Sequence record: OZ196212.1 | Direction: 5' to 3' (one strand) | DNA length: 64,000 nucleotides | Shown here: positions 1-64,000 of the stretch, in pieces | How the letters are laid out: each line of letters starts with the position of its first letter | How positions within the stretch are numbered: position 1 is the first letter of the stretch | Made by a program: the position numbers and the translations under genes | Notes under the pieces: model-generated | What the model was told of the DNA's origin: nothing | Databases searched by the model: none | What the model saw: only the letters and a program-made list of their open reading frames with translations

Positions 1-1800
<1,800 letters not shown>

Positions 1801-1801
1801 T

Positions 1802-1809
1802 TATAAATA
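1802..1809 (+). promoter_or_regulatory. T4-type late promoter TATAAATA (gp18)
   Basis: Exact TATAAATA 38 nt upstream of the gp18 start. Confidence 0.85.
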
Positions 1810-1846
1810 TCGTATGAACACATAACTTAAATGGTAAGGAAAAACA

Positions 1847-3862
1847 ATGACTCTTTTATCACCGGGTATCGAAAATAAAGAGATTAACCTTGCAAGTGCT
1901 ATTGGTCGTGCGGCTACGGGTCGTGCAGCAATGGTGGGGAAATTTGAGTGGGGTCCAGCTTATAAGATCACTCAAGTAACTTCAGAATCGGACTTGGTTA
2001 CTATTTTCGGTCGTCCAAACGACTATACCGCAGCATCATTCATGACTGCAAACAACTTTCTAAAGTATGGTAATGACTTGCGCTTAGTTCGTATCTGTGA
2101 CGAAGCAACGGCACAGAACGCAACGGCTCTTTACCATGCAATCGACTACACAATCAGCACGTCAAACGGCTGTGTTGTAGGCGATGAGATTACAATCAAC
2201 TACTCTGGTGTAGGTGAGCTTACAGCTAAAGGTAAAGTTCTAGAAGTAGACGCTGCGAACAACAACGCTGCATCGAAAATCTGGCTACCTAGTGCTGAAA
2301 TCATCGCTGCTGCGAAAGCAGATGGCAACTACCCAAGTGTAGCAACGTTGACAATCACGCCAACGCAGGGTGATATCACAATCACAGAAGTAAGCATTCT
2401 GACTAATGGCTCAGTATACTTCCCGAACATCGACACTGCAACCGATGCACTGACAGCAATCGAAACAGAGGGTGGCGATCTTGAGTACGCAGACCTGATC
2501 GAGAAGCAAGGTTTCAGTCGTTTCGCTGCACGTTACGTTGGTGACTTCGGTGACGCGATTTCAGTTGAAGTGATCAACTACGCTGATTACACGACTGCAT
2601 TTGCATTCGCTGCTGATCATACGCTAGGTGACGTAGAACTACCAATCTACCCAGATGGTGGCACTCGCGATATCAACTTGACAAGCTACTTCGCATTTGG
2701 TCCCGCTAATAGCAACCAATACGCAGTTGTTGTGCGCGTATCTGGCGTTGTTGAAGAAGCGTTCATCGTTTCGACAAGTCGCTCAGACAAAGATGTAAAC
2801 GGTCAATCAATTTTCATCGACGAGTTCTTTGAAAATGGCGGTTCTCAGTACATCACTGCAATTGCAGAGGGCTGGAACAGTGAGTCGGCAGCATACAACT
2901 TCGGTGGTGGCTACGACGCAAACGCAGGCGCAGATGACTGGATGTTCGGTCTAGATATGCTTGCAGACTCAGAAGTGCTTTACACGAACTTGGTAATCGC
3001 GGGTAACGCGGCTGCTGAAGAAGTGTCAATCGCATCAACAGTACAAAAATACGCTATCGACTCAGTTGGTAACGTACGTCAAGACTGTGTTGTTTTCGTT
3101 TCACCACCTGCTGCACACGTTATCAACAAGCGTGCAGATGTTGCAGTAGCAAACATTCAAGGTTGGAGAACGGGTACTAACCCAACAAACGGTCAAGCAG
3201 TGAGCGACAATCTGAACGTAAGCACAACTTACGCAGTGATTGATGGCAACTATAAGTATCAGTATGACAAGTATTCAGATCGCAACAGATGGGTGCCTCT
3301 CGCGGGTGACATCGCGGGTCTGTGTGCTTACACTGATCAAGTGTCTCAACCTTGGATGTCGCCAGCGGGCTTCAATCGTGGTCAAATTAAGGGCGTAAAC
3401 CGTCTAGCACTTGATCTACGTCGTGCGCACCGTGATACGCTGTATCAACTGGGTATCAACCCTGTAGTGGGCTTTGCAGGTCAAGGCTTTGTGCTATACG
3501 GTGATAAGACTGCTACACAGCAATCGAGCGCATTCGACCGCATCAACGTGCGTCGCTTGTTCAACTTGTTGAAAAAAGCAATCTCAGACTCGGCTAAGTA
3601 CCGTCTGTTCGAATTGAATGACGAGTTTACTCGTACATCGTTCAAGTCAGAAATCGACGCATACTTGACGAACATTCAAGATCTTGGTGGCATCTACGAC
3701 TTCCGCGTAGTTTGTGATGAGACGAACAACCCAGGTTCAATTGTAGACCGCAACGAGTTTGTGGCGAGCATTTACGTGAAACCTGCGCGTTCAATCAACT
3801 TCATCACGCTTAACTTCGTTGCAACGTCTACGGACGCTGATTTCGACGAGATTATCGGCTAA
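1847..3862 (+). CDS. gp18: Tail sheath protein
   Basis: MTLLSPGIENKEIN start, F.WGP, RLVR, WMSPAGFNRG, FDRINVRRLF, YVKPARSINFITLNF motifs of T4 gp18. Confidence 0.97.
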   Translation: MTLLSPGIENKEINLASAIGRAATGRAAMVGKFEWGPAYKITQVTSESDLVTIFGRPNDYTAASFMTANNFLKYGNDLRLVRICDEATAQNATALYHAIDYTISTSNGCVVGDEITINYSGVGELTAKGKVLEVDAANNNAASKIWLPSAEIIAAAKADGNYPSVATLTITPTQGDITITEVSILTNGSVYFPNIDTATDALTAIETEGGDLEYADLIEKQGFSRFAARYVGDFGDAISVEVINYADYTTAFAFAADHTLGDVELPIYPDGGTRDINLTSYFAFGPANSNQYAVVVRVSGVVEEAFIVSTSRSDKDVNGQSIFIDEFFENGGSQYITAIAEGWNSESAAYNFGGGYDANAGADDWMFGLDMLADSEVLYTNLVIAGNAAAEEVSIASTVQKYAIDSVGNVRQDCVVFVSPPAAHVINKRADVAVANIQGWRTGTNPTNGQAVSDNLNVSTTYAVIDGNYKYQYDKYSDRNRWVPLAGDIAGLCAYTDQVSQPWMSPAGFNRGQIKGVNRLALDLRRAHRDTLYQLGINPVVGFAGQGFVLYGDKTATQQSSAFDRINVRRLFNLLKKAISDSAKYRLFELNDEFTRTSFKSEIDAYLTNIQDLGGIYDFRVVCDETNNPGSIVDRNEFVASIYVKPARSINFITLNFVATSTDADFDEIIG

Positions 3863-3872
3863 GAGCAATCAC

Positions 3873-3900
3873 GAGGGGCGTTTTTTAGCCCCTCTAAATA
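3873..3900 (+). promoter_or_regulatory. Stem-loop GAGGGGC/GCCCCTC overlapping a late-promoter variant TCTAAATA (gp19)
   Basis: Inverted repeat 3873-3894; TCTAAATA at 3893-3900, 16 nt before the gp19 ATG. Confidence 0.65.
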
Positions 3901-3916
3901 ATAAGGTATAGAGAAA

Positions 3917-4417
3917 ATGGCACTTAATGTAGACAGCATTAAAAGAGCTTTCGGTAACGGTGATTTCGCTCGTCCAAACTTGTTCGAAGTTGAGATTCCG
4001 TATCTGGGACAGAACTTTAAATTCCAATGTCGCGCTTCAGCAATGCCACCGGGTAGTGTTGAGAAGCTAGAAGTTTCTTATCAAAATCGCAAGTACAACA
4101 TTGCAGGTGATCGAACGTTCGATGACTGGAATGTGACAGTGTACAACGATGAGACGCACGACATTCGCAAAGCTATTTTAGCATGGCAATCGCGTGCAGT
4201 TGGCTTAGGCAAAGATGTGACTGGTGAAACGCCAGACCAATACAAGCGTACTGGTACGATTACTCAACTTGATCGTAACGGCGAACCAACAACATCAGCT
4301 ACAGTATACGGGATTTTCCCGACTATGGTTGGCGAAGTTGCTCTTGATTGGGATTCAAACAATGAAATCCAAACGTTTGAAGTAACATTCAGCTTAGACT
4401 ACTTCACAGTAGAATAA
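3917..4417 (+). CDS. gp19: Tail tube protein
   Basis: GDFARPNLFEVEI, AGDRTFDDWNVTVYND, LDWDSNNEIQTFEVTF motifs; between 18 and 20. Confidence 0.96.
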   Translation: MALNVDSIKRAFGNGDFARPNLFEVEIPYLGQNFKFQCRASAMPPGSVEKLEVSYQNRKYNIAGDRTFDDWNVTVYNDETHDIRKAILAWQSRAVGLGKDVTGETPDQYKRTGTITQLDRNGEPTTSATVYGIFPTMVGEVALDWDSNNEIQTFEVTFSLDYFTVE

Positions 4418-4422
4418 TGATG

Positions 4423-4444
4423 AGGGGCGTACGCCCCTTTTATT
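4423..4444 (+). terminator. Rho-independent terminator
   Basis: AGGGGCG-TA-CGCCCCT followed by a T-run. Confidence 0.7.
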
Positions 4445-4455
4445 GAGGTAAAATA

Positions 4456-6003
4456 ATGTTAGAATTTATGAAATTCTGGACGAAAGAAGAAGAACAAGAA
4501 GTATCTGACATTCAGAAGAATCCAGTTCGTTCGTTTTCAGCGCCAGATAACGTAGATGGTGCTAAAGATATTCATACTAACTTACTAGCGCCTCAGATGG
4601 GTAACCAGTTCATTCCGAGTGATATGAACCAAGAGGGCACAGTTCCGATTAAAGAACTGATCTCAGGCTACCGAGCATTAGCAGAATATCATGAAGTCGA
4701 TGATGCGATTCAAGAAATCGTCGATGAAGCTATCGTTTACGAAAACGATAAAGAAGTTGTGTGGTTGAACCTAGACAACACAGATTTTTCAGAAAATATC
4801 AAGACTCGAATCAACGAAGAATTTGACACTGTAGTTTCGTTGCTACATATGCGTAAGCACGGTTATAAGTGGTTCCGTAAATGGTATGTCGATTCACGCA
4901 TTTACTTTCACAAGATTCTTGATAAAGAAGACAATATCATTGAGCTGCGCCCATTAGACCCTATGAAAATGGAGCTAGTGCGTGAGGTTCAAAAGGAAAC
5001 AGTCGATGGCGTTGAAATCGTTAAAGGCACACTAGAATACTACGTGTACCGTCAAGCAGATTACAAGATGCCGAGTTGGATGGACACAAGTTCACGCTCA
5101 CAGACTGCATTCAGAATTCCAAAAGAAGCGATTGTTTTCGCTCATAGTGGTCTTATTCGTGGTTGTTCTGAGACTCAGACAATCATCGGGTATCTAGATC
5201 GCGCTATAAAGCCCGCTAATCAACTTAAAATGCTAGAAGATGCACTTGTTATCTATCGTCTAGCACGTGCCCCTGAGCGTCGCGTATTCTACGTAGACGT
5301 AGGTAACTTGCCTACTCAGAAAGCACAGCAATATGTTAACGGCATCATGCAAAACGTCAAGAACCGTCTTGTATACGACACTAACACGGGTTCAGTGAAG
5401 AACACGACTAACGCTATGTCAATGCTTGAGGACTACTATCTACCGCGTAGAGAGGGTTCAAAAGGTACTGAAGTTAGTACGCTTCCCGGTGGTCAGTCAT
5501 TAGGCGATATTGAAGACGTAATGTACTTCAACCGTAAATTGTACAAAGCAATGCGAATTCCGACTTCACGCGCAGCGTCTGAAGATCAATCGGGTGGTAT
5601 TAACTTTGGTGGTGGTGCAGAAATTTCGCGTGATGAGCTTAAATTCACCAAATTCGTTAAGCGTTTGCAGACTCGTTTCGAAACTGTAATCACTGATCCG
5701 CTTAAACATCAGTTGATCGTTAATAACGTCATCACTGAAGAAGAGTGGGACGCGAATCATGAAAAAATTTATGTTGTATTCAACCAAGATTCGTACTTCG
5801 AAGAATCGAAAGAATTGGAGATTCTAAATAGTCGTATGAACGCAATGCGTGACGTGTCGGAATATGCCGGCAAATATTACAGTCATAAATACATTCAGAA
5901 AAACATTTTACGATTGTCTGACGACCAAATTGAAGCGATGCAAGCAGAGATTGACGAAGAAGACACTAATCCACGATTCCAAGCAGACGACCACGGCTTT
6001 TAG
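4456..6003 (+). CDS. gp20: Portal vertex protein
   Basis: WYVDSRIYFHK, YLDRAIKPANQLKMLEDALVIYRLARAPERRVFYVDVGNLP, EDYYLPRREG, RDELKF motifs. Confidence 0.97.
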   Translation: MLEFMKFWTKEEEQEVSDIQKNPVRSFSAPDNVDGAKDIHTNLLAPQMGNQFIPSDMNQEGTVPIKELISGYRALAEYHEVDDAIQEIVDEAIVYENDKEVVWLNLDNTDFSENIKTRINEEFDTVVSLLHMRKHGYKWFRKWYVDSRIYFHKILDKEDNIIELRPLDPMKMELVREVQKETVDGVEIVKGTLEYYVYRQADYKMPSWMDTSSRSQTAFRIPKEAIVFAHSGLIRGCSETQTIIGYLDRAIKPANQLKMLEDALVIYRLARAPERRVFYVDVGNLPTQKAQQYVNGIMQNVKNRLVYDTNTGSVKNTTNAMSMLEDYYLPRREGSKGTEVSTLPGGQSLGDIEDVMYFNRKLYKAMRIPTSRAASEDQSGGINFGGGAEISRDELKFTKFVKRLQTRFETVITDPLKHQLIVNNVITEEEWDANHEKIYVVFNQDSYFEESKELEILNSRMNAMRDVSEYAGKYYSHKYIQKNILRLSDDQIEAMQAEIDEEDTNPRFQADDHGF

Positions 6004-6017
6004 AGAGGTAACATAAC

Positions 6018-6185
6018 ATGAGCTTAGAAAATATGATCGCAGCATCGCGTGACGGCAAACTTGCAGATTTTGAACAACACTTCAAGCAAGAGATCGGTCA
6101 GCGTGTAGCAGCACGAATTGATGATATGAAGCAAGAACTAGGTCGCTCAATCCAAGTAGATGGGGAAGTTCCCAAGGAGAGCTAA
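6018..6185 (+). CDS. gp67: Prohead core protein (55 aa), missing from the ORF track
   Basis: Hand translation MSLENMIAASRDGKLADFEQHFKQEIGQRVAARIDDMKQELGRSIQVDGEVPKES*; SD GAGG; sits between 20 and 68 as in T4. Confidence 0.8.
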   Translation: MSLENMIAASRDGKLADFEQHFKQEIGQRVAARIDDMKQELGRSIQVDGEVPKES

Positions 6186-6677
6186 ATGAAGTTCATTACA
6201 GAAGATGCGCAAGCGCAGATTGTTGATGACTTAGCTGAAGCAGTAATAGACGGCGTGATTGAACGTTCGTCTGTGCCCGCGACAATCAAAGCATTCAGTG
6301 AAGCTAACGAAATTGCTATTCAAGACATTGACGAAATGGTCGAAGAAGTTGACGCAGTTATTGGCGTAGTTGAAGCTATTGAACGCGGTCTCACCGTTGA
6401 AGACGCGTGTGTTGAGCTGAAATTATCAGAAAAAATGGTTAAAAAGGTATCAGTTGCAGACCGCAAAGCGGGTGGTAGCTTGATTTCTAAAAAGAAAGAC
6501 CGAAAAACTCGTGCGCGAAAAGCTTCGCAAACTACGGGTCTAAGTAAGTCTAAGAGACAAAAGACAGCACGCAAAGCAGCGAAAACGCGCAAGCGCCAGA
6601 AAGGCACTAGCACAGATCGCAAAGCTAAAAAGACTCGTGCTAAGTCTATGAAGAAACGCAAACAAATGGGGCTTTGA
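6186..6677 (+). CDS. gp68: Prohead core protein
   Basis: Acidic N-half, very basic C-half (RKASQTTGLSKSKRQKTARKAAKTRK...SMKKRKQMGL), T4 synteny. Confidence 0.88.
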   Translation: MKFITEDAQAQIVDDLAEAVIDGVIERSSVPATIKAFSEANEIAIQDIDEMVEEVDAVIGVVEAIERGLTVEDACVELKLSEKMVKKVSVADRKAGGSLISKKKDRKTRARKASQTTGLSKSKRQKTARKAAKTRKRQKGTSTDRKAKKTRAKSMKKRKQMGL

Positions 6678-6679
6678 TT

Positions 6680-7315
6680 ATGGAATTATTAATCGAAACT
6701 TGGGGTGTATCTAGCGGTCTCGCTGAATCCCTTGGTGAAAAGCCTCTTGTTGAAGCGAAGCTACCTGCGACGAAAGGTGGCGACTTGTACATCGAGGGCA
6801 TTTTCATGCAATCGAATGTCGTAAACCGTAACGGACGTCGATACCCGAAAAAAGTTATGGAAAATGCTGTATCTAAATACATGCAAGAACAAGTCAACAC
6901 GAATCAAGCGTTGGGCGAATTGAATCACCCTAGCCGTTCGAATGTCGATCCTGCTGAAGCTGCAATTAGAATTACTGAGTTGTGGTGGGATGGTGACAAC
7001 GTAATGGGTAAAGCTATCGTACTAAATACACCGAAGGGACAAATTGTTCGTGGTCTAATCGAAGGCGGTTGGGTACCGGGCGTGAGTTCAAGAGGTCTTG
7101 GTTCAGTTAAGCAAGTTGACGGCATTAACGAAGTGACAGACTTTCGTCTGACAGTTGGAGTTGATGTAGTATGGGGCCCTAGTGCACCAAGTGCTTACGT
7201 TAAACCAGTAACTGAGTCAAATGAAGCTGCTAAAGATGTAAAAACAGAAGAAATTACCGAAAGTAATGACGCTGAATTTGCGAAACTAGCGGAAACGTTA
7301 AAAACTCTCTTATAA
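6680..7315 (+). CDS. gp21: Prohead protease
   Basis: LYIEGIFMQSNVVNRNGRRYPK, LGELNHP, GVSSRGLGS, VDVVWGPSAPSAYV; ATG 6680 preferred over TTG 6674. Confidence 0.96.
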   Translation: MELLIETWGVSSGLAESLGEKPLVEAKLPATKGGDLYIEGIFMQSNVVNRNGRRYPKKVMENAVSKYMQEQVNTNQALGELNHPSRSNVDPAEAAIRITELWWDGDNVMGKAIVLNTPKGQIVRGLIEGGWVPGVSSRGLGSVKQVDGINEVTDFRLTVGVDVVWGPSAPSAYVKPVTESNEAAKDVKTEEITESNDAEFAKLAETLKTLL

Positions 7316-7318
7316 ATA
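7311..7318 (+). promoter_or_regulatory. Late promoter TATAAATA (gp22)
   Basis: Exact motif upstream of gp22. Confidence 0.85.
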
Positions 7319-7347
7319 TTAAAAACATATTTAAGGAATTGAAGAAG

Positions 7348-8190
7348 ATGCAAATCAAAGAGCAACTACTTGAAGCGGTATCGCACGACGATACTAAAAT
7401 CACTACTGCTTTGGACGGCATTTTTGAATCAGTTGAACTTTCCGAAGATGTTCGTAATAAGTTCAGCACTGTTTTCGAAAGTGTTATCAAGACAAAAGCC
7501 GTTGAGCTTGCAGAAGCGCACATCGCTGAAGCTGCTACAAAAGCGGAAGCAGTTATCACAGCACACAAAGAAGAGCTAAACGAAGCCGCTGAAAAATACG
7601 GTGAACATTTAGCTGAATCAATGCAAAACAAACTTGATTCATACCTAGACCACGTTGTTGAAGCTTGGATGAGCGAAAACAAACTAGCGGTTGAAAATGG
7701 TCTGAAAGTATCAATGTTTGACGGTTTGATGGAAGGCATGAAAAATGTTTTCGTTGAAAACAACGTACACTGCCCAGACGAAAAGATTGATATGATCGAA
7801 TCTCTTGAAGAGAACATCACTGATCTTGAATCTCGTCTTGATGTAGTGGTAGTTGAGAACCGTAAGCACAAAGAATACGCTAACTACGTAGAGAAAAACA
7901 TCATCATTGAACGCGTGACAAAAGGCATGGCTGAATCTCAGAAAGAACAAGTTTCTGACCTGGCTGAGTCAATTCGCTTCGATGAGAACTTTGAAGACAA
8001 TCTAAATAGTGTTATCAAGTTCGCTTCTGGTATCAAACTTGCTGAAAAAGAAGATGACGAAGAAGACGACAAAAAACCAGCTCCGAAGAAAGACGAAGAT
8101 GGTGACGACGACGCTGAGAAGAAAGACGACAAAGATATCAATGAATCTGTAACGCCATCAATGGCTGCATATTTGAAAGCTGTCTCGTAA
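7348..8190 (+). CDS. gp22: Prohead core scaffold protein
   Basis: Acidic helical protein with YLDHVVEAWMSENKLAVENG, MAAYLKA end; between 21 and 23; ATG 7348 has the better SD spacing. Confidence 0.92.
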   Translation: MQIKEQLLEAVSHDDTKITTALDGIFESVELSEDVRNKFSTVFESVIKTKAVELAEAHIAEAATKAEAVITAHKEELNEAAEKYGEHLAESMQNKLDSYLDHVVEAWMSENKLAVENGLKVSMFDGLMEGMKNVFVENNVHCPDEKIDMIESLEENITDLESRLDVVVVENRKHKEYANYVEKNIIIERVTKGMAESQKEQVSDLAESIRFDENFEDNLNSVIKFASGIKLAEKEDDEEDDKKPAPKKDEDGDDDAEKKDDKDINESVTPSMAAYLKAVS

Positions 8191-8226
8191 TATTCGATAA
8201 GCAAATAAAAACGTAAAATTACGTTA

Positions 8227-8234
8227 TATAAATA
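8227..8234 (+). promoter_or_regulatory. Late promoter TATAAATA (gp23)
   Basis: Exact motif upstream of gp23. Confidence 0.88.
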
Positions 8235-8273
8235 CTTTTGTAAATTTTAGAACATATTAAAGGAATCATTCAA

Positions 8274-9815
8274 ATGAACCTAACTGAAAAATGGAAAGAC
8301 TTGCTTGAGGCAGACGGCGCGGAAATGCCAGAGATTGCAACTGCAACTAAGCAAAAAATCATGTCGAAAATCTTTGAAAACCAAGATCGTGACATCAACC
8401 AAGATCCAATGTATCGTGATCCACAACTTGTAGAAGCTTTCAACGCTGGTCTTAACGAAGCAGTAGTAGATGGCGACCACGGTTCTGTAGCGAACATCGC
8501 AAGCGGTCAAACAACTGGTGCTGTAACAAACATCGGTCCTACTGTAATGGGTATGGTTCGTCGTGCAATCCCTCAACTTATCGCTTTCGATATTGCGGGT
8601 GTTCAACCGATGACTGGTCCAACTAGCCAAGTGTTCACACTTCGTTCAGTTTACGGTAAAGATCCTCTTACTGGTAAAGAAGCATTCCACCCTGTTCATC
8701 AGGCTGACAGCTCTTTCTCTGGTCAAGGTGCTGCATCAACAATCGCTGATCTTCCAACAGACGCGACAGTAGTTTCTACTCCGTACAAAGCGACTGTTAC
8801 AACAGATGGCGGTACTGACGACCTACGTCACTTCCTAGCTCTAACTACAGACGCTGTAGTAGCAAGCTCAGGTGTGATGACTGCTGCTGAATACCAAGCA
8901 CTTGTAATCGGTGGTAAACTGGTTGAAGTTGACGCTGGTATGGCAACAAGCCAAGCAGAACTACAAGAGAACTTCAACGGTTCAAGCGGTAACGAATGGA
9001 ACGAAATGTCATTCCGTATCGACAAGCAAGTTGTTGAAGCGAAATCTCGTCAATTGAAAGCTCAATACTCTATCGAGCTTGCTCAAGATTTACGTGCTGT
9101 ACACGGTCTTGATGCTGACGCTGAACTAAGCGGCATTCTTGCTAACGAAGTTATGGTTGAGCTTAACCGCGAAATCGTTAACCTAGTTAACTCTCAAGCG
9201 CAAATCGGTAAGTCTGGTTGGACTAAAGGTGCAGGCGCTGCGGGTGTATTCGATTTCAGCGATGCAACAGACGTTAAAGGCGCTCGTTGGGCTGGTGAAG
9301 CTTACAAAGCTCTATTGATCCAAATCGAAAAAGAAGCAAACGAAATCGGTCGTCAAACTGGTCGTGGTAACGGTAACTTCATCATTGCATCACGCAACGT
9401 AGTTTCTGCACTTTCAATGACTGATACTCTAGTTGGCCCTGCTGCGCAAGGTCTACAAGATGGCTCTATGAATACTGAAACAAATCAAACTGTTTTCGCG
9501 GGTATTCTAGGCGGTCGCTTCAAAGTGTACATTGACCAGTACGCAGTGAATGACTACTTCACAGTAGGCTTCAAAGGCGGTACTGAAATGGACGCGGGTG
9601 TGTTCTACTCACCGTACGTACCTCTGACTCCACTACGTGGTTCAGACAGCAAAAACTTCCAACCTGTAATTGGTTTCAAAACTCGTTACGGCGTTCAAGT
9701 TAACCCGTTTGCTGATCCAGATGCGACAGTAGACAAAATTGGTTCAGGTGCTCCAGTAGCTGCATCAATGGGTAAAAACTCTTACTTCCGTCGCGTATTC
9801 GTGAGCGGTCTGTAA
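8274..9815 (+). CDS. gp23: Major capsid protein
   Basis: GMVRRAIPQLIAFDIAGVQPMTGPT, EAKSRQLKAQYSIELAQDLRAVHG, FYSPYVPL, KTRYG; gp21 cleavage site LNE|AVVDGDHG. Confidence 0.98.
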   Translation: MNLTEKWKDLLEADGAEMPEIATATKQKIMSKIFENQDRDINQDPMYRDPQLVEAFNAGLNEAVVDGDHGSVANIASGQTTGAVTNIGPTVMGMVRRAIPQLIAFDIAGVQPMTGPTSQVFTLRSVYGKDPLTGKEAFHPVHQADSSFSGQGAASTIADLPTDATVVSTPYKATVTTDGGTDDLRHFLALTTDAVVASSGVMTAAEYQALVIGGKLVEVDAGMATSQAELQENFNGSSGNEWNEMSFRIDKQVVEAKSRQLKAQYSIELAQDLRAVHGLDADAELSGILANEVMVELNREIVNLVNSQAQIGKSGWTKGAGAAGVFDFSDATDVKGARWAGEAYKALLIQIEKEANEIGRQTGRGNGNFIIASRNVVSALSMTDTLVGPAAQGLQDGSMNTETNQTVFAGILGGRFKVYIDQYAVNDYFTVGFKGGTEMDAGVFYSPYVPLTPLRGSDSKNFQPVIGFKTRYGVQVNPFADPDATVDKIGSGAPVAASMGKNSYFRRVFVSGL

Positions 9816-9827
9816 GACTAAAGCTTT

Positions 9828-9855
9828 AAAAGGGACTCTTCGGAGTCCCTTTTTG
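9828..9855. terminator. Bidirectional terminator with UUCG loop
   Basis: AAAAGGGACTC-TTCG-GAGTCCCTTTTT between convergent gp23 and cca. Confidence 0.9.
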
Positions 9856-9858
9856 CGT

Positions 9859-10968
9859 TTATGCGCAATGCAAAATGTTTTCAGCAATCAACATGCGTTT
9901 CTCTAGTTGAGCAGCACCGTACTGCGGTCCCGGTTCAACGTCAACACGCACAATCATCGTTTTCGCGATGATCTCTCTCAATGTGCTTTGTTTCGTCACG
10001 TCGTTCATTTGCGATAGCGCGACTTCAAACTCACGACCATTCTTATAAGCACCCAATTGCTGCAACGCAATGACTACAGACGAGTCGTAAACGTGTAATA
10101 CGTTCAACTGCATTAAGATTTCAGAAGTCTTCTGAAAACGCTTTGTAGCCCCGAATTTAGACGTGTAACGATTTCGATGATCGAACGCAGCCCATTTGCC
10201 GATGAGTTGAGTCTCTTCGCCTTGAAACTTCATGTGATTGTAATGCTTCAATGACATTAACTCAGCCGCACGTGGTTGCGAACAGAACCCGATTTGACCT
10301 AAGAACGAAAAGTACATGTGAGCATTCTTCTCAGATAGTGCTTTCATCGTCTCTAACCACACGCGCTCCTGCGGTAAGTGATCAAGCATACCGTCGGCAA
10401 CCATCTTCTCACACAGCTCACGTGTCTCTTTAGCAACAGTGAACCCGAGACTATGATAACGAGCATAGAAACGCGCTACGCGCAGCACACGAAGCGGATC
10501 TTCTGCAAATGCATCAGTCGTATGACGAAGCACGCGATCTTGTAGATCACGTAGACCATTATACGGGTCGATTACAGGTTCAGTTGATGTAAACATGAAG
10601 AATGCTTGTTCGTCAACTCGACGTACAGCCATTGCATTGATAGTCAAGTCGCGTCGAGAAAGGTCATCTTCTAGTGTAACACCATCAGTCGTGAACGTGA
10701 AATCTGTTGTCTTGTCACCGATGCTGCGTTCAACACGAGCAAGTGCGACTTCGTTCCCTTTCTCATCTAGCCATACGGGAAAATCTGCACCGATAGGTTC
10801 ACCATACAACTCACGCATTTCGGCATCAGATGTATTGATCATTAAATAATCTATATCCTTAGGAAATATCGCGTAGTCGCATCGCATGTTCAAGATTGTG
10901 TCGCGCACAGCCCCACCCACGACAAATTGTTTCGATTCTGTAGCCGCAGCTAGTGAATTATTTTGCAT
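9859..10968 (-). CDS. cca: tRNA nucleotidyltransferase (class II CCA-adding enzyme)
   Basis: VGGAVRD..KDIDY, EVALAR, DLSRRDLTINAMA, IDPYNGLRDL, FAEDPLRVLRVARF motifs. Confidence 0.93.
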   Translation of the reverse strand: MQNNSLAAATESKQFVVGGAVRDTILNMRCDYAIFPKDIDYLMINTSDAEMRELYGEPIGADFPVWLDEKGNEVALARVERSIGDKTTDFTFTTDGVTLEDDLSRRDLTINAMAVRRVDEQAFFMFTSTEPVIDPYNGLRDLQDRVLRHTTDAFAEDPLRVLRVARFYARYHSLGFTVAKETRELCEKMVADGMLDHLPQERVWLETMKALSEKNAHMYFSFLGQIGFCSQPRAAELMSLKHYNHMKFQGEETQLIGKWAAFDHRNRYTSKFGATKRFQKTSEILMQLNVLHVYDSSVVIALQQLGAYKNGREFEVALSQMNDVTKQSTLREIIAKTMIVRVDVEPGPQYGAAQLEKRMLIAENILHCA

Positions 10969-10999
10969 TTGTTAAAACTCCAATAACATGATTTCAATT

Positions 11000-11028
11000 A
11001 TTATAAATAAATGTATTGAGTATGTCAA
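11000..11028 (-). promoter_or_regulatory. Consensus sigma70 promoter for cca (TTGACA-17-TATAAT)
   Basis: Minus strand: TTGACA at 11023-11028, 17-nt spacer, TATAAT at 11000-11005. Confidence 0.85.
11002..11009 (+). promoter_or_regulatory. Late promoter TATAAATA for the 11050-14417 operon
   Basis: Exact motif 40 nt before ORF 11050. Confidence 0.8.
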
Positions 11029-11049
11029 CTGAATTTACAGGAATCATTA

Positions 11050-11358
11050 ATGATTGAATTAAAACCTGGTAGAAGTCTCGTTACACAAGGCGTTCCGCTG
11101 ACAGATACCGAGTCCACTACAGTTCTGTTCAAGACAAGTAACTATGGGCTTGACAGTTCTTATTGTGCGATCTTGAACGATGCTGAAACATCAGTCGAGA
11201 TTGCATTCGGTGGCGTAGAAGATGGTGACCCTGATCCTGCTTACCCAGAAGATTACTTCACTATACACACGAACGGCAACTACGAAATCCCACCGAGCGC
11301 GTTTGCGCGTAAAATCAAAGTATGGTTGCGAGGGGAGCGCGTTGTCATAATCTATTAA
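11050..11358 (+). CDS. Hypothetical late protein (102 aa), probably structural
   Basis: ORF with SD, first gene after a late promoter; beta-rich composition. Confidence 0.75.
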   Translation: MIELKPGRSLVTQGVPLTDTESTTVLFKTSNYGLDSSYCAILNDAETSVEIAFGGVEDGDPDPAYPEDYFTIHTNGNYEIPPSAFARKIKVWLRGERVVIIY

Positions 11359-11367
11359 GGAGATGCA

Positions 11368-11661
11368 ATGCCAATTTCGCAAGGAAGTGTGAATCTCGGT
11401 AATTTAGTTACTCGTTCAGAAATGAATGATGAAATTGAACGTCGAGTTGCACCATTCAATTTGTCTGAATTCAAGTGCAAGGAATTTGAACTCGTTAATG
11501 TCGTTGACATTACGATTGATCATGAGCGCGGCTATATCCCCGATTATCAACTAAGAGATTCGGATGGGTGTCGCATATCAATAGCGGCTCGTCATATTGA
11601 CGACCAAACATTAACAATTTCAAGTGTCTTGCCTATAACAGGCACACTATACGTTTACTAG
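11368..11661 (+). CDS. Hypothetical virion-type protein (97 aa) with I.H..G..P..Q+.D..G beta domain
   Basis: SD AGGAG; C-terminal ITIDHERGYIPDYQLRDSDG...TLTISSVLPITGTLYVY resembles the end of the next ORF. Confidence 0.75.
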   Translation: MPISQGSVNLGNLVTRSEMNDEIERRVAPFNLSEFKCKEFELVNVVDITIDHERGYIPDYQLRDSDGCRISIAARHIDDQTLTISSVLPITGTLYVY

Positions 11662-11673
11662 GAGAATACTCAC

Positions 11674-13533
11674 ATGAGTAGCACTGACAAAACAGATCTA
11701 GTGTATCGTCATTTAGACTTTGCCGATACATCAAAAATCTTGAACCTACCTGACGCTACGTTAGATGGTTCACCGTTGCCGAAGTCGCAAATCGAAGCAC
11801 TACTGGCAGCAAAACAAAACTCACTAAGCGACGAGAATGGTATCGTTATCGATGGTGCAAACATCGCTATCGATCTATTGCTTTCTGACCCATCACTATC
11901 GCTTTCAGGTACGTGGAATTATTACTCACGCAACTCGACTGGTTCAGCGGGTGATTTCGACGTAGCAGGCTATGTTGACATGGGTGTGGGTGAAATTGCA
12001 TCATTCGGTTCAAGCTCACCTTACAACTTCCAAGTAACTTCCACATCATCTAACTCATACCACTGGTATCGTAGAGACAACGGTGATGGTACTTACATGG
12101 TACTGGGTTTCTACTTGCCGGGTGGTCAGTACACAATCGCTAAAGTAACTGGCGACCCTGCTGATTTCACAAACGTTGTTGTTGAATACAAAGCATCGCC
12201 ACCTACAACAGGTCATAAAGAAATTGATGGTGAACGTTACGCTGACTCAGATCACGCAGGCATTACTCTAGCTGCGGGTGGTAACATTTCGTACGCTAAG
12301 TTCCAAAGCGGTCAACTAGCAGTAAACGTCGCTCATTCTGAGGGTGAAGCTACAACTGGTAAAGTGTTCGATGCGAAAGTAGCGAAAGACTTGATCAACG
12401 AAAAAACAGATGAAGCGAAAATCGCGGCTAACACGACGTTTGATAACACAAGCGCGTCTTACCCACAAGCACCTACTGACGTACAATCAATGGGTGAGGC
12501 TGCTAAAGAGCAGATTGACATCGCGAAATCGACAGCCGATGGCGCTGTGACAGTGAACACGACTCAGAACACGAACATTGCGGCACACTCAACTGTGCTA
12601 GGCGTGTCTAACGGTGCAACTCATCTAGGTGGCTTTACTAACGATCTTCTTGATGACAACGCAGACGTGAAAACTGTGTTTGAAAGCATCGCAACTGAAA
12701 TGGACTCGCGTGCTGCGTCAACTCAAGCTCTATTGGGTGTGACTCTTGGCGATACGGGCATGGGCGACATGACATCTACCATCTACACGGATGATACAGA
12801 TGTTAAATCTCTGCTAGACGAAGCGGGTTCTGCAATCGAATCGTTACAAGTTGGTGCAGGCGCGTTCTGGACTGCTGTAGATTATCACCACCACGAAGAT
12901 TCTCACGCACTTCCTGCGGGATTCGGTGATGGTTCGACTGACGTTGGTACGCTAGTAATCGACCCGACTGGTTCGAACTTGACAGTTGCAGAACTTGAAA
13001 CGGGTGACCGTATTCTTGTAATCGGTGACGGTACAGATCCAGTAACTGGTATCTACGTTGTAAATGCTGATAACTCGACTCAACGTGCAACTGACGCGCA
13101 AGCAAGTGGAGATTTCACAACAAACAAAACTGTGAACATCATCAACGGTGGCTCACACGCAGGTGCGACTTACGCATATGTTGGTGCTTCTGATCCTACA
13201 ATAGGCTCTGACGCTCTACCGTTCGAGTTCAAGCAAGGTACAAACGTCGGTGATACAACAATCACTGAAGCTAAACTTGCTATCGTTCTTGCTCAGAAAG
13301 TGAATGACAAGACTGACAAAGAGACTGCTACATTCGATATAAATACATCAGATGGAAACGGTGGCTTTACTGAAACAATTGCACATACGCTAGGCGAAGA
13401 TTACATCGCTCAAGTGGCAGATGCTGCAACTGGTGAAGTACGCACCAATTTCGAAGTTGTTAAATCGGACAACCAAGTAGTGGTTAACTCAAACATTTCT
13501 GTTACTGGTTTGAAGATTGTAATTATTGGTTAA
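11674..13533 (+). CDS. Putative fibre/decoration structural protein (619 aa)
   Basis: G/T/A/D-rich; two LGV...G.T.lG...D..DVK repeats; GDRILV..G...GIYVV...RATD module common in phage structural proteins; late operon. Confidence 0.7.
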   Translation: MSSTDKTDLVYRHLDFADTSKILNLPDATLDGSPLPKSQIEALLAAKQNSLSDENGIVIDGANIAIDLLLSDPSLSLSGTWNYYSRNSTGSAGDFDVAGYVDMGVGEIASFGSSSPYNFQVTSTSSNSYHWYRRDNGDGTYMVLGFYLPGGQYTIAKVTGDPADFTNVVVEYKASPPTTGHKEIDGERYADSDHAGITLAAGGNISYAKFQSGQLAVNVAHSEGEATTGKVFDAKVAKDLINEKTDEAKIAANTTFDNTSASYPQAPTDVQSMGEAAKEQIDIAKSTADGAVTVNTTQNTNIAAHSTVLGVSNGATHLGGFTNDLLDDNADVKTVFESIATEMDSRAASTQALLGVTLGDTGMGDMTSTIYTDDTDVKSLLDEAGSAIESLQVGAGAFWTAVDYHHHEDSHALPAGFGDGSTDVGTLVIDPTGSNLTVAELETGDRILVIGDGTDPVTGIYVVNADNSTQRATDAQASGDFTTNKTVNIINGGSHAGATYAYVGASDPTIGSDALPFEFKQGTNVGDTTITEAKLAIVLAQKVNDKTDKETATFDINTSDGNGGFTETIAHTLGEDYIAQVADAATGEVRTNFEVVKSDNQVVVNSNISVTGLKIVIIG

Positions 13534-13551
13534 TTATAAAGGGGGTTGGAC

Positions 13552-14073
13552 GTGAGTCAACTTACTAAACATGCAGATACATTGACGAAAGGCGAGCTGG
13601 ATGCATTCGCAAAAGAATACTACGGTCTAGATCTAGACCGTCGTAAATCAAAAGGCGCGATGACGAAAGCACTTGTCGAGCACGATCAGACAAATGCGCC
13701 TGTTAAACCGTTACCTTGGGAAGAGCTTTTAGTTGAAACGCCAGCCGAAGAAACTGAAGTAACCGAAGAAGTGGCAGAAGCGAAAGCTCCTGCTGCTCCG
13801 GTTGAAGCTGAACAAGAAACAAAAGTTGTTGAGACGAAAGTCGATGCATCATTTGTACCCGCACGCTTGCCATTCAAGCGCGACGGTGTACCGTTCATGA
13901 CTGCTTCAGCATCGGTAGTTGATTTTGTCGCTGAATTGAAATCAGGCAAGGTTAGCTTAGAGCAATGTCCACGCAGCGATGAGAAAGCAGTTAAATCTAT
14001 TCTGTTTTACATCGAACGTGACGGTAAGGTGCTTGTACGCGAAACGCGTAACAGTCGCTTTATCGAACTATAA
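13552..14073 (+). CDS. inh: Inh-like protein (inhibitor of prohead protease / minor capsid protein)
   Basis: N-terminal LDAFAKEYYGLDLDRRKSK, acidic linker, C-terminal ILFYIERDGKVLVRETRNSRFIEL as in T4 Inh; GTG 13552 has an SD. Confidence 0.82.
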   Translation: MSQLTKHADTLTKGELDAFAKEYYGLDLDRRKSKGAMTKALVEHDQTNAPVKPLPWEELLVETPAEETEVTEEVAEAKAPAAPVEAEQETKVVETKVDASFVPARLPFKRDGVPFMTASASVVDFVAELKSGKVSLEQCPRSDEKAVKSILFYIERDGKVLVRETRNSRFIEL

Positions 14074-14084
14074 GGGGTTTTAAC

Positions 14085-14417
14085 ATGACAGCACCAATTG
14101 GTGGTATCTATGGTATCTTGGATATCGACGTAACAGTATCTGACGCGGTCGTTGCACTAGCAGATGCTGCAAAGTCAATCTATGATGATGTAGACGCGTC
14201 GAATTTTCACAATGCCGGCGAGAAGTACGTAATAATCGAACAAACACACGCAGAGCTTGATTCACAGTTGGCGGACGGTCTTGTAGACTTGTCTGGGTTG
14301 ACTCAAGAATCAATCGACGTAATCGCGAACGCGGTTGATGGCGAAACTACGCTATGTCGTGAGACTGCAAACAGCCGATTCTTCCGAATCAACTGGACAG
14401 TTACAGTAACACCATAA
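14085..14417 (+). CDS. Hypothetical protein with an Inh-like C-terminal motif (110 aa)
   Basis: SD GGGG; ends LCRETANSRFFRI, aligning with the preceding Inh C-terminus. Confidence 0.7.
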   Translation: MTAPIGGIYGILDIDVTVSDAVVALADAAKSIYDDVDASNFHNAGEKYVIIEQTHAELDSQLADGLVDLSGLTQESIDVIANAVDGETTLCRETANSRFFRINWTVTVTP

Positions 14418-14419
14418 AC

Positions 14420-14446
14420 AAAAGCCCGCGTTTAGCGGGCTTTTTT
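14420..14446. terminator. Bidirectional terminator
   Basis: AAAAGCCCGC-GTTTA-GCGGGCTTTTTT between convergent genes. Confidence 0.85.
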
Positions 14447-14462
14447 GTGTCTGTAAGCGATT

Positions 14463-15629
14463 CTAAGCAACGAATGCTACACGCTGTACCAATGTTTGTT
14501 TTTCACCCTTAAACTCTTCGTGAGTCTTTACAGTAGCTTTTACAGTGGCTTTCTCGCCCTCTGCTACGTACTCATCTTCTTTGTTCTCAAGACGCTTAGA
14601 GCCAAACCATACAACTAAGTTGTTTTGCTCGTCACGGAAGCGGTGAATGTACGTGTCGCCGTAGTAGCCGTCAAGTACGATTACTTTCTCAAGTGTTAGC
14701 GTGAATGTTTCGCGCTTCTTAACAGTACCGATGTACTCAGATTCGCCAAGCTCTTCAACTTTCTTCGCTTTAGCTTTCATGATTTCTTCTTTCTCTACGC
14801 CTTTGCTGTATGCAACAACTGACGCAGCTAAGAAACCTGCCTGCTTGTACTCGATGTAATCTGGCTTACATGAAGCGATAACGTTGCTCATGAAGTCGTT
14901 AGTTGCTTCTTGCTCACCAACCCATTTGCGAATTGTTTCTGCACGCTCAGTCATCTTGTCGAAGTCAACTTTAGCTAGAAGCTCATCGCGGTCATTGCGT
15001 GCTTCTTTAGTGCCAGCGTTAAGAAGACGCATTGCTTCGAACTTAGTTTCGCCACCTGCGATGTAACGACCGTCGCGCTCAACTACCATGCATACCCACG
15101 TAAGAAGCTCGATTGTAGTGTAGCAAGGCTTCGCAGAACCACCACCAACGAATTCGTCACCGAAAGATTCAACTGCTTCGAAGAAAGAAGCTAGAGAGTT
15201 AACCGATTTAGTCGGGATGTAGTATTTCAAGCAAGAGCCGCCAACACGCATTTCAGTGTCTTCGTTTTTGATAACGTAAGTTACGTTACGAGCGCGGTTC
15301 GTGTTGCAGTGATCACACGTTGTATCACCAAGAAGATGACGATGATTAGTCTCACCGTGAGAGCGAACAAGACCCGTTTCGTGGTCAAGTTGAGTTACGA
15401 AATCCCAGCCGTTGAACTGTGGGTATTCGCCCGTGATAGTCACGTCGTTGTAGTACACTTTGTACCAGCCGTTTACGCCTAGCACGTTTTCGTACGTCTC
15501 TTTACCAACTTCAAGAGTAAGCGCATCAACGCCAATTTTCTTAGCAATCTTGTTAGCAGCATCAACGCGTGCTGTAAGTTCAGTGATGTGACGAGCGCGA
15601 ATTCTGTAAGTTGAGTTGATAGCAGTCAT
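14463..15629 (-). CDS. Early hypothetical protein (388 aa), CxxC motif and probable C-terminal OB-fold
   Basis: Long ORF with SD GAGAG; CDHC...GGSC cysteines; C-terminal IGTVKKRETFTLT...ATVKATVKTHEEFKGEKQTLVQRV is OB-like. Confidence 0.75.
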   Translation of the reverse strand: MTAINSTYRIRARHITELTARVDAANKIAKKIGVDALTLEVGKETYENVLGVNGWYKVYYNDVTITGEYPQFNGWDFVTQLDHETGLVRSHGETNHRHLLGDTTCDHCNTNRARNVTYVIKNEDTEMRVGGSCLKYYIPTKSVNSLASFFEAVESFGDEFVGGGSAKPCYTTIELLTWVCMVVERDGRYIAGGETKFEAMRLLNAGTKEARNDRDELLAKVDFDKMTERAETIRKWVGEQEATNDFMSNVIASCKPDYIEYKQAGFLAASVVAYSKGVEKEEIMKAKAKKVEELGESEYIGTVKKRETFTLTLEKVIVLDGYYGDTYIHRFRDEQNNLVVWFGSKRLENKEDEYVAEGEKATVKATVKTHEEFKGEKQTLVQRVAFVA

Positions 15630-15673
15630 AATGTTCTCTCTATGTAAATGGACGATTTGTTTCGTTGATAGAG

Positions 15674-15702
15674 ATATTACTGCTTTTTGGTGAAAGCGTC
15701 AA
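15674..15702 (-). promoter_or_regulatory. Early sigma70-type promoter TTGACG-17-TAATAT
   Basis: Upstream of ORF 15629; leader ends GAGAGAACATTATG. Confidence 0.8.
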
Positions 15703-15712
15703 CCGCAAACCT

Positions 15713-15738
15713 AAAAAAAAGCGCAAATTAATGCGCTT
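15713..15738 (-). terminator. Rho-independent terminator
   Basis: AAGCGCA/TGCGCTT stem with an 8-T tail on the minus strand, just after the ORF ending at 15742. Confidence 0.75.
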
Positions 15739-15741
15739 AGT

Positions 15742-16719
15742 TTATTTTTCTAGTTCGTAGAAGACTGTATCACCACTCGACATAGAAGTAACTGAGAGAT
15801 TGTAACCCTCTTGTGCTCCAAGCTTGCGCATGATTCTAGTGTATAGAGATTTACGCTTCTCATTACCATCGCCAGTAGCTGTAACAACTTTACGGCAGTT
15901 GTATTGATGAGCAAACGTAATTGCTTCTTGTGCAACTGTAGCGAATACCGTAAATGCGTTTTCAGAATCAGTGATATCGTAAGTCCATTTGCCGTTCACA
16001 GACGCGTGGAAGTGAATCTCGACTGTATCAACCGTTATGTTATCTTCCCAACCAAAGTCAATATCGTCTGAGTCTTCGTGCTGAATACCATGAGGTACTA
16101 GAACGATTTGATACATTTGATTACCGACTTCAAACAACCCGAATATTGGCTTGCGGTCTTTCGTTGGCGTATTGCCTTTCGGGTATGTTACTTTAGCTGC
16201 TCGGTCAAGTGACTCAGTAAGATTGACAGATGAAAGCCAGTCTTGCCAGTTCTTACGACTACCGATTTTTGTAAATGGGATGTCGTCGTGGTCGAGCCAC
16301 TGAATCGAACGGTCGTATGATTGCGACACGTTAAATCCGTTGTAGTCGTCACCGACCCATAGCCATTTGTGATGCCAGATTTGATTGACTTGTCGTGGCT
16401 TCGCGACTTTGCGTTCTGCAACGTCAACGACAATCATCTTACCAGCCGCAGGTTCTTGTACGTGATCGAACTCAGTTGATTCGTAGAAAGCAATCGTAGA
16501 CTTCTTGTAATCGATTCTAACGACGTTCGGGCAGAAAGTCGGGTTCTCAATCGAAAGAAGTGTGCGTGCTTCTGCTACGCGCTCTTTGAACTCTTCAGGT
16601 ACGTAATTGATGTGTAAGTATAATGCACCGCCGATATCTTTACCCACGCCCCATTTGCTTCGTTTAACTGCTGAACCTTTTCGCGTCTTCAGCGTTGCGC
16701 GTTCAAAGATTAGATTCAT
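15742..16719 (-). CDS. Two-domain late hypothetical protein (325 aa), possible internal head protein
   Basis: Long ORF in a late operon; starts MNLIFE; second half shares VFATV...R..LY.R with ORF 60291. Confidence 0.8.
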   Translation of the reverse strand: MNLIFERATLKTRKGSAVKRSKWGVGKDIGGALYLHINYVPEEFKERVAEARTLLSIENPTFCPNVVRIDYKKSTIAFYESTEFDHVQEPAAGKMIVVDVAERKVAKPRQVNQIWHHKWLWVGDDYNGFNVSQSYDRSIQWLDHDDIPFTKIGSRKNWQDWLSSVNLTESLDRAAKVTYPKGNTPTKDRKPIFGLFEVGNQMYQIVLVPHGIQHEDSDDIDFGWEDNITVDTVEIHFHASVNGKWTYDITDSENAFTVFATVAQEAITFAHQYNCRKVVTATGDGNEKRKSLYTRIMRKLGAQEGYNLSVTSMSSGDTVFYELEK

Positions 16720-17315
16720 TATCGTCTCGATTGGTCGTTTATAATGTGACGCATCAAGTTAACTGCGTAATCCGTTTGACCGGTCATAGCAGCCGATGCA
16801 GCTTTATCGACGTAGAACGTACTGTCTTCGATCATGTTCAGATGCTTATAGATCTCTCTGAAGTCGTGACGGTCGTATTCTTTATCAGACCAACGCAAAG
16901 CACCTGCTTTTTTGTCGTCGTCGTGAACACGCTTGTACTCATCGATAACACGAATCATTTCCGAAGCTTGCTTCTTCATCATCATGTTGTCCATCTTCAG
17001 ACGTTTCGCAGCCTTTGCCACTTCGTCTTGAGGACGGTCGTGCTGTATAGCGTCCATTAGAATGTTCATGCTATGCAGAGTATCAATACCTGCCTTTTCC
17101 ATAGCTTGTTGTTGTCGCTGAAGCGTAGAATTGTGCTTACCTAACTCACCCGATGCTGTAGCACTCGCGATAAGACCAGAAAATACACTCCACCAACCGC
17201 CTTTCTTCTGTATACGCTTCTTAACTTCACCTTTCGAACCGCTAGTAAAGTCTTTGAATTGCGCCCACTTACCAGAAAGTGTTGCTTTTTCACGTTCAGT
17301 CAAAAATTCAATCAT
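16719..17315 (-). CDS. Late hypothetical protein (198 aa), possible internal head protein
   Basis: SD AGGGG; TCTAAATA upstream; starts MIEFLTE; helical and charged. Confidence 0.78.
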   Translation of the reverse strand: MIEFLTEREKATLSGKWAQFKDFTSGSKGEVKKRIQKKGGWWSVFSGLIASATASGELGKHNSTLQRQQQAMEKAGIDTLHSMNILMDAIQHDRPQDEVAKAAKRLKMDNMMMKKQASEMIRVIDEYKRVHDDDKKAGALRWSDKEYDRHDFREIYKHLNMIEDSTFYVDKAASAAMTGQTDYAVNLMRHIINDQSRR

Positions 17316-17341
17316 GATTTTAACCCCTTATTTGTTTCTTA

Positions 17342-17349
17342 TATTTAGA
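17342..17349 (-). promoter_or_regulatory. Late-promoter variant TCTAAATA
   Basis: 26 nt upstream of ORF 17315, directly after a terminator. Confidence 0.65.
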
Positions 17350-17357
17350 CACAAACG

Positions 17358-17383
17358 AAAAAAGGTAGCCGAAGCTACCTTTT
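17358..17383 (-). terminator. Terminator with UUCG loop
   Basis: Minus strand AAAAGGTAGC-TTCG-GCTACCTTTTTT. Confidence 0.85.
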
Positions 17384-17396
17384 GGGATATCTGATA

Positions 17397-18026
17397 TTAA
17401 CCGTAGATTTTTTTGATTACGTTGTCGAAGAACTCATGACGTTCATTAACTTTCGCAATGACGTAACGTGCATTCGAACGCAGTGCGTTTTCAACCGCCC
17501 ATTTAGGTGACGATACACTAAAGCCCGATTTTGTGAAGATTTCAAGCAATTCTTCACGTCGAGAAGTCTTAGCAAGACTCATGATGTATCGAACTTGTTT
17601 CTTAACTGGTAGTGCTTTGAACTCGTCGATAGCACACACGCCCATAGCTTGAACAGACTGACCTAGACCGTCGTTTAGAACTTCGGTTAGAATCTTCTCA
17701 AGACCAAGAAGCGGCGAGCGTGTTAACGTGTAGCTGTCAACTTCGATAATTCGCTTCGCTTTCACGTTAGCAGTCAGTGTATATGTACGACGACCGCTTG
17801 CAGTGTCTTGTGAAATACAAGCAAATTGCTCATTTCGCGCTAAAACACCATGCACTTTACGACGTAGAGTTTCGTCAAACTTACCGTCATTCAGTGAATA
17901 CACGATATCGTAGATAGTCAGCTCACGAAGCTCAAGCAGCTCTTCGAGTGCGTTCTGGAATACGTTGCGACGCTTACATACGCCAGTTTCAGCTAGATCT
18001 TTACGCACTTCGATTACATTTTTCAT
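17397..18026 (-). CDS. Early hypothetical protein (209 aa), possible N-terminal winged helix
   Basis: SD GAGAG; LTIYDIV...LRRKVHGVLARN..F...GRRTYTL pattern. Confidence 0.7.
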   Translation of the reverse strand: MKNVIEVRKDLAETGVCKRRNVFQNALEELLELRELTIYDIVYSLNDGKFDETLRRKVHGVLARNEQFACISQDTASGRRTYTLTANVKAKRIIEVDSYTLTRSPLLGLEKILTEVLNDGLGQSVQAMGVCAIDEFKALPVKKQVRYIMSLAKTSRREELLEIFTKSGFSVSSPKWAVENALRSNARYVIAKVNERHEFFDNVIKKIYG

Positions 18027-18049
18027 AATATATTTCTCTCTAAAATCAG

Positions 18050-18346
18050 TTATTGTACTTGTTTGTCACCTAGTCGCACTTCGACTGGTGATTGAATTTC
18101 TTCAAATTCTGTGCCTGTGTAAGCAACATATGCTTCGTGGAAGCTATCTTCACCTGACTCAACGACAATATCAGTTTCATTATTGAACGTGTACATCACA
18201 TGATCGTACAGTTCTGTACCTAAATTGTACATCGGTTCAGTTGTGAAAGGAACACCACATGGAGTCGTCAACAACACTAGTTCTGTGTTGACAGCGACGC
18301 GGTCGATATCAGGGAACTGATTGAATTGCTGTTCGAGTATGTTCAT
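18050..18346 (-). CDS. Early hypothetical protein (98 aa)
   Basis: SD GAGAG; first gene after the early promoter at 18379-18407. Confidence 0.72.
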   Translation of the reverse strand: MNILEQQFNQFPDIDRVAVNTELVLLTTPCGVPFTTEPMYNLGTELYDHVMYTFNNETDIVVESGEDSFHEAYVAYTGTEFEEIQSPVEVRLGDKQVQ

Positions 18347-18378
18347 AGTGTTTCTCTCATTTGTTGTCTACGAGACGA

Positions 18379-18407
18379 ATAATACGGCTATTTTTCATAG
18401 CCGTCAA
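18379..18407 (-). promoter_or_regulatory. Early promoter TTGACG-17-TATTAT with a palindromic spacer
   Basis: ACGGCTAT (18384-18391) / ATAGCCGT (18397-18404) inverted repeat inside the promoter. Confidence 0.75.
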
Positions 18408-18410
18408 CCG

Positions 18411-18896
18411 TTATTTGCGCCATTTTGCAAGTTTTTCATCATATTCGCTGTGTTTCCACAAATCAAACACGATTGTCCCGCTCTGAAACCACCACACAAG
18501 TGAGATTGTATCGTTAAGTTTCGGATCTTTCGGGTTCTTACCCACGTACAGTTCAGTGCTAGGGTGCGAGTGGTAAATCGCTTTCTTCACTTGAAACTTG
18601 TAACCACTCTCTGGCTTACCGATTTCTTTTGGCGGGTGTATGTTGCCTTTGTACGCGACTTCATACACTGTGTTCTTAAACACGATACGACTAGAGTCGA
18701 TATTAAATAGCAAGTTTTGGTACTGCACTGCATTCGGGTGCAAACGCCATTTGTGTTTCGGTGTTGCGTTCAGTAGCTGATCAATCTCTGGCTCTTGTAT
18801 CATCTTGCCTAGATTGTGATTGCCCCACTCTTCGTCAAGCGAGATAGCAAGGTCTACCGTGAACACTTCATTTTCGTATTCGCTAAATTTAAACAT
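18411..18896 (-). CDS. Hypothetical protein (161 aa)
   Basis: ORF with SD GGGG, tightly coupled to the upstream Inh-like gene; starts MFKFSEYENE. Confidence 0.72.
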   Translation of the reverse strand: MFKFSEYENEVFTVDLAISLDEEWGNHNLGKMIQEPEIDQLLNATPKHKWRLHPNAVQYQNLLFNIDSSRIVFKNTVYEVAYKGNIHPPKEIGKPESGYKFQVKKAIYHSHPSTELYVGKNPKDPKLNDTISLVWWFQSGTIVFDLWKHSEYDEKLAKWRK

Positions 18897-18898
18897 GA

Positions 18899-19414
18899 CT
18901 ACCCCAGAACTACGAATGAATTGGATAGATTGTCACGAACAAGCAGTTCGCCGCGCAGTGCAACCCAATATGCGATTGTCTGCAACTCGTGAGTATCGCG
19001 ATTGCCGATTAAGTACGCGTGAATGTCATCGTGCTTAACAACTTGGAACAATTCACCCTCATGGCGATACGAGGGCGTCCATTTCGGCTTGAATTCATCT
19101 TTGATGACGATTTCCACGTCGATTGACTCTACGGGATTGCTGATAACCACCTTTAAATCAACGTCAGTCGCTTCTAGAGTTGTTTCAACGATTGGCGCGT
19201 CTGATTCATCGACTAAATCACATGTCGTCTCTGAGCTGATTACAGACGTGTCTAGATAATCATCAGGAAAGCTAGTGATCTTATCGACGTTAGCCATGAT
19301 CAATCGAATCGCTGCTGATTTGGTTAGCGTCTTGTCGTATTCGATGTCAGTATGTTCAAGCTGAAACTCGATGACTTCGCGCTTCGTCTTGCCTTTCAAG
19401 TATTCTTCGTTCAT
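18899..19414 (-). CDS. inh: Second Inh-like protein
   Basis: N-terminal IEYDKTLTK, acidic middle, C-terminal TIAYWVALRGELLVRDNLSNSFVVL; divergent from uvsW like T4 inh. Confidence 0.68.
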   Translation of the reverse strand: MNEEYLKGKTKREVIEFQLEHTDIEYDKTLTKSAAIRLIMANVDKITSFPDDYLDTSVISSETTCDLVDESDAPIVETTLEATDVDLKVVISNPVESIDVEIVIKDEFKPKWTPSYRHEGELFQVVKHDDIHAYLIGNRDTHELQTIAYWVALRGELLVRDNLSNSFVVLG

Positions 19415-19644
19415 TTTGTTGCCTCATCATATTCAACTGTAATCCAGTTGTTTGTATTACAGTCAAAGAATGTAATTTGTGTAGTGTCAGTATAATTCTT
19501 TCGCATTTCTGCTTTGTTGCTATCAAGACGTGGTAAATACGAAGGGTCTAATGTTGCGTTGTATTCGATACCATGCAGTGTGAATTTATGCAATCCTTTT
19601 GCAAGTGCTTCGATTTTCTTGTCTCGCTTCGAGCGTAATTTCAT
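19411..19644 (-). CDS. Hypothetical protein (77 aa), possible SH3/WYL-like fold
   Basis: NATLDPSYLP...TFFDCNTNNW pattern; ATG 19644. Confidence 0.65.
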   Translation of the reverse strand: MKLRSKRDKKIEALAKGLHKFTLHGIEYNATLDPSYLPRLDSNKAEMRKNYTDTTQITFFDCNTNNWITVEYDEATK

Positions 19645-19658
19645 TGATTTCAAACCTC

Positions 19659-19685
19659 TATAAATACAGTTATAACATATTTAGA
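19659..19685. promoter_or_regulatory. Opposed late promoters: TATAAATA (+, uvsW) and TCTAAATA (-, inh operon)
   Basis: TATAAATA at 19659-19666; minus-strand TCTAAATA at 19678-19685. Confidence 0.7.
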
Positions 19686-19709
19686 CGAAACTCGCATAGA
19701 GAGAAAATC

Positions 19710-21233
19710 ATGAGCGACATTAAAATTGAGTATTTCGACGAAAGTTATGTGCGAATCGTTGCCGAGCCGAGCATAATGCATGAAATGATAGATTACTTTT
19801 CATTTCTAACCGACGGATACAAATTCAACCCTAAATTCAAAATGGGTATTTGGGATGGTAAAATTCGACTAATGACTTATCAAGGTCATTTGCCATACGG
19901 CTTAGTCGGACAAGCGCGTGCATTCGCATCTAACATGATGTACAGCATCGAATCAGATGAACGCCTTGAGCCAAAACAGAAGATTACACGTGAAGACTTC
20001 GACGCGTGGATTGCTTCACTAGACATTTACGCAGGTGACACGAAAATTGAACCATACTGGTATCAGTTAGACTCAGTTTTTCATGGCATCAACAATCAGC
20101 ACGCATTGCTTAATCTTCCAACATCAGCGGGTAAATCATTGATTCAGTCTTTGATCACTCGATGGTTCTTAGAGAACATGGAAGAAGATCAGAAAGTTCT
20201 AGTTATCGTTCCGACGACTGCACTAGTTCAGCAAATGCGCGATGACTTCTTAGACTATCGATTGTTCTCTCACGAAGACATCTATCAGATTCGTGGTGGC
20301 GTTGATAGAGACGCGATTGGTAACGCAAGCATTGTTGTTTCAACGTGGCAATCGGCAGTTAAACAGCCCAAAGAATGGTTCGATCAATTCGGAATGCTGC
20401 TAGTCGATGAGTGTCACTTAGCAACTGGTAAATCGCTTGACGGCATAATCAAGAAGATGACTTACTGTACGTTCAAGCTAGGTCTTACTGGCTCGTTACG
20501 TGACGGTAAAGCAAACGTATTGCAATACGTTGGTTCATTCGGTGACATTTTCAGACCAGTTTCTACAGCACAGCTAATGGAAGAGGGTCAAGTAACAGAC
20601 TTGAAAATCAACTGTCTAATGCTTGAGTACCCACAGCCGCTGCGCGATGAAATGAAAGGTTGTTCGTATCAAGAAGAAATGAAATTCATTCTTGAGAACA
20701 AACACCGAAATCGATACTTGATTAAGCTTGCTTATAATCTGAGTGCGAAGAAAGGCGAAAACACGCTGCTATTGTTCAAGAACATCAAGCATGGTAAGTT
20801 GCTGTACGAAGCGTTGAAAACTATCTACGACCCAGAGAAAGTGTTTTACGTATCTGGTGAGACGAAGACAGATGACCGTACACACGTCAAGAAGATTGCT
20901 GAAGACATCGATGGTGCTATCATCGTCGCGTCGTATGGCGTATTCTCGACTGGTATCTCAATCAAGAAACTGCACAACGTTATCTTTGCACATCCAACGA
21001 AGTCGAAGATCATCAACTTGCAGTCAATCGGTCGTATTCTGCGTAAGCACGGTTCAAAAGTGACTGCGAAGCTGTTCGATATCATCGACAACTTAGCTAT
21101 CAAGCCGAAGCGCAAGAACGCGAAGAAGCCGTATACTCACGTCAACTATACCATGAAGCATGGGATGGCGAGAATCGAGCTGTACAATCAAGAAGAGTTC
21201 AGATACGCAGTGCGTAAAGTTGACTTAGAATAG
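19710..21233 (+). CDS. uvsW: UvsW SF2 DNA helicase
   Basis: WDGKIRL, PTSAGKS, VPTTALVQQM, VDECH, GLTGS, STGISIKKLHN, QSIGRILR; real start ATG 19710 (SD GAGAG). Confidence 0.96.
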   Translation: MSDIKIEYFDESYVRIVAEPSIMHEMIDYFSFLTDGYKFNPKFKMGIWDGKIRLMTYQGHLPYGLVGQARAFASNMMYSIESDERLEPKQKITREDFDAWIASLDIYAGDTKIEPYWYQLDSVFHGINNQHALLNLPTSAGKSLIQSLITRWFLENMEEDQKVLVIVPTTALVQQMRDDFLDYRLFSHEDIYQIRGGVDRDAIGNASIVVSTWQSAVKQPKEWFDQFGMLLVDECHLATGKSLDGIIKKMTYCTFKLGLTGSLRDGKANVLQYVGSFGDIFRPVSTAQLMEEGQVTDLKINCLMLEYPQPLRDEMKGCSYQEEMKFILENKHRNRYLIKLAYNLSAKKGENTLLLFKNIKHGKLLYEALKTIYDPEKVFYVSGETKTDDRTHVKKIAEDIDGAIIVASYGVFSTGISIKKLHNVIFAHPTKSKIINLQSIGRILRKHGSKVTAKLFDIIDNLAIKPKRKNAKKPYTHVNYTMKHGMARIELYNQEEFRYAVRKVDLE

Positions 21234-21239
21234 ACCTCA

Positions 21240-21268
21240 AAAAAGGGAGCATTTAGCTCCCTTTTTTA
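21240..21268. terminator. Bidirectional terminator
   Basis: AAAAAGGGAGC-ATTTA-GCTCCCTTTTTT. Confidence 0.85.
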
Positions 21269-21376
21269 TTAGTCGAATAAACCACCGAGAATCGCGAATA
21301 AAACTTCGAAAAATATCTCAAATGGGTACCACAGCCATCCGAAGAAGCCGCGGTCTTTCTTATTGCGATTGCTCAT
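21269..21376 (-). CDS. Small membrane peptide (35 aa), missing from the ORF track
   Basis: Hand translation MSNRNKKDRGFFGWLWYPFEIFFEVLFAILGGLFD*; fills the gap between uvsY.-2 and the terminator. Confidence 0.6.
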   Translation of the reverse strand: MSNRNKKDRGFFGWLWYPFEIFFEVLFAILGGLFD

Positions 21377-21381
21377 ATCAT

Positions 21382-21552
21382 TTACCCGTTAAGTAATTGC
21401 GTTTCTTGCAATTGCTGTTCACCGTTAGACTCAGTAACCGCCATTTCAGATAAATGCGTTTGACATTGACCTGTATGAACTACACCCTGAGGTGTATTGA
21501 TTGTTACGTCACCATCATTAATCGGTTGTTTGCACACTACACACTGTGTCAT
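21382..21552 (-). CDS. uvsY.-2: UvsY.-2-like protein (56 aa), missing from the ORF track
   Basis: Hand translation MTQCVVCKQPINDGDVTINTPQGVVHTGQCQTHLSEMAVTESNGEQQLQETQLLNG*, matching T4 UvsY.-2 (CVVCK.PI...VH.G.C...ETQLL). Confidence 0.82.
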   Translation of the reverse strand: MTQCVVCKQPINDGDVTINTPQGVVHTGQCQTHLSEMAVTESNGEQQLQETQLLNG

Positions 21553-21718
21553 TGACAAGTTCCTGTTTAATCATTGGTTGAAAGAAGTGAGACGGGTTGC
21601 TATACGCACTACCCGCTAATTCCCACTGGTCGTTAAGCAATGCAGACACTTTTTCATCGAGTGATTCGAGATTGTGATGCATTACTGTTTTGTATTTGTA
21701 TTTAATGTCGAGATTCAT
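21518..21718 (-). CDS. Hypothetical protein (66 aa, DUF1737-like)
   Basis: L.EKVSALLNDQWELAGS...FFQPMIK pattern; coupled to the upstream gene. Confidence 0.6.
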   Translation of the reverse strand: MNLDIKYKYKTVMHHNLESLDEKVSALLNDQWELAGSAYSNPSHFFQPMIKQELVNDTVCSVQTTD

Positions 21719-22132
21719 CTACATACCTATTGCGTTTTTAAACATAGCAGAAGCACGACCCATATCAACCACTTTACCAGTAGCTTGCAGAGCTGTACGA
21801 AGTTGACCCATGAAGCGCATGTGATTTGCACCGTTATCGATAACAAATTCAGTCACGAAAGCTTCTAGTTCGTGTTCGCCCATGCGTTCAGGTAGCAGCA
21901 ACTCAAGTGTTTTGTTTTCAATCACAAGAATGTCAGCATGGTCGCCTTTGGCGTGCTCAAGTGCCAGTTTGTTGTTATCAAGCGCAGCCGAAATCACCTT
22001 GATACATGCTTCGTCAGAATGATCTTGTTTACGGTCAAGTTCTGCGATAATCACAGCCAGGACAGATGCTACTGGTGCGATGCGTTTCTTACGTGCTTTA
22101 AGGCGACGTTCTTTAATTTTGTCAATAATCAT
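21719..22132 (-). CDS. GatB/YqeY-like protein
   Basis: I.ERRLKARK, VLAVIIAELDRK, E.KTLE.LLPERM, MGQL...VDMGRASAMFK pattern of YqeY. Confidence 0.72.
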   Translation of the reverse strand: MIIDKIKERRLKARKKRIAPVASVLAVIIAELDRKQDHSDEACIKVISAALDNNKLALEHAKGDHADILVIENKTLELLLPERMGEHELEAFVTEFVIDNGANHMRFMGQLRTALQATGKVVDMGRASAMFKNAIGM

Positions 22133-22542
22133 ACTATTCCACTCTCAATTTTTCTATTATCAATTACATGTTTAATCGTGAAGCCCATTTGACTAATGCC
22201 TTTCAGTGCTTCTTCGATATACGATAACACATCTTTCATGTGTTGAAAAGTAGCAGTTGCAAGTTGTAGTAACTCATCACCCGCCAATGCGTATTTCATT
22301 TCACTTTTCTCAACGATAAAGTCACAAACTTCATCATCATGTTTGCCGCTGTAATATAACCAACGGTCTTTGCGACACTTTTCCATTTTAAGTTCTGCTT
22401 TAAGCAGCATTTGACGTGCGTCTGCGCGATACCCTAACCATTTAGAGTGCAGTACGGGAATTCGTATTGCTGCTGATTCAAGCATGGTCGTGTCGATTTT
22501 CACGTCTTCGTGATACTCGGCTTTCAATTGTTTTAAGTTCAT
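22129..22542 (-). CDS. uvsY: Recombination mediator UvsY
   Basis: LKQLKAEYHEDVKIDTTMLE, LHSKWL, YYSGK, GFTIKHVIDNRKIESG as in T4 UvsY. Confidence 0.93.
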   Translation of the reverse strand: MNLKQLKAEYHEDVKIDTTMLESAAIRIPVLHSKWLGYRADARQMLLKAELKMEKCRKDRWLYYSGKHDDEVCDFIVEKSEMKYALAGDELLQLATATFQHMKDVLSYIEEALKGISQMGFTIKHVIDNRKIESGIV

Positions 22543-22560
22543 ATGTCCCTCGCTTCGATC

Positions 22561-22591
22561 ATTATATATACACGCCGGGTTTTGTTAAACA
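22561..22591 (-). promoter_or_regulatory. TGTTTAAC-N17-TATAAT promoter (uvsY)
   Basis: Box at 22584-22591, -10 at 22561-22566; same box before dsbA, 61 and the ligase cluster. Confidence 0.72.
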
Positions 22592-22645
22592 CTAATCGTT
22601 CTAATATCTCTAATACCACTAAATCTACTAATTCTACTAAGATGA
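22592..22645. repeat. Six degenerate 9-bp units each starting CTAA
   Basis: CTAA at 22592, 22601, 22610, 22619, 22628, 22637 in a non-coding gap. Confidence 0.75.
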
Positions 22646-22672
22646 GACGGTTTTTTTCCGCTTCGCGCATAC

Positions 22673-22694
22673 AAAAAAAGCCCCGAAGGGCTTT
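22673..22694 (-). terminator. Terminator after gp35
   Basis: Minus strand AAAGCCC-TTCG-GGGCTTTTTTT. Confidence 0.85.
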
Positions 22695-22696
22695 AA

Positions 22697-25369
22697 TCAT
22701 TTAAGTGCTACGTCAACTGCTCGTACATTGTTTTCAAAGAAGCTTGCCACTTTGACTTCAGATGCGATTGGCATACACCATTGCGTTGTACTAGGACTCA
22801 CTGACCCTTCATCGCGACAACGAAGCATCAATATTGACGAGTCATTTTTCCACTGGAAGAACTTTCTCATCGACGAGTTGTAAACACCGACGCCTTTAGA
22901 AACCAATTTATCTGGTACATCTTCTGGGTTGACAACGCCAAAGTAGTTTCTGAATTTATCAGCAAATTCTTCGACTTGTTGTTGTGTCCAATTATGCGGT
23001 AGTATGAATGAATCATACAAAACCCAATCATCGTTGATATCATCCCACTCGCCGTTATCTAACGCGATGTAAGTTGATGTCTCAGTTCCTGTGTAGTCAA
23101 TAAGCGTATCTTGTATCCCGCTTGTGTTTCTCACACGTGCGCTGAAGTAGATATGACCGGCATCTTTACCAGATGCTTGAGCCCACATTGACACGTAATA
23201 CGGTCTAGTCGGATCGATTGTAACGTAATCAAACTCAATTAAGTCTTGAGTTCCGCTTGACACTGTGATCATCTTCGATCTGTCAGATAACGTATGACCG
23301 CCCCATTGAACATCGCCTGCTTCTTTGATTGGCATTTCATATTCGTCATACAGATTTGAGTCTGAACGATAAGCTGAAATCCAACTATCCTGATCCATCG
23401 GATCACCTGCAATAGGCGAATGTGCGAATCGAGAAGCAGCTAGACCATTCAGTGACGATTGAACTGGTGCATCAAAATTAGGTGTTTCGAATCCCGACTT
23501 ATACACTTGAATGTAATCAACGTGGTCGTCAGATTCGATATCAGTCCATATTCCGATTGTGTGCGCGCCTGCTGGAACTTGAACATAAAATTCATGCGTT
23601 TCATACATACCACCACCGAGTAATGGGCCGTTTTGTCGTCCGACTTCAGTATTCGTTGAGTTGTAAAATCGCAGATTGAACGTTGCTGCCGCGTCGTCAT
23701 TGTCTTGTTTAGCACGGAATTTGTATATCAGATATTGCCCCTCAACAACGCCATGATCGCCTAACACAAATCGAGTGTCCGTAATCTTGTTCGTTGTCTC
23801 GATGATAGGGCTACCGAATCCATTCACACCAATTGTCAATCGCGATTCAAAGTTCACATCGATTTCAGCATCGCCATCACTCGGGTGGTCGAAAATGCAT
23901 CGGTCTGAAATGAAACCAAGTTGAGCACTACCAAAACCCGTGTAGCTGTAGCTATACTTGTCAAAGTAACTCGCACCGCGCCATTCTACCGGATTAAAGC
24001 GACTCAGAGCAGCGTCAACGTCTGCATTTGAATAACATGACCCATTAGACACTAAAGCGAAATACTCGTCTGTGAGCGCGTTCATAGCGTTTATGAAGTT
24101 GCCGCGTTCAGCCGTGTTGTTCAAGCGATACGAGTTGTTGATTGCAGGTTCGCCTTCTGCGGTAAACGTAAACAAGTGCATTTTGCCTGTTTCTTTCGCT
24201 TCTGGCGCGAGTAAGTGCGATTCATTGATCACGCCTTCTGCAATTTCAGAACTGCCGTCAGCGACACCACGAGCATATAAACGAACTGTGTTCGATGCAC
24301 CCTCATTTAAGTGACGCGTTTCAAGACAGTTTTCAGCGATGCGAATGCCGACTGGTGCGTATACCCACAGCTCAGTGATGTTAACGTCAACACCGGGACC
24401 GGGTTGTCCACTGCCGTTTGCTCGTTGAGCGCCAATAACAAACCACCAACTGGTTGAACCGACTGATCCATCACCGATTGATTGTGTGCCTGTGTTGTAT
24501 TCAAGACCGCCCCATGTGCTGTATGTTGAATCTTCTCGAATTGCTTCGTAATCACGCACGCCACCAGACGTAGCATCATAATCACCTGGGTAGTTCTTGA
24601 TGATCGGTCTGTCAGTGATAATCGGGTTTGCGATGTATTGCTTGCCCGTCGGAGTTGGCGATGCACTTCCGTACGTCATGTACCAAAACATGTTTGCTGT
24701 GTTCAGCGTACTAGGCGTAGTGAAACGATAGTATCGACGAACCCATCGCTTACCATCGACTACAATATCGTTGCCTGACGATTCGAAAATTTCCCCTGCT
24801 GCTGCTGGTGATGCTATGGGAGTTCCTGACCCGTCATACCAACGAGCATGAAAAAGAGGGCAGTCGAGATCGTGATCGCTTTCATTCTCATACGCAACCC
24901 AACAAGACATTGTATACGTCGTATTCGTTCGCAAACGAGTTTGAGGCGTGTCAAATCTATATTGATCTGTAGCGCCTGTAGTGCTACGTTGTAGAATATA
25001 ATTCGAAGAACCGGGATTCGCCATTTCGACGATATCCCATGTTCCGACTATGTTGCCAACGTTCTCTGGTCGAGAGCCGTTAGCAAAGTTAGTGCCGCGC
25101 AGAAATTGACCAACGTCATGCGCAGCAAAGTTATTAGATTGACGCCAGATGTTCGTGACGTTTCTCTCAGGGTAGTGTAATTTGAACTGAAAACGTCCAT
25201 CTTCACGACGAAAGTCATCAAGCCCATTTAGCGCACTGAATTTAGCTTCAATGTCGGGATCAGTCCCGACACTACGCGATTCAGCGTCTGAAGTAAACCA
25301 GACGCCTCCAGTTGAATCATGGCGAAAAATCAGAAGATAATCGCCATCACGTTTAAGTCTTTCGTACAT
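22697..25369 (-). CDS. gp35: Long tail fibre hinge connector, extended multidomain form (890 aa)
   Basis: Directly downstream of gp34; beta-rich domains incl. a fibrinogen-like-type N-terminal module; call rests mainly on synteny. Confidence 0.72.
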   Translation of the reverse strand: MYERLKRDGDYLLIFRHDSTGGVWFTSDAESRSVGTDPDIEAKFSALNGLDDFRREDGRFQFKLHYPERNVTNIWRQSNNFAAHDVGQFLRGTNFANGSRPENVGNIVGTWDIVEMANPGSSNYILQRSTTGATDQYRFDTPQTRLRTNTTYTMSCWVAYENESDHDLDCPLFHARWYDGSGTPIASPAAAGEIFESSGNDIVVDGKRWVRRYYRFTTPSTLNTANMFWYMTYGSASPTPTGKQYIANPIITDRPIIKNYPGDYDATSGGVRDYEAIREDSTYSTWGGLEYNTGTQSIGDGSVGSTSWWFVIGAQRANGSGQPGPGVDVNITELWVYAPVGIRIAENCLETRHLNEGASNTVRLYARGVADGSSEIAEGVINESHLLAPEAKETGKMHLFTFTAEGEPAINNSYRLNNTAERGNFINAMNALTDEYFALVSNGSCYSNADVDAALSRFNPVEWRGASYFDKYSYSYTGFGSAQLGFISDRCIFDHPSDGDAEIDVNFESRLTIGVNGFGSPIIETTNKITDTRFVLGDHGVVEGQYLIYKFRAKQDNDDAAATFNLRFYNSTNTEVGRQNGPLLGGGMYETHEFYVQVPAGAHTIGIWTDIESDDHVDYIQVYKSGFETPNFDAPVQSSLNGLAASRFAHSPIAGDPMDQDSWISAYRSDSNLYDEYEMPIKEAGDVQWGGHTLSDRSKMITVSSGTQDLIEFDYVTIDPTRPYYVSMWAQASGKDAGHIYFSARVRNTSGIQDTLIDYTGTETSTYIALDNGEWDDINDDWVLYDSFILPHNWTQQQVEEFADKFRNYFGVVNPEDVPDKLVSKGVGVYNSSMRKFFQWKNDSSILMLRCRDEGSVSPSTTQWCMPIASEVKVASFFENNVRAVDVALK

Positions 25370-25377
25370 AAGTCACC

Positions 25378-28300
25378 TTAAATTGCGTGACCGAAAGTAA
25401 ATTCCATCACGCCTTGATTAGTCGTTGACATTCTTACAGAGCCAACTTGAATGTAGTCTCTGTATTTAACACTCTCACCAGTACCGCCATCAGGCGTGAA
25501 CAAGTCGATGCGTTCAGATAGAGTTTTACCTGCACCCGCTGACAACGCAGTATGTTCCGCTGAAGTTGAGCTTGGGTCCGCAGTACGAACGTCGCTTGTT
25601 ACTTGAACGATACCTTTGTTTGTGCGACTTGCTTTATTCAAGCGGTCGTTGCTCACAGTGCCAGATGTGATGTTCTCACCTGAGTGTGCGTGACTGTTGT
25701 TGTTCACTTGTACGCTTGCAGTAACATTGCTGCTACCGTCGAAGCTAACTGAACCCGTCAAATCACCGCTGAATGTAACAGTACGAGCAGTTTCCCACTT
25801 CGCAGCCGTCGCAGCCATGTTGTCAATACCCAAGTATTTCGTACGTAGTGTACCAGTACCCGGTGAACGACCATTTGCAGAACTTTCATTCTCATAAATT
25901 GATGAGCCGAAAGAACCCGCCCCGTCAACTTCAAGACCACCGTACACGTTAGTGTAGCCGTTTCGTGCTACTTTAAGCTGCCAGTTGTTTTCAACATCAG
26001 TAAAACCGATATCACCCGACTGATAGTAAATCTCACGTGTGCTGTTGTTGTCCGTTGTATCTTTGAACTCGATACGCGGGTTAGCACCCTGAATCTTGAT
26101 TTCATTGTCGGTGAACGTGTATGTCCCTGCAATGAAATCGTCAACATCAGAACGTGCATACTGCGTGCTGTTCAAGCCGTCTAGCAATTCTGAATCATCA
26201 GCTTTTGCGTTCAATGGCAAGTAGTTTTGCAATGCGTAGTGCAAGCCGTATGGGCTTACTGCATATTGATGACGATTATATGCTGTGTACGCTTGTGATG
26301 AACCGTTAGTGCTATCACCGACGAACGTTTCACTTGCAGTCGCGCTTCGAGTTGTACCGTAGCGTGATTCACTTGAGCGTGAGTTTGCCGCAGTGCGTGT
26401 CCAGTAAGTCAAGTCACTTGGTGTTAACACGATTTCATTTGACGCTGAACCGCTAGCCACTTCAGTTGAAGTTGCAAGGCGAACGATACCAGCCAAAGAT
26501 TCAGTCGCACGACGCGAGTTCAGTTTCTTCGGTGTTAGCATTACAGTATCAAGTGGGCTCGACTGGCTATCAGCTTCAGCTTGCGTTGCAACTTGCAGCG
26601 TACCGCGTTGTGTTTCAGTCGCAGATGCGATTGAGAACGTTACATCGTCCCAAATTGTACCCGTATGCGATAAGCCGTCTGTTCCTGCTGTAACGAAGTG
26701 ATCACGGTCAAGCCATGTCTTCAGTTTAAGAGGGACGATCATTCGTGTACTATCAGTACCAGTATCAACTTCAGTCTGAGTTGCGATTTCAGCAACACCG
26801 CGACGCGATTCTGTAGCAGTACGGTCGTTTAGTGTGCTTGGCGTAATGAATACGCGATCCCATGCTTCGCCTGAACCCGATGTCGCTCTAGCTTCAGCTA
26901 GTGTAGCAACGCGAGAAATACCACGAATTGTTGAACTTGCTGTCCACGCTGCGAATTTCTTAGGCGTGATGATAGCGTCATCAACTTGAGAATCGTTAAT
27001 ACGAAGCTCAGTGCTCTTAGCAACCCATAGTGTACCCGGTTGATTTTCAGTCGCACGATACTCATCAAGCATTTTCGCTGTTACGAAACGAAGATGATCA
27101 GTTTTATCGTAAACTGTGTTGTCAGTGCCATTTAGTGTACGGTCTGAACGCATGTTTGCAGTCGATTCGACTGTACCATCAGCATTGATGTTATCAGACG
27201 CTTTTACAAGTTTACCAACACCCGTTAGATCTTCTTCAGCTTGAGCAGCGTGAAATTTACGTGGCGTGATTACTTGCGTGTCGTTTGTAGTGCTGCGAGT
27301 TTCATTCTGCGTAGCAATCTCAACAACACCGCGACGATTTTCAAGAGCTGTACGCGCATTGAATGAGCGAGGCGTAATGAAAATATCATGACGGAACGCT
27401 GAATCAGCATAACGACTTGTTTCGTTGCCGTTCGTGATAACACGCGACATTTCAAGTGCTTCATCAGTTGTCAATAGAGCTACACGAGCGATACCGACTT
27501 GATCTTCTGCTGCACGACGTGCGTCTAGCGTTTCAACTGTGATCACGTGATCTTTCAGTGGGTTTTGATTCGCCCATGAACTACCAGTATCTTCAGCGTG
27601 CGCGTAGTCGATGCCATGTGCAAGTGCTTCAGTCGGTGATGCTAGTTTAGCAAGACCCGGACGCTTACGGTGATTCTCATCAACGATATCGATACGAGAC
27701 GAGATATCAGCAAAATCCCACACTTTGCGAGTTGCATCGTAGAACAATATGAATGAGTAACCGCGATCTTCGTCATTGATAGTAAAGCTATCGTTGAACG
27801 TATCTACAGTCGCTGCGAATTCACTGTACTTAACCATTCTGTATTCGTCAAGCGAACGAACGATTTTGTATTCGTTTGCACCATGACCGACATCATCATC
27901 ACCGAACTGAGGGTGAACTTGAACAGTTACTTCTTTACCCGGTGTTTTAACGTTTGACAACTCAATCCAGTCACCATCAACTGGCGATTGCGGAAGCGTT
28001 ATTGTCATCGCTGCAACTGCACTATTAATGTTGATGTCGTAACGACGATTCACGATCAATTGCTCAGTGCTTGATGCGCCTAGATGCTGCCACGGTTGAG
28101 CTTCGTGGGAGATCACGATTACCCATGTGTTGTTATCACCGCCAACGTACATCAGTTCAGCATGACCGATATTGTCTAGCGTGATTGTTTCAGCTCCTAC
28201 ACCGCTAATTGGGTGAATGATTTGCTGATCATCAAGCGTCGGGTGAATGCCGATTTGAATTCGAGTTTGTGTGATGTTCGTTGAAACGTCGCGCAGACGC

Positions 28301-29049
28301 ACTACATCGCCCGGTACTGCGTGCAGTGGCAATGAGATAGCGATTGTTTTATCAGCCGCTTGAATCGCGATTGTTTCTTCACACGTAGCAACATAACCAC
28401 CATTTGCAAGGTGACCTGATTGCTGTGTCGGGTGAGCTGCGTCAATGTAAGTGTAGTACGGGTCGTGGTCGATTTGATACGTCCATGCGATACCGTTATA
28501 CACGAAATAAACTGTGCTAGACGGGCGATTCATCAACATTGTTTCGTCAGATGTTAGCGCGCCACCGATGCCGTATGATTGAATTGTCAATCCGCCAGCC
28601 GCGGCTACTGTAGTTGGGTACGCTGAAAGTACGCCTTTGCCGTCTTTGATTGTTACTGTATCGCCTGTTAGAGGCGTTTCAGGTAGTGTGATTGTAATCG
28701 ACGAACTTGCCGTCAAGAACAAGAAGTCACCTACGTTAGCACCGATAGACGAATCTACTTCTTCCCACTCTGGGTCATTACGCATTTTTTTCCATTTAAG
28801 TGCATTAAACGGTTCTGCGGTAGTGATCGGGATAATGTTTTTGTATAGACGTTGATTAAACTCAACGATGAAATCTTCGTTATAGCGTTCACGTGTTGGG
28901 TCATATTCTTGAACTGTGTTTTCGTCGATGAAATAACCTAAGTTAAGACCATCTAAGATTTCACCGATACGCGGGTGTGCTACGTTTACAACGTTGCTAC
29001 CACTCGCATCAAGACCTGACGCACGAAATGCTTTGCGGAATTCTGACAT
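25378..29049 (-). CDS. gp34: Long tail fibre proximal subunit (1223 aa)
   Basis: MSEFRKAFRASGLDASG..ENTVQEYDPTR N-terminus as T4 gp34; repeated AT....GI..+AT..E units; YALQNYLPLNAKADDSELLDGLNSTQYARSD; start ATG 29049 (SD GGAG). Confidence 0.93.
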   Translation of the reverse strand: MSEFRKAFRASGLDASGSNVVNVAHPRIGEILDGLNLGYFIDENTVQEYDPTRERYNEDFIVEFNQRLYKNIIPITTAEPFNALKWKKMRNDPEWEEVDSSIGANVGDFLFLTASSSITITLPETPLTGDTVTIKDGKGVLSAYPTTVAAAGGLTIQSYGIGGALTSDETMLMNRPSSTVYFVYNGIAWTYQIDHDPYYTYIDAAHPTQQSGHLANGGYVATCEETIAIQAADKTIAISLPLHAVPGDVVRLRDVSTNITQTRIQIGIHPTLDDQQIIHPISGVGAETITLDNIGHAELMYVGGDNNTWVIVISHEAQPWQHLGASSTEQLIVNRRYDININSAVAAMTITLPQSPVDGDWIELSNVKTPGKEVTVQVHPQFGDDDVGHGANEYKIVRSLDEYRMVKYSEFAATVDTFNDSFTINDEDRGYSFILFYDATRKVWDFADISSRIDIVDENHRKRPGLAKLASPTEALAHGIDYAHAEDTGSSWANQNPLKDHVITVETLDARRAAEDQVGIARVALLTTDEALEMSRVITNGNETSRYADSAFRHDIFITPRSFNARTALENRRGVVEIATQNETRSTTNDTQVITPRKFHAAQAEEDLTGVGKLVKASDNINADGTVESTANMRSDRTLNGTDNTVYDKTDHLRFVTAKMLDEYRATENQPGTLWVAKSTELRINDSQVDDAIITPKKFAAWTASSTIRGISRVATLAEARATSGSGEAWDRVFITPSTLNDRTATESRRGVAEIATQTEVDTGTDSTRMIVPLKLKTWLDRDHFVTAGTDGLSHTGTIWDDVTFSIASATETQRGTLQVATQAEADSQSSPLDTVMLTPKKLNSRRATESLAGIVRLATSTEVASGSASNEIVLTPSDLTYWTRTAANSRSSESRYGTTRSATASETFVGDSTNGSSQAYTAYNRHQYAVSPYGLHYALQNYLPLNAKADDSELLDGLNSTQYARSDVDDFIAGTYTFTDNEIKIQGANPRIEFKDTTDNNSTREIYYQSGDIGFTDVENNWQLKVARNGYTNVYGGLEVDGAGSFGSSIYENESSANGRSPGTGTLRTKYLGIDNMAATAAKWETARTVTFSGDLTGSVSFDGSSNVTASVQVNNNSHAHSGENITSGTVSNDRLNKASRTNKGIVQVTSDVRTADPSSTSAEHTALSAGAGKTLSERIDLFTPDGGTGESVKYRDYIQVGSVRMSTTNQGVMEFTFGHAI

Positions 29050-29089
29050 TTCATTGCTCCTTTGTTTAGATATGCAATTCTTTATAGTA

Positions 29090-29097
29090 TATTTAGA
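29090..29097 (-). promoter_or_regulatory. Late-promoter variant TCTAAATA (gp34)
   Basis: 40 nt upstream of the gp34 ATG. Confidence 0.7.
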
Positions 29098-29127
29098 CTC
29101 ACGATATACACATAGGAATAGACACAC

Positions 29128-30060
29128 ATGAGTTTAGAAGGGTTTTTTAAACGAAAGACTAAAACATTTGACGGTGAGCCTGAGGGCGTCAACTTAGTTG
29201 ACTTCAGTCAAATTGTCTTGAGTTCAATCATGGCTACATATAAGCCGACTGATTTACTGACGACTGACTTAATTCGTCACATCGTTCTTAACACGCTGCG
29301 CAGCAACGTACTAAAGAACAAAATCAAATATCCGCGCATTATTCTTTGTATAGATAATGGTCATGGCGGCTACTGGCGCAAGAAGAAGGCTTGGTATTAC
29401 AAGTTCAAACGTAGTTCGCAGCGTGACGAGTCGGGTTGGGATTTCGATATGATCTTTAATTCGATGGCTCTCATCAAAGAAGAGATTCGTCAGAACATGC
29501 CTTACTATGTTCTTGACATCGAGGGCGTTGAAGCCGATGACCATATCGGTGTTTTGACGAAATACTACGTGAACAAAAACGTTCCAGTATTGATTACGTC
29601 TTCAGATGGTGACTTTACGCAATTGCACACGAGCAAGCTTGTTCGTCAGTGGTCACCGATTCAGAAGAAGTGGGTAAAACCGAAGCATGGTTCGCCAGAA
29701 ATGGACATCATGTACAAGTGCATCAAGGGCGATAAGAAAGATGGCATCGCGCCTATGAAAGTGCCGAACGATCACTATACACACGGTGATGGTCGTCGCG
29801 CTCCACCGATTCGTGCAGAAGAGCTTCGAACGTTGATGACTTCTACTAAAGAAGAGCTGAAAACGTTACTTACCGATGAGCAATGGGTACGTTATGAAGA
29901 GAACAGAGAAATGCTTGATTTCGAGTTTATCCCGCAAGATATACATGATAGCATCATTTCTCAATTCGAAGAACAACGCCCTGCGCCGCGCAGTAAGTTG
30001 ATGATGTATTTTGCATCGAAAAAACTAGATAAACTCTTGGAAAATATGAGCGAATTCTAG
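29128..30060 (+). CDS. rnh: RNase H / 5'-3' flap exonuclease
   Basis: DFSQI, YWRKKKAWYYKFKR, EADDHIG, SSDGDFTQLH, KGDKKDGI motifs of T4 RNase H. Confidence 0.95.
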   Translation: MSLEGFFKRKTKTFDGEPEGVNLVDFSQIVLSSIMATYKPTDLLTTDLIRHIVLNTLRSNVLKNKIKYPRIILCIDNGHGGYWRKKKAWYYKFKRSSQRDESGWDFDMIFNSMALIKEEIRQNMPYYVLDIEGVEADDHIGVLTKYYVNKNVPVLITSSDGDFTQLHTSKLVRQWSPIQKKWVKPKHGSPEMDIMYKCIKGDKKDGIAPMKVPNDHYTHGDGRRAPPIRAEELRTLMTSTKEELKTLLTDEQWVRYEENREMLDFEFIPQDIHDSIISQFEEQRPAPRSKLMMYFASKKLDKLLENMSEF

Positions 30061-30070
30061 TTCAAAAACT

Positions 30071-30100
30071 TGTTTAACACGCTTCATGCTGCTGTATAAT
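30071..30100 (+). promoter_or_regulatory. TGTTTAAC-N16-TATAAT promoter (dsbA-33-59-32)
   Basis: Box 30071-30078, TATAAT 30095-30100. Confidence 0.75.
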
Positions 30101-30146
30101 TAGCAGCATGAACACAAACACTGACTAAAACATAATTGAGGCATCA

Positions 30147-30419
30147 ATGGAAAACATCGAATACGAAACAATCTCTACTCCGCAAGACAAGCAAGAAGTT
30201 ATCAACATGATCAAAGAAGCTGCTGCGTCGCTTTTACGCGCAGACTCTGAAGCTGATCTTCGTAAAGATATTGCAGCACGTGCGAAAGAAGAGTTCCAAA
30301 TTCCTGCTGCTGAGTTTAACAAACTGACGCGTTGGTATCATAAACAAAACCGTGCTGAAGAGCAAGCGAAGCACGAGAAAGTTGACACACTATACGAGAA
30401 GCTATTTGACGATGAATAA
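30147..30419 (+). CDS. dsbA: dsDNA-binding protein DsbA
   Basis: MIKEAA...RKDI..RAKEE....FNKL...YHKQ; between rnh and 33. Confidence 0.88.
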   Translation: MENIEYETISTPQDKQEVINMIKEAAASLLRADSEADLRKDIAARAKEEFQIPAAEFNKLTRWYHKQNRAEEQAKHEKVDTLYEKLFDDE

Positions 30420-30705
30420 AGATGACTATGTTCTCAAAGAAGAGCTTGGAAATCTAGTTCCGCCTATCAAAGGCAGCTTGAGACAGCAAATATCTCTTGA
30501 AATCGAAGAGATCTACAATAGCTGTCCTGCTACAACTTACCTAGAAGCGTGCTTGTTTTTCATTGAGCGATACGATTACGACATTAGTCGATTCCCGTAT
30601 CTGATCAATCAGACGCTGAAAGACAAAATTGAGACTGAGGCGATAAATGAAAAGACTATTAGAAGTCGATTTGGTTCTGCCTCGGACTTGGGTAAATGGG
30701 TTTAG
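30412..30705 (+). CDS. gp33: Late transcription co-activator
   Basis: SLEIE...TTYLEAC..FIE...LI.QTLKDKIETEAI.E; T4 synteny; ATG 30412. Confidence 0.85.
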   Translation: MNKDDYVLKEELGNLVPPIKGSLRQQISLEIEEIYNSCPATTYLEACLFFIERYDYDISRFPYLINQTLKDKIETEAINEKTIRSRFGSASDLGKWV

Positions 30706-31297
30706 CATATTTCGAGTCTATTGCGCGGTAAAAGCGCATATGGGTGGGAAGTACGATATTTCCAAGTACAAACTCGGTATGAAAACACCGCAGTCTGCGT
30801 TTGAAAAGCGTTCAGACAAGGTGTTTTTCGAGCGACTAGCCAAGCGGCTAACACTGAATGATTGCTATCAGTTACTGGTGAGTAACTTGGCAGCTAATCC
30901 AAACGCGATTTCATATGAGATTGCGGGTGCTGACGCGCATGAATTCTGGTTGAAACATACCGGATTTATGGAAATTTACAGTCAGCATTACAAAAATGAG
31001 CTACTTACGATTTTTACTCTTATAAATAAAGAGCAAAAGAAATTCAAAGACTTGTTTAGAGGTGAGGGGCATCCAGTTATAATGCAACTCGTGTTACGAA
31101 ATACAATCTCAATCGAGACGTTCGTAATTCTGAATAGACTTTTGAATTTTGTCCCTGTAATCGACAAAGATTACGGTGACGACATTTTTTGGCACGAGTT
31201 TAAGACGAGAGCTTTAGCATACGATAAGTTGCTGAAAATCGACGAAAAACTTGCAAAAGAAATGTTTATTCAAGTAAAAAATCAAAGTAAAATATAA
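30647..31297 (+). CDS. gp59: Helicase loader
   Basis: VY..VKAHMGGKYDISKY, FEKRSDKVFFERL, ISIETFVIL motifs; precedes 32. Confidence 0.9.
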   Translation: MKRLLEVDLVLPRTWVNGFSIFRVYCAVKAHMGGKYDISKYKLGMKTPQSAFEKRSDKVFFERLAKRLTLNDCYQLLVSNLAANPNAISYEIAGADAHEFWLKHTGFMEIYSQHYKNELLTIFTLINKEQKKFKDLFRGEGHPVIMQLVLRNTISIETFVILNRLLNFVPVIDKDYGDDIFWHEFKTRALAYDKLLKIDEKLAKEMFIQVKNQSKI

Positions 31298-31350
31298 AAC
31301 ACACTATACGATACTATATCAAACAATAAAATACAATAAGGTAATACAAC

Positions 31351-32259
31351 ATGACTATGTTTAAGCGCAAATCACCAGCAAAACTTCAAGAAAAACTTGA
31401 GCAAATGAGCACCAAAAAGTCTTACGACAACGCTGACGAGTGGAAACTTTCTACTGATAAGCTTGGTAACGGCTCTGCTGTGATTCGCTTCCTTCCTGCT
31501 AAAGGCGAAGACGACCTACCATTCGTAAAAATCTTCACTCACGGTTTCAAAGAAAACGGCAACTGGTTCATCGAAGCTTGTCCAAGCACTATCGATCTTC
31601 CATGTCCATGCTGTGCAGCTAACGGCGAGCTTTGGAAAACTGAGAACGAAGACAATCAAAACATTGCACGTAAGCGCAAGCGTACTCTTTCTTACTGGGC
31701 AAACGTATACATCATCAAAGATGAAGCGAACCCAGAAAACGAAGGCAAGACATTCAAATACCGCTTCGGTAAGAAAATTCTTGACAAGATCACTCAAGCA
31801 GCTCAAGCAGACGACGACCTAGGTGTACCTGGTATGGACGTAACTTGTGTGTTTGACGGTGCTAACTTCTCTCTAAAAGCGAAGAAAGTATCTGGTTTCC
31901 CTAACTACGACGACTCTAAATTTGGTCCAAGCACTGAGCTTTGCGGCGGTGACGAAACTAAACTTGGCGAAATCTGGGAAGCGATGCACGATCTAAACGC
32001 TATCATCGCTCCATCAGCGTTCAAATCTGAAGCTGATTTGCAAAAACGCTTCTTACAAGTGACTGGTGCTCAGACTCCAAAAGCGTCTGCTGCTCAAAAT
32101 CTTGAAGCGCAAATCAACACTTCAGCGCCTGCTCAAGCTAACGCTCAAAAGCCGGCAACTCAATCTGCTCCAGCGAAAGTTGAAGTTGACGAGCCGCTGA
32201 AAGACTCAAGCGACGACGAACTAGACGCATTACTTGCGGATCTAGAACTAGACGGCTAG
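31351..32259 (+). CDS. gp32: Single-stranded DNA-binding protein
   Basis: GNGSAVIRFLP, HGFKENGNWFIEACP..CPCC zinc site, YWANVYIIKD, FKYRFGKKI, YDDSKF, acidic tail. Confidence 0.97.
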   Translation: MTMFKRKSPAKLQEKLEQMSTKKSYDNADEWKLSTDKLGNGSAVIRFLPAKGEDDLPFVKIFTHGFKENGNWFIEACPSTIDLPCPCCAANGELWKTENEDNQNIARKRKRTLSYWANVYIIKDEANPENEGKTFKYRFGKKILDKITQAAQADDDLGVPGMDVTCVFDGANFSLKAKKVSGFPNYDDSKFGPSTELCGGDETKLGEIWEAMHDLNAIIAPSAFKSEADLQKRFLQVTGAQTPKASAAQNLEAQINTSAPAQANAQKPATQSAPAKVEVDEPLKDSSDDELDALLADLELDG

Positions 32260-32269
32260 AACGAATGAG

Positions 32270-32288
32270 AGGGGCTTTCGAGCCCCTT
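32270..32288 (+). terminator. Stem-loop after gene 32 (weak U-tract)
   Basis: AGGGGCT-TTCG-AGCCCCT. Confidence 0.55.
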
Positions 32289-32306
32289 GGTTCTCTAGGA
32301 GAGTCT

Positions 32307-32846
32307 ATGAAAGTTCAAATCGTTTTTGCTCACGCTATGAGTAAATCGCAACACGCTCCATTCGGCAACAAAAACTCACTCCCATGGAAACACAACAAAG
32401 AAGATCTATCTTTCTTCAAACGAATCACCGCTAATAGCGTTCTTGTAATGGGTTCTAACACGTTTGAATCTTTACCCGGTAAACTGGTCGGACGTCCTCA
32501 TATAGTGCGCTCACGCTCTAATACAGCTACGGCACGCAATGGCGACCGCGCAGACTTTTATACTTCAATGCATTTTACAGATCTTATCGAAGATTTGACG
32601 AATGAATACGGTGAAGACTACGACACAATAAGCGTAATTGGTGGACCAGAGGTTATATTTTCAGCACTGCGATATGCAGACTGCATATATAAAACTACGA
32701 TAGCTGAAAAAATCGAAGCGTACGACGTTACGATTGATTTGACTAAAGTATTTTGCTCTTTTCCACAATCGGAAAAACTAGAAATAACAGAGTGCGAAAA
32801 CGGCTCGGTTATTTTCATTGAGAAGTTAACAAAAGGTGATATATGA
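32307..32846 (+). CDS. frd: Dihydrofolate reductase
   Basis: FGNKNSLPWKHNKEDLSFFK, VMGSNTFESLPGKLVGRPH, VIGG; ATG 32307 with SD GGAG. Confidence 0.92.
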   Translation: MKVQIVFAHAMSKSQHAPFGNKNSLPWKHNKEDLSFFKRITANSVLVMGSNTFESLPGKLVGRPHIVRSRSNTATARNGDRADFYTSMHFTDLIEDLTNEYGEDYDTISVIGGPEVIFSALRYADCIYKTTIAEKIEAYDVTIDLTKVFCSFPQSEKLEITECENGSVIFIEKLTKGDI

Positions 32847-33580
32847 TTTTTAAAAGTAATGTTGGTTGGTTTGCAGGCGCGGGTTCTGTTCGTCACGATT
32901 TTTACATCAACGGGCCAATCGAAGAGCCAAATGATTACGAAGAAATGCTTCAGATTCTGCATACAGCTTCTGAAACAGACGCAATCTATTTGCACTTGAA
33001 CACACCCGGTGGTAACTTCGCGGCAGCATGTCAAATCTGTGATGCGATTATGCAATCAAAGGCAGGTGCAGTAATTGCATGTGCTGAAGGGGATGTTTGC
33101 AGTGCAGGCACAATGATTTTCCTAGCTTGTAATGGCTGGCACGTGAGTCCGTTTAGTACGTTCATGTTCCATACTTCAAGCGGCGGTCAAATCGGTAAAA
33201 TGCCTGACACGTTGAAGCAAGCGAAAGCGCACGAAGAACACTTGAATCGCGTAGCAGGTTTGCTATACGACCCGTTCTTCAGCGAAGACGAAATCGATCA
33301 AATCATCAACTACAACCAAGACGTTTGGTTGACGCCTGAAGAAGTAACTGAGCGTCTAACTGAAATGTCGAAGCGTTTCGAAGCTGAACTAAAAGAAGCT
33401 GAAGAACAAATTGCAGGTGATTTGGAATCTCAACTTGAAGAACAGATCGCAGAACGAGTAGAAGCGGGCGTGAAAGCTGCGCTAGAAGCTCTGAAGCCAG
33501 TCGAAGTTCAAGAAGCTGTTGAAGCTATTGAGCCAGAAGAAGTTCCGTACGAACCTCGTGAAGTGGCAGAAGACGAGTAA
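32843..33580 (+). CDS. ClpP-like serine protease subunit with acidic tail
   Basis: IYLHLNTPGG, CSAGTMIFLA (Ser), FMFH (His), QDVWLTPEE (Asp). Confidence 0.85.
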   Translation: MIFKSNVGWFAGAGSVRHDFYINGPIEEPNDYEEMLQILHTASETDAIYLHLNTPGGNFAAACQICDAIMQSKAGAVIACAEGDVCSAGTMIFLACNGWHVSPFSTFMFHTSSGGQIGKMPDTLKQAKAHEEHLNRVAGLLYDPFFSEDEIDQIINYNQDVWLTPEEVTERLTEMSKRFEAELKEAEEQIAGDLESQLEEQIAERVEAGVKAALEALKPVEVQEAVEAIEPEEVPYEPREVAEDE

Positions 33581-33639
33581 TCAAATTGAGAATAAGGGGT
33601 GGCTTTTGTCGCTCCTTTTGTTTTTAGAAAAGGTAAAAT

Positions 33640-34740
33640 ATGTCAGATTTAATGAAATCGATGAAGAAATCAAGCACTTCTGGTTACGCTCACGTACTGT
33701 CTGAGAGTAACTTCATGTTTGAAAAAGATCACACTCGAACGTACGTTCCTGCGATTAACATCGCGTTTAGTGGTGAAGTAGATGGTGGCTTAACGTCGGG
33801 ACTTACAGTTCTAGCGGGTCCGTCAAAGCACTTCAAGTCGAATCTAGGTCTAGTTGGCGTTGCTGCATACTTGAAGAAGTACCCTGAAGCTGTTTGTGTG
33901 TTCATCGATACTGAATTCGGTATCACACCCGCTTACTTGAAATCACAAGGCGTTGATCCTGATCGTGTGCTGCACATTCAATGTGAGTCAGTTGAACGAA
34001 TGAAGTTCGAAATGGCGAATCAGCTTAAAGATCTTGCTGAACGTAAACGTGCGATGAAAAAAGGCGATGAGCCAGACCGTGTTGTGTTCTTCATTGACTC
34101 GGTTGGTAACGTAGCATCAGCGAAAGAAATCGAAGACGCGCAGAACGAATCTAGCAAAGCAGATATGACGCGTGCAAAACAACTTAAATCACTGTTCCGT
34201 ATTGTAACACCGTACTTCACGATGCTTGACATTCCGTGTATTGCGATTAACCATACGTATCAGACTCAAGAAATGTATGCAAAAACTGTCATGAGTGGCG
34301 GTACGGGTATCATGTACTCTGCTGATACAGTAATCATCTTGGGTAAACAGCAAGAAAAAGACGGCAAAGAAATTGTCGGCTATCACTTCATCATGAATAT
34401 CGAGAAGTCTCGATTCGTTAAAGAGAAGATGAAAATTCCGTTGACAGTAACGTACGAAGATGGTATCGACCCGTTCAGTGGTCTACTAGATATCGCGTTG
34501 CAGACTGGACACGTTGTCAAACCGTCAAACGGTTGGTATCAGCGTTCATTTGTCGATTTGGAAACAGGCGAGCAAACGGTAGAAGAAAAGAAATATCGTG
34601 CTAAAGAGACGCAAGCAGCGTCATTCTGGAAGCCTATCATCAATGACGAGTCATTCAAAGATGGCGTTAAGCGTCTTTACTGTCTTGGTCAAATGAACGA
34701 AGACGATATCATGGAAGAAGTGGAAAGCTTGTTCGAATAA
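33640..34740 (+). CDS. uvsX: RecA-like recombinase UvsX
   Basis: INIAFSG, AGPSKHFKS Walker A, DTEFG, FIDSVGN, DMTRAKQLKSLFRIVTP, SGGTG. Confidence 0.97.
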   Translation: MSDLMKSMKKSSTSGYAHVLSESNFMFEKDHTRTYVPAINIAFSGEVDGGLTSGLTVLAGPSKHFKSNLGLVGVAAYLKKYPEAVCVFIDTEFGITPAYLKSQGVDPDRVLHIQCESVERMKFEMANQLKDLAERKRAMKKGDEPDRVVFFIDSVGNVASAKEIEDAQNESSKADMTRAKQLKSLFRIVTPYFTMLDIPCIAINHTYQTQEMYAKTVMSGGTGIMYSADTVIILGKQQEKDGKEIVGYHFIMNIEKSRFVKEKMKIPLTVTYEDGIDPFSGLLDIALQTGHVVKPSNGWYQRSFVDLETGEQTVEEKKYRAKETQAASFWKPIINDESFKDGVKRLYCLGQMNEDDIMEEVESLFE

Positions 34741-34744
34741 TCAA

Positions 34745-34769
34745 GAAGCCGCTTTTAGCGGCTTTTTTT
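34745..34769 (+). terminator. Rho-independent terminator
   Basis: AAGCCGC-TTTTA-GCGGCTT followed by a T-run. Confidence 0.75.
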
Positions 34770-34782
34770 ATAGGTAAAATAT

Positions 34783-35082
34783 ATGACTCCGAATGAAGTA
34801 AGCGAAATTCTGACTGGAATTAACGAACACGTTAAATTTAGTATCTTAATTGATGATGTTGAAGTTTATGTGACAGGGATTATCGTTGATAATAGCGGTA
34901 GACTTAAAGTTGAGTTTGTTACTCAACACCCCGAGCGTGAAGACGAAGTTCGTCCACACGTAGAGGCATGTATTATGAAACTTATTAGTGAAGAACAGAA
35001 AAAAAGTGAGGCGACGCAATGCAAATCGAACAGTCGATTTTCTCGAATCTTATCGAAAATCAAGAATATTATGCAACGGTAA
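34783..35082 (+). CDS. gp40: Head vertex assembly chaperone
   Basis: VYVTGI...LKVEF.T...L.PHVEACI pattern; uvsX-40-41 synteny. Confidence 0.75.
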   Translation: MTPNEVSEILTGINEHVKFSILIDDVEVYVTGIIVDNSGRLKVEFVTQHPEREDEVRPHVEACIMKLISEEQKKSEATQCKSNSRFSRILSKIKNIMQR

Positions 35083-36422
35083 TACCGCATCTTAAAAAAG
35101 AGTATTTTCCGTCAGTAGCATATCAGCATGTATTCTCGATGATTAAGAATCACGGTGACGAGTATAAGCGACGTGCAACGCTCGAAGTATTAAAGGTTGG
35201 TCTAGAATCACTAAACGGTATCAGTGAATACGATTACGCTGAGATTCAGCAAATTATCTCGAATCTTGAACCACATCCGACGCACGACTTGCGTTGGTTA
35301 GTGGACGAAACAGAAAAATACTGCATTGAGCAAAGCACGTTCAATGCACTAAGTGAAGCACTTGCAATTCAAGAAAACGCAGCAAAACCATTTGATCAGC
35401 AAAACAAGAAAATGAAAACAATCGGGGCGATTCCCGATATGATGCGCGAAGCATTATCAGTCTGTTTTGATACATCAGTGGGTCATGATTACTTTGCTGA
35501 TTGGGAACCGCGCTACAAATCATACATTGAGAAAGCAGCAAAGCTCCCGTTCAAGCTAAACATCTTGAACAAAATTACACAAGGTGGCATCGAGCGAAGC
35601 ACGTTGAATCTTCTTCTAGCGGGTTCTAACGTCGGTAAATCGCTTGCACTATGTCACTTAGCAACTGAATACTTACTACAAGGCTACAACGTTCTGTACA
35701 TCAGTATGGAAATGAGTGAAGCGGCAGTGTCTAAACGTATCGATGCGAACTTGATGGACGTCAGTATGGACGACTTCGACACGATTACCGAAAAGACATA
35801 CGGCAATAAGATTCAGAATCTTGAGAAGAAAACTCAAGGCAAGTTATTCATTAAACAGTTCCCGACTGCGGGTGCGAACGTTACTCACTTCAATACATTG
35901 ATGAATGAGCTTCGTACGAAGAAAGACGTTGTTCCCGACATTGTTATTATCGATTATCTTGGTATCTGTGCGTCGTCACGTGTAGCAAGCTCAGAAAACA
36001 CATACGTTCATGTTAAAGCAATCGCTGAAGAGATTCGTGGTTTTGCTGTTGAACACAACGTCGGTGTATGGTCTGCTGCTCAGACAACGCGTTCAGCATG
36101 GGATGCGTCTGATATGGGAATGGGAGACATTGCAGAATCTGCGGGTCTAGCTCACACGGCTGACTTGATTCTCGGTGTCATGGAAACTGAAGAAACGGTT
36201 GCACTCGGACAGCAACGTGTCAAACAAATCAAGTCACGTTATGCAGATCGAAATCAAGATCAAACGTTCATGATTGCAGTTAACAAGGGCAAACAAAGAT
36301 GGGGTGATGTAGATGGAACAGCAAATTACGCTGCGCCTGCGTCGATACAAGCGAAATCGGCGTCTCCTTTTAATCAGAAAAAAGAGCAAACGTCTGAGAA
36401 GACAGAGGCGGTAAATTGGTAG
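35019..36422 (+). CDS. gp41: Replicative DNA helicase
   Basis: FDTSVGHDYF, AGSNVGKSL, YISMEM, IIDYLGIC, AEEIRGFAVE, WSAAQTTR, ESAGLAHTAD, KSRY. Confidence 0.97.
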   Translation: MQIEQSIFSNLIENQEYYATVIPHLKKEYFPSVAYQHVFSMIKNHGDEYKRRATLEVLKVGLESLNGISEYDYAEIQQIISNLEPHPTHDLRWLVDETEKYCIEQSTFNALSEALAIQENAAKPFDQQNKKMKTIGAIPDMMREALSVCFDTSVGHDYFADWEPRYKSYIEKAAKLPFKLNILNKITQGGIERSTLNLLLAGSNVGKSLALCHLATEYLLQGYNVLYISMEMSEAAVSKRIDANLMDVSMDDFDTITEKTYGNKIQNLEKKTQGKLFIKQFPTAGANVTHFNTLMNELRTKKDVVPDIVIIDYLGICASSRVASSENTYVHVKAIAEEIRGFAVEHNVGVWSAAQTTRSAWDASDMGMGDIAESAGLAHTADLILGVMETEETVALGQQRVKQIKSRYADRNQDQTFMIAVNKGKQRWGDVDGTANYAAPASIQAKSASPFNQKKEQTSEKTEAVNW

Positions 36423-36664
36423 AGATCATTGGGTCGAAGTATTGCATGGCTTGTTATCAAGTTCGCAAGACACTAGACAGGCGAAACATAGAGTACGCAT
36501 TTCACGATGCGTACGACGAATCTGAACGCTATAAAGTCTTGCAGAAGATTGGCGAAGATGATGGGTATATTCACCACCCTGTTGGGTTTATCAACGGGGA
36601 GTGTATTGGTAGTGGCGGTGCTAGTATTCTTAATAGCATCGACAAGTTTTTAGAAGAGGAATAG
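36416..36664 (+). CDS. Glutaredoxin-like protein
   Basis: GSKYCMAC CxxC, HPVGFINGECIG; directly upstream of nrdD. Confidence 0.82.
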   Translation: MVEIIGSKYCMACYQVRKTLDRRNIEYAFHDAYDESERYKVLQKIGEDDGYIHHPVGFINGECIGSGGASILNSIDKFLEEE

Positions 36665-38497
36665 ATGAAAGACGAAATTTTAGATATTGTTAGTGGTTCT
36701 GGTAACAACAAAGAAAACGCAAACAAAGATTCAAAAGTGATCCCAACAATGCGTGACTTGGTAGCAGGTACAGTATCGAAGCAATATGCACTTGAAGACA
36801 TATTGCCGAAAGAGATTGCCGACGCTCATATCAGCGGTGACATTCACTTTCACGATTTAGATTACAGTCCGCTGTTCCCGCAATTCAACTGCATGATCAT
36901 CGATATCAAAGGCATGTTTGAACATGGTTTTAAAATGGGTAACGCTGAAATCACAGAGCCGAATAGCATTTCGACTGCTGCGACTATCGTAACTCAGATT
37001 ATTCAACAAGTGTCTAGTCACATCTATGGCGGTAACACGATTAACCGCATTGATGAAGTGCTTGCACCGTATGTTCGCAAATCGTACTACAAATGGCTTG
37101 AAATCGGTCGCGAAGAACATCCCGACTCTGATTCGAAAGCTGCTATCTTCGCCCGCAAGCGCGTAGAGAAAGAAACGTACGACGCGTTCCAGACGTTTGA
37201 GTATCAAGTTAACACTATGCAGACATCGAATGGTCAAACGCCATTCACGACTATCAACTTCGGTCTTGGTACATCATGGGAAGAGAAGCTAATTCAAAAA
37301 AGCATTCTTCAGAATCGTATCGATGGTCTAGGTAAGACGCGCAAGACTGCGATTTTCCCTAAGCTTGTGTTCACGCTGCGCGATGGTGTCAATCTGAAAC
37401 AAGGTGACCCGTGTTACGGCATCAAGAAGCTTGCTCTTGAATGTGCGAGTAAACGCATGTATCCCGACGTTCTGAACTACGACCGATTAGTCGAAACGAC
37501 TGGTGGCTTTAAAGCACCAATGGGTTGTCGCTCGTTCTTAGGCGAATACGAAGAAAACGGTGAAGTGATTCACGATGGTCGAAACAATCTTGGCGTTGTG
37601 TCAGTGAACGTTCCGCGTATCGCGATTGAAGCAAGTGGCGACTTGGAAAGATTCTTTGAAATCTTACATGACCGCTGCACGATTGCGTTTGATGCTCTAA
37701 TGCTGCGTATAAAGCGTTTTGACGACGTTAAAGCGTCAGTTGCACCGATTCTATACACAGAAGGCGCGATGGGCGTACGATTGAATCCAGACGACAATGT
37801 AAGCGAAGTGTTCAAGAACGGTCGAGCAAGTATCTCACTTGGTTACATCGGGTTGCACGAAGCTGTTACGCTATTGTCTCATGACAAAGAATCGCATACG
37901 TTCAATTCGCATCACAAACAGTTCTTAGCTGAGAAGATCGTCGAGACGTTGCGCAAGTACACTGATATGTGGAAAGAAGCAACTGGTTACGGTTTCAGCT
38001 TGTACAGCACACCGAGCGAATCATTGTGTGATCGTTTCTGTCGTCTTGATCAAGAGAAATACGGTGTTATTCAAGGCATCAATGACAAAGACTACTACAC
38101 GAACTCGTTCCACTTAGATGTGTTCAAGAAAGTAAATCCGTTTGAGAAGATTGACTTCGAATCGCGATACCCTCAACACGCAAGTGGCGGTTTCATCGTT
38201 TACGCTGAGTTCCCGAACATGCGTGACAACTTGAAAGGTCTTGAGCGCGTATGGGATTACTCGTACACTCGCGTGCCGTACTTCGGTACTAACACGCCGA
38301 TTGATCAGTGTACGTGTGGTTGGTCTGGTGAAGCACATGCAGATTCGGATGGGTTCAGTTGTCCTACGTGTGGCGAACGCGACCCTGAGAAACTTCACGT
38401 GACTCGTCGAGTCTGTGGCTATCTCGGTAACCCGGGTGCTCGTGGTTGGAATCACGGCAAGACAGTTGAAATGAAAAATCGAGTTAAACACCAATAA
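36665..38497 (+). CDS. nrdD: Anaerobic ribonucleoside-triphosphate reductase
   Basis: ENANKDS, GDIHFHDLDY, NCM, QTPFTT, MGCRSFL, GRNNLGVVS, TPSESLC, zinc CTC..CPTC, RRVCGYLG glycyl-radical motif; no ATP cone or intron. Confidence 0.97.
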   Translation: MKDEILDIVSGSGNNKENANKDSKVIPTMRDLVAGTVSKQYALEDILPKEIADAHISGDIHFHDLDYSPLFPQFNCMIIDIKGMFEHGFKMGNAEITEPNSISTAATIVTQIIQQVSSHIYGGNTINRIDEVLAPYVRKSYYKWLEIGREEHPDSDSKAAIFARKRVEKETYDAFQTFEYQVNTMQTSNGQTPFTTINFGLGTSWEEKLIQKSILQNRIDGLGKTRKTAIFPKLVFTLRDGVNLKQGDPCYGIKKLALECASKRMYPDVLNYDRLVETTGGFKAPMGCRSFLGEYEENGEVIHDGRNNLGVVSVNVPRIAIEASGDLERFFEILHDRCTIAFDALMLRIKRFDDVKASVAPILYTEGAMGVRLNPDDNVSEVFKNGRASISLGYIGLHEAVTLLSHDKESHTFNSHHKQFLAEKIVETLRKYTDMWKEATGYGFSLYSTPSESLCDRFCRLDQEKYGVIQGINDKDYYTNSFHLDVFKKVNPFEKIDFESRYPQHASGGFIVYAEFPNMRDNLKGLERVWDYSYTRVPYFGTNTPIDQCTCGWSGEAHADSDGFSCPTCGERDPEKLHVTRRVCGYLGNPGARGWNHGKTVEMKNRVKHQ

Positions 38498-38522
38498 GAA
38501 AAGCGCCTTCGGGCGCTTTTTT
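38498..38522 (+). terminator. Terminator with UUCG loop
   Basis: AAAAGCGCC-TTCG-GGCGCTTTTTT. Confidence 0.88.
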
Positions 38523-38542
38523 CGTTTTTATTGAAAAAGTGG

Positions 38543-38571
38543 TTGCACTGAAAATCAAATGAGCCTAATAT
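38543..38571 (+). promoter_or_regulatory. Early promoter TTGCAC-17-TAATAT
   Basis: Preceded by an A-tract; leader carries an 18-nt sequence repeated at 49182. Confidence 0.75.
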
Positions 38572-38616
38572 TACTTCATCGCAACGACGCGACCACTTAC
38601 AAAGAGAGATTACATT

Positions 38617-39024
38617 ATGCTATACATTAACTTGACTACTTGCTCTGTACTAACTTCTGAAGAAGCTCACAACGACCGTATGCAAGGTCACGATGTTCAA
38701 TCTCGTTGGGATTGGTCAACACTTGCGCAAGTAACTGACGTTTGTAACATGCTTGATCAAGAGAAGTACATGGTTGTTGAAACAAACGCACTGCCGAAGT
38801 ACGATATCATTGAGAAGCCGCGAGTTGGTGACGATGTTAGCTACTCATTCAACGGTGATTCTCGCCCTGACGGTCAAATCAAAAGCATTTCAAAAACAAT
38901 GAAGATCATCACTACTACGACTGGTAACAAATACTATCGTCGCGGTCAGTCTGCAACGTGGAAACGTAGCGGTACTTGGACTCTAGTTGGCGGTCATCAC
39001 AACAAAACAAACATGGAGTTTTAA
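38617..39024 (+). CDS. Early hypothetical protein (135 aa)
   Basis: SD GAGAG; first gene after the early promoter. Confidence 0.75.
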   Translation: MLYINLTTCSVLTSEEAHNDRMQGHDVQSRWDWSTLAQVTDVCNMLDQEKYMVVETNALPKYDIIEKPRVGDDVSYSFNGDSRPDGQIKSISKTMKIITTTTGNKYYRRGQSATWKRSGTWTLVGGHHNKTNMEF

Positions 39025-39025
39025 T

Positions 39026-39298
39026 ATGGTTCGTGTATTTCTTCCTGTGGCGGTAGTGTTACTATCGTCGCTGTTCTATCTCGCTCTTGATGGCGAAGCT
39101 AAAAAACATTCTGAAGCGTTTGAATTTGACGCGATGCAAATCGAACACCCAACGAAAGCATATGTGTACGATAAAGTATGCATGGACGGAATCGAATATT
39201 ACAGAATGGGGCGCGGCGCTGCACCTGTTGTAGACAAAGAAACACTAACATTTAAACGATGCTCGGAGACTAATGATGTACTTTCCCAAACGAATTAA
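39026..39298 (+). CDS. Hypothetical membrane-anchored protein (90 aa)
   Basis: SD GGAG; N-terminal hydrophobic helix; Cys pair. Confidence 0.7.
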   Translation: MVRVFLPVAVVLLSSLFYLALDGEAKKHSEAFEFDAMQIEHPTKAYVYDKVCMDGIEYYRMGRGAAPVVDKETLTFKRCSETNDVLSQTN

Positions 39299-39860
39299 AA
39301 CACCAACTACGAAGAACGTTCCGCTTAAAGTCGGCACTAAGCTGTCAGTGGATTGGAAGTATGTGAACTCGCTAGTGCAAAACGATGTTAATCTTGAACT
39401 CATCTATGAGTCTGACACGCAATACATCTTCTTAGATCTAGATAGCAACCTCGGCGCGACATTCTCGATGTCAAGAATCACCGGTGATGTTCATCGTACA
39501 TCAGACCGACGTGCGATATTCAACACATTTCAAACTGACACGGGCGAACCTATTGTAGTTGAGCGCGGTCAGCTTTGCGTGGCTGTTGATTGTGTATCTG
39601 AAGAGAAAATGCAATACACGCCAATCAAGCGCGGTGATACGCTGAGAACGCATCACTATGGCTCGCTTGAGCGTTCGACTGCTGTCGTGTTATTCGTAAC
39701 GCCTGAGTTCATCACTGTAGAAAGCAATAATGCACCGTTTACGTTCAGTCGAAGCGAAATCATTCGACGCGAATATTCGTACATCGCATCTAATCGCGGC
39801 TGTAAGATCGATACTGAAATCTTCTGTGGTATCCCTGAAAAGGATTCGATTGCACAATGA
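39273..39860 (+). CDS. Hypothetical protein (195 aa) with an internal duplication
   Basis: SD GGAG; PLKVGTKL.. and PIKRGDTL.. halves. Confidence 0.7.
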   Translation: MMYFPKRIKTPTTKNVPLKVGTKLSVDWKYVNSLVQNDVNLELIYESDTQYIFLDLDSNLGATFSMSRITGDVHRTSDRRAIFNTFQTDTGEPIVVERGQLCVAVDCVSEEKMQYTPIKRGDTLRTHHYGSLERSTAVVLFVTPEFITVESNNAPFTFSRSEIIRREYSYIASNRGCKIDTEIFCGIPEKDSIAQ

Positions 39861-40324
39861 AGTATCAAGCCATAAACGAGTTTGACTTTGCAAACGGCGA
39901 GGGTGTTCGATTGAGCATCTTCGTTTCTGGTTGTATTCATCGCTGTGCGGGCTGCTACAACGAATCGACGTGGGATGTGAACGATGGTATCGAATTCACT
40001 GACGAAACGTTTAGAAGCGTTCTGAGCGCATTAGAGCATCACGACGGTCTGAGTCTATCGGGCGGTGATCCGCTTCATGAAGACAATCGCAAAGTGATAC
40101 TTGATATCTGCCGAGCTGCAAAAGAGCTGTATCCCGACAAAGACATTTGGCTATGGAGCGGCTACAAATATAATTCTGTTTATCATCTTGAAATTATGAA
40201 TTATATTGATGTCTTCATAGACGGGAAATATAAACGTCATCAGCCGACTACGAAAGCGTGGCGCGGTTCTGATAATCAAATCATGTACGTTCGCGTAGAT
40301 GATAAACTAATCAATAAGGGATAA
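39857..40324 (+). CDS. nrdG: Anaerobic RNR activating enzyme (radical SAM)
   Basis: NGEGVRLSIFVSGCIHRCAGCYN, LSGGDPL, WLWSGY, DVFIDGKY, WRGSDNQ. Confidence 0.96.
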   Translation: MKYQAINEFDFANGEGVRLSIFVSGCIHRCAGCYNESTWDVNDGIEFTDETFRSVLSALEHHDGLSLSGGDPLHEDNRKVILDICRAAKELYPDKDIWLWSGYKYNSVYHLEIMNYIDVFIDGKYKRHQPTTKAWRGSDNQIMYVRVDDKLINKG

Positions 40325-40325
40325 T

Positions 40326-40850
40326 ATGAGTTGCGTTTGGATTACAAGTGACCTGCATATTGGTCACAAAAACATCGGGAAGTTTCGCGACGGTATCGAA
40401 GATACTCAAGCAAACACCGATTGGATTGTTGACTTCTGGCTGAAGAACGTGCGCAAGCGCGATACAGTAATCATGTTGGGTGATACTGCGTTCACCGAAG
40501 AAGCAATCGGCATTTTAGCGGGCTTACCGGGTCGCAAAGTGCAATACGGTGGGAATCACGATGATTTGCCAGTCACAAGCTACATGCGTGCGTTTGACGT
40601 AATTCGTGGCTGTGAGAAGTTCAAGAAACTTGGTTGGCTAAGTCATTTCCCACTTCACCCCGACGAGCTGCGCGGTCATTTCAGCATTCACGGTCACGTG
40701 CATTATGCAACGATTGATGATTATCGTTACGTCAACGTGTGCTGCGACAACTTACAGCGCAATATTGGTCAGCCGATGATTCGCTTGACTGATCTTCGTC
40801 AATTGCTCGACAAACGTCGTGAATCAAAAGAGGTCTCTTACGACTTCTAA
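40326..40850 (+). CDS. Calcineurin-like metallophosphoesterase
   Basis: SDLHIGH, LGD, GNHD, SHFP, IHGHVH motifs. Confidence 0.88.
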   Translation: MSCVWITSDLHIGHKNIGKFRDGIEDTQANTDWIVDFWLKNVRKRDTVIMLGDTAFTEEAIGILAGLPGRKVQYGGNHDDLPVTSYMRAFDVIRGCEKFKKLGWLSHFPLHPDELRGHFSIHGHVHYATIDDYRYVNVCCDNLQRNIGQPMIRLTDLRQLLDKRRESKEVSYDF

Positions 40851-40863
40851 TCCGTAGTCTATC

Positions 40864-40911
40864 TGCATGAACATCTAAATACAGGCATGTATTAAAAATG
40901 GTGTTCATGCA
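40864..40911 (+). promoter_or_regulatory. Late promoter TCTAAATA inside an RBS-sequestering hairpin
   Basis: TGCATGAACATC (40864-40875) pairs with GGTGTTCATGCA (40900-40911); inner AATACA/TGTATT stem with GGCA loop; TCTAAATA at 40874-40881. Confidence 0.72.
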
Positions 40912-40913
40912 CT

Positions 40914-41759
40914 ATGATAGATGTTTTATTGAGATATAACGTCAAGATACTCAATAGTCGAAAGCTTGTTATCTACACAGATGAGAATCGCTTGAAGCTA
41001 ATTGTGGACTTGGCTAAAGAACTCGATGGCGAATACGTTAAGTGTGACCCGGGCAGTTCAATTGGTTGTATACAGATGGATAAATGCAGAATATACGTCA
41101 AACCAATATCTAATCCTGGCATCGAGAATGAACGCAATTTCTATACTATTGTAAAGCAACATATTGATTCTGGCTGCAAGCGAATTAAGATTGGTCGACG
41201 CGTGATCACGAATGTACTGTCAATTGAAATGACGGGGCATGACACGAAGAACAACAAAAAAGCCGATATGGTGATTCATACCAGTAGCGGTGAAGTTCCG
41301 ATCTCTATCAAAAAATCAAATGCTGAACGTTGGGCAAGCACTGACGTTATTCATGGCGTTGAAGCACGCAAGCTACTAGATCAAATGGTTCACGATGACA
41401 CAGTAAAACTTTCGGATTATTCGGACTGTGGCAAGATCAAGCGATTAAGTCAACCGATTGCTCGTCGTCTCAAAGAGGCTGAGATCAATCAAGTAGTATT
41501 CGGCTCTGATATCTTGAACAATGGCGTGGTTATCGTCAATAGCTTTACATTAGATGATTTTGTTTTCAATAACGATACACTACATATTAGCGGTGAAGTG
41601 CTTTATTCGTCTGCTGACGTTAAAGACACGATTTACCACCCGTATATGATGATTAGAAATGACGCTTGTCGCCGTAGTAAGGCATTGCCTTATGGTGTAC
41701 GAGTCGAAGTTGTATTCGAGTCACGAATTACGAAAAACACGATTGTTTACGAGGAGTAA
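40914..41759 (+). CDS. Putative PD-(D/E)XK-fold endonuclease (281 aa)
   Basis: GIENERNF (helix Glu), KKADMVI (Asp), PISIKK (S-x-K) arrangement. Confidence 0.6.
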   Translation: MIDVLLRYNVKILNSRKLVIYTDENRLKLIVDLAKELDGEYVKCDPGSSIGCIQMDKCRIYVKPISNPGIENERNFYTIVKQHIDSGCKRIKIGRRVITNVLSIEMTGHDTKNNKKADMVIHTSSGEVPISIKKSNAERWASTDVIHGVEARKLLDQMVHDDTVKLSDYSDCGKIKRLSQPIARRLKEAEINQVVFGSDILNNGVVIVNSFTLDDFVFNNDTLHISGEVLYSSADVKDTIYHPYMMIRNDACRRSKALPYGVRVEVVFESRITKNTIVYEE

Positions 41760-41762
41760 CCA

Positions 41763-42584
41763 TTGAACATTAAAGATAGAATAGAAGAGCTAATCGGCTC
41801 GGTTCACAACTGCACTACCAAAGATGGTGTATGTGAAATCGAAAAGCTGTACGCTCAGAAGAAAAAAGAACTAGGTGCGAACATTACTCCTATGATGGAC
41901 ATCCGCGTGCGCGATGCAATTCGTGGTAAGTGCGATATGTTCGACGCTGAAGCTGCTGAACGCGAAGAAGCAAAGCAAGTGAAAGAAACTGAAGCTGCGG
42001 CTGCTGCAATTGCGGGTAAATTCGACGAGGGTTTGCATCACACGACCGAGAAAGAGTTTTTCTTGCACGAGACTGTGATTGATGAATCAGCGATTGATGC
42101 AATGTGTATCATGGACGTTGACGGCAGTATCCCAACGAACGGACACAAAGAGCTGAGTAAATCGCTTGCTGAGGCGTGTGATCACGTTAACGCGCAAGGT
42201 CGAATCTTTGTACCAGAAGAAGCAAACAAGCTGTTGAGCATTAACGAGCGCGTTGAAATCATCGAATCGTTCTCTGACGTTGACGTTGTTCCGAAAGGCG
42301 TGATGTTTGCTGAAGTTGAACAGTTGATCGAGCGCGACATTACTCGCGTGTTTGCATTCGTTGAATCTGACAAAGTAGCTGAATATCGTCGTCTGGGTAA
42401 ACACTTCTTGCGTTCTGGTGGTCGTCGCTTCGAGATCGTTGAAATCAAGAACAAAGTACCATCGAACATCGTTGAGAATTTGATTCGCGATGACAGTCTA
42501 GAAGAGTTTTTCGAGCAGATGCCGATGCCAATGAACGAAGCTGAGAAGATCTTTGATCGTCAGCTTGAACGTCTATTGGGGTAA
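41763..42584 (+). CDS. Hypothetical protein (273 aa)
   Basis: Long ORF with SD GAGGAG, TTG start, coupled in the same operon. Confidence 0.75.
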   Translation: MNIKDRIEELIGSVHNCTTKDGVCEIEKLYAQKKKELGANITPMMDIRVRDAIRGKCDMFDAEAAEREEAKQVKETEAAAAAIAGKFDEGLHHTTEKEFFLHETVIDESAIDAMCIMDVDGSIPTNGHKELSKSLAEACDHVNAQGRIFVPEEANKLLSINERVEIIESFSDVDVVPKGVMFAEVEQLIERDITRVFAFVESDKVAEYRRLGKHFLRSGGRRFEIVEIKNKVPSNIVENLIRDDSLEEFFEQMPMPMNEAEKIFDRQLERLLG

Positions 42585-42587
42585 TCT

Positions 42588-43073
42588 ATGGCAGACACAG
42601 CTAAACGAGGCGCAGACGGCTTTTATGCACTGCGTTTGTCTACTCTGTTACACATGCCGTTTCAGAAATGGGACGCGTATAAGCGTGGTATCATTGATAA
42701 AGATGGTAAAAAGCTGCGTGACGCTGAATCTAGCGAGAAAGGTTCGTGGACTATGTTTCACGTGACTGTAGCTAACATCAAGAAAATGGTGAACATGCTA
42801 CCGGGTGGTCGTACTGCATTAGATTACGGTGCGTCATATCTGTTGATGATTGAAATCAAAGATCACTACAATTTAAGTGACGAGTTCATTAATGAACTGC
42901 GTTCGCTTGAAGAATCAATGGTCGCGGGTGATGCAGGTGATGGAAGTGGCTCGGCAGAGTCGATTGCGACTGGTGAAACTACTGGTGCAATCACGAACGC
43001 AGGTGCGGGAGCAACTGCAAAGCCGAAGAAGAAAAAGAAGAAAAAGCTGAAGAAATTCAGACATTTCGACTAA
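42588..43073 (+). CDS. 61.1: gp61.1-like protein (161 aa)
   Basis: PF.KWDAYK.GIIDKDG domain of T4-like phages plus tail MVAGDAG..IATGETTGAITN.G..KKKK like T4 61.1; just upstream of gene 61. Confidence 0.72.
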   Translation: MADTAKRGADGFYALRLSTLLHMPFQKWDAYKRGIIDKDGKKLRDAESSEKGSWTMFHVTVANIKKMVNMLPGGRTALDYGASYLLMIEIKDHYNLSDEFINELRSLEESMVAGDAGDGSGSAESIATGETTGAITNAGAGATAKPKKKKKKKLKKFRHFD

Positions 43074-43076
43074 AAT

Positions 43077-43098
43077 AGGGGCGTTTTCGCCCCTTTTT
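43077..43098 (+). terminator. Rho-independent terminator
   Basis: AGGGGCG-TTTT-CGCCCCT-TTTT. Confidence 0.85.
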
Positions 43099-43100
43099 AA

Positions 43101-43131
43101 TGTTTAACGTTCGTGAAACTCGTGTGATAAT
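43101..43131 (+). promoter_or_regulatory. TGTTTAAC-N17-GATAAT promoter (primase)
   Basis: Box 43101-43108, TG-extended GATAAT at 43126-43131. Confidence 0.7.
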
Positions 43132-43150
43132 GCTCACAAGAGGATATATT

Positions 43151-44218
43151 ATGCAAATACTGATTGATATACAATACGCAAAAATGCTACAGCACCGATT
43201 GTTATTACCAAAAGTACATAGTAATCGTCCCTTCAAAATAAATGCTCGTTGTCCCGTATGCGGTGACTCGAAAAAGAACAAATACAAGACTCGTTTTTGG
43301 ATCAATGAAGTGAAGACAAAATCTGGTGAAGTTCATCTTCGCTGTAGTTGTTGGAACTGTGATTTGAATGTGTCGTTGTTTCAGTTTCTGAAAGATCACG
43401 AGCCGTCATTATTCTCACAATATCGTGTTGATCTGTTCAAAGAGAGGAATTCCCGTGAAAGAAAGGAAAGACCGCCTGAACCTGTTAAAGAGAATGCAGC
43501 AAATGCAGCGCCTGTTGTCGTTGAGAAAGAGCAAGAAGAGCAGCTTTTCCACAACATCACCGCGCTAAAAGAAGGTCACGTACTGCACAAGTATCTAGAC
43601 TCGCGCAAAATCCCACATGATAAATGGCATCTACTCGGCTTTACTCGTGGGTGGTCACAGATGGCGAAGACATTACGCCCCGATTTATATGAAGGCGAGA
43701 TTCGTCAAGATCACCCGCGGCTGGTAATACCGATATACAACAAAGATGGGTTGGTAGCAGTGCAAGGTCGTGCTTTGACTAACAAGCACGCGCAGCGTTA
43801 CATGACCATCAAAATCGACGACGATTTCAACAAAATCTACGGTACTGAGCGAATCAATGAAGACGACGACGTTATTTTCGTTGAGGGCCCAATTGATAGT
43901 TTATTTCTATACAATTGTTGTGCTATCGTAGGGGGACAAGTAAGTCCGCAGAACGCACCATACGCGGGACATCGCATATGGGCACTTGATAATGAACCGC
44001 GACATCCCGATGTAGTGAAGCGTATGCAGTCACTTATCAAAGCAGGTGAGCGCGTAGTTATCTGGGATAAACTCCCGCCTGTAATTGCAGGCAAGAAAGA
44101 TATTAACGACTTCGTGAAAGCGGGCGTTAATGCTGAGTTCATTCAGCAATACATTTATGACAACGCAGTAAGCGGCTTGATCGCTACTAATAGATTAAAC
44201 AGATGGAAGAAAATTTAA
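43151..44218 (+). CDS. gp61: DNA primase
   Basis: RCPVCGDS...CWNC zinc finger, RLVIP, QGRAL, VEGPIDSLF TOPRIM, LDNEPR, KDIND; ATG 43151 (SD GAGG). Confidence 0.96.
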   Translation: MQILIDIQYAKMLQHRLLLPKVHSNRPFKINARCPVCGDSKKNKYKTRFWINEVKTKSGEVHLRCSCWNCDLNVSLFQFLKDHEPSLFSQYRVDLFKERNSRERKERPPEPVKENAANAAPVVVEKEQEEQLFHNITALKEGHVLHKYLDSRKIPHDKWHLLGFTRGWSQMAKTLRPDLYEGEIRQDHPRLVIPIYNKDGLVAVQGRALTNKHAQRYMTIKIDDDFNKIYGTERINEDDDVIFVEGPIDSLFLYNCCAIVGGQVSPQNAPYAGHRIWALDNEPRHPDVVKRMQSLIKAGERVVIWDKLPPVIAGKKDINDFVKAGVNAEFIQQYIYDNAVSGLIATNRLNRWKKI

Positions 44219-44715
44219 TGAAGATTGTATACCTACCGCACTACAAAGCAAACGAAGAACTTGGTCTTGAGGCAATCGAGCCGCTTAAAGTAACAGACCC
44301 AGACAATGCAGGTGTCGATATGCGTGCAGCAATCACAGACCGTATTGAGCTTGCTCCGGGTGAAGACGCAGTTATCCCGACTGGCGTTAAGATTCACATT
44401 GGTTCACATCATCTTCATTCGTCATTCACAGATGCGGGTGTTTATGGTATGGCAGCACCGCGTTCAGGAATGGGCTTCAAATACTACGTTCGACTAGCAA
44501 ACACGCTTGGCATCATCGACGCGAACTATCAAGGCGAGATTATGATCAAGATGCGTAACGAGGGTGACCATACAGTTACAATCGAGCGCGGTGACCGTTT
44601 CTGTCAGCTCATCTTCCAACTGTACGTAAAAGGCGTTGAGTTTGAAGCTGTTGACGAGTTCGACGAAGAAACTGAACGTGGTGATGGTGGTTTTGGTAAA
44701 AGTGGGGTGAAATAA
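44218..44715 (+). CDS. dut: Trimeric dUTPase
   Basis: AGVDMRA, PRSGMG, GIIDANYQGEI, GDRFCQL, RGDGGFGKSG motifs 1-5. Confidence 0.93.
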   Translation: MKIVYLPHYKANEELGLEAIEPLKVTDPDNAGVDMRAAITDRIELAPGEDAVIPTGVKIHIGSHHLHSSFTDAGVYGMAAPRSGMGFKYYVRLANTLGIIDANYQGEIMIKMRNEGDHTVTIERGDRFCQLIFQLYVKGVEFEAVDEFDEETERGDGGFGKSGVK

Positions 44716-44957
44716 TGGACGAAGCAGAAATTCTAGAAAGCTTTGAAGTGTACGATCTGATTGAGCTAATCACTGACCCAGATCTCGAAGAAGCATTGCG
44801 ACTTGATATCGCTCGTGAGGGTGAGCACAAGACAAAAATGGTCAACAATCGAAAATGGACTCTTGGTCAGATCTCTGATCAAGATAAGAAAATCGAGCGT
44901 AAACTTGCAGTGTTACATAAAATCTTAGACGTGAAAAAGGTGGTCGACGGTGAGTAA
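44715..44957 (+). CDS. Hypothetical protein (80 aa)
   Basis: Coupled ORF between dut and dexA. Confidence 0.7.
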   Translation: MDEAEILESFEVYDLIELITDPDLEEALRLDIAREGEHKTKMVNNRKWTLGQISDQDKKIERKLAVLHKILDVKKVVDGE

Positions 44958-45642
44958 TGACAAACCAGTATACGACGTGCTGATAGATTATGAGGGATTC
45001 GACACGACTCCCGAAGCAGCGGTCATCGAATTGGGTGCAGTTGTGTTTGAACACGACTTCACTAAAGTGCCAGACTACAATGAACTTGTGAAGAACTCGT
45101 TCCGTTGTAAGTTTGAAATCAAATCTCAGAAAGGCAAGCGCAGCATCAACAAAGCTACGGTTCAGTGGTGGTCTGAGCAGACGAAAGAAGCTAAAGAGAT
45201 TCTAATCCCTAGCATTCACGACGTTAGCGTAGAAGAGGGTCACAAGCTGTTCATCGAGTGGATTGAAAGTGAAACGAAGTACGATGGTCGTTCTCATTTC
45301 TACTGTCGTGGTAATAACTACGATATTCCGCTAATGGCTGACTGTTTCCGTTATTCAGGTCTGCGACACGCAATTATCGACCGTTTCTGGAAGTTCCGTG
45401 ACGTTCGTACGCGTATCGAAGCACTAATGCTGCAACGTGATATGTGTAAAGTGCCGATTAAGCGCGATGCAATGCCTGGGTTCATTCACCACAATGGCGT
45501 ACACGATTGCGCGAAAGACGTGATGATGCTAATCATGGCAGCACGTTATGCACTTGACCTTGAAGAACTTCCAGAGAAAATGGAATGTCACGAAGTGTCA
45601 GTTAATTTCACCGACGAAGAAAAAGAGGAACTTGGTCTATGA
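44950..45642 (+). CDS. dexA: 3'-5' exonuclease DexA
   Basis: LIDYEGFDT (DxE), TVQWW, YCRGNNYDIP, RDVRT, HNGVHDC DEDDh motifs. Confidence 0.9.
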   Translation: MSNDKPVYDVLIDYEGFDTTPEAAVIELGAVVFEHDFTKVPDYNELVKNSFRCKFEIKSQKGKRSINKATVQWWSEQTKEAKEILIPSIHDVSVEEGHKLFIEWIESETKYDGRSHFYCRGNNYDIPLMADCFRYSGLRHAIIDRFWKFRDVRTRIEALMLQRDMCKVPIKRDAMPGFIHHNGVHDCAKDVMMLIMAARYALDLEELPEKMECHEVSVNFTDEEKEELGL

Positions 45643-45800
45643 TCATCGCTGTACATTTGCTTTCACAAGCAAAGCCAGTAACACACGAGCACGTTAAGAA
45701 CGCGTATACGAAAGACGGCTTGTATTGTGTGATGCTGAAAAGCGGTACGATTTATAAGTACCCGCTAGTGAATATTTTCCGAATCACAGAAAATATGTAA
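45639..45800 (+). CDS. Small hypothetical protein (53 aa), missing from the ORF track
   Basis: Hand translation MIIAVHLLSQAKPVTHEHVKNAYTKDGLYCVMLKSGTIYKYPLVNIFRITENM*; SD GAGG; ATGA overlap with the dexA stop. Confidence 0.68.
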   Translation: MIIAVHLLSQAKPVTHEHVKNAYTKDGLYCVMLKSGTIYKYPLVNIFRITENM

Positions 45801-45806
45801 AAACGG

Positions 45807-45835
45807 TTGCGTTGTTTGTTTCACTCGATTATATT
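45807..45835 (+). promoter_or_regulatory. Early promoter TTGCGT-17-TATATT
   Basis: Leader ends AAAGAGAACATTATG. Confidence 0.72.
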
Positions 45836-45870
45836 AGTGTCTCAAACAACGCAACTACAAAGAGAACATT

Positions 45871-46395
45871 ATGAAGCACACATTTACATTTCAGCATATT
45901 TGGTTCAATGTCACGATTAAAGATCGCAAAGTAACTGCTTTTGAAGAGCACGACCACTATGCGGGCGGTATGTTACTAATTCCGAAAGATGTAGTTCCTG
46001 AGCATTGGGTGTACGCTAATATTGCGAATCGCATTGCAGAGCCGAATGCGCTCATATCAGTGCAACGCTTTTTAACGCTGCACACTGACAACGGTTGGCG
46101 CCCGAAAACTGAGTATCGTCCATTAGTGAATGAATATGAGGGTCAAGCGTACTCTTTATTCATTGCAGGTACTACAGTCATTGTGCGTGCTCGTGCTGTG
46201 ATGTGTGAGCCGTCAGTTAATGAATTTTTTGAAGATGATTTGTGTGATCTGAATCGCGAAGGCACTGCGTTACAGTTAATTTTGATGCACAATCAAGGTA
46301 TCATTGATGTCGAAGTTCTATCTGAAGAGAAGACTTTCAACGATATCATGAATGAAGTTTTACCATATGTGCCAGAGGAACCGCACGATGTCTAG
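45871..46395 (+). CDS. Early hypothetical protein (174 aa)
   Basis: ORF after the early promoter with SD. Confidence 0.72.
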   Translation: MKHTFTFQHIWFNVTIKDRKVTAFEEHDHYAGGMLLIPKDVVPEHWVYANIANRIAEPNALISVQRFLTLHTDNGWRPKTEYRPLVNEYEGQAYSLFIAGTTVIVRARAVMCEPSVNEFFEDDLCDLNREGTALQLILMHNQGIIDVEVLSEEKTFNDIMNEVLPYVPEEPHDV

Positions 46396-46624
46396 AATTA
46401 GACTTGGCGACTTCATCACATTAGTTGAGAAAATCGACGATGACGAATTTTTCGGTCAGTTTATCGAGATCTTCGTCTGTGAATGGGGTGGTTATTTTAT
46501 GCGCCTTGTTGATGATTGCGGCAATGATGTCACGATTCACAGCGGTAATGTGAAGACAATCAACGGGGTTTATGTGAGCAATTTATCATACGACAAGTAT
46601 GGTCTGAAAATAGAGGTATTATAG
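46388..46624 (+). CDS. Hypothetical protein (78 aa)
   Basis: SD GAGG, ATG 46388. Confidence 0.65.
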   Translation: MSRIRLGDFITLVEKIDDDEFFGQFIEIFVCEWGGYFMRLVDDCGNDVTIHSGNVKTINGVYVSNLSYDKYGLKIEVL

Positions 46625-47070
46625 TGAAAGGTTACGTATTCGTAAATCGCTACTGCAAGGGAATTCAAGCGGGAATTCAAGGTGCTCATGCACTGCTACG
46701 ACTGTCCGGTTCAGAAAATCGAGAAGAATTCGATAAGTGGTTGCAAAAGTATGAAACTATCTGTATTCTGTCTGCTGCTAGTTCTACTCACTTAGCTGAA
46801 ATCTCAGTTGAGCTTGAAGATATGGACAATGCAGTCGAAGACGTTGCAGTTTTCAAAGAAGAAGGGCTGAACGACGCGATCACTGCTGTTGCTTTCATCG
46901 GTACTGAACTGTTAATTCAAGTTCAAGCTGAAATGAAAGAATGGCGCGACCTGCGCAAAATCGGTGAGGGTCCCAATCGTCGCATATTCGATTCTGACAT
47001 GCACTACAAATATGGTCAGACTTACCAACTTGCAAAATTTTTAGAAGGATTCAGATCTCATGACGGCTAA
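46624..47070 (+). CDS. Putative PTH2 (peptidyl-tRNA hydrolase II)-fold protein
   Basis: YVFVN..GIQAGIQGAHA, W..KYETICIL, VFKEEGLNDAITAVAF pattern. Confidence 0.55.
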   Translation: MKGYVFVNRYCKGIQAGIQGAHALLRLSGSENREEFDKWLQKYETICILSAASSTHLAEISVELEDMDNAVEDVAVFKEEGLNDAITAVAFIGTELLIQVQAEMKEWRDLRKIGEGPNRRIFDSDMHYKYGQTYQLAKFLEGFRSHDG

Positions 47071-47287
47071 TCTAACACTAACTACTGCTACACGTTTCAA
47101 CGATATTATGTCACGTAATGACGTTGATGTTAAATGCACAGTAATCGGTTCTGAGTACATCACATCGGTGTATAAAGATGGCGCGATTCTTGCCGAGCGC
47201 ATTATTGAAATGAAATCGGCTGAACACTTCGAAGTCACGCTCCCTGAGCCTGTACGCGAAGCACGTAAAACAAGCAAACTACCGTAA
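47060..47287 (+). CDS. Hypothetical protein (75 aa)
   Basis: Coupled ORF with SD. Confidence 0.65.
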   Translation: MTANLTLTTATRFNDIMSRNDVDVKCTVIGSEYITSVYKDGAILAERIIEMKSAEHFEVTLPEPVREARKTSKLP

Positions 47288-47297
47288 GGGGTGTGAC

Positions 47298-47495
47298 ATG
47301 AAACGCAATAAAGGGTTTACTCTCATTGAAATTATCGTTCTCGTTATCATCATCGGCATTGCATCAAGCATCGGTCTAGGATTGATATCTGGTGATCAAG
47401 CGACGTTGTACCCGAATCAATCTGATACGATCATCGAGATCAATGGTCAAACCATGCAATGCACCCCTATTATTAATCTCGACGACGATTTCTAG
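47298..47495 (+). CDS. Prepilin-type N-terminal cleavage/methylation motif protein (65 aa)
   Basis: MKRNKG|FTLIE followed by a hydrophobic helix; SD AGGGG. Confidence 0.8.
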   Translation: MKRNKGFTLIEIIVLVIIIGIASSIGLGLISGDQATLYPNQSDTIIEINGQTMQCTPIINLDDDF

Positions 47496-47503
47496 GGAAA
47501 TTA

Positions 47504-48403
47504 ATGGAAAATTACTTAAATTTGTGTCAAGACATTCTTGACAATGGTGACGAACTAGAGAATCGCACGGGCACGAAAACGCTCAGTGTGATTTCTCGTG
47601 AGCTTCGATGGGACTTGAGTAAAGGTTTCCCTTTGCTGACAACTAAGAAAATGGCAACTAAAGCTATTATCGGTGAGTTGTTGTGGTTCTTGAAAGGATC
47701 AGGTTCAATTGCTGAACTACGCAAATACACGAATCTGACCGACGAACAGTTCTGTATCTGGCAGCAAAATCTAGATGAGCTGAACGAACGTGCGAAGAAA
47801 GCAGGTATTGTGCGTAACGAAGACGACCTTGGCTACGTTTACGGTAAAGTTTGGCGCAAACGCTTGTCTGTGAATGCAGATAAAGAAGTCGTTGAGTTCG
47901 ACCAGATTCATCAACTACTGTGTGATATCGCAGACGTTAAAGCTGATCCAGCGAAGTCTGCACAGCGTCGTATGCTAGTAGAAGCATGGGACCCGCACTT
48001 CCATACTGAAGAGAATTCGCTTGATGTTGCACTGCCACCGTGTCATTACGGCTTTCAAGTGTTCGTACGCAACGGCAGAATCTCTCTAAAGTGGAATCAG
48101 CGTTCAGTTGATACATTCTTGGGCTTGCCGTTCAACATCGCGTCATACGCGCTTCTAGTGCATATTCTAGCGCAGTTGACTGGTCTTAAAGTCGGTGAGT
48201 TGATTTTCAGTGGCGGTGATGTGCATCTTTACGAAGATCACGTGCTGCAAGTTCTGAAACAGCTACGACGTGAGCCACGCACGCTACCGCAAATTCAGTT
48301 ACCTGAGTTTGACACGCTTAATCAGTTGTTGACAAAGACCGCGAAAGACTTTGTTATCTACGACTACAACCCATACCCAGCATTGAAAGGTAAGATGTCA
48401 TGA
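47504..48403 (+). CDS. td: Thymidylate synthase
   Basis: NRTGT, GFPLLTTKK, ELLWFLKG, LGYVYG, ALPPCH, QRSVDTFLGLPFNIASY, GDVHLYEDH; no intron. Confidence 0.97.
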   Translation: MENYLNLCQDILDNGDELENRTGTKTLSVISRELRWDLSKGFPLLTTKKMATKAIIGELLWFLKGSGSIAELRKYTNLTDEQFCIWQQNLDELNERAKKAGIVRNEDDLGYVYGKVWRKRLSVNADKEVVEFDQIHQLLCDIADVKADPAKSAQRRMLVEAWDPHFHTEENSLDVALPPCHYGFQVFVRNGRISLKWNQRSVDTFLGLPFNIASYALLVHILAQLTGLKVGELIFSGGDVHLYEDHVLQVLKQLRREPRTLPQIQLPEFDTLNQLLTKTAKDFVIYDYNPYPALKGKMS

Positions 48404-48690
48404 GTTTAGCAGTATATGCAGAAGTAGACACGAACGACGGTGACTACGTTGGTGATTTGAAAGCTCTCACGTCAGAAGAAGTTGAGCGACTTGAAGAACT
48501 CGTTCATCGTTCAGGTGATAGCCTAGCAAGTTGGACAGAGGGCGAATGTCAAACGCGCTCGAATCATCTAGTATACCCGTGTTTCAACGACGAAGAGCTT
48601 GCATTCATTAGTGAATGTCTTCCGAATCCAGAATACGGCTTTCACACAGTCGAAACAATCAAAATCGTCAAAATTCTAAACACGCTATAA
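48400..48690 (+). CDS. Hypothetical protein (96 aa)
   Basis: ATGA overlap with the td stop. Confidence 0.68.
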   Translation: MSLAVYAEVDTNDGDYVGDLKALTSEEVERLEELVHRSGDSLASWTEGECQTRSNHLVYPCFNDEELAFISECLPNPEYGFHTVETIKIVKILNTL

Positions 48691-48712
48691 GCGTAAACAT
48701 GAGAAACACATT

Positions 48713-48916
48713 ATGAAAAGCACAGTTAATTACTTCGATCTTAAAGTCGGTACTGAAGTTCTAGTCATCAATCGCGTTGACGAGTATGACGGTGAGAAAC
48801 TACCACTTGCATATAGCGAGTGCGTAGCGAAAGACGACTATCGCATTCAGAACGGTGAGCCGCTAACAAACGGTAAGATTCACTACATGTACGACTTTGA
48901 ACTGAGTGGTGAATAG
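48713..48916 (+). CDS. Hypothetical protein (67 aa)
   Basis: Leader GAGAAACACATTATG. Confidence 0.65.
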   Translation: MKSTVNYFDLKVGTEVLVINRVDEYDGEKLPLAYSECVAKDDYRIQNGEPLTNGKIHYMYDFELSGE

Positions 48917-49120
48917 ATGACCGGTAAGTTCTTCGATGCACTTGTCGTTGGTATCTTGCTAATTGTCGCGCTTACTGCACTCAGTGGGTTGCTCGGCATT
49001 GGTCTAATCGCGTTTGGTATCTTTCTAGTGTCAATTGGCTGGATGTATACGGGTGCCTTTCTGTCAATCGTGGGAGTTTTCTTACTTCTATTGATGGTGC
49101 TATTACGGCAAGATCTGTAA
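48917..49120 (+). CDS. Small membrane protein (67 aa, two hydrophobic helices)
   Basis: Almost entirely hydrophobic; abuts the previous stop. Confidence 0.65.
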   Translation: MTGKFFDALVVGILLIVALTALSGLLGIGLIAFGIFLVSIGWMYTGAFLSIVGVFLLLLMVLLRQDL

Positions 49121-49138
49121 AAACGAAAATAATTGAAA

Positions 49139-49175
49139 AAAAGGGTTGCTTCGGCAGCCCTTTTCGCGTTATATT
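49139..49175 (+). promoter_or_regulatory. Terminator hairpin fused with an early promoter (TTGCTT-18-TATATT)
   Basis: AAAAGGGTTGC-TTCG-GCAGCCCTTTT contains the -35 hexamer. Confidence 0.7.
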
Positions 49176-49218
49176 AGCTCTATCGCAACGACGCGACCAA
49201 AAACAAAGAGAGAACATT

Positions 49219-49545
49219 ATGACTGACCTAACTAAATTCGACATCACATTCGCAACTCTTAAAGTAGTTTACTCTGACGTTGACCACCAGAAAGTAGCAA
49301 TGCGCCTTGAAGATGGTACTATCTTAATGCACGACACGCTGTTCACTGACCTAAAAGGTACTTACTGCGTTACTAGCACTCTTCCAAGCACTAAGCGCGA
49401 AATGAAGTGCCAGTGGGCAGGTCACGAATCAGCTAAACTAATCGACGCTATCAACGCTCAAGGTACTGTAAATCTACACTACTGGAATCAAGCTGACGAA
49501 GCAGATTACGAGCTTTTCCAACTAATCCCAGCATTCGAGGGTTAA
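49219..49545 (+). CDS. Early hypothetical protein (108 aa)
   Basis: Leader GAGAGAACATTATG; highly expressed-type codon usage. Confidence 0.78.
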   Translation: MTDLTKFDITFATLKVVYSDVDHQKVAMRLEDGTILMHDTLFTDLKGTYCVTSTLPSTKREMKCQWAGHESAKLIDAINAQGTVNLHYWNQADEADYELFQLIPAFEG

Positions 49546-49547
49546 TC

Positions 49548-49940
49548 ATGAGCGTAATCTTCTGGGAAATGAAAATCGAGAAACTGGCGCACATGGTGCG
49601 TCAAGTTCGAAATCTTGGCGAGTTCGCTTCGATGTCAAACGGTACGATGTCTCTCAGCACGTCTCTAACGCGTTCTACGCTCAATCGCGAAGTTAAGCAT
49701 GAATGTGCTGACTACAACGACAAAGACGCTGACACTGACTTACAGCTCGATCAGCTAGTGTATTTGGGTCTGCGTGAGCGTGCTTACGAATACAAATGTA
49801 CTTTGATGCGTCGCAACAACGAAATTTCACTTGACGATAAGCGTAAACTATGCGATTTTATTCGTTCAGCGTTTGACATCAAAGCGCACACCGACGAAGA
49901 ATGGTCTGACGTACTACAACAATTCAATATCGAGGAATAA
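49548..49940 (+). CDS. Hypothetical protein (130 aa)
   Basis: SD GAGG; coupled ORF. Confidence 0.7.
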   Translation: MSVIFWEMKIEKLAHMVRQVRNLGEFASMSNGTMSLSTSLTRSTLNREVKHECADYNDKDADTDLQLDQLVYLGLRERAYEYKCTLMRRNNEISLDDKRKLCDFIRSAFDIKAHTDEEWSDVLQQFNIEE

Positions 49941-49943
49941 ATT

Positions 49944-50660
49944 ATGTCTAGCTTCAACACCAAAAAAGCAGAATGTGAAAAACGCGGTATCGCTTTCAAC
50001 TTCACGAAAGATCAGTGGAACGAGCTGCAAGCTATGAAGAGTGGCGGCAAATGTGCTTACACTGGTCAGGGTTTTCAAACGAAAGGTAAACTTCTAGCGA
50101 CTGTTGAACGCATCGACGAGAACAAGCCGTACGAGCCAACGAACTGTGTTCTAGTAACTTCACATGCAAATGGTGTGAAATGTCGTTACATTGAGCAGAA
50201 GCAATCACAAGCGTCAATCACACCAGAAGACAAACACACGCTTAAAACGATTAAGAACGCTCTTTCTGATGAAAAAAGCATGGAGAAGAAGCTGCAAACT
50301 TATTTGAATGCGTACTCTGGCGATGTTACTGCGACTGACAGCGGTCTGTGTGACTTAGACGTTACTGAGCTTTACGTAGAATATGCACGCAAAGCAATGC
50401 GTACGGGTAAAGGGTTTGACATCACCATCAACGATTTCAAGCGCACATTGTCGCGCAAACGTTGTGAAGTGAGCAAGATCTTGCTACCGAACATGAAACA
50501 ACGTGTGATTCGTGTAATCGACGAAGACAAACCAGTGTCGAAAGACAATATTCAAGTAACATCACAGCAAGTAAGCGACATCATCGATTCAATCTTGGCA
50601 TTGAACATGACTACTGCGCAGAAGAAAGCAATGATCGCAAACATGGGAGAAGCGAAATGA
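49944..50660 (+). CDS. srd: Srd-like protein (T4 srd family)
   Basis: KRGIAFNF...KCAYTGQGF...TVERIDENKPY..N..LV resembles the T4 Srd N-terminus; a degenerate second copy follows. Confidence 0.65.
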   Translation: MSSFNTKKAECEKRGIAFNFTKDQWNELQAMKSGGKCAYTGQGFQTKGKLLATVERIDENKPYEPTNCVLVTSHANGVKCRYIEQKQSQASITPEDKHTLKTIKNALSDEKSMEKKLQTYLNAYSGDVTATDSGLCDLDVTELYVEYARKAMRTGKGFDITINDFKRTLSRKRCEVSKILLPNMKQRVIRVIDEDKPVSKDNIQVTSQQVSDIIDSILALNMTTAQKKAMIANMGEAK

Positions 50661-50914
50661 GCACATTGTTAAACATGGGAAAAGGCGTTTACACTGTGGT
50701 AAACGTCAGTGGCATCCCGCTCGTCATCGACCACGAAATCGAGTATGTGACTGTTGATAAGAATGGTGAAGTGCATGGTTGGTCAGAAGCGCGTCCGTAT
50801 TACGACGAAGACGAACAAACTTGGTCGACGTTCGAGCTGTATGGCGACAAATGGCATTTAGCTACAATCACTGACCCACAAGACTGTGGTGAACTAATCG
50901 AGGTGTACCCGTGA
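50657..50914 (+). CDS. Hypothetical protein (85 aa)
   Basis: ATGA overlap; YVTVDKNGEVHGWSEARP pattern. Confidence 0.68.
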   Translation: MSTLLNMGKGVYTVVNVSGIPLVIDHEIEYVTVDKNGEVHGWSEARPYYDEDEQTWSTFELYGDKWHLATITDPQDCGELIEVYP

Positions 50915-51267
50915 CCCCAACTAAGCAAGAAATTTTAGAACTGATTCAGCGTGAATATACGAGTCGTGACGAATACGACCCGAAATTCACAATGGGTTTC
51001 TTTGTAATTCCCATGATTCGAATCAAAGCCGATATGAAGAATTGCATAGCAGCGATGACAGCACAAGTGCTCGAAACGGTGCAAGAAATGACTGGCATGA
51101 CACCCGAAGAGACTGCATACTGGTTTTATAACCACGCAGAAACGAAGCAATTCGCGGGTGAAACTCATGACACAGTTGATGGTGATATGGTTGCATATTA
51201 CTTTGGCGTGCATGTTCCTTATAACTTGCACAAAGACTACGACCCGAAATTCGAGACGATTCACTAA
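50911..51267 (+). CDS. Hypothetical protein (118 aa), paralog of the next gene
   Basis: SD GAGG, GTG start. Confidence 0.7.
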   Translation: MTPTKQEILELIQREYTSRDEYDPKFTMGFFVIPMIRIKADMKNCIAAMTAQVLETVQEMTGMTPEETAYWFYNHAETKQFAGETHDTVDGDMVAYYFGVHVPYNLHKDYDPKFETIH

Positions 51268-51620
51268 TGAATATGCAATTACACATGCAGCGTCTAGCGC
51301 GTGAATATCGCAATAGCGACAATAACATCCCTGGTATGCATCTTGATATCTTCGCGATTCCAGACGATGATGGCGGTATCGACCACACTTACGTTCAGCG
51401 TGTCATTGATCTTGTTGTTGATGAGATCATGAAGCACACTGGTTGGAATCGAACTGAAGCACGTGAATGGTTTCGCGATTCAGATATCGACACATGGTTC
51501 GGTGAATCGTTTGAATTCGACGACGAGTTGCAGCACACGTTTTATGTGCGCTACGATTTGCCATCTAAACTTAAAGAATACCAACAAGGTATGAAAACAA
51601 CAATGGAAGTAAAATATTGA
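51267..51620 (+). CDS. Hypothetical protein (117 aa), paralog of the previous gene
   Basis: TAATG overlap. Confidence 0.7.
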   Translation: MNMQLHMQRLAREYRNSDNNIPGMHLDIFAIPDDDGGIDHTYVQRVIDLVVDEIMKHTGWNRTEAREWFRDSDIDTWFGESFEFDDELQHTFYVRYDLPSKLKEYQQGMKTTMEVKY

Positions 51621-52390
51621 GAATTTTTATCTTTAGCGGTGCGGGGCTTGATGCCGAATCTGGGATTAGCACGTTCCGAGACGCAAACGGGTTGTGGGAA
51701 AATCACGACATCATGGAAGTTTGCAACATTCGCACATTCGCGAACAACTACGATACGACGCATCGTTTCTACAATCAGCGACGCGTAGACCTAGCGAACG
51801 TTGAGCCGAATTCTGCTCACTTCAAGATTGCAGAGCTATGCAAGAAATTCGACGTGGACAACTACACTGCGAACGTATCTGACTTGCTTGAGCGTGCGGG
51901 CTGTGAAGACGTGAAGCACATTCATGGGTTCTTACCCGAAATCGTGCTTGATTACGGCAGTCCAGAGCCAGAGATCGTGAATATCGGTTATACTGAGCAC
52001 AAACTACGCAAAGGTCGCAAAGACAAGCCGAACGTTGTTTTCTTTGGCGAAGGCGCACCGATGTATACTCAGTTCTGGGGCGACATTGACACGCTATTGC
52101 CGACTGACATCGTGATCATTGTCGGTAGTACGCTTGAGATCAACCCGATTCATTGGGATATTCCCTCGACTGGTGCGAAATTCATCTTAATCAACCCAAC
52201 TGGTATAGATACTGAAAAGCACACTTCACTAAACGAAGCGATTCGTATGTGTGACGTGTTCATTCAGAAACCTGCCACAGAGGCGTTCGATGAAATTGAC
52301 CAACATATTAATGAGCATATTGATCTTCATTACCCAGATGGTTTACCTGATCGTTTTATCCGTGACCGTAGTGGGTATTTCGACTACTAG
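51617..52390 (+). CDS. Sir2/CobB-family NAD+-dependent deacylase
   Basis: SGAGLDAESGISTFRD, EPN.AH, NV.DLLERAG, HIHG, KPNVVFFGE, IVGSTLEI, INP motifs. Confidence 0.92.
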   Translation: MRIFIFSGAGLDAESGISTFRDANGLWENHDIMEVCNIRTFANNYDTTHRFYNQRRVDLANVEPNSAHFKIAELCKKFDVDNYTANVSDLLERAGCEDVKHIHGFLPEIVLDYGSPEPEIVNIGYTEHKLRKGRKDKPNVVFFGEGAPMYTQFWGDIDTLLPTDIVIIVGSTLEINPIHWDIPSTGAKFILINPTGIDTEKHTSLNEAIRMCDVFIQKPATEAFDEIDQHINEHIDLHYPDGLPDRFIRDRSGYFDY

Positions 52391-52514
52391 TGTGTTCTTA
52401 CTGATAAGTGCATTTTTACTGTTTCTAGATAAGATGTATATTATGTCGCTACTGTGTTGTATAGTAGCGGCATTGTTATTGATAATCTATGTGAAAATTA
52501 GTGAGGTAAATTAA
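52338..52514 (+). CDS. Small membrane protein (start uncertain)
   Basis: Hydrophobic ORF filling the gap between the sirtuin and topoisomerase genes. Confidence 0.45.
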   Translation: MVYLIVLSVTVVGISTTSVFLLISAFLLFLDKMYIMSLLCCIVAALLLIIYVKISEVN

Positions 52515-54346
52515 TGGATTTGACTAAATTCGGCGCATCGGAAGAACCTGAAGCAAAAGACAACTTTCAGATTGTAACTGATAAAGAACACGTACTCATG
52601 CGACCGGGCATGTATGTGGGTTCGGTTGATAAAGAAGCGCACAGTCGATTCGTGTCTGGTGAATATCGCTCGATTGAATACGTACCGGGGTTGGTGAAAA
52701 TCATCAACGAAGTAATCGATAACTGTATCGATGAAGCGATTCGTACCGAGTTCAAGTTCGCGAATCTCGTTGAAGTTAAAATCGATGGCAATCGCGTAAT
52801 CGTTGCTGATAACGGTCGCGGTATTCCGCAACATGAAGTCACAGACCCGCATGGCAAAAAGCTGCTTCAACCAGAAGCTGCATGGACCCGCACAAAAGCA
52901 GGTAGTAACTTCTCAGATGATCGTACGACTGTGGGTATGAATGGCGTTGGTGCTGCACTGACAAACTTCTTCAGTCATTCGTTCAAAGGCGTTACATGTG
53001 ACGGTAAGAACACAGTACACGTGACTTGCTCAAACAACGCTGACCGAATCTTTGTTCGCAAAGTGAAAGGCGGCAAGCAAGGTACTTCTGTTGAGTTCAT
53101 CCCCGACTTCAATCGTTTCGGTGTGTTCGGCATTTCGCCAGAAGACGTATCAATCATCAAAGACCGTATTGAATCGCTGTCAGTAGCTTATCCCGAGATC
53201 ACGTTCAAGTTTAACGGCAAGAAACTGAGTCCGACACTGAAACAATATGCAAAGCAGTTCAATACTGAAGTTGCGTTCGAGTTTGAAGATGTCGCGTGCT
53301 TCATTGCGAAGTCACCGGCTGAAGAGTTCAAGCAGAACAGTTTCGTGAATGGTGTTCAGACAGTAAATGGCGGTACACACGTTGATTACTTTATGAACAA
53401 GCTTGCAGACGAAATCATTCCGATGGTTAAGCGCAAGCACAAAGTCGCTGTTCCAAAGCCGCAACTGAAGAACGGCTTGACGTGTGGCTTGTTCATTCGT
53501 GGGTTTGTTGACCCGAAGTTCGATAGTCAGACTAAAGAGCGTCTAACGTCAGCACAGAGCGCAGTGTCACCGTACTTGAAAGATCTTGACTACGATAAGA
53601 TTGCCAAGAAAGTGTTAGCTGATGACGATATCGTATTGCCGATTATCGAAGCACTGATCGCGAAGCAGAACGCAGCGGAAGCGCGTGAGTTAGCAAAGCA
53701 GCAAAAGAAAGCAGCTAATGCGAAAGTAGCTGATCACATCAAAGCATCCCAACCCGGTGGAACGTTGTTCTTGACGGAAGGTAAGTCAGCGATTGGTTAT
53801 CTACTGAAAGTACGCGATAGCAAGCTTCACGGTGGTATGCCGTTGCGCGGTAAGGTACTGAGCACGTGGGGCAAGAAGCCCGCAGCAATAATGGCTAACA
53901 AAGAGCTACGCGATATCATGAATGTGTTGAACATTCGTCTAGGCGATGATAACATACGTGATATGTACTACAAAGATATCGGTATTCTAGTTGATGCTGA
54001 TGTCGATGGTAAAGGCAGTATCTTCCCGTTGCTACTTGCATTCTTCTATCAATGGCCCGAGCTGTATAAGCAGCGTCGAATCAAATTCGTTCGTACGCCA
54101 GTGGTAATTGCTGCAAAAGGCAAAGAAGTTAAGTGGTTCTACACGATTGACGACTATCGTCGTGCTAAATTGACGAAAACATGGAAGATTCGATACATCA
54201 AAGGGCTTGGTTCACTCACTGAGAAAGAATACAAGCGCGTAATCAATGAACCAGTGTATGACGAAATCGTAATCGATGACCCTAGTTGCTTCGAATTGCT
54301 GTTCGGTGATGACACTGATAAACGTAAGGAATGGATGACTGGATGA
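52514..54346 (+). CDS. 39+60: DNA topoisomerase II large (GyrB-like) subunit, gp39 and gp60 fused
   Basis: HVLMRPGMYVG, EVIDNCIDE, DNGRGIP, GMNGVGA GHKL motifs; LTEGKSA, PLRGK, DADVDG TOPRIM; RYIKGLGS. Confidence 0.96.
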   Translation: MDLTKFGASEEPEAKDNFQIVTDKEHVLMRPGMYVGSVDKEAHSRFVSGEYRSIEYVPGLVKIINEVIDNCIDEAIRTEFKFANLVEVKIDGNRVIVADNGRGIPQHEVTDPHGKKLLQPEAAWTRTKAGSNFSDDRTTVGMNGVGAALTNFFSHSFKGVTCDGKNTVHVTCSNNADRIFVRKVKGGKQGTSVEFIPDFNRFGVFGISPEDVSIIKDRIESLSVAYPEITFKFNGKKLSPTLKQYAKQFNTEVAFEFEDVACFIAKSPAEEFKQNSFVNGVQTVNGGTHVDYFMNKLADEIIPMVKRKHKVAVPKPQLKNGLTCGLFIRGFVDPKFDSQTKERLTSAQSAVSPYLKDLDYDKIAKKVLADDDIVLPIIEALIAKQNAAEARELAKQQKKAANAKVADHIKASQPGGTLFLTEGKSAIGYLLKVRDSKLHGGMPLRGKVLSTWGKKPAAIMANKELRDIMNVLNIRLGDDNIRDMYYKDIGILVDADVDGKGSIFPLLLAFFYQWPELYKQRRIKFVRTPVVIAAKGKEVKWFYTIDDYRRAKLTKTWKIRYIKGLGSLTEKEYKRVINEPVYDEIVIDDPSCFELLFGDDTDKRKEWMTG

Positions 54347-54573
54347 TTTCAGCAAAAGAAGCAAAAGCTAGATTGAAGACTGAACCTCAAGCTGTCACGG
54401 CAGCTTTAGAGGAGCTTGATTTAGCTGTTCAAATCGCGTCAGCAACGAAGACACGCGTTGACTATCGTACTGACAAACTAACTGAATCAGAGCGCGGGAT
54501 TCTTCGTAACAAGCTTATCAGCTTAGGTTACGATGCGTTCATCGCTGGTGAAAAGCTAGAGGTAATGTGGTAA
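54343..54573 (+). CDS. Hypothetical protein (76 aa)
   Basis: ATGA overlap with the topoisomerase stop; ends LGY...LEV.W like two downstream ORFs. Confidence 0.7.
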   Translation: MISAKEAKARLKTEPQAVTAALEELDLAVQIASATKTRVDYRTDKLTESERGILRNKLISLGYDAFIAGEKLEVMW

Positions 54574-54782
54574 TGAGAGAAGTCTTAGATAGCTATACCA
54601 AGGTGTGTGCTGATTATCGCACCGACCTGAACGAAATTTCTGTATCACAATCCGATTACTATATCGTGCAACTGTATGCGATTCTAGTTACACTCGGGTT
54701 CGCAGTCGAGACAATCATTTTCTGGTTGTTCGTTGCAATCGTGTATGCACCAATCGCGCTAATTGGCGGGTGGGTTAAATAA
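54573..54782 (+). CDS. Hypothetical membrane protein
   Basis: TAATG overlap; C-terminal hydrophobic stretch. Confidence 0.62.
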   Translation: MREVLDSYTKVCADYRTDLNEISVSQSDYYIVQLYAILVTLGFAVETIIFWLFVAIVYAPIALIGGWVK

Positions 54783-54791
54783 GAGACGGAG

Positions 54792-55070
54792 GTGGCAATT
54801 ATGCTCAAGTCTTTTATAGAACACGATAGATTCACAGAAATGACGTACCAAGAGTTGCGTGATCTCACGATCAATGAGATTCACGCGCTCGTTCGCAAGC
54901 TGAAGAAACAGCTTCCGAAGAAGTACAAAGATATTATCGACGAAATCGAAGTCGATATGTATGAAGATCTTATCGCGGAAATCGCTTATAACGGTGGTTT
55001 GCGAGGTAAGAAATTCACAAACATGGCAATTCCTAAGAAAATCTTAGACAGGTATGCCGATTATTACTAA
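54792..55070 (+). CDS. Hypothetical protein (92 aa)
   Basis: SD GGAGG region; coupled ORF. Confidence 0.68.
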   Translation: MAIMLKSFIEHDRFTEMTYQELRDLTINEIHALVRKLKKQLPKKYKDIIDEIEVDMYEDLIAEIAYNGGLRGKKFTNMAIPKKILDRYADYY

Positions 55071-55084
55071 GTGAGAACCATATT

Positions 55085-55489
55085 ATGTATGATGCTGCAT
55101 CAATGAGAGCACGTTTTCAACCAAAAGAAGACAAGACGATAACCGAAGCACGTGAACTGTTGCAAAGCCACTTGTACGATACGATGCAATTGGTCGAATC
55201 AGTAAGTCATGACTCGCTTGAACTCAAATACGCGCTCCCTGCGTTTCTGTACGAGGCGTATTCGGAAGAGTTGCGCAATCTTGGTTACAACGTGTATGTG
55301 ATCAAAGATACGATTGTGACCAATCCGCACCCAATTGATTTTCGAGCACCTGCTTTCCCTCGTCCGGGTTTCATCGACGTGCGATGCGTAGACGAAAAAG
55401 AAGCGATGACTCACGTTAACACGATCATGAAGCTACATGGTATCAAACATACAATTGCTTTAGAAATCAACTGGAGACGCAAATCATGA
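55085..55489 (+). CDS. Hypothetical protein (134 aa)
   Basis: SD GAGA; LRNLGY...LEINW end. Confidence 0.7.
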   Translation: MYDAASMRARFQPKEDKTITEARELLQSHLYDTMQLVESVSHDSLELKYALPAFLYEAYSEELRNLGYNVYVIKDTIVTNPHPIDFRAPAFPRPGFIDVRCVDEKEAMTHVNTIMKLHGIKHTIALEINWRRKS

Positions 55490-55746
55490 TTGATGCAACA
55501 AAAGCACGCGTAGATGCAATCCGCGCAATAGAGAAACAGATTGATGCTGAAGATCTTGATTGGCTCGACGATGAAATTCGAGCAGCATCGAAAGCCGGAC
55601 GCTTTTTCATAAACGTTCACCTAGCTGATCAGCTACCAAACACTACAGGCAATCGTCACTTGCGAACGCTGCTTGAGTATTTGAAACTGAAAGGCTACAA
55701 CGCGTATTTCGTCGGTACTAACTTGGAGATTAAATGGCAGATTTAA
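55486..55746 (+). CDS. Hypothetical protein (86 aa)
   Basis: ATGA overlap; LKLKGY...LEIKW end. Confidence 0.7.
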   Translation: MIDATKARVDAIRAIEKQIDAEDLDWLDDEIRAASKAGRFFINVHLADQLPNTTGNRHLRTLLEYLKLKGYNAYFVGTNLEIKWQI

Positions 55747-56462
55747 AGGTTTACTATTGTAGCGACGTTCACAATGACTATCACACTGAGAACGCGCTAG
55801 AACGCATCACGGGCGACAAAACGGCTGTACTGGTAGTAGCGGGCGACATTAACAGCAAAGGGCGCACAGTGCGCGATTTAGAAGCTGTAGCCGACCGTTG
55901 GCGTGCAGTCATCGCAGTACCTGGCAATCACGACTGGTGGGGTTTAGCTCTTCATGAGCGACATAAATTCGATTCAGAGGTTGACAATGTACACGTATTG
56001 CTTGAAAATACAGTTCAGATAGACGACGTTACATTCTGTGGCACTACACTATGGCACGCTATTCCAGATTGGTTTGCGGGTCAGAAGTGGAAAGACACTA
56101 TGAACGACCGCAAGAAGATTCGTGGACGCTTGTATAAGCGACTTTACGGTGAAGAAATTCACTCAACGCATCTTGATTGTGTCAAGTTCATAACAGATTG
56201 TACGAAAATATCAGGTAAGAAAGTGCTGATCACGCATCACGCGATGTCGCCTCAGTCAATTTCAACCGAGTATGCGGGTTCGTCTACTAATATTTTTTAC
56301 TACACGCCATTAGAGCATTTGTTGAAGCATTTCAACTACCACATTCATGGTCATATACATCAAGAAAAAGATTACATGGTTGGTTTGTGTAACGTTGTAT
56401 GTAATCCGCGAGCCTATGGTACTGAAAATGATGAATACGGAATAAGGATTCTGGACATATGA
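55734..56462 (+). CDS. Calcineurin-like metallophosphoesterase
   Basis: SDVH, AGDI, PGNHD, ITHH, IHGHIH motifs. Confidence 0.9.
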   Translation: MADLKVYYCSDVHNDYHTENALERITGDKTAVLVVAGDINSKGRTVRDLEAVADRWRAVIAVPGNHDWWGLALHERHKFDSEVDNVHVLLENTVQIDDVTFCGTTLWHAIPDWFAGQKWKDTMNDRKKIRGRLYKRLYGEEIHSTHLDCVKFITDCTKISGKKVLITHHAMSPQSISTEYAGSSTNIFYYTPLEHLLKHFNYHIHGHIHQEKDYMVGLCNVVCNPRAYGTENDEYGIRILDI

Positions 56463-56668
56463 TGATTTTACTTTACATTCTATTGGGCTTTCTACTAACT
56501 GCACTCGTTGGCGACACTGTGCGCAGTCGTTACGTACTACAAGCAGAATCGATGGGCAAGACGCCACTACCGATGAATTTCTTCATTATTACGTGTGTTT
56601 TGATTCTGCCAATCTGTCTATTGCTGCTTGGCATCAAGAAAGTGCTACAATTCTTCAAATTTATGTAG
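56459..56668 (+). CDS. Membrane protein (69 aa)
   Basis: Two hydrophobic segments; ATGA overlap. Confidence 0.62.
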   Translation: MMILLYILLGFLLTALVGDTVRSRYVLQAESMGKTPLPMNFFIITCVLILPICLLLLGIKKVLQFFKFM

Positions 56669-56676
56669 TTTAAATA
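56669..56676 (+). promoter_or_regulatory. Possible late-promoter variant TTTAAATA
   Basis: One mismatch to TATAAATA, 34 nt before ORF 56711. Confidence 0.45.
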
Positions 56677-56710
56677 CGTGCGTCTAATAATAAAACTTAA
56701 AAGGTAAAAT

Positions 56711-56956
56711 ATGACGCACGATTTTAATATGCTCCTTGAGCAGTACAACCTAGCAAACTTTGAATGCGATGGTGACTTCGAGGACTATTACTGGTCAGTA
56801 GCCGAATGGATCGGTCAAACGATTTTCAGTCACGGTACGCTTCGAAAAACTGACTTTCTTGAACTATTGTGTGATTTGCTTGAAATCACTGAAGATGAAA
56901 TCAACGTCGATGAAGTCGATGATTTCTTGAACGAAGTATATGAACTAAACGAATAG
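56711..56956 (+). CDS. Highly acidic hypothetical protein (81 aa)
   Basis: SD AAGG; 22 D/E against 2 K/R. Confidence 0.75.
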   Translation: MTHDFNMLLEQYNLANFECDGDFEDYYWSVAEWIGQTIFSHGTLRKTDFLELLCDLLEITEDEINVDEVDDFLNEVYELNE

Positions 56957-57023
56957 GTGACATATGAAAAAGTATCATCGTAAGGAGCTATTTCACTGAG
57001 TAATTTAACTTGGAGAAATAGCA

Positions 57024-57536
57024 ATGACAGAACCAAAACTGTACAAAGGCGTGAAGCGCAAAGACCTACCGAAATACGACCGCGAGACAATGGGCTACAA
57101 GTACATTTTCAAGCTTGACGAGGGACCAAACTATCCTGAGTGGGCGCGTGTCTACGTTCAGTACAATAACTGGTGGAATCCCTGCACAACTGGCGTGGGT
57201 TACTATCTAGTCGATGGTGCAAGTAAGCGTTTCAACTTGATTCGCAACGCTGAGTACCTAGCGCGACATAAAGGTGCATACGTGTACCGTTACACTCCGC
57301 TACCAAACGGTGGTGGTTGGAAAAACTCGATTCATTCAGTGCGTGCAAAAGGCGCAATGGCTGAACACAAGCATGACGAAATGTGCAAAGCTGAACTTGA
57401 GGCTGAATACGGTCGCATTGTTCGACACAAACGCGCATACGTTACCAAAATGAATGCAACTGATTGGGATCATCCCCACGGTTACAATTCACAACGTGGC
57501 TGGAAGCGTTCTAAAAAGCGCAAACAGTGGATGTAA
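57024..57536 (+). CDS. Basic hypothetical protein (170 aa)
   Basis: SD GGAG; C-terminal DW...RGWKRSKKRKQW. Confidence 0.75.
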   Translation: MTEPKLYKGVKRKDLPKYDRETMGYKYIFKLDEGPNYPEWARVYVQYNNWWNPCTTGVGYYLVDGASKRFNLIRNAEYLARHKGAYVYRYTPLPNGGGWKNSIHSVRAKGAMAEHKHDEMCKAELEAEYGRIVRHKRAYVTKMNATDWDHPHGYNSQRGWKRSKKRKQWM

Positions 57537-57537
57537 T

Positions 57538-57573
57538 AAAAGGGTTGCATTGTGCAGCCCTTTTTAGTATCAT
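57538..57573 (+). promoter_or_regulatory. Terminator hairpin fused with an early promoter (TTGCAT-17-TATCAT)
   Basis: AAAAGGGTTGCA-TTG-TGCAGCCCTTTTT contains the -35 hexamer. Confidence 0.68.
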
Positions 57574-57597
57574 GAGCATTCAATTCAAGGAGTGCTT

Positions 57598-57810
57598 ATG
57601 TCTATTTTATTAACTGCGCTTGGCGCAACTCTGGGTGTTATCGTGATTGTGTTATCTGCATACCCGTTATGTCGAACACTCGACAACATTTTTGAAGATC
57701 GTTTTAGTAGTGATGCAGCGGCAATGACATGCTTTGTGCTTGCACTTTCTATTTTCATCTTCGCCTTTATGCTAGTCGTTTTGGCTGGTGCAGAATACTT
57801 TCCATTGTGA
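57598..57810 (+). CDS. Membrane protein (70 aa)
   Basis: SD GGAG; two hydrophobic helices. Confidence 0.65.
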   Translation: MSILLTALGATLGVIVIVLSAYPLCRTLDNIFEDRFSSDAAAMTCFVLALSIFIFAFMLVVLAGAEYFPL

Positions 57811-57818
57811 GGAATACT

Positions 57819-58400
57819 ATGAAAAAGACAATTATTTTTGATGTAGATGGCGTACTAATCGATTGGGCAAGCCAACTACCGTTATTCTGCAAGCGATGCG
57901 GTATCGACCCCGTGCTTGCACTGAAACACTTCACAGCTAAAGAGCACGTTGACGTTCGCGACCTATTCGGCATCGAGCAGAAATACATCGCGTTCGAGCT
58001 ACTAGACAAATACAATCTAGAGCACGGTAAGTACATGACTGCTTTCCCAGATGCTGTAGACCACATTCACAAGCTTGCGAAAGAGTACAACTTGATTGCA
58101 CTGACGAAGTTCGGTGATACAACTGAGCACTGGTTAACTCGCAAGTTCAATCTTGAGACGTTCTTCCCTGGGTTGTTCAGTGAGCTGATCACAATTCGCG
58201 GTGACGAATCGAAGATTGGTTACGTTGCTGCAATTCAAGCAGAACATGACGTGGTAGCATTCGTCGATGACCAACTTGAGAACATCGAAGCAATCAAACG
58301 AGCAAATGGTGTGCTGACCGTCCACATGAATCGATATGATGAACGTGCAGACGTTAAACACATGAGCGATATGATGTCTTTCATTGAAAACAATGTTTAA
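57819..58400 (+). CDS. 30.2: HAD-superfamily hydrolase, T4 gp30.2-like
   Basis: MKKTIIFDVDGVLIDWASQLP.F as T4 30.2; ALTKFG, FVDDQLEN; upstream of ligase. Confidence 0.82.
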   Translation: MKKTIIFDVDGVLIDWASQLPLFCKRCGIDPVLALKHFTAKEHVDVRDLFGIEQKYIAFELLDKYNLEHGKYMTAFPDAVDHIHKLAKEYNLIALTKFGDTTEHWLTRKFNLETFFPGLFSELITIRGDESKIGYVAAIQAEHDVVAFVDDQLENIEAIKRANGVLTVHMNRYDERADVKHMSDMMSFIENNV

Positions 58401-58424
58401 CACATAGCGATTCGATTATATAAT
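58394..58424 (+). promoter_or_regulatory. TGTTTAAC-N17-TATAAT promoter (ligase cluster)
   Basis: Box 58394-58401, TATAAT 58419-58424. Confidence 0.68.
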
Positions 58425-58458
58425 AAGCTCCTAACGGGGCTTTTTTTATGGGTGATAA

Positions 58459-58758
58459 ATGATAAAACGAGCATATATTATTCACGCTGACAGCGCGATT
58501 GCTAAACGAGCAGTTGTGTTAGATCGACGTGAGTCAAAGGGTAAGCCGAGATTCTCCAAGAAAGGGGAATGGGAAGCTGAAATGCTTACTGACTGGCAAG
58601 AATGGAACAAAGAAGCATGTGACTACATTGTTCACATCTATGGCGATTTAATCGCAGGTAAACCATTCAACGTCACGATTGTAAACGGCAACGTATATTT
58701 CGAGGAAAATGATGTTTGCTATACTAATGAAAAGCAACCACGAGGTGGCGATTATTGA
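58459..58758 (+). CDS. Hypothetical protein (99 aa)
   Basis: ORF with SD GGGTG. Confidence 0.65.
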   Translation: MIKRAYIIHADSAIAKRAVVLDRRESKGKPRFSKKGEWEAEMLTDWQEWNKEACDYIVHIYGDLIAGKPFNVTIVNGNVYFEENDVCYTNEKQPRGGDY

Positions 58759-58933
58759 TCTCGGAGACGTTACAATGCCCGCATTGTACGTCAAAGAAGA
58801 AGACGCCAACAAAGTTTTGTACAAGAACGACTTGAACACGCACTGCTATGTAGCACCTGTTCGAGCTGATTTTTTTATTTTGGGAAATACTAATGATTCT
58901 GCAAATTCTACACCAACTAGCGGCAACGACTAA
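58709..58933 (+). CDS. Hypothetical protein (74 aa)
   Basis: SD GAGG; overlaps both neighbours. Confidence 0.5.
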   Translation: MMFAILMKSNHEVAIIDLGDVTMPALYVKEEDANKVLYKNDLNTHCYVAPVRADFFILGNTNDSANSTPTSGND

Positions 58934-60227
58934 ACGAACTGAGAAAGAGAAAATCCTCAAAGGCGAAGTAGACAACGAGTTGCTTAAACGCGTATTCGAA
59001 CTCGCGTACTCACCGAATGTTCTGTTCAACATGAAGAAAGTGCCTGAAGTGATGCGTCAAGGCGTTGAGCCGGAAGAATTCGAGCCACTCAACATCGCGT
59101 TAGAACGCGTGTATCAAGCACTAGCAGTCGAACAGCTTCGCGGTAAAGCAGCACAAACGTTCGTTGAACACGTGCTTTACGAACTGAATGAAGACGATGC
59201 AGACGTACTACGTCGCGTTATCTTGAAAGATCTACGCACTGGCTGTACTGGCGGTACTGCGGATAAGGTGTGGAAGAAGCTGATTCCAGAGCAACCGCAA
59301 ATGCTTGCATCGCCATACAAAGAAAAACTAGGCGATGCTATTCTGAAGAACATGGCGTATGCAGAGCTTAAAGCAGATGGCGCACGTTGTTTCGCTCACG
59401 TCGATGCAGATAACAACGTAACGTTTACGTCACGCAACGGCAAACAGTACACTGGCTTGCTGAAGATTGAGCGTGCGATTCAAAGCATGGAATCACAGCG
59501 TTTTGTAATCGATGGTGAACTTGTATACGCACCGAACGGTCTTGACGCAGTTGAAGATCGCTCAACGGGTAACGGCATTGTCAACAAAGCAAGCAAAGGC
59601 ACGATTTCACTTGCAGAACAAGCAGACATTGTTTTCCAAGTATGGGACATCATCCCTGAAGACGTGTATTTCGGTGTTTCGGATGAATTGAACATGCCGT
59701 ATCGTTTACGTAAGCAAGTTCTTGCAGATCGTGCGATGGGTGTCGAGGGCATTGAGCCGATTCCGTGGGATACTGTTCACACGAAAGAAGAAGCAAGCGC
59801 GATCTACAATCGCTATGTAGCGATGGATCTTGAAGGCATCATTCTGAAAAACCCTGAAGCACTGTGGGAAAACAAGCGAAGCAAATCGCTAGTCAAATAC
59901 AAAGAAGTGCATGATGGTGATTTAGAAGTCATCGAAGTGATTGAAGGCGACAAGAAGAACAAAGGCAAGATGGGTGCATTATTGCTACGTTCAGCATGTG
60001 GTCGTTTGATTACGAAAGTTGGTAGTGGCTTTAGTGACAAGCAGCGCGAAGATATCTGGGAGCGTCGTGACGAAGTTATCGGTATGATTGTTGAGATCAA
60101 CTATAACGCGATTACGAAAGCACGCAACAAAGAGACATGGTCGTGTTTCTTACCAATCTTTGTGCAGTTCCGCGACGATAAAGACGTGGCAAACACGCTA
60201 GAAGAAATGAGCGGCTTCAAAGGCTAA
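58893..60227 (+). CDS. gp30: ATP-dependent DNA ligase
   Basis: PQMLA, ELKADGAR (KxDG), SRNG, IDGEL, QVWDII, EGIILK, YKE motifs, C-terminal OB. Confidence 0.96.
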   Translation: MILQILHQLAATTKRTEKEKILKGEVDNELLKRVFELAYSPNVLFNMKKVPEVMRQGVEPEEFEPLNIALERVYQALAVEQLRGKAAQTFVEHVLYELNEDDADVLRRVILKDLRTGCTGGTADKVWKKLIPEQPQMLASPYKEKLGDAILKNMAYAELKADGARCFAHVDADNNVTFTSRNGKQYTGLLKIERAIQSMESQRFVIDGELVYAPNGLDAVEDRSTGNGIVNKASKGTISLAEQADIVFQVWDIIPEDVYFGVSDELNMPYRLRKQVLADRAMGVEGIEPIPWDTVHTKEEASAIYNRYVAMDLEGIILKNPEALWENKRSKSLVKYKEVHDGDLEVIEVIEGDKKNKGKMGALLLRSACGRLITKVGSGFSDKQREDIWERRDEVIGMIVEINYNAITKARNKETWSCFLPIFVQFRDDKDVANTLEEMSGFKG

Positions 60228-60229
60228 AC

Positions 60230-60268
60230 AAAAGGGTTGACTTCGGTCAGCCCTTTTTCATATAAATA
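60230..60268 (+). promoter_or_regulatory. Terminator hairpin (UUCG) followed by late promoter TATAAATA
   Basis: AAAAGGGTTGAC-TTCG-GTCAGCCCTTTTT at 60230-60258; TATAAATA at 60261-60268. Confidence 0.8.
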
Positions 60269-60290
60269 CTTTCATTTAGAGAGAACGAAC

Positions 60291-61151
60291 ATGATTATTT
60301 TCGAGGCATTTTCGCGCCCTGTGCCTTATAAATGGGTCAGACCGAGCGAAATTGAATTCACAGTAAACGGTACGAAGTATCGAGCAACGTACAATATCAC
60401 GTACAGAGACGGCAGCTCACAAATGTACATCGACTTCCAATGGAATGACGGTGGGCAATGGTCGTACAAGCTGAAGAAGGGCGGAGACCCGAAAGACGCA
60501 ATGGCTGTATTTGCGACTGTACTCGCAGCGGGTGAAGAGAAAGCAAATCAAGAGAAGCCGGATTTCATTACGTTTAGCGCGTTCTCAGATGAAGATGATG
60601 CAGACGCACACAAACGATTCAGACTGTACAAACGCATGGCTGATCGCTACGCTAAACAACTTGGCTACACGATGCATGTTGACGGTCGCAATTTCATCTT
60701 GAAGAACAACAACCCATCGACGGTGAGACGTATACCGAATGACGGCATCATGATTGATGACGAACTGACGTACGTTGAAATGCCACGCACGAACGAATTC
60801 ACATGGGCTACAATGTTCGAGTGTACTCGTCCGGGTGATTTTGAAATGGTGCGTTTTAAGAATGGCTTTGCTACAATCAAGCGTCAGACTGAAGATAAAG
60901 TCGAGATCATGGTTAAAGCAGGTGGTCAAACGTATGACAATTTAGATTCGCCAGAAGTGTGGGACAAGTTGAACGGCGAGTTGTTTGTTACAGCGTCATG
61001 GCGCCCAGATGAACCACAACCGATGTCAGAGAAAGCATCATTGCTTGAGAATGGTTGGATGATTTTGACTGAGACATCCACCGTGTACAAAGTAGAAAGT
61101 GTTGCAGACTTCGAAGCGATTTGGGGTTACAAATTAGAGTCTATTAGATAG
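60291..61151 (+). CDS. Late hypothetical protein (286 aa), possible internal head protein
   Basis: SD GAGAG; starts MIIFE; N-half shares VFATV...R..LY.RM with ORF 15742. Confidence 0.78.
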   Translation: MIIFEAFSRPVPYKWVRPSEIEFTVNGTKYRATYNITYRDGSSQMYIDFQWNDGGQWSYKLKKGGDPKDAMAVFATVLAAGEEKANQEKPDFITFSAFSDEDDADAHKRFRLYKRMADRYAKQLGYTMHVDGRNFILKNNNPSTVRRIPNDGIMIDDELTYVEMPRTNEFTWATMFECTRPGDFEMVRFKNGFATIKRQTEDKVEIMVKAGGQTYDNLDSPEVWDKLNGELFVTASWRPDEPQPMSEKASLLENGWMILTETSTVYKVESVADFEAIWGYKLESIR

Positions 61152-61152
61152 T

Positions 61153-61181
61153 AAAAAGGGAGCCAATCGGCTCCCTTTTTT
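61153..61181. terminator. Bidirectional terminator
   Basis: AAAAAGGGAGCC-AATC-GGCTCCCTTTTTT. Confidence 0.88.
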
Positions 61182-62874
61182 ATTGTGCTGCAATTGATTT
61201 GCTGAATTTCTCACGCGTCGTCGCGGGTAGTTCAGGGTTATCTGTACCAAGAAGTAGAATCGCGATGTCTTCAAGTTCAGCCATGCGTTCTTGCTTCATG
61301 TGAACACCAATAACGCTTTCATTGTAAGCGCCTTTGTCGCGCACTGAAAGACGAATGACAGCATGTGAGCCTACGTGATCCATAGTCACAACGTCAGCGT
61401 CAAACACAGTATTACGATTGATCATGAACTCATTTTCACCTTGTTGACCGTTTCTGCCAGGGATGTAAACTGGAAGACCGTCACTTTCGATGATGAATAC
61501 AACTTTCATATTCATAGTACCGAATCCAAGCGTATCAAGCATTTCTTGTTTGCTTGAGTCACGTGATGTCATCACATCAAGCACATTAGCTTCAGCGAAT
61601 TCAACGGCAATCATCGGGTCAGTCGATGCGCTCATGTAAGCAGTCGATGCAAACAAGCCAGTCTTCAGAATGCTTCTAACGACGTTAGACGTACATTCCA
61701 TGCCACGATATAGCAGAGGAGTAGGTTGAATGTTATGACCCATAACGCCAGCCTCTTCGAATGCAGAGTCGATGTCGTCGATAATTTTAGCTGTTTTCTC
61801 TGTGCCTTTACCCGTCAATAGATGCTGATTCACGTTCCAGTATTGTGCGCCAGTATAACGAGCAATAGAGCCTTGAACTTCAGGCGAAACGCCAGACCAT
61901 GTTGGGTCTTGTTGAAGCTGAACTGCTAGTGTGTTGTACTGAGATTCGAATTCACGTGACTTCACAGAAAGCATGTTTCTGACAATCTCGCTAACAGTTC
62001 CCTGATCTTGATGCTTAGTGTTGCGCATAGCAGGTGCCATACGACTAGCAATAGTTTGCAAGTCAATTGGGATATCTAATGTACCAAGTGCGATACGAGC
62101 AACGTCTGCCACTTCAGGCACACTATGATTCGCTGCGCCTTGCAAGCGTTCACGATATACACCGCGAGTTGCCGGGGTTAGAGCAGGCATCACCATTGGC
62201 GTGTTCGGAACACGTTTCGCTGGTTTGTCTTCGATCCATTCAGCTTTCACTTCGTCGTGAAACTCTTCAAATCCCGGTACCATATCAGCCGTAACGATAA
62301 TCGAGCGTGCAGTCGCGATGTCTGGTTCTTTAGACATTTGAGCAGCTAGAATATTGATAGTCTTTTCTTCAGACTCAAGTAGCTTATCGGTATTGTATCC
62401 CGGTTTGTTGATAACGAAGAAGCTGAAATCTTCAGCCATTTCATGATCGCCAACGTTTAGAATCTTAGTTGTTTCACAGCCGTAGCGTAGTTTCTTGAAT
62501 AGCGTTTTGATACGCATATCGAACATCTTGCCACTGCCTTTCTTTTGTACGCGCATTGATACAGCGTTTGCACGAACTTTCAGCATGAATTCTTGAACAA
62601 GTTTAACCAACGTTTCTTGGAACTTTTGTTGATCACCCATATCACGAATAGTTAATCCGCCTTTTTTACCGCGCATTGCAGTAACAGTACAGAACCAAGC
62701 GCGTTTAGTACGGTCGCCTAGCCCCGATTTTGTTTTACTTGTAAACGTGACAACGACATCTTTGGTCTCACCAGCCATATCGATGACAAAGTAACGATTG
62801 ACTTTGGTCGAGCGAGCCGGGTAGTAGTTATAAGTTGAAGTTGCTGTCTCATTTAATTCTTGAAATCCAATCAT
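61180..62874 (-). CDS. alt: Alt-like ADP-ribosyltransferase
   Basis: C-terminal VIP2-type ART: YTGAQYWNVN..L, LYRG (Arg), YMSAS (S-x-S), ENE (ExE); N-terminus aligns by eye with T4 Alt. Confidence 0.85.
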   Translation of the reverse strand: MIGFQELNETATSTYNYYPARSTKVNRYFVIDMAGETKDVVVTFTSKTKSGLGDRTKRAWFCTVTAMRGKKGGLTIRDMGDQQKFQETLVKLVQEFMLKVRANAVSMRVQKKGSGKMFDMRIKTLFKKLRYGCETTKILNVGDHEMAEDFSFFVINKPGYNTDKLLESEEKTINILAAQMSKEPDIATARSIIVTADMVPGFEEFHDEVKAEWIEDKPAKRVPNTPMVMPALTPATRGVYRERLQGAANHSVPEVADVARIALGTLDIPIDLQTIASRMAPAMRNTKHQDQGTVSEIVRNMLSVKSREFESQYNTLAVQLQQDPTWSGVSPEVQGSIARYTGAQYWNVNQHLLTGKGTEKTAKIIDDIDSAFEEAGVMGHNIQPTPLLYRGMECTSNVVRSILKTGLFASTAYMSASTDPMIAVEFAEANVLDVMTSRDSSKQEMLDTLGFGTMNMKVVFIIESDGLPVYIPGRNGQQGENEFMINRNTVFDADVVTMDHVGSHAVIRLSVRDKGAYNESVIGVHMKQERMAELEDIAILLLGTDNPELPATTREKFSKSIAAQ

Positions 62875-62906
62875 TTTTTAGACTCGCCTTATTGAAAATA
62901 TACCTG

Positions 62907-62914
62907 TATTTATG
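62907..62914 (-). promoter_or_regulatory. Late-promoter variant CATAAATA (alt)
   Basis: 32 nt upstream of the alt ATG. Confidence 0.6.
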
Positions 62915-62966
62915 AGAGTGCATTAACACCCATCTAGAACTATTTAAACTTTTTTTACGAAAGTGG

Positions 62967-62995
62967 TTGCGTCGAATTCAAAATACGCCTAATAT
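62967..62995 (+). promoter_or_regulatory. Early promoter TTGCGT-17-TAATAT
   Basis: Preceded by AAAGTGG; leader ends GAGAGAAAATTATG. Confidence 0.75.
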
Positions 62996-63038
62996 CTCTA
63001 CATCGAAACGAAACACACTAATCACAAGAGAGAAAATT

Positions 63039-63557
63039 ATGACTAAACTTAACGATCAGACTGCTACTAACGCTCAAATCGCTGAATTCTACGGTATGAC
63101 TCTTGACCCATCGGGTATGCCTTACGCACTTGACGCGAAATCACGTCGTCATTACATCACTGATTTGCGTTCAAAGTTTCGTAAAGAAGCAGCTAAGAAG
63201 ACTTCACGCAAAGTAGCTACTGCGACTCGTAAAATTGAATTACCAAGCGCAGAAGAGCATTTAGCGATGCTGAACACTGATTTCACTGAACATCAATGGT
63301 TCATTCGCGAATCTCAGCCGGGTCTTGATATCTCAGAACTTGGTTTACGCTTCTACTTCATCGGTGGTGCTAACATTCATCAACTGAACATTCGCACAAA
63401 ACACTTCTCAAACAAAGAGTTAGAGAATTTCTATGCGAACAAGAAGATTCTGAAAGGTCACAAGGGTACTGGTTCAGTCACAATTGGCTCTCTTTCATAC
63501 GAAGAAGTTGTTCAAATCGCACAAGATATGATTGAAAAGTCAGAAAGTGTGATTTAA
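63039..63557 (+). CDS. Early protein (172 aa) with basic linker and possible double-wing (MotCF/DUF5655-like) C-domain
   Basis: ATG 63039 with SD GAGAG; KKTSRKVATATRK linker; GHKGTGSVTIGSLSYEEV end. Confidence 0.72.
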   Translation: MTKLNDQTATNAQIAEFYGMTLDPSGMPYALDAKSRRHYITDLRSKFRKEAAKKTSRKVATATRKIELPSAEEHLAMLNTDFTEHQWFIRESQPGLDISELGLRFYFIGGANIHQLNIRTKHFSNKELENFYANKKILKGHKGTGSVTIGSLSYEEVVQIAQDMIEKSESVI

Positions 63558-63576
63558 GTCACGAAAAAGTAGTGTT

Positions 63577-63611
63577 CGGGTATTGACAGTAACATCGAAA
63601 TACCCGATAAT
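63577..63611 (+). promoter_or_regulatory. Early promoter TTGACA-17-GATAAT flanked by an inverted repeat
   Basis: CGGGTATT (63577-63584) / AATACCCG (63599-63606). Confidence 0.75.
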
Positions 63612-63656
63612 AAACACATCAAGACGACATAGACAACTACTTAAAGAGAGAACATT

Positions 63657-64000
63657 ATGACTATCACTAAAATTCAAATCGAAACTATCGCACAAGACTT
63701 AATGAGCGGCAACAACGCAATGGGACGCGACCTTATTTCTGAAGGTTGGACATTCGGTTGGTCAACTCGTAAAGCTGCACTTGGTGATTGTTCTTACCGT
63801 GACCGTCATATTCGTCTTTCTTCAGTGTTTCTAAATGCACGTACGCTAGATGAGCAAATCAACACAATCACACACGAAATGGCTCACGCTATCGCATGGA
63901 CTGATTTCAACGAGCGTGGTCACGGTGCAACTTGGAAACGTGTTCATCGTCAACTAGGTGGTACTGCGGAACGTTGTTCTTCAGTTTCTAACCCTGACGC
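63657..64000 (+). CDS. SprT-like zinc metalloprotease (runs off the window), missing from the ORF track
   Basis: Hand translation ...LGDCSYRDRHIRLS...TITHEMAHA...GHGATWKRVHRQLGG; leader GAGAGAACATTATG. Confidence 0.85.
   Translation, partial: MTITKIQIETIAQDLMSGNNAMGRDLISEGWTFGWSTRKAALGDCSYRDRHIRLSSVFLNARTLDEQINTITHEMAHAIAWTDFNERGHGATWKRVHRQLGGTAERCSSVSNPD

Follow-up and report, generated by a model that had tools for sequence, protein, structure and literature searches.

Candidate prohead-core proteins of the T4 Alt and internal-protein kind in the KVP40-like Vibrio phage D527

Introduction

Do late genes that are scattered through a T4-type phage genome, and whose products begin with a short leader ending in glutamate, encode proteins that are loaded into the prohead, clipped there and injected into the host? 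The question is raised by the window analysed here, a stretch of 64,000 nucleotides (bases 1-64000 of OZ196212.1) from the 254 kb genome of Vibrio phage D527, which is T4-type and KVP40-like. The original prediction, made from the DNA letters, singled out six genes as one family of packaged proteins with possible anti-defence functions. In T4 the prohead protease gp21 cleaves after L/I-x-E, Alt is reported to shed a short N-terminal propeptide, and the internal proteins (IPs) carry leaders of 10-19 residues, in which residues 4 and 7 serve targeting and residues 8 and 10 processing; the T4 core proteins are fragmented by cleavage and then exit the head (PMC9026906).

Results

The protease and its site

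A match to PF03420 indicates that the D527 genome encodes a T4-type S77 (gp21) prohead protease, which itself begins MELLIE and is the enzyme proposed for clipping the candidate leaders (Table 1). When D527 gp23 is aligned to PDB chains of mature T4 gp23*, these start at its residue 63/64, giving a predicted cut at LNE62/A63 (a slash marks the cut) that agrees with the LNE/A site originally named. With this predicted cut, the gp23 propeptide calibrates the protease site for D527.

Table 1. Positions of the genes, domains, leaders and signals in the D527 window
Feature	Position	Strand	Remarks
gp21 prohead protease	6680..7315	+	Pfam Peptidase_S77 (PF03420), E = 3.6e-97
gp23 propeptide, residues 1-62	8274..8459	+	last residues LNE62/A63; alignment to mature T4 gp23
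Hairpin terminator	15719..15738	-	ends 0018-0017 unit
0017	15742..16719	-	325 aa; start overlaps 0018 stop
0017 DUF6934 domain, residues 165-324	15748-16227	-	family HMM E = 7e-19
0017 internal junction LTE169/S	16213-16221	-	conserved in all orthologues
0017 N-domain	16213-16701	-	
0017 leader MNLIFE	16702-16719	-	conserved
0018	16719..17315	-	198 aa, pI 9.3; all-helical
0018 leader MIEFLTE	17295-17315	-	
Late-promoter-like TCTAAATA	17342..17349	-	26 nt upstream of 0018
Hairpin terminator	17360..17383	-	directly upstream of 0018 late promoter; 10-bp stem, TTCG loop, T tail; conserved in relatives
0021	18411..18896	-	161 aa
0021 leader MFKFSEYENE	18867-18896	-	has F4, Y7, E10; no L/I at position 8
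Late-promoter-like TCTAAATA	19678..19685	-	heads unit 0023, 0022 (inh-like), 0021; conserved in 5/6 phages
Promoter-like TTTAAATA	56669-56676	+	weak; only such site upstream of 0084
0084	56711..56956	+	81 aa, pI 4.05; leader MTHDFNMLLE
Hairpin with T run, then exact late promoter TATAAATA	60234..60268	+	hairpin 60234-60253; TATAAATA 60261-60268, 22 nt before 0091
0091	60291..61151	+	286 aa
0091 leader MIIFE	60291-60305	+	
0091 DUF6934 domain	60306-60713	+	family HMM E = 1.5e-33
0091 C-domain	60735-61148	+	
0092	61180..62874	-	564 aa; Alt-like ADP-ribosyltransferase; PF03496, phrog_802
0092 ART domain, residues 282-501	61372-62031	-	
0092 N-domain, DUF6934-like	62395-62847	-	hhalign
0092 leader MIGFQELNE	62848-62874	-	
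Late-promoter-like CATAAATA	62907..62914	-	32 nt upstream of 0092; conserved in 6/6 phages

N-termini, promoters and chance expectation

All six genes were found at the places and on the strands first given for them, each is an annotated CDS of D527, and their N-termini read as described. Late-type promoter sequences are consistent with their assignment to late-promoter units for 0091, for 0018/0017 and 0021, and for 0092, where CATAAATA differs from the T4 late consensus by one mismatch; the site ahead of 0084 is weak. The TCTAAATA variant that precedes both the 0018/0017 and the 0023/0022/0021 units is also present upstream of the D527 tail tube and gp34 genes; for phage Aeh1 the published late consensus is CTAAATA (PMC1524935).

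The loose motif [LI]xE is non-specific, because 22 of the 94 window genes have it within their first 14 residues, including gp32, gp33, gp41, gp59 and nrdG; proteins that are clearly no part of the virion can also begin with it, and internally its frequency is 1.2% per position. Genome-wide, the motif ends at residue 5-7 in 7 of 28 late-promoter-proximal genes against 18 of 403 others (Fisher p = 5e-4), with gene starts outside the window taken from our own calls, which match the annotation exactly for 85% of the window genes. One further gene with the motif, absent from the earlier list, is 0020 (18050-18346; MNILE), and its promoter is of the sigma-70-type early kind.

When all 431 D527 genes were ranked by a matrix for the 10-residue leader, 0021 came 3rd, 0092 (Alt) 6th with a 9-residue form, 0091 21st, 0084 57th, 0018 125th and 0017 225th, the 5-7-residue leaders of 0017, 0018 and 0091 scoring at background level. 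The likeness to the 10-residue IP-type leader does not extend to these three, whose leaders are closer to that of T4-type Alt, and only gene 0384, outside the window, has a leader that agrees throughout with the IP-type pattern (hydrophobic residues at 4 and 7, L/I at 8, Glu at 10; PMC9026906). The leaders of 0091, 0018 and 0017 are conserved in six phages despite body identities of 41-75%, and synonymous codon changes are present inside them, with third positions changing while the residues stay fixed.

An Alt homologue and a shared domain

Judged by its sequence, 0092 is a genuine homologue of Alt, and the LxE near its N-terminus is conserved. Its ART domain is of the Alt/VIP2 (R-S-E) type: the protein scores 25.7 bits against PF03496 (cut-off 23.4) and E = 1.4e-57 against phrog_802 ("Alt-like"), and its translation shows YRG, SAS and ENE motifs. 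Residues 7-9 read L-[NT]-E, with LxE9 invariant across six phages.

Profile comparisons support the view that 0091 and 0017 share a DUF6934 domain with the N-terminus of D527 Alt. Searched directly against Pfam DUF6934 (PF22028; cut-off 27 bits), 0017 gave 17.6 bits, below the cut-off, and 0091 no match; the paralogue 0239 reached 32.5 bits and nine remote relatives, retrieved with the 0091 profile, 38-67 bits. A family HMM made from 160 domains recovered 0091 and 0017 (Table 1) and gave a marginal E = 0.024 for D527 Alt, and hhalign matched a broad DUF6934 alignment to the Alt N-domain with a probability of 94% (E = 1.4e-7), a link that was not obtained with a shallow profile. In the N-domain of T4-like Alt, DUF6934 is undetectable by sequence beyond the junction; a Foldseek search with the 0091 model matched Alt/ART proteins from other T4-like phages, with E-values between 2e-6 and 1.5e-3. 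The domain joins 0091, 0017 and three D527 paralogues outside the window, two of which (0152 and 0239) lack a neighbouring late promoter and lie in early-looking operons. The six candidates do not form the single family first proposed, as 0018, 0021 and 0084 are unrelated to the rest.

Among 145 DUF6934 relatives, the domain starts right after the Glu of [ILFVM]-x-E in 73 of the 75 copies at the N-terminus and in 97 of the 103 internal ones; since the junction motif is kept at internal copies, it may simply belong to the DUF6934 fold. Aromatic residues at Glu-6 and Glu-3, the two capsid-targeting positions of T4 IPIII, are largely confined to N-terminal copies (40% and 29% of these; among internal copies, 4% and 5%). 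Up to five copies of the domain are present in proteins of 800-1480 aa, and Foldseek also places it in proteins with zeta-toxin, ParB/sulfiredoxin, deaminase and ART domains.

Individual candidates

The cassette of hairpin and TATAAATA ahead of 0091 recurs in five relatives, and in the T4-like phage ECML-134 it precedes alt. The 0091 leader is invariant in 10 orthologues and is followed by an indel-rich linker, most having a second LxE/A; the AlphaFold model has a mean pLDDT of 86, with residues 1-6 below 50 and the first strand beginning at residue 13. Gene 0018 encodes an all-helical orphan whose leader is the same in 9 homologues while residues 8-16 vary; the model is built from long helices with pLDDT below 50 over residues 1-14, and the search for fold relatives returned only an orthologue. 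Leader disorder of this kind (pLDDT below 50), in the two candidates whose leaders were modelled, 0091 and 0018, sets their [L/I]-x-E site in a flexible, accessible segment.

The best match in the window to the 10-residue T4-type leader is that of 0021 (99.99th percentile of the null), with Glu rather than L/I at position 8; its orthologues keep F4-x-E6-[YH]7 and not E10, and 0021 is a possible further member of the packaged set. The weakest candidate is 0084, which is conserved uniformly along the whole protein, so that its leader has no differential conservation, and which is probably outside that set. The searches assigned no effector activity to 0017, 0018, 0021, 0084 or the C-domain of 0091.

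Comparison with known systems

Gene 0092 resembles T4 Alt in its ART domain, its late-type promoter and the [L/I]-x-E that closes its short N-terminal leader, and, like alt of ECML-134, it adjoins the ligase gene; D527 Alt is nevertheless shorter than the 686 aa of ECML-134 Alt, and tblastn of D527 Alt against Tequatrovirus gave no match at E <= 1e-5. ECML-134 Alt starts MELITE/LFD behind a hairpin and TATAAATA, an architecture shared by 0091 and 0018, whose leaders (MIIFE/AF and MIEFLTE/R) are of the same type. Unlike T4 Alt, 0091 and 0017 are devoid of an ART domain.

With the T4-type IPs the candidates share a short N-terminal propeptide, in their case a predicted one, ending in L/I-x-E in front of diverse, unrelated bodies. 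Many DUF6934 relatives, and D527 0384, have leaders very similar to the 10-residue ones of the ECML-134 internal virion proteins (e.g. MKTYQEFIAE/AA), whereas within the window only 0021 and Alt come near this form, and most candidates are larger than T4-type IPs and not basic. No candidate matched the PHROG and Pfam IP families (IPI, IPII, IPIII), the ECML-134 IPs are unrelated to DUF6934, and the candidate bodies have no homology to T4-type IPs.

Ejection (inner-body) proteins of giant phages of the phiKZ/SPN3US type are also located inside the head, where a protease related to gp21 cuts them behind Glu, and they are delivered to the host; the P1 Dar proteins are packaged, head-internal anti-restriction proteins. 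Both differ from the D527 candidates, being unrelated in sequence and relying on other targeting determinants, and neither family was matched in any search here. Polyvalent and MuF-linked injected phage proteins (Iyer et al. 2017; PMC5512222) combine disparate effector domains in one polypeptide encoded among virion or late genes, and the multi-domain DUF6934 relatives have a domain syntax typical of predicted DNA-co-delivered proteins. The proteins of D527, by comparison, comprise one domain or two, Alt alone has a recognised enzymatic domain, and there is no MuF or portal fusion.

Discussion

We favour the reading, at a probability of roughly 0.55, that several genes in the window, from more than one family, code for prohead-core proteins, known as internal or "ejection" proteins, of the kind that T4 Alt and the IPs represent; the candidates are probably new members of that known kind and, if packaged as proposed, extend what phage T4 showed. 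The core set would be 0092 together with two proteins related to its N-terminal domain: 0091, and 0017, accompanied by 0018 from the same operon, all of which would be transcribed from late promoters. During prohead assembly the short hydrophobic leader, possibly aided by DUF6934, would bring each protein into the scaffolding core, where gp21 would cut after the Glu of [L/I]-x-E and, in 0017, probably also at the internal junction ahead of the DUF6934 domain; the mature proteins would remain in the head and exit with the DNA at infection. Because literature and data searches found no virion proteome of any KVP40-like phage, we infer the packaging, cleavage, injection and any anti-defence or host effect of the candidates, and regard them as plausible but unproven.

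It is rather unlikely, in our judgement, that the protease recognises none of the Glu motifs outside Alt and that these are chance occurrences of [LI]xE or the structural start of the DUF6934 fold, in products that act as late or early cytoplasmic factors (e.g. host-modifying or assembly-helper) and never enter the capsid. The count of 22 in 94, replication proteins among them, the internal DUF6934 copies that keep the junction as well as N-terminal ones, the early-looking operons of 0152 and 0239 and the early promoter of 0020 would all fit such a reading, but it does not readily account for leaders in 0091 and 0018 that are invariant next to variable residues and disordered outside the fold, for Glu-6/Glu-3 aromatics specific to N-terminal copies, or for the enrichment of short leaders in late genes. 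T4-type Alt, moreover, has the same type of junction at its N-terminal end, where T4 Alt reportedly loses its propeptide (PMC9026906). That the conserved N-termini reflect a nucleotide-level constraint on translation initiation (A/T-rich early codons) and no protein signal is very improbable: the leaders are encoded by A/T-rich codons right behind strong ribosome-binding sites, yet their residues are fixed while synonymous third positions change, and at sites remote from any start codon the Glu junction is conserved to the same degree.

We also think it improbable that some candidates, 0018 in particular, serve morphogenesis as core or scaffold-type proteins comparable to T4 gp67, gp68 or gp22. 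Such candidates would be targeted to the prohead, cut by gp21, and then degraded and expelled before DNA packaging, as assembly parts rather than injected effectors. Gene 0018 shows no detectable similarity to scaffold families and is limited to the KVP40-like clade, whereas core scaffold proteins span T4-type phages, and the globular, two-domain build of 0091 and 0017 is not that of a scaffold protein; this outweighs for us the basic, long-helical character of 0018, its closeness to the head module and two inh-like genes, the similar leaders at the start of D527 gp68 (MKFITE) and gp21, and the fragmentation and departure of T4 core proteins (PMC9026906).

Beyond the preferred reading of several Alt/IP-type core proteins, we raise only tentatively the idea that DUF6934 is the Alt N-terminal domain and that it may form, with leader and Glu junction, a capsid-delivery module widespread among phages that have a T4-type prohead protease. 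A single leader per polypeptide would steer loading into the prohead core, multi-copy polyproteins, having a protease site at each domain boundary, would therefore be cut into units inside the head, and cargo (ART, zeta-toxin-like, ParB-like, deaminase and others) would reach the host along with the DNA; at least six such proteins would then be present in D527 alone.

Candidate genes and proposed route

Record OZ196212.1 holds the 254,106 bp genome of Vibrio phage D527, a T4-type myovirus of the KVP40-like group that was isolated from mixed seawater and oyster material; the window spans its bases 1-64000. Besides the head module (listed in the table of features), the window contains a minus-strand cluster at 14463-19644 that is a mosaic of late and early genes, an extended stretch of genes for replication and nucleotide metabolism and, near its end, the ligase, gene 0091 and the Alt-like gene 0092. 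The six N-termini singled out by the original prediction as capsid-targeting leaders, short stretches ending in Glu, were all found at their predicted positions, each as the start of an annotated CDS. The LNE/A site proposed for gp23 (slashes are placed directly after the Glu of a site) was likewise recovered, as a predicted cut at LNE62/A63, because mature T4 gp23* chains in the PDB start at D527 residue 63/64.

To our knowledge, T4 is the sole phage of its type with a well-characterised set of packaged proteins, among them an anti-restriction factor and a host-takeover enzyme. The best reading of our data is that the window encodes an Alt homologue (0092) and relatives of the Alt N-terminal domain, namely 0091 and, with its partner 0018, 0017, which take the T4 Alt route. 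Proteins 0091, 0017 and 0018 would be synthesised late, loaded into the prohead core through their leaders, clipped by gp21 after the Glu, and would leave with the DNA. The predicted cuts follow residue 5 in 0091, residues 6 and 169 in 0017, residue 7 in 0018 and residue 9 in Alt. On this reading the mechanism is the known T4 one and the members are new and uncharacterised. Gene 0021 may be a further member of the packaged set, and 0084 probably lies outside it. Packaging, cleavage and injection of the candidates are what we infer, as is any anti-defence role. No proteome of KVP40-like virions turned up in a literature search. Should the D527 proteins prove to be packaged, vibriophages of the KVP40 type would have a separate and unrelated set of first-strike proteins, and what the Alt N-terminal domain does could be tested. 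There would also be a concrete hypothesis for a Pfam domain of unknown function (about 900 clusters), and leader plus Glu junction (the Glu site after which the DUF6934 domain begins) would serve as sequence rules by which packaged proteins could be predicted from metagenomic phage genomes.

Features of D527 and related phages. Coordinates are window-based unless marked as record or segment (L014, L015 and L017, D527 outside the window; L010, phage 1.081.O; L011, phage nt-1).
Feature	Coordinates	Strand	Remarks
Portal	4456-6003		head module
Small core proteins	6018-6677		head module
gp21 protease	6680-7315		full-length Peptidase_S77, E = 3.6e-97
gp22 scaffold	7348-8190		head module
gp23	8274-9815		head module
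tRNA nucleotidyltransferase	9859-10968		adjoins gp23
tRNA nucleotidyltransferase, nt-1	L011:11020-12122		
inh-like gene	13552-14073	plus	
0017	15742-16719	minus	candidate
0018	16719-17315	minus	candidate
0020	18050-18346	minus	rejected; MNILE
0021	18411-18896	minus	candidate
inh-like gene	18899-19414	minus	one transcription unit with 0021
Late boxes TCTAAATA	19678-19685, 17342-17349	minus	mosaic cluster
Sigma-70-type hexamers	18407-18379	minus	before 0020/0019, mosaic cluster
Sigma-70-type hexamers	15702-15674	minus	before 0016, mosaic cluster
TCTAAATA, further copies	3893-3900, 29090-29097, 40874-40881	plus, minus, plus	
Uncharacterised gene	40914-41759		281 aa
Conserved element	56669-56695	plus	~25 nt, 5' of 0084
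0084	56711-56956	plus	candidate
0091	60291-61151	plus	candidate
0092, Alt-like gene	61180-62874	minus	candidate
Vertex protein gp24	L014:940-1839 (record 64940-65839)		299 aa
Paralogue 0132	L014:23103-24791		562 aa, late TCTAAATA
Paralogue 0152	L014:32122-32988		288 aa
Paralogue 0239	L015:23284-23994		236 aa
0384	L017:912-1160 (record 214912-215160)	minus	82 aa
MKKFNEFAKE/L gene	record 107719-108312		197 aa
MKKLNTFMEE/L gene	record 190614-191717		367 aa
Orthologue of 0017, 1.081.O	L010:5998-6510		170 residues

Putative late promoters

The window has eight exact copies of TATAAATA, where 1.8 would be expected; for the related phage Aeh1, CTAAATA is published as the late consensus (PMC1524935). 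Late-type boxes fit the proposed late-promoter units at 0091, with TATAAATA 22 nt upstream (60261-60268), at 0018, behind TCTAAATA, and at the Alt-like gene, preceded by CATAAATA in all six phages compared (62907-62914 in D527); upstream of 0084 only TTTAAATA was found, inside a conserved element. That element is kept nearly base for base in six phages and includes a TTAAATA box. At both 0091 and 0018 a hairpin terminator is followed directly by the late box, the same cassette that precedes alt in the T4-like coliphage ECML-134. TCTAAATA also lies upstream of 0023 and of the tail tube and gp34 genes, for which it is a late-promoter variant, and upstream of the uncharacterised 281-aa gene, within an otherwise early-looking block.

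All late and early units of the mosaic cluster lie on one strand. Genes 0020/0019 and 0016 have sigma-70-type promoters upstream (TTGACG, a 17-nt spacer and TAtTAT-like hexamers). Gene 0020 is therefore an early gene and was removed from the candidates; its Glu is replaced by Asp in phage F86, and it is an example of the leader motif arising without the proposed role.

Motif frequency and leader conservation

The rules described for T4 are that gp21 cleaves behind L/I-x-E, that a short propeptide is removed from the N-terminus of Alt, and that internal proteins (IPs) carry capsid targeting sequences of 10-19 residues, in which residues 4 and 7 serve targeting and residues 8 and 10 processing (PMC9026906). 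The loose [LI]xE motif is non-specific: 22 of the 94 window genes, including gp32, gp33, gp41, gp59 and nrdG, have it among their first 14 residues, and it occurs internally at 1.2% of positions. In nine window genes (gp68, gp21, gp22, gp23, 0017, 0018, 0020, 0091 and gp59) it ends at residue 5-7. Genome-wide, 7 of 28 genes lying 10-55 nt downstream of a late-type box have this placement, compared with 18 of 403 others (Fisher p = 5e-4), where gene starts outside the window are our own calls, which were identical to the annotated starts for 85% of window genes.

Orthologues were compared between D527 and phages F86, 1.081.O, KVP40, nt-1 and ValKK3. The Alt-like proteins of these six phages have an invariant L-[NT]-E at residues 7-9, preceded by E or Q at residue 6. 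Residues 1-5 of 0091 are essentially invariant in ten orthologues with body identities of 41-75%; in most relatives the leader is followed by an indel-rich linker and a second L-x-E with A or S, and the linker is absent from D527 and two close relatives, giving IFE5/A. In 0018, MIEFLTE is invariant in nine homologues and residues 8-16 vary. The leader of 0017 is conserved (MIIFE in 1.081.O), but the following 30 residues are conserved too. Orthologues of 0021 keep F4-x-E6-[YH]7, but not E10, and in 0084 conservation is uniform over the whole protein and does not single out the leader. Since synonymous codon changes were found within the leaders, selection acts at the protein level, and an explanation through translation initiation was rejected.

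DUF6934 and its possible link to Alt

The candidates had been described as one family. A common domain does join 0091 (residues 3-141) and 0017 (residues 165-324), and it is not common to all six. It corresponds to Pfam DUF6934, with paralogue 0239 and nine remote relatives above the Pfam cut-off. Paralogues 0132, 0152 and 0239 each combine DUF6934 with a leader ending in a Glu junction; no late box was found near 0152 or 0239. A profile of 0091 orthologues, run against 1.84 billion representatives, retrieved 882 clusters at E <= 0.001, with the domain standing alone, N-terminally or internally, in up to five copies per protein; the largest of these proteins have about 1480 residues. Atu_ph07, Ackermannviridae and Rak2-like phages are among those encoding DUF6934 proteins. 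The surroundings of two remote members were phage-like and uninformative.

Sequence searches of solved structures gave no significant match for Alt, 0091 or 0018. The AlphaFold model of 0091 (mean pLDDT 86) has two domains, with residues 1-6 disordered and the first strand from residue 13. Foldseek found no solved relative of this model in the PDB (best E 0.012); among predicted viral structures it matched Alt/ADP-ribosyltransferase proteins of other T4-like phages, namely phiAS5 Alt (E = 1.5e-4), an HY03 ADP-ribosyltransferase (1e-4) and a 681-residue Shigella phage protein (2e-6). Further matches carry zeta-toxin, ParB/sulfiredoxin or deaminase domains, and the matches could not be mapped to the Atu_ph07 proteome paper. 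Sequence evidence for a link between DUF6934 and D527 Alt is mixed. By hhalign, the Alt N-terminus (six close sequences) did not match the 0091 orthologue alignment (probability 0.2%) and matched a broad 160-domain alignment with 94% probability (E = 1.4e-7, 134 columns). An HMM from 160 family domains placed D527 Alt sixth and last among proteome matches (E = 0.024), colinear from residue 5. T4-type Alt matches DUF6934 at the junction only, and no DUF6934 was found in the bodies of the T4-type IPs tested.

The Glu junction and rival explanations

Among 145 family proteins retrieved, 73 of 75 N-terminal copies of the domain and 97 of 103 internal ones start immediately behind a Glu that has I, L, V, F or M at Glu-2. 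The main rival to packaging by the T4 Alt route holds that this junction is a structural feature of DUF6934 and that the remaining motifs are chance. In its favour is the conservation of the junction at internal copies as well; against it stand the aromatic residues at Glu-6 and Glu-3, far more frequent in N-terminal copies.

Residue frequencies around the Glu junction of DUF6934 copies.
Position	N-terminal copies	Internal copies
Glu-6	aromatic 40%	aromatic 4%
Glu-3	aromatic 29%	aromatic 5%
Glu-2	I 44%, L 40%	L 56%, V 23%, I 20%
Glu+1	A 41%, L 25%, S 18%	A 41%, L 26%, S 16%
Glu+2	F 71%	F 80%
Glu+3	D 70%	D 80%
Glu+5	P 66%	P 65%

Leaders most often have 10 residues (18 proteins), followed by 9 and 5 (11 proteins each). 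Counted along a leader of 10 residues, Glu-6 falls on residue 4 and Glu-3 on residue 7, both reported as targeting positions in T4 IPIII, and Glu-2 and Glu fall on the processing positions, residues 8 and 10. DUF6934 relatives begin, for example, MKTFQEFFTE/AF or MKSFKEFITE/LF, plainly like the internal virion proteins of ECML-134 (MKTYQEFITE/AA, MKTYKEFIAE/AS, MKTYQEFIAE/AA), whose Alt starts MELITE/LFD. The internal junction of 0017, VNL[TS]E followed by [SA][LF]D, is kept in all orthologues. Its halves are separable modules, since the 1.081.O orthologue consists of the N-domain alone and ends two residues past the junction Glu. Remote homologues of this N-domain have leaders differing in length and sequence, and in each an [LIM]xE site comes before the conserved core. 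Its assignment as a Dnd-associated methyltransferase was rejected (NCBIfam match 15.6 bits, cut-off 150); the NCBIfam search gave far-sub-threshold matches only.

A second rival makes 0018 a scaffold-type protein that is degraded instead of delivered. The protein is basic (pI 9.3) and all-helical, and its model (pLDDT 70.7) has 14 disordered residues ahead of the body; no relatives were found outside the KVP40-like clade, a Foldseek viral search returning an orthologue only. Gene 0084 encodes 81 very acidic residues (pI 4.05) with no family match.

We consider it less likely than not that DUF6934, leader and junction form a general capsid-delivery module, with polyproteins cut at each junction. 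The idea appears to be undescribed, since the sole paper found naming DUF6934 is a bacterial genome report with one mention.

Leader scores across the genome

A matrix of 16 remote family leaders of 10 residues was used to score all 431 D527 N-termini; 0384 ranked first, 0021 third, Alt sixth, 0091 21st, 0084 57th, 0018 125th and 0017 225th. Gene 0021, listed originally as a weak case, is instead the window's best match to a T4 IP-type leader. The strongest original candidates, 0091, 0018 and 0017, lack the 10-residue IP leader and belong to the shorter Alt-type class. The product of 0384 begins MKTLQEFLAE/AT; no other N-terminus in the genome comes as close to the 10-residue leaders that internal virion proteins of T4-type phages carry. 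TCTAAATA lies 25 nt upstream of the gene, and the product is likely a true IP-type protein of D527. The MKKFNEFAKE/L and MKKLNTFMEE/L genes also score highly, the latter with CATAAATA upstream.

Other observations

Two inh-like genes, annotated as prohead protease inhibitors, lie on either side of the candidate cluster; no Pfam or NCBIfam model matched either. The vertex protein gp24 is short, and no [LI]xE was found near its N-terminus in any of six phages; T4 gp24, listed as a gp21 substrate in the KVP40 record annotation, differs in this respect. The tRNA nucleotidyltransferase is a single gene in D527 and two adjacent ORFs, one split, in the nt-1 annotation.

Follow-up and report, generated by a model that had tools for sequence, protein, structure and literature searches.

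In the KVP40-like Vibrio phage D527, four copies of the octamer TGTTTAAC, each placed in front of a -10 hexamer, probably belong to the main class of prereplicative sigma70-type promoters in this phage genus, a class whose form is that of T4 early promoters and which host sigma70 would read. The DNA analysed here (the window) comprises bases 1-64000 of the D527 genome; where indicated, the searches covered the whole genome and its relatives.

Results

In the window, the composite pattern TGTTTAAC-N15-18-KATAAT has exactly four matches, at 22561-22591(-), 30071-30100(+), 43101-43131(+) and 58394-58424(+), with spacers of 17, 16, 17 and 17 nt, respectively. Only 0.01 matches are expected from shuffled sequences, and none of 100 shuffles reached four, so that the observation of a first-pass annotation, which had placed the octamer 16-17 nt before a -10 element at four loci, is borne out. 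All four occupy short non-coding gaps directly upstream of uvsY, dsbA, the primase gene and the ligase cluster. By itself the octamer shows no enrichment in the window (8 copies vs 3.8 expected), and its remaining four copies lie inside coding sequence and have no -10 hexamer.

The uvsY promoter (22561..22591, minus strand) consists of TGTTTAAC at 22584-22591, a 17-nt spacer and TATAAT at 22561-22566, with the uvsY ATG at 22542; about 80 nt upstream, after the tail-fibre hinge gene, lies a terminator-like hairpin followed by T7 (22673..22694, minus strand; -12 kcal/mol, z = -2.5). The dsbA-33-59 promoter (30071..30100, plus strand) reads TGTTTAAC-N16-TATAAT and precedes the dsbA ATG at 30147; its -10 hexamer (30095-30100) sits in the loop between the two arms of an 11-bp palindrome (30084-30094 / 30101-30111; -17.9 kcal/mol, z = -6.2). 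At the primase gene (gene 61), TGTTTAAC-N17-GATAAT with TG at -15/-14 (43101..43131, plus strand) is immediately preceded by a terminator-like hairpin, AGGGGCG-TTTT-CGCCCCT plus a T-run (43077..43099, plus strand; -14.6 kcal/mol, z = -4.3), and relatives keep a hairpin at this place. Primase translation probably begins at the ATG at 43151, with GAGG at 43140-43143; a shorter gp61 of 352 aa is annotated in KVP40, V07 and F86. Upstream of orf58459 and the ligase cluster stands the promoter TGTTTAAC-N17-TATAAT (58394..58424, plus strand), whose box overlaps the stop codon of the preceding gene, and the ligase gene itself follows at 58893, downstream of orf58459. One base past this -10 begins a hairpin (58425-58431 / 58436-58442) with T7 (58425..58447, plus strand; -9.1 kcal/mol) that is kept in all relatives; a transcript begun at the promoter would lose most or all of its left arm. 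Hairpins flank three of the four TGTTTAAC sites, and none contains the box.

The members listed in the first-pass annotation were correct, but further ones in the window had been missed. The rnh promoter (29063..29093, plus strand), TGTTTAGA-N17-TATATT with the box at 29063-29070 and the rnh ATG at 29128, is identical in F86, V07 and VS2, although the opposite strand of this region also codes for the tail-fibre N-terminus. The gene 32 promoter (31263..31293, plus strand), TGTTTATT-N17-TAAAAT with the box at 31263-31270 and the ATG at 31351, is kept in VS2, KVP40, V07 and F86. A candidate internal site in gene 59 (31053..31083, plus strand), TGTTTAGA-N17-TATAAT with the box at 31053-31060, lies 273 nt upstream of gene 32, and the weakest candidate, TGTTTATC-N17-TATATT inside nrdG (40177..40207, plus strand; box 40177-40184), lies 124 nt upstream of a phosphoesterase gene at 40326.

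Is the box confined to these loci? When the motif search was extended genome-wide and to relatives, as the first-pass annotation had proposed, the distance from GTTTA to a -10 hexamer gave 34 sites in D527 at a spacer of 17, against about 2 at each of the other spacers between 8 and 30, and the peak was repeated in F86, VS2, V07 and KVP40. In an unbiased tally of the bases at -36, -33 and -32 at N17 across the D527 genome, G,T,A was observed 47 times vs 6 expected, and G,G,C 21 times vs 5.7 expected. What had been described as a third promoter class is thus not a rare one: the GTTTA class is the most enriched and most abundant class of sigma70 geometry in the genome, with about 35-47 members.

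Among 31 GTTTA sites the information content is confined to TGTTTA and the -10; the core shared by the class is (T)GTTTA, from -37 to -32, T being preferred at -37. The tract from -46 to -38 is A-rich (A fraction 0.43 vs 0.29 genome-wide), and an extended -10 (TGn) occurs at only 5/31 sites. The dinucleotide at -31/-30 varies (AC 9, CA 5, GA 4, AT 4, TT 3, others); position -31 is A at about 15/31 sites and C, as in the T4 early motif (GTTTAC / TTTACW), at only about 5/31, mostly in the tRNA region. TATAAT-like -10 hexamers with invariant A-11 and T-7, an invariance partly imposed by the search pattern, are independently supported because they are kept in relatives. TTTAAC matches the sigma70 -35 consensus at 3/6 positions and lacks the key G at -33; judged from the sequences, this poor match and the rarity of TGn make some help from a factor or a modified RNAP plausible.

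At orthologous sites in five diverged relatives (KVP40, V07, VS2, F86 and VH7D), the core and the -10 are kept while the spacers have diverged; neither the AC at -31/-30 nor the T at -37 is constant. Since the core and the -10 are kept, comparison of the sequences confirms the four sites as genuine conserved promoters. The identical octamer had been taken as the mark of the class: the sites are real, but the conserved unit is only GTTTA plus the -10. GTTTA and the -10 are present at the uvsY site in KVP40, V07, VS2 and VH7D (TGTTTACA, with the C at -31, in KVP40, V07 and VS2), and F86 has GTTGAT. At the primase site relatives carry TGTTTATC or TGTTTATT, and at the ligase-cluster site (A/T)GTTTAA(C/T) plus TATAAT with an unrelated spacer. 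The absence of enrichment of TGTTTAAC by itself and the variation at -31/-30 and -37 would be expected if there were no biological class and the four octamers merely coincided among ordinary weak promoters or chance matches. We give this explanation next to no credence and reject it as a chance-match reading in view of the composite enrichment, the single genome-wide spacing peak and the conservation at orthologous positions.

The same genomes contain a second promoter flavour. The PeSL (promoter-early stem-loop) element was described for nt-1/KVP40 by Comeau, Arbiol and Krisch 2014 (PMC4122927), and it shares with GTTTA sites the sigma70 geometry with N17 and the arrangement as terminator-plus-promoter modules. 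It differs in being a repeated ~70-bp element tied to ORFans, in which a G/C-rich hairpin contains the -35 TTGYVH; it has G at -37, a -10 TAWWAT and a conserved ATCGAAAC leader, whereas GTTTA sites conserve only the box and the -10. In the window, a full PeSL (49135..49190, plus strand) has its -35 TTGCTT within the hairpin GGGTTGCTTCGGCAGCCC, followed by a T-run, the -10 and the leader AGCTCTATCG; a related 'early' type upstream of orf38617 (38541..38571, plus strand) reads GGTTGCAC-N17-TAATAT with the leader TCATCGCAACGAC; and upstream of alc, whose product is confirmed as Alc (PF17527), lies GGTTGCGT-N17-TAATAT with the leader CTCTACATCGAAACGAAAC (62965..62995, plus strand). The contrast classes of the first-pass annotation, GG-TTGCNN/TTGACN-17-TAATAT/TATTAT and the late TATAAATA, were accurate, and the box class is indeed distinct from the late type; from the PeSL type it differs at positions -37 and -33 as well as in its -10 flavour and leader. 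At the four loci TTTAAC is paired with TATAAT or GATAAT instead of TTGYVH with TAWWAT, and they do not show the PeSL combination of a G/C-rich stem-loop overlapping or abutting the -35 with a repeated leader; ATCG(A/C)(A/G) follows 3/31 GTTTA sites vs 9/18 PeSL-type sites. GTTTA sites precede conserved genes of replication, recombination and nucleotide metabolism, PeSL elements precede ORFans (Fisher p = 0.004, or 0.016 when the tRNA region is counted once), and by promoter position the GTTTA class is also predicted to drive tRNAs, many ORFans and the asiA operon.

About 20 G-33 promoters are kept in the D527 genome. In about four independent lineages, orthologous sites nearly always agree in having T or G at -33, and this base co-varies with -37 (T or G), -10 flavour and gene class, a sequence pattern that would also be expected of two functionally different classes. 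Hybrids at 139511 and 184731 join GGTTTACA to a PeSL -10 and leader, and together with GTTGAT at uvsY in F86 they suggest that one holoenzyme may read both flavours.

Discussion

Which known promoter does the GTTTA class resemble? An identical scan on T4 gave 13 sites at spacer 17 vs a background of 1-2, all xGTTTAC(A/T); these sites, of the form xGTTTACW-N17-TATAAT, sit upstream of early genes (motB, srd, modB and asiA). T4 early promoters carry GTTTAC at -36 to -31 with a conserved G-36 (Nolan 2006), and the GTTTA class has the same G-36 and TTTA at -35 to -32 at sigma70 distance.

A middle-mode reading had been put forward for the four loci, and the sequences support it only in part. Its gene assignment stands, as members of the class lie at the positions of T4's MotA-dependent PuvsY, PdsbA, P32, P61, P43, P1, PtRNA and the P30 region, before genes that T4 expresses in middle mode, and AsiA is present; the box itself has the sequence and register of T4 early promoters. 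The T4 MotA box, (a/t)(a/t)(a/t)TGCTTtA, is centred at -30, at a distance of 12 +/- 1 bp from the -10. The GTTTA box stops 19 nt short of the -10, nearer to -35 as the first-pass annotation had observed, and is centred 6-7 bp upstream of MotA's binding position. A scan from TGCTT to the -10 gave 2, 1 and 0 sites at spacers 13, 14 and 15 in D527 and a peak of 11 sites at spacer 14 in the T4 control, so that we rejected the GTTTA box as a MotA box. Searches of all six D527 frames with T4 MotA by tblastn and phmmer found no motA (best E ~0.8-1), and KVP40 is likewise reported to lack it.

The genus has nonetheless kept AsiA. The D527 orthologue (PF09010, E = 4.8e-36) lies at genome 194172-194465; that of KVP40 acts as a co-activator together with T4 MotA, and reviews leave the partner of AsiA open, including a possible functional MotA analogue. 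A working AsiA should block ordinary -35 reading, which argues against reading by host sigma70. A new 'middle' programme in D527 is possible: in a true middle (delayed-early) class, AsiA would remodel sigma70 region 4 once early proteins had been produced, a MotA analogue or other phage activator would bind TGTTTA and bring in the altered polymerase, and PeSL promoters would be shut off simultaneously. The T4 middle positions before replication genes rather than ORFans would fit, as would a conservation that reaches -37/-36, beyond the canonical hexamer, combined with the poor -35 match. We nevertheless consider such a class unlikely. G-36 is conserved in T4 early promoters without any activator, and the class is the most abundant of the genome, with tRNAs, many ORFans and the asiA operon itself among its predicted targets; AsiA is an early product in T4 (Hinton's review), and in D527 and F86 the asiA operon is preceded by a terminator and by a promoter of the form TGTTTAGA-N17-TAAAAT/TATAAT, which is not alignable in KVP40 or nt-1. 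The F86 switch and the hybrids argue for a single reader.

A particular form of this idea would be a second, independently evolved sigma-appropriation, in which AsiA remodels sigma70 region 4 and an activator unlike MotA binds TGTTTA at -37 to -32, so that transcription would pass from the PeSL-driven ORFans to the replication genes. By its position, the candidate activator would be a genus-conserved 243-aa protein encoded immediately upstream of asiA, whose fold is novel and rich in beta structure and whose tail is acidic; it showed no similarity to MotA or any DNA-binding fold, and we hold the scenario to be very doubtful.

Alternatively, the difference at -33 could reflect the Alt enzyme. 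In T4 early promoters, T-33 is regarded as a preferred contact of Alt-modified alpha, and G-33 is preferred by phages with a diverged or absent alt (Nolan 2006). Host sigma70 would then read both flavours, and T-33 would make GTTTA promoters preferred by RNAP ADP-ribosylated on alpha, boosting them over host and PeSL promoters from the first seconds, the opposite of a delayed class. The A-rich tracts upstream of the box would agree with this, as would an Alt-like ADP-ribosyltransferase gene (61180-62874) with a late-type promoter-like sequence upstream. The Alt match is weak (PF03496, 8e-6), the G-33 promoters persist in the same genome, and, according to mutational analysis in Hinton's review, no single promoter position explains the Alt effect, which is only ~2-fold; an immediate-early class tuned by Alt therefore seems quite unlikely to us.

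We favour reading by the host sigma70 holoenzyme, probably ADP-ribosylated by an injected Alt-like enzyme. The promoter would comprise an A-rich tract followed by (T)GTTTA from -37 to -32, then a rigid gap of 17 bp (rarely 16 or 18) and a TATAAT-like hexamer, that is, a T4-type early architecture with -31/-30 relaxed. Sigma region 4 would read GTTTA as a -35 variant, and transcription would start ~7 nt past the -10, newly made phage proteins not being needed. In this MotA-less lineage, GTTTA promoters would do the job of T4's MotA-dependent middle promoters: placed just after terminators, they could restart transcription before uvsY, rnh, dsbA-33-59, 32, 61 and 43, and also before tk, gene 1, the tRNAs and the ligase and gp55 clusters. 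Promoters of the second flavour, GGTTGC/GGTTGA ... TATTAT/TAATAT with the ATCGAAAC leader, would belong to mobile PeSL cassettes travelling with ORFans, and the dichotomy would therefore reflect ancestry more than polymerase form. Who reads the box, and when, is our inference throughout, as our literature search found no transcript, TSS or RNA-seq data for KVP40-type phages and timing and factor dependence are therefore purely inferred.

KVP40-type phages are widely isolated as candidates for Vibrio biocontrol and have had no published prereplicative promoter map. The present analysis offers a predicted one, with ~40 T4-early-like GTTTA and ~20 PeSL promoters, and corrects two gene starts. It also makes testable why a functional AsiA is kept without MotA: the two natural sets of -35 flavours, at core genes and at ORFans, can be compared as to how sensitive they are to AsiA, whether they depend on Alt and when they are active. 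Should the two sets prove alike, AsiA would be no more than a shut-off factor; a difference between them would imply a new activator.

Compared with known systems, T4 middle promoters share with the GTTTA class a sigma70 -10 with a non-canonical upstream box, the same downstream genes and AsiA, but the resemblance of TGTTTA to TGCTTtA is superficial. T4 encodes MotA and shows the TGCTT peak, whereas the D527 box occupies the -35 position in a genome without motA. In RB49, work by Desplats and colleagues from 2002 is said to have found T4-middle genes served by early-type and late promoters. Reviews report neither motA nor a middle consensus in RB49-type T4 relatives; RB49 early promoters have a near-perfect TTGACA with G at -33, in contrast to the D527 genus, which has T-33 for core genes and has kept asiA. 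The closest known relatives are the T4 early promoters, with a shared G-36, TTTA at -35 to -32, the same distance to a TATAAT-like -10 and, less surely, an A-rich upstream tract. The asiA promoters of both phages are alike (AGTTTACA-N17-TATTAT in T4, TGTTTAGA-N17-TAAAAT in D527). T4 early promoters differ in their C at -31 and in auxiliary elements, TGn being rare in D527 and the elements weaker than in the T4 'uber' promoters, and the D527 promoters precede genes that T4 drives from middle promoters.

Results

The DNA under study comprises bases 1-64000 of Vibrio phage D527 (OZ196212.1, 254,106 bp), a KVP40-like, T4-type phage originating from Vibrio crassostreae and oyster collections, to which KVP40, V07, VS2, F86, VH7D and nt-1 show ~77-81% DNA identity. 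By the deposited annotation and Pfam, the window encodes UvsY, DsbA, gp33, ligase, Alc and an Alt-like ADP-ribosyltransferase. The whole D527 genome was taken in to weigh the motif against every promoter of the phage; positions on it are marked as genome coordinates.

The first-pass annotation had proposed that an 8-mer, TGTTTAAC, is the box of a middle-mode promoter class. Indeed, TGTTTAAC-N15-18-KATAAT occurs exactly four times against 0.01 expected, at the positions then reported: upstream of uvsY (22561-22591, minus strand), dsbA (30071-30100, plus strand), primase gene 61 (43101-43131, plus strand) and orf58459 with the ligase cluster (58394-58424, plus strand). The 8-mer alone is not enriched (8 observed, 3.8 expected). 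Every one of the four sites lies in a short non-coding gap and adjoins a hairpin. A terminator-like hairpin stands ~80 nt upstream of the uvsY box, and a strong one (-14.6 kcal/mol) immediately adjoins the primase box. At orf58459, a conserved hairpin followed by seven T (58425-58447) begins one base past the -10; judged by this layout, it should stop read-through from upstream and not transcripts begun at the promoter itself, because their 5' end would lie in or just after the left arm, so that most or all of that arm would be missing.

At dsbA, an 11-bp perfect palindrome (30084-30111; -17.9 kcal/mol, z = -6.2) holds the -10 hexamer exactly in its loop. In relatives, a compensatory substitution of A:T by G:C affects the two arms alike (CATGCTGCTG/CAGCAGCATG versus CGTGCTGCTG/CAGCAGCACG). 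The palindrome might serve as the operator of a dimeric regulator, form a cruciform, or give rnh transcripts a hairpin at their 3' end. At uvsY, the non-coding interval between terminator and box (22592-22640, minus strand) holds an array of some six repeats, each 8-9 bp long, (A/T)TTAG(T/A)(A/G)N (TTAGTAGAATTAGTAGATTTAGTGGTATTAGAGATATTAGAACGATTAG), conserved in 6/6 phages compared. The uvsY promoter region of T4 is the replication origin oriF, and by analogy the array could be an origin or a factor-binding array.

Two deposited gene starts near these sites are probably wrong. The 53-aa ORF 22539-22700, for which F86 and V07 have no equivalent, runs across both a terminator and the promoter of uvsY. 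For primase, the deposited ATG (43100) falls in the T-run of the terminator and overlaps the promoter box; the start that matches the one annotated in KVP40, V07 and F86 is ATG 43151, with GAGG 7 nt upstream.

Is the 8-mer the functional unit? We aligned the 110 nt upstream of orthologous genes from KVP40, V07, VS2, F86 and VH7D, using the N-termini encoded by the downstream genes as anchors, with the loci drawn from syntenic blocks of the phage collection. With UvsY as query, an IMG/VR search for such loci returned KVP40 and VH7D only; with DsbA it returned no match. The exact 8-mer was ruled out as the unit, because its outer positions differ between orthologous sites (TGTTTACA, TGTTTAGA, AGTTTAAT, TGTTTATC); on relaxing the pattern we found (T)GTTTA to be what is conserved. 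The GTTTA core and the -10 persist at uvsY, dsbA, genes 32 and 61 and orf58459 amid diverged spacers (entirely diverged in the last case), which is the footprint expected of real promoters and bears out the proposal that the sites are such. The sole T-to-G switch at -33 among the orthologous sites compared is at uvsY of F86 (block L012), which reads AGTTGATC-N17-TATAAT; all other relatives have GTTTA there.

Across the genome, a good -10 follows GTTTA at spacer 17 (counted after the 8-mer) in 34 places and at each other spacing from 8 to 30 in ~2, and the spacing peak is seen again in the syntenic blocks of four relatives. In an unbiased tally, in which each TT 17 nt upstream of a -10-like hexamer was sorted by the bases at -36, -33 and -32, GTTTA (G, T, A) was by far the most enriched, with 47 observed against 6 expected; the combination G, G, C gave 21 against 5.7. 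GTTTA is therefore the commonest sigma70-geometry promoter class in the genome and not, as had been supposed, a rare third one.

According to our own greedy ORF map, 31 N17 sites are either close upstream of a gene or within the tRNA region, with a few N16 sites besides. TGTTTA and the -10 carry all of the information content, and the upstream tract is A-rich. The targets include replication and recombination genes (uvsY, rnh, dsbA-33-59, 32, 61, 43), nucleotide and cofactor metabolism (tk, gene 1, GTP cyclohydrolase, QueC, NAMPT), PhoH, the asiA operon, the cluster leading to gp55, six sites in the tRNA region and ~14 hypothetical genes. Some sites are intragenic: genome 113123-113153 lies inside rIIA, 323 nt before rIIB; genome 221419-221449 (minus strand) lies inside gene 1, before a 57A-like gene; and window 31053-31083, within gene 59, precedes gene 32 (compare T4 P32). 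Where the first two stand, T4 also has internal middle promoters, PrIIB and P57A, which suggests that promoter placement is conserved relative to T4 though the promoter type differs.

The class that the first-pass annotation called early is the promoter-early stem-loop (PeSL) cassette already described in nt-1 and KVP40 as TTGYVH-N17-TAWWAT in a stem-loop (PMC4122927), present in D527 as AAAAGGGTTGCTTCGGCAGCCCTTTTTGCGTATTATAGCTCTATCGAAACGAAAC and looser relatives; the G, G, C sites of the tally are of this type. The GTTTA box had been said to differ from the early and late promoters, and the comparison with PeSL agrees. GTTTA sites have T at -37 in 24/31, T at -33, a TATAAT-like -10 and no conserved leader, whereas PeSL-type sites have G at -37 in 15/18, G at -33, TATTAT or TAATAT at -10 and the leader ATCGAAAC. 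The downstream genes differ as well, being named in 22/36 against 3/17 cases (Fisher p = 0.004, or 0.016 if the tRNA region is counted once; deposited annotation, classified by hand).

Cassettes of the nt-1/KVP40 type, in which a PeSL or PeSL-related promoter is combined with a terminator, lie at 49135-49190, 57535-57590, 60226-60275, 38541-38571, 45805-45835 and 62965-62995 of the window. The hairpin at 60234 leads into a late promoter (ATATAAATAC) in place of a sigma70 -10; this promoter is conserved in relatives and the hairpin sequence is not. Two hybrids (genome 139486-139516 and 184706-184736) read GGTTTACA-N17-TAATAT and continue into a PeSL-type leader (..CATCGAAACG), a T4-early-like -35 within a PeSL context.

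Neither tblastn nor phmmer with T4 MotA found a homologue in the whole D527 genome. TGCTT ~14 nt from a -10, the MotA-box geometry, peaks at 11 sites in T4; D527 is without enrichment, with 2, 1 and 0 sites at spacers 13, 14 and 15. We thus rejected canonical MotA-box promoters and the 'PmSL' idea (Comeau 2014) for D527, there being no excess at the MotA spacing; a small TGCTT bump at spacer 17 is the TTGCTT -35 of PeSL. AsiA is clear, outside the window (genome 194172-194465; PF09010, E = 5e-36). Aeh1 and phage 65 also have asiA and lack motA. Immediately upstream of asiA, and conserved there in all KVP40-like phages, is a 243-aa protein (genome 193439-194170; L005:29439-30170, L005 being a block of the D527 genome). 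It matched no Pfam family, belongs to a PHROG family without assigned function and has very few relatives (5 clusters in 1.84 billion representatives). Its decent AF2 model (pLDDT 79) is beta-rich and includes a long helix and a disordered, acidic tail; it resembles neither MotA nor any solved structure (best PDB match E = 0.09), and the only hits in a viral library were the protein's own orthologue and a single weak, uncharacterised one. By position this protein is the obvious candidate for a MotA analogue, a role that these comparisons speak neither for nor against. Directly 3' of asiA, a Tad2-like protein (Thoeris anti-defence 2; PF11195, E = 2e-25) is encoded at genome 194473-194766 (L005:30473-30766).

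Discussion

The sites had been said to stand at T4 middle-promoter positions, and this is confirmed by Hinton's table, in which PuvsY, PdsbA, P32, P61, P43, P1, PtRNA and P30 are MotA-dependent middle promoters. Would they constitute an undescribed middle programme? Reviews report that the KVP40 AsiA orthologue is functional and co-activates with T4 MotA, and that KVP40 has no recognisable motA, a functional analogue being still possible. Our literature search found no transcriptome or TSS data for KVP40-like phages. A factor-dependent middle class has some claim because the -35 match is poor, the two promoter flavours are stably maintained in correlation with gene class, and no partner of AsiA is known from this genus. 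However, in both D527 and F86 the asiA operon, too, has a GTTTA-class promoter, which stands behind a terminator, the hybrids combine GGTTTACA with a PeSL -10 and leader, and one orthologous site, F86 uvsY, has changed to GTTGA. These three observations speak for an early-type architecture rather than a new box; the factor-dependent class we consider possible but unlikely. What survives of the proposed programme is a set of real promoters at T4 middle positions, unlike PeSL and late promoters. From their sequence, we lean towards prereplicative promoters of the T4 early type that host sigma70 would read, that Alt-modified polymerase may favour, and that would have taken over T4 middle-promoter positions in a MotA-less lineage.

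This reading draws on the likeness to T4 early promoters, whose -35 region is GTTTAC at -36 to -31 with a conserved G-36, and whose T-33 is the supposed contact of Alt-modified polymerase (Nolan et al. 2006). The D527 box falls in the same register: with N17, its G falls at -36 and its TTTA spans -35 to -32, nearer to -35 than the MotA box, as had been noted. The identical script, applied to 58.5 kb of T4 as a control, returned 13 sites at spacer 17, where the background is 1-2; every one reads xGTTTAC(A/T) and lies upstream of an early gene, e.g. motB, srd, modB or asiA. The T4 early asiA promoter shares its form with the promoter of the asiA operon in D527 and F86.

What the first reader, a model, noticed from the sequence alone, without database searches (positions are those of the whole stretch)
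40864..41759. Late-only translation switch guarding a putative PD-(D/E)XK nuclease
Seen: a 12-bp outer stem (40864-40875 with 40900-40911) and a 6-bp inner stem with a GNRA (GGCA) loop bury the likely SD (GGTG, 40900-40903) just before ATG 40914. The late promoter TCTAAATA lies in the 5' arm, and no terminator separates this gene from the upstream nrdG operon. Known: T4 uses this design (a hairpin on early read-through RNA, absent from late RNA) for e, soc, 49 and I-TevI. Inference: a toxic, late-restricted endonuclease, either a free-standing homing-type enzyme of an unusual fold or a competitor/host DNA nuclease, heading a three-gene late island in the replication cluster.
Basis: partly seen in the sequence, partly recalled or inferred. 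Interest (0 to 1): 0.72.

Follow-up and report, generated by a model that had tools for sequence, protein, structure and literature searches.

The report
Late-only switch on CviJI-like nuclease gene
In this KVP40-like Vibrio phage, an RNA hairpin hides the ribosome-binding site of an uncharacterised gene whose predicted fold resembles restriction enzymes; a late promoter inside the hairpin should let it be translated only late, the design phage T4 uses for its lysozyme, and relatives in many T4-like phages are kept late in similar ways.

Summary
Window = Vibrio phage D527 (KVP40-like). A composite hairpin (40857-40922; 7+12+6 bp; -26.3 kcal/mol, z -5.3) pairs the SD-like GGUGUUC and the AUG of ORF 40914-41759. 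It is the most occluded start of 91 genes in the window. TCTAAATA (40874-40881) is a real late-promoter variant here: it also precedes the tail tube and gp34 fibre genes. A late RNA starting near 40887 lacks all 5' arms, and RBS opening cost falls from about 16 to about 7.5 kcal/mol. Orthologues keep the design with different stem sequences. In 38 of 51 distinct homologue loci a late-promoter motif precedes the gene (about 5% expected), together with either an RBS hairpin or an upstream terminator. One error: the GGCA loop is not GNRA.

The protein has no Pfam or PDB match. Its confident AF2 model matches predicted structures of chlorovirus R.CviJI, Nt.CviQII and a NYs-1 endonuclease (E 1e-8 to 1e-6). 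A PD-(D/E)XK core is plausible (E73, D118, S131-x-K133) but unproven. It is a syntenic core gene after gp41, not a homing endonuclease. Nothing was tested experimentally. This is a new member of a known regulatory design, on a new nuclease-like family that may be linked to 7-deazaguanine DNA modification.

The parts
38497..38522 (+). Intrinsic terminator after nrdD. It is the last terminator upstream of the switch. The genes 38617-40850 (three hypotheticals, nrdG, phosphoesterase) follow with no terminator before 40914.
   Evidence: 11-bp stem plus T-run; annotation
40857..40863 (+). 5' arm of the outer 7-bp helix. It pairs with 40916-40922 (the G of AUG and codons 2-3).
   Evidence: 100% of cells paired in 8 distinct KVP40-like sequences; one G.U to A-U change
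40864..40875 (+). 5' arm of the 12-bp helix. It pairs with 40900-40911.
   Evidence: 1.081.O has a C-G to U-A change and an A-U to G.U change. In L015 all 12 pairs are kept although the two arms differ from D527 at many positions, about half of the pairs by my reading.
40874..40881 (+). TCTAAATA, a gp55-type late-promoter motif (-13 to -6). It is invariant in all 9 aligned KVP40-like phages, including its two unpaired bases T40876 and A40877.
   Evidence: The same octamer lies 16-40 nt upstream of the tail tube gene, the gp34-like fibre gene and two other genes.
40878..40893 (+). Inner hairpin: 6 bp (40878-83/40888-93) with loop GGCA (not GNRA). The loop and the closing pair vary between phages.
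40885..40889 (+). Predicted 5' end of the late transcript. +1 is A40887 if the T4 spacing rule applies. It lies downstream of all three 5' arms.
   Evidence: Inference from the T4 rule that the motif occupies -13 to -6 (PMC1524935). Folding of truncated RNAs.
40900..40911 (+). 3' arm of the 12-bp helix. It holds the SD-like GGUGUUC (40900-40906; 6 of 7 bases complementary to the 16S 3' end by my own comparison).
40914..41759 (+). ORF of 281 aa (VPHD527_0051, the KVP40.0017 orthologue). Uncharacterised family (phrog_12709). Predicted fold is related to chlorovirus R.CviJI, Nt.CviQII and a NYs-1 endonuclease. Invariant residues are E73, K116, D118, K133, F196, G197, D199 and R253.
41763..42584 (+). 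Gene 2 (273 aa, TTG start after GAGGAG). It has an N-terminal UvsW.1 domain, a long helix, and a C-terminal HIGH-type nucleotidyltransferase-like domain (PTxGH). It is annotated 'DNA helicase' but no helicase domain was found.
   Evidence: detected in 6E351A particle preparations
42588..43073 (+). Gene 3 (161 aa, phrog_2086) with a Lys-rich C-terminal tail. Detected in particle preparations.
43077..43094 (+). Strong intrinsic terminator (7-bp stem with 6 G-C pairs, then TTTTT) that closes the three-gene unit, 6 nt before the primase start at 43100.

Best explanation
ORF 40914-41759 is a late-restricted gene controlled as T4 controls e, soc, 49 and I-TevI.

Mechanism:
- Transcripts that read through from the upstream nrdG/phosphoesterase genes fold a 25-bp composite hairpin. 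It pairs the Shine-Dalgarno-like GGUGUUC and the AUG, so 30S subunits cannot bind.
- After replication starts, gp55-RNA polymerase initiates at TCTAAATA (40874-40881), inside the DNA that encodes the 5' arms. The late RNA begins near A40887 and lacks all three 5' arms, so its ribosome-binding site is about as open as that of an average gene.
- The late RNA runs through two more genes to the terminator at 43077-43094.

The product is most likely a Mg-dependent DNA endonuclease of the family that includes the chlorovirus restriction and nicking enzymes R.CviJI and Nt.CviQII, probably with a PD-(D/E)XK-type core. It is a vertically inherited core gene of many T4-like phages, placed after uvsX-41.

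Shown here (in silico): the structure, its exceptional stability, its conservation and covariation, use of the motif at late genes, and the family-wide association with late promoters and insulating structures.

Inferred: the late 5' end, differential translation, nuclease activity and its target.

The confidence of 0.6 is for the whole statement. On its own I would put the switch at about 0.75 and the active-nuclease part at about 0.5.
For: Structure:
- MFE -26.3 kcal/mol, z -5.26.
- Highest RBS opening cost of 91 genes: 15.9 against a median of 5.8 kcal/mol.
- Read-through RNAs cost about 16 kcal/mol to open; RNAs starting at 40884-40894 cost 7.1-9.5.
- The difference (ddG) is 8.6, against -1.5 to 4.2 for 11 other late-motif genes of the window.

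Promoter:
- Eleven of the 14 ..TAAATA octamers within 60 nt upstream of a gene start are TATAAATA (6) or TCTAAATA (5).
- TCTAAATA precedes the tail tube gene, the gp34-like fibre gene, two further genes and this ORF.
- No other late motif lies between 40882 and 54773.
- No terminator lies between 38522 and 43077.

Conservation:
- The hairpin and motif are nearly invariant in 9 KVP40-like phages whose flanking coding DNA is 76-88% identical.
- Unpaired T40876/A40877 inside the motif are invariant, while the opposite internal loop varies.
- G.U pairs and the strand asymmetry of the covariance-model score (100 bits against 22) point to RNA on the + strand.

Independent lineages carry a late motif plus a hairpin whose 3' arm holds the SD (opening cost long RNA to late RNA, kcal/mol):
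- L015 (57% identity): 22.1 to 7.5, with all 12 pairs kept.
- L014 (53%): 21.0 to 4.0. L010 (35%, TATAAATA): 18.7 to 3.0. L019: 19.8 to 5.0. L086: 21.8 to 5.6.
- D479 (42%): GATAAATA plus a 9-bp hairpin over the SD AAGGA (opening cost not computed).

Family level:
- 38 of 51 distinct loci have [AC]TAAATA within 170 nt before the gene; 5.5% is expected.
- 15 of 38 have opening cost of at least 13 kcal/mol, against 3 of 49 control late-motif genes in the same loci (Fisher p 3e-4). Median ddG is 5.65 against 0.6 (Mann-Whitney p 5e-8).
- Lineages without an RBS hairpin often have an intrinsic terminator just upstream of the late motif (L020, L024, L025, L043, L044, L050, L060, L074).

Protein:
- AF2 pLDDT 95.4.
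- Foldseek against BFVD: R.CviJI E 1.2e-8 (TMq 0.56), Nt.CviQII 3.1e-7, NYs-1 endonuclease 8.6e-7.
- Invariant E73 on a helix, D118 at the start of a strand, and S131-x-K133 at the end of the next strand.
- dN/dS 3e-5.

T4 precedent: PMC3014915. Products of genes 2 and 3 were found in particle preparations of the 98.8% identical phage 6E351A.
Against: - No transcript ends, ribosome profiling or reporters exist for any KVP40-like phage. Literature searches for KVP40 late promoters and transcriptomes turned up none.
- Within the KVP40 clade covariation is thin: one compensatory pair and two one-sided changes, and 65 of 500 shuffles do as well. The structural argument therefore rests on more distant orthologues.
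- The predicted late RNA can still form a weak local hairpin over the SD. Its opening cost of 7.5 kcal/mol is somewhat above the median of 5.8.
- C at position -12 is rare in most T4-like phages, Aeh1 excepted (PMC1524935).
- The nuclease assignment rests on similarity between two predicted structures at 12-14% sequence identity.
- There is no significant PDB match (best E 0.17, TM at most 0.24) and no match in Pfam, NCBIfam or PADLOC.
- The canonical acidic residue of (D/E)xK is Ser.
- No methyltransferase is adjacent.
- The protein was not detected in particle preparations.
Confidence: 0.6

Rival explanations
1. There is no internal promoter. The hairpin is a translational coupling or trans-activated gate, and TCTAAATA is conserved only because it is part of the stems. 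The start would be opened by ribosomes terminating at the phosphoesterase stop (40848-40850), or by a phage factor (helicase, RNase cut, RegA-like protein), not by a shorter late transcript.
For: The stop codon lies 7 nt before the outer helix, so a terminating ribosome should melt much of the 7-bp outer helix that covers the AUG. Six of the eight motif bases are base-paired in the RNA. No late 5' end has been mapped.
Against: A terminating ribosome would leave the 12-bp helix over the SD intact. RNAs starting at 40864 still cost 15.8 kcal/mol to open. The two unpaired motif bases are invariant while the facing loop varies. The same octamer precedes tail tube and tail fibre genes. Distant orthologues with unrelated stems still carry TATAAATA, CTAAATA or GATAAATA at the same place, 38 of 51 against 5.5% expected. 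In several lineages the upstream gene differs or a terminator intervenes, which rules out coupling there.
Confidence: 0.12
2. The hairpin acts mainly on the RNA itself, as a processing site (RNase III or RNase E), a stabiliser, or an attenuator of early transcription, rather than on translation initiation.
For: It is a long, nearly perfect helix, the kind of substrate RNase III accepts. In some homologue loci (L053, L062, L069, L094) the equivalent hairpin is followed by a U-run and looks like an intrinsic terminator.
Against: In D527 and all KVP40-likes no U-run follows the hairpin; GCACTATGATAG follows instead. The 3' arm always carries the SD or start codon, which a stability or processing element does not need. 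An RNase III cut would not by itself explain the embedded late motif. This rival can coexist with the main explanation.
Confidence: 0.08
3. The switch is real, but the protein is not an active nuclease. It would be a DNA-binding or structural late protein that has merely kept a nuclease-like fold.
For: There is no significant match to any solved nuclease and no family model hit. The (D/E)xK acid is Ser131. Genes 2 and 3 of the unit are particle-associated, and gene 3 was filed under head morphogenesis.
Against: Invariant charged residues E73, K116, D118, K133 and D199 across 79 diverse members are typical of a catalytic site. The closest annotated structural relatives are experimentally characterised endonucleases (PMC7019647). 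Weak PDB hits are dominated by PD-(D/E)XK enzymes: Hjc, Hje, HincII, I-Ssp6803I and RecU. The protein itself was not found in particles.
Confidence: 0.2
4. The palindrome works at the DNA level, for example as a protein-binding site, recombination hotspot or origin element.
For: It is an inverted repeat in an intergenic region of the replication cluster.
Against: G.U pairs (T40874.G40901, and A to G in 1.081.O) would be A.C mismatches on the other strand. The covariance model scores 100 bits on the + strand and 22 on the - strand. Orthologous stems differ in sequence but always overlap the RBS. The element occurs only once in the window.
Confidence: 0.03

Closest known systems
T4 gene e (lysozyme), soc, 49 and I-TevI: inhibitory leader hairpin on early read-through RNA with a late promoter in the DNA encoding the 5' strand (Uzan & Miller 2010, PMC3014915). 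Also the Aeh1 mobE RBS hairpin.
   Same: The SD and/or AUG are paired in a helix. A TATAAATA-type late promoter sits in the DNA encoding the 5' arm, so late RNA lacks the inhibitory strand. The gene lies downstream of early genes with no terminator between. The cargo is a protein that could be harmful if made early; in T4 two of the four cargoes are nucleases.
   Different: This is a different phage genus and a different gene family. The promoter variant is TCTAAATA. The structure is a three-helix composite of 25 bp rather than a simple stem. Here the arrangement is traceable across a whole protein family, in which lineages swap between an RBS hairpin, a terminator, or both. No experimental data exist.
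Chlorovirus restriction and nicking endonucleases R.CviJI (RG/CY) and Nt.CviQII (R/AG), plus a PBCV NYs-1 'Endonuclease' that may be Nt.CviPII (/CCD)
   Same: Predicted-structure similarity runs over 250-300 columns (Foldseek E 1e-8 to 1e-6, probability 1.00, TMq 0.46-0.56). Both are virus-encoded.
   Different: Sequence identity is only 12-14% and no sequence-level link was found. No adjacent methyltransferase is present. The phage protein is shorter (281 aa against 358-582). Chlorovirus restriction enzymes are packaged in virions (PMC7019647), whereas this protein was not detected in 6E351A particles. The CviJI family had no assigned fold in Orlowski & Bujnicki 2008.
PD-(D/E)XK nucleases with a Ser-x-Lys variant of the third motif (Cfr10I/NgoMIV type; from my own knowledge, not checked here)
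   Same: A conserved Glu on a helix (E73), an Asp at the start of a strand (D118), S131-x-K133 on the following strand, and an invariant acid at the start of the next helix (D144). The secondary-structure order fits the alpha-beta-beta-beta-alpha core.
   Different: No significant structural or profile match to any solved PD-(D/E)XK enzyme. I could not inspect model coordinates to confirm that the residues cluster.

Membership tests
T4-type late-only translation switch (hairpin on read-through RNA, late promoter in the 5' arm) | The SD and/or start codon are paired in a stable local helix on the long transcript | tested here: met
   Predicted only. MFE -26.3 kcal/mol, z -5.26. Opening cost 15.9 kcal/mol, rank 1 of 91 genes.
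T4-type late-only translation switch (hairpin on read-through RNA, late promoter in the 5' arm) | A gp55-type late promoter is placed so that the late RNA starts downstream of the inhibitory 5' strand | tested here: met
   Motif at 40874-40881. The same octamer lies upstream of the tail tube and gp34-like fibre genes. Predicted +1 at 40887 lies 3' of all 5' arms. The actual 5' end is not mapped.
T4-type late-only translation switch (hairpin on read-through RNA, late promoter in the 5' arm) | Read-through transcription from upstream early or middle genes reaches the gene | tested here: inconclusive
   No terminator-like site lies between 38522 and 43077 on the + strand apart from weak in-gene matches. 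Only a weak sigma-70-like site was seen by eye at 38543-38571. There are no transcript data.
T4-type late-only translation switch (hairpin on read-through RNA, late promoter in the 5' arm) | Translation is low from long RNA and high from late RNA | not testable with these tools
   Only the computed opening costs are available: about 16 against about 7.5 kcal/mol.
T4-type late-only translation switch (hairpin on read-through RNA, late promoter in the 5' arm) | The structure is maintained by selection (covariation) | tested here: met
   Weak inside the KVP40 clade: 1 compensatory pair, 65 of 500 shuffles as good. Clear in L015, where the stem sequence differs yet all 12 pairs are kept. Also clear in unrelated stems of L010, L014, L019, L086 and D479. 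Family against control p 5e-8.
PD-(D/E)XK nuclease superfamily | Core alpha-beta-beta-beta-alpha-beta fold with E / D / (D/E)xK on helix 1, strand 2 and strand 3 | tested here: inconclusive
   E73 lies on helix 68-85, D118 before strand 119-123, and S131-I-K133 at the end of strand 126-133. The third acid is replaced by Ser.
PD-(D/E)XK nuclease superfamily | Significant similarity to a solved or curated member | tested here: not met
   Profile against PDB sequences: 0 hits at E up to 10. Foldseek against PDB: best E 0.17. Hjc, Hje, HincII, I-Ssp6803I and RecU appear only at E 0.2-1.5 with TM at most 0.24. No Pfam hit in 79 members except one BsuBI_PstI_RE match at E 0.0086.
CviJI-like restriction/nicking endonucleases | Shared fold over most of the protein | tested here: met
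   Foldseek against BFVD: R.CviJI E 1.2e-8, TMq 0.56, 307 columns; Nt.CviQII 3.1e-7; NYs-1 endonuclease 8.6e-7; N751L 1.4e-7. Both sides are predicted structures.
CviJI-like restriction/nicking endonucleases | Detectable sequence homology | tested here: not met
   phmmer against 1.84 billion representatives and a profile search returned only unnamed members of the phage family. Identity in the structural alignments is 12-14%.
CviJI-like restriction/nicking endonucleases | Companion DNA methyltransferase next to the endonuclease gene | tested here: not met
   The neighbours are a phosphoesterase, the UvsW.1/nucleotidyltransferase-like protein and ORF161. The only annotated DNA methyltransferase seen in 1-113 kb is at 109930-110505 of the genome.
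CviJI-like restriction/nicking endonucleases | Site-specific cleavage or nicking of DNA | not testable with these tools
   Needs purified protein.
Free-standing homing endonuclease | Sporadic, insertion-like distribution between conserved genes, and a known homing-endonuclease catalytic family | tested here: not met
   The gene is present in all 18 V. crassostreae Schizotequatroviruses of that study (BBH group size 18 of 18). It keeps the same position after uvsX-41 in most of 49 distinct T4-like loci. dN/dS is 3e-5. No GIY-YIG, HNH or LAGLIDADG match was found.

The most novel reading that the evidence does not exclude
The 281-aa protein would be the restriction half of a phage-borne self/non-self system whose modification half is the 7-deazaguanine (dPreQ1) pathway (FolE-QueD/E/C-QueF-DpdA2).

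Proposed logic: DpdA exchanges guanine after replication, so the nuclease must be withheld until phage DNA is modified. That would explain the family-wide pressure to keep the gene late by hairpin or terminator. Its targets would be unmodified DNA: the host chromosome, co-infecting phages, or under-modified phage genomes before packaging.

Hints:
- Of 50,697 phage records, 69 carry the nuclease homologue and 71 carry a DpdA2-type gene.
- The overlap includes the KVP40-likes listed in both searches, 16 Stenotrophomonas (Menderavirus) records in each search, and Xanthomonas phage BUDD.
- In BUDD the homologue lies two genes from FolE. In Moby it lies about 5 kb from DpdA.
- 6E351A DNA has 15% of dG replaced.

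Against:
- Only about 3 independent clades support the link, and they are related to each other.
- D479, EniLVp02 and S-8S55 have the nuclease without a DpdA2-type hit.
- pf16, ACP17 and BUCT-ZZ01 have the reverse.
Probability: 0.15. Interest if true: 0.8.

Novelty: new member of a known kind. Interest (0 to 1): 0.55.

Why it matters
It extends the T4 'hairpin plus embedded late promoter' design to the KVP40-like vibriophages. It also shows that one protein family carries this kind of insulation across many T4-like lineages. Some lineages use an RBS hairpin, some a terminator, and some a single hairpin that appears to serve as both. That is comparative evidence that early expression of this protein is selected against.

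It gives a first functional lead for a widespread, unannotated core gene (KVP40.0017, phrog_12709; about 300 clusters at 50% identity): a restriction/nicking-endonuclease-like fold. It also points to a testable link with 7-deazaguanine DNA modification.

The leader is a compact natural part (about 70 nt) for late-only expression in vibriophage engineering.

Tried and rejected
- Sequence searches for the protein gave nothing beyond phrog_12709 'unknown function': Pfam, PHROGs, NCBIfam, PADLOC and PDB sequences, single and profile.
- A profile search of the 5.8-billion-protein set found only unnamed family members.
- Cluster names for the longer relatives were empty.
- Foldseek against PDB gave no significant hit.
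- The search for related loci with the 79-sequence alignment failed because no stretch was conserved enough. A 12-sequence alignment worked.
- MAFFT misaligned the divergent leaders, so I used a covariance model. It recovered L016 and L015 but not more distant leaders, which I compared by independent folding.
- Rejected: replacement of gp49 endonuclease VII. KVP40-likes have gp49.
- Rejected: virion-packaged nuclease as in chloroviruses. The protein was not detected in 6E351A particles, although that preparation also held gp32, dUTPase and thymidylate synthase, so it is not a clean test.
- Rejected: gene 2 as a PD-(D/E)XK nuclease. The weak UPF0102 hit did not hold up; gene 2's C-terminal domain has a nucleotidyltransferase fold.
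- No Rfam family matches the leader.
- Literature searches for KVP40 late promoters and transcriptomes turned up no transcript data for KVP40-like phages. The KVP40 genome paper and the Nt.CviPII cloning paper are not held.
Full report
**What the window is.** Positions 40300-42600 are 100% identical to Vibrio phage D527 (OZ196212.1) at the same coordinates. The closest classified relatives are KVP40-like Schizotequatroviruses. The local gene order is uvsX, 40, 41, nrdD, terminator, three small ORFs, nrdG, phosphoesterase, the ORF in question (40914-41759), a 'DNA helicase' (41763-42584), a 161-aa ORF (42588-43073), terminator, primase 61, dUTPase.

**The observation.**
- The 12-bp helix 40864-75/40900-11 has one G.U pair.
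- The 6-bp inner helix is 40878-83/40888-93.
- GGTG lies at 40900-03, ATG at 40914 and TCTAAATA at 40874-81.
- RNAfold adds a 7-bp outer helix (40857-63/40916-22) that pairs the G of AUG and the next two codons.
- The whole structure has MFE -26.3 kcal/mol. Shuffles give -11.8 +/- 2.8, z = -5.26, and 0 of 200 shuffles do as well.
- The loop GGCA is not GNRA and is not conserved.
- The cost of unpairing -16..+6 around the start codon, computed for all 91 annotated genes, is highest for this gene: 15.9 kcal/mol against a median of 5.8 and sd of 3.0.
- The element occurs once in the window and matches no Rfam family.

**Is TCTAAATA a late promoter here?** The window holds true late genes. Of the 14 ..TAAATA octamers within 60 nt upstream of a gene start, six are TATAAATA and five are TCTAAATA.
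- TATAAATA precedes the sheath gene, gp22, gp23, uvsW and two others.
- TCTAAATA precedes the tail tube gene, the gp34-like proximal fibre gene, two further genes and this ORF.
- Both octamers are about four times more frequent than in shuffles.
- The T4 rule places the motif at -13 to -6. A C at -12 is the norm in Aeh1 (PMC1524935).
- This puts +1 at A40887, 3' of all three 5' arms.
- No other late motif lies between 40882 and 54773.

**Long RNA against late RNA.** RNAs with 5' ends from 40714 to 40864 cost 15.8-16.7 kcal/mol to open at the RBS. RNAs starting at 40884-40894 cost 7.1-9.5. The difference of 8.6 compares with -1.5 to 4.2 for eleven other late-motif genes in the window. A weak alternative hairpin over the SD remains in the late RNA.

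**Transcription unit.** Strong intrinsic terminators lie at 38497-38522 (after nrdD) and 43077-43094 (after the 161-aa ORF). Nothing convincing lies between them. Read-through from the nrdG/phosphoesterase genes is therefore plausible, and the late RNA would cover three genes. Gene 2 has its own GAGGAG Shine-Dalgarno sequence and a TTG start; I did not test it for occlusion. Only the first gene is gated by this hairpin.

**Conservation.**
- In nine KVP40-like phages the 66-nt structure and the motif are almost invariant, while the flanking coding DNA is 76-88% identical.
- The unpaired motif bases T40876 and A40877 never vary, whereas the facing internal loop does.
- Formal covariation within this clade is small: 97.5% of cells paired, one compensatory C-G to U-A change, two one-sided changes, and 65 of 500 shuffles as good.
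- A covariance model built from seven sequences aligns the metagenomic orthologue L015 (57% protein identity) with all 12 pairs of the main helix kept, although the stem sequence differs at many positions. It scores the + strand at 100 bits and the - strand at 22.

**More distant orthologues.** Several carry unrelated stems in the same arrangement, with a late motif in or just before the 5' arm and the SD in the 3' arm. Opening costs, long RNA to late RNA, in kcal/mol:
- L014 (53% identity, CCTAAATA): 21.0 to 4.0.
- L010 (35%, TATAAATA): 18.7 to 3.0.
- L019: 19.8 to 5.0.
- L086: 21.8 to 5.6.

Vibrio phage D479 (42% identity) has GATAAATA followed by the 9-bp hairpin GCATACGTC/GACGTATGC, which covers the SD AAGGA. 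I did not compute its opening cost.

**Family-level pattern.** The protein family has 299 representatives at 50% identity clustering. I fetched 80 viral-contig loci.
- Of 51 distinct loci, 38 have [AC]TAAATA within 170 nt before the aligned N-terminus. The rate elsewhere on the same strand of the same loci predicts 5.5%.
- Among 38 loci with a motif/ATG pair, 15 have an RBS opening cost of at least 13 kcal/mol. Among 49 other late-motif-headed ORFs in those loci, 3 do (Fisher p 3e-4).
- Median ddG is 5.65 against 0.6 (Mann-Whitney p 5e-8). The loci are not fully independent.
- Lineages without an RBS hairpin often have an intrinsic terminator immediately upstream of the late motif (L020, L024, L025, L043, L044, L050, L060, L074).
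- In L053, L062, L069 and L094 one hairpin looks like both a terminator and an RBS trap.
- My reading is that selection keeps this gene silent on early RNA, by whichever device.

**The protein.**
- Pfam, NCBIfam, PADLOC and PDB sequence searches are empty. PHROGs gives phrog_12709, function unknown.
- A 79-sequence alignment has invariant E73, K116, D118, K133, F196, G197, D199 and R253. S131, W140, S142, D144 and several arginines are nearly invariant.
- The AlphaFold model is confident (pLDDT 95.4, pTM 0.85).
- E73 lies on helix 68-85, D118 at the start of strand 119-123, S131-x-K133 at the end of strand 126-133, and D144 at the start of the next helix. This is the order expected of a PD-(D/E)XK core with a Ser-x-Lys variant.
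- Foldseek against the PDB finds nothing significant. The weak hits are mostly PD-(D/E)XK enzymes (Hjc, Hje, HincII, I-Ssp6803I, RecU) at E 0.2-1.5.
- Against predicted viral structures (BFVD) the model matches R.CviJI (E 1.2e-8, TMq 0.56), Nt.CviQII (3.1e-7), a PBCV NYs-1 endonuclease (8.6e-7) and N751L, as well as cyanophage and Stenotrophomonas phage proteins.
- The CviJI family had no assigned fold in the 2008 classification (PMC2441816).
- 'Nuclease-like fold related to CviJI-type enzymes' is therefore supported. 'PD-(D/E)XK' is plausible but unproven.

**Not a homing endonuclease.**
- Homologues sit directly after uvsX-(40)-41 in most of 49 distinct T4-like loci.
- The gene is present in all 18 V. 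crassostreae Schizotequatroviruses of one study, with dN/dS 3e-5.
- Isolated phages with it are KVP40-likes, D479, EniLVp02, the Stenotrophomonas Menderaviruses, Synechococcus phage S-8S55 and Xanthomonas phage BUDD. In all of them it is annotated 'hypothetical'.
- KVP40-likes also keep gp49, so this gene is not a substitute for endonuclease VII.

**Experimental data from others.** Particle proteomics of 6E351A (98.8% identical over this stretch) detected the products of gene 2 (7 and 19 counts) and gene 3 (11 and 24 counts) but not the 281-aa protein. This fits late production of the unit and argues against chlorovirus-style packaging of the nuclease (PMC7019647). However, gp32, dUTPase and thymidylate synthase were also found in that preparation, so it is not a clean test.

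**Neighbours.** Gene 2 is annotated 'DNA helicase'. In fact it is a UvsW.1 domain, a long helix, and a C-terminal HIGH-type nucleotidyltransferase-like domain with motif PTxGH. Foldseek against the PDB gives PPAT, FAD synthetase and NMNAT at E 2e-4 and weaker. Menderaviruses also have a cytidylyltransferase-like gene two genes after their homologue.

**A lead.** The same paper reports that 15% of dG in 6E351A DNA is replaced by dPreQ1.
- A DpdA2-type gene occurs in 71 of 50,697 phage records, and the nuclease homologue in 69.
- The overlap includes the KVP40-likes listed in both searches, 16 Stenotrophomonas records in each search, and BUDD.
- In BUDD the homologue is two genes from FolE. In Moby it is about 5 kb from DpdA.
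- There are exceptions in both directions, and only about three related clades support the link. I treat it as a hypothesis.

**Verdict.** The regulatory reading is the best-supported explanation and is a new instance of the T4 e/soc/49/I-TevI design (PMC3014915). The protein is a new, widespread, late-restricted family with a nuclease-like fold, and its target is unknown. Nothing here was tested at the bench.

Noticed in passing
window 56669-56725: TTTAAATA (56669-56676) is followed by CGUGCGUC, which pairs with GACGCACG at and just after the AUG of the small gene 56711-56956. RBS opening cost is 12.6 kcal/mol on long RNA and 2.0 on an RNA starting 6 nt after the motif (ddG 10.6). This may be a second late-only switch in the early region.
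   Followed up: partly
window 54774-54815: GTTAAATA lies 19 nt before gene 54801-55070, with an occluded RBS (11.9 to 4.3 kcal/mol). The geometry is the same, but the motif is further from the consensus.
   Followed up: partly
window 41763-42584: This gene is annotated 'DNA helicase' (phrog_14207) in all relatives. It contains only a UvsW.1 domain plus a HIGH-type nucleotidyltransferase-like domain (PTxGH; Foldseek PPAT/FADS/NMNAT, E 2e-4). No helicase domain was found by the Pfam scan or the fold search. It was detected in 6E351A particle preparations.
   Followed up: yes
window 42588-43073: The 161-aa protein ends in a Lys-rich tail (KPKKKKKKKLKKFRHFD). It was detected in particle preparations and filed under 'head morphogenesis' by others. 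It may be an internal, DNA-binding head protein.
   Followed up: partly
window 43077-43100: The primase (gene 61) start codon lies 6 nt after the terminator, so its RBS region is inside the terminator hairpin and T-run (opening cost 14.2 kcal/mol, third highest in the window).
   Followed up: no
window 19659-19685: Back-to-back late motifs: TATAAATA (+) for uvsW (19710) and TCTAAATA (-) for gene 19411-19644, 12 nt apart. As in T4, uvsW appears to be late.
   Followed up: no
phrog_12709: The PHROG profile is 552 positions long and the 281-aa protein matches only positions 1-280. 281 + 273 aa is about 552, so some member is probably a fusion or a mis-called read-through of this ORF with the following UvsW.1 gene.
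   Followed up: no
L099 1-84 (MW824377 nrdD) against window 36665-38497: nrdD is annotated as a fragment/pseudogene in phage 6E35.1a but is an intact 610-aa ORF in this window.
   Followed up: no
L100 35281-39039 (D527 99281-103039); L101; L102: The 7-deazaguanine cluster (FolE, DpdA2-like, QueF-like, QueC) lies 59 kb from the ORF in D527. In Xanthomonas phage BUDD and the Menderaviruses the ORF281 homologue lies within 1-6 kb of the cluster.
   Followed up: partly
L053 about 2150-2200; L062 about 620-675; L094 about 3900-3952: In these T4-like contigs one hairpin contains or directly follows the late motif, is followed by a U-run, and has the SD in its 3' arm. It looks like a combined terminator and RBS trap.
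   Followed up: partly
window 3860-3917: The terminator after the sheath gene (GAGGGGC...GCCCCTC) overlaps the TC of the tail tube late promoter TCTAAATA. Terminator-then-late-promoter pairs also occur at about 17350 (-) and about 60240 (+).
   Followed up: no
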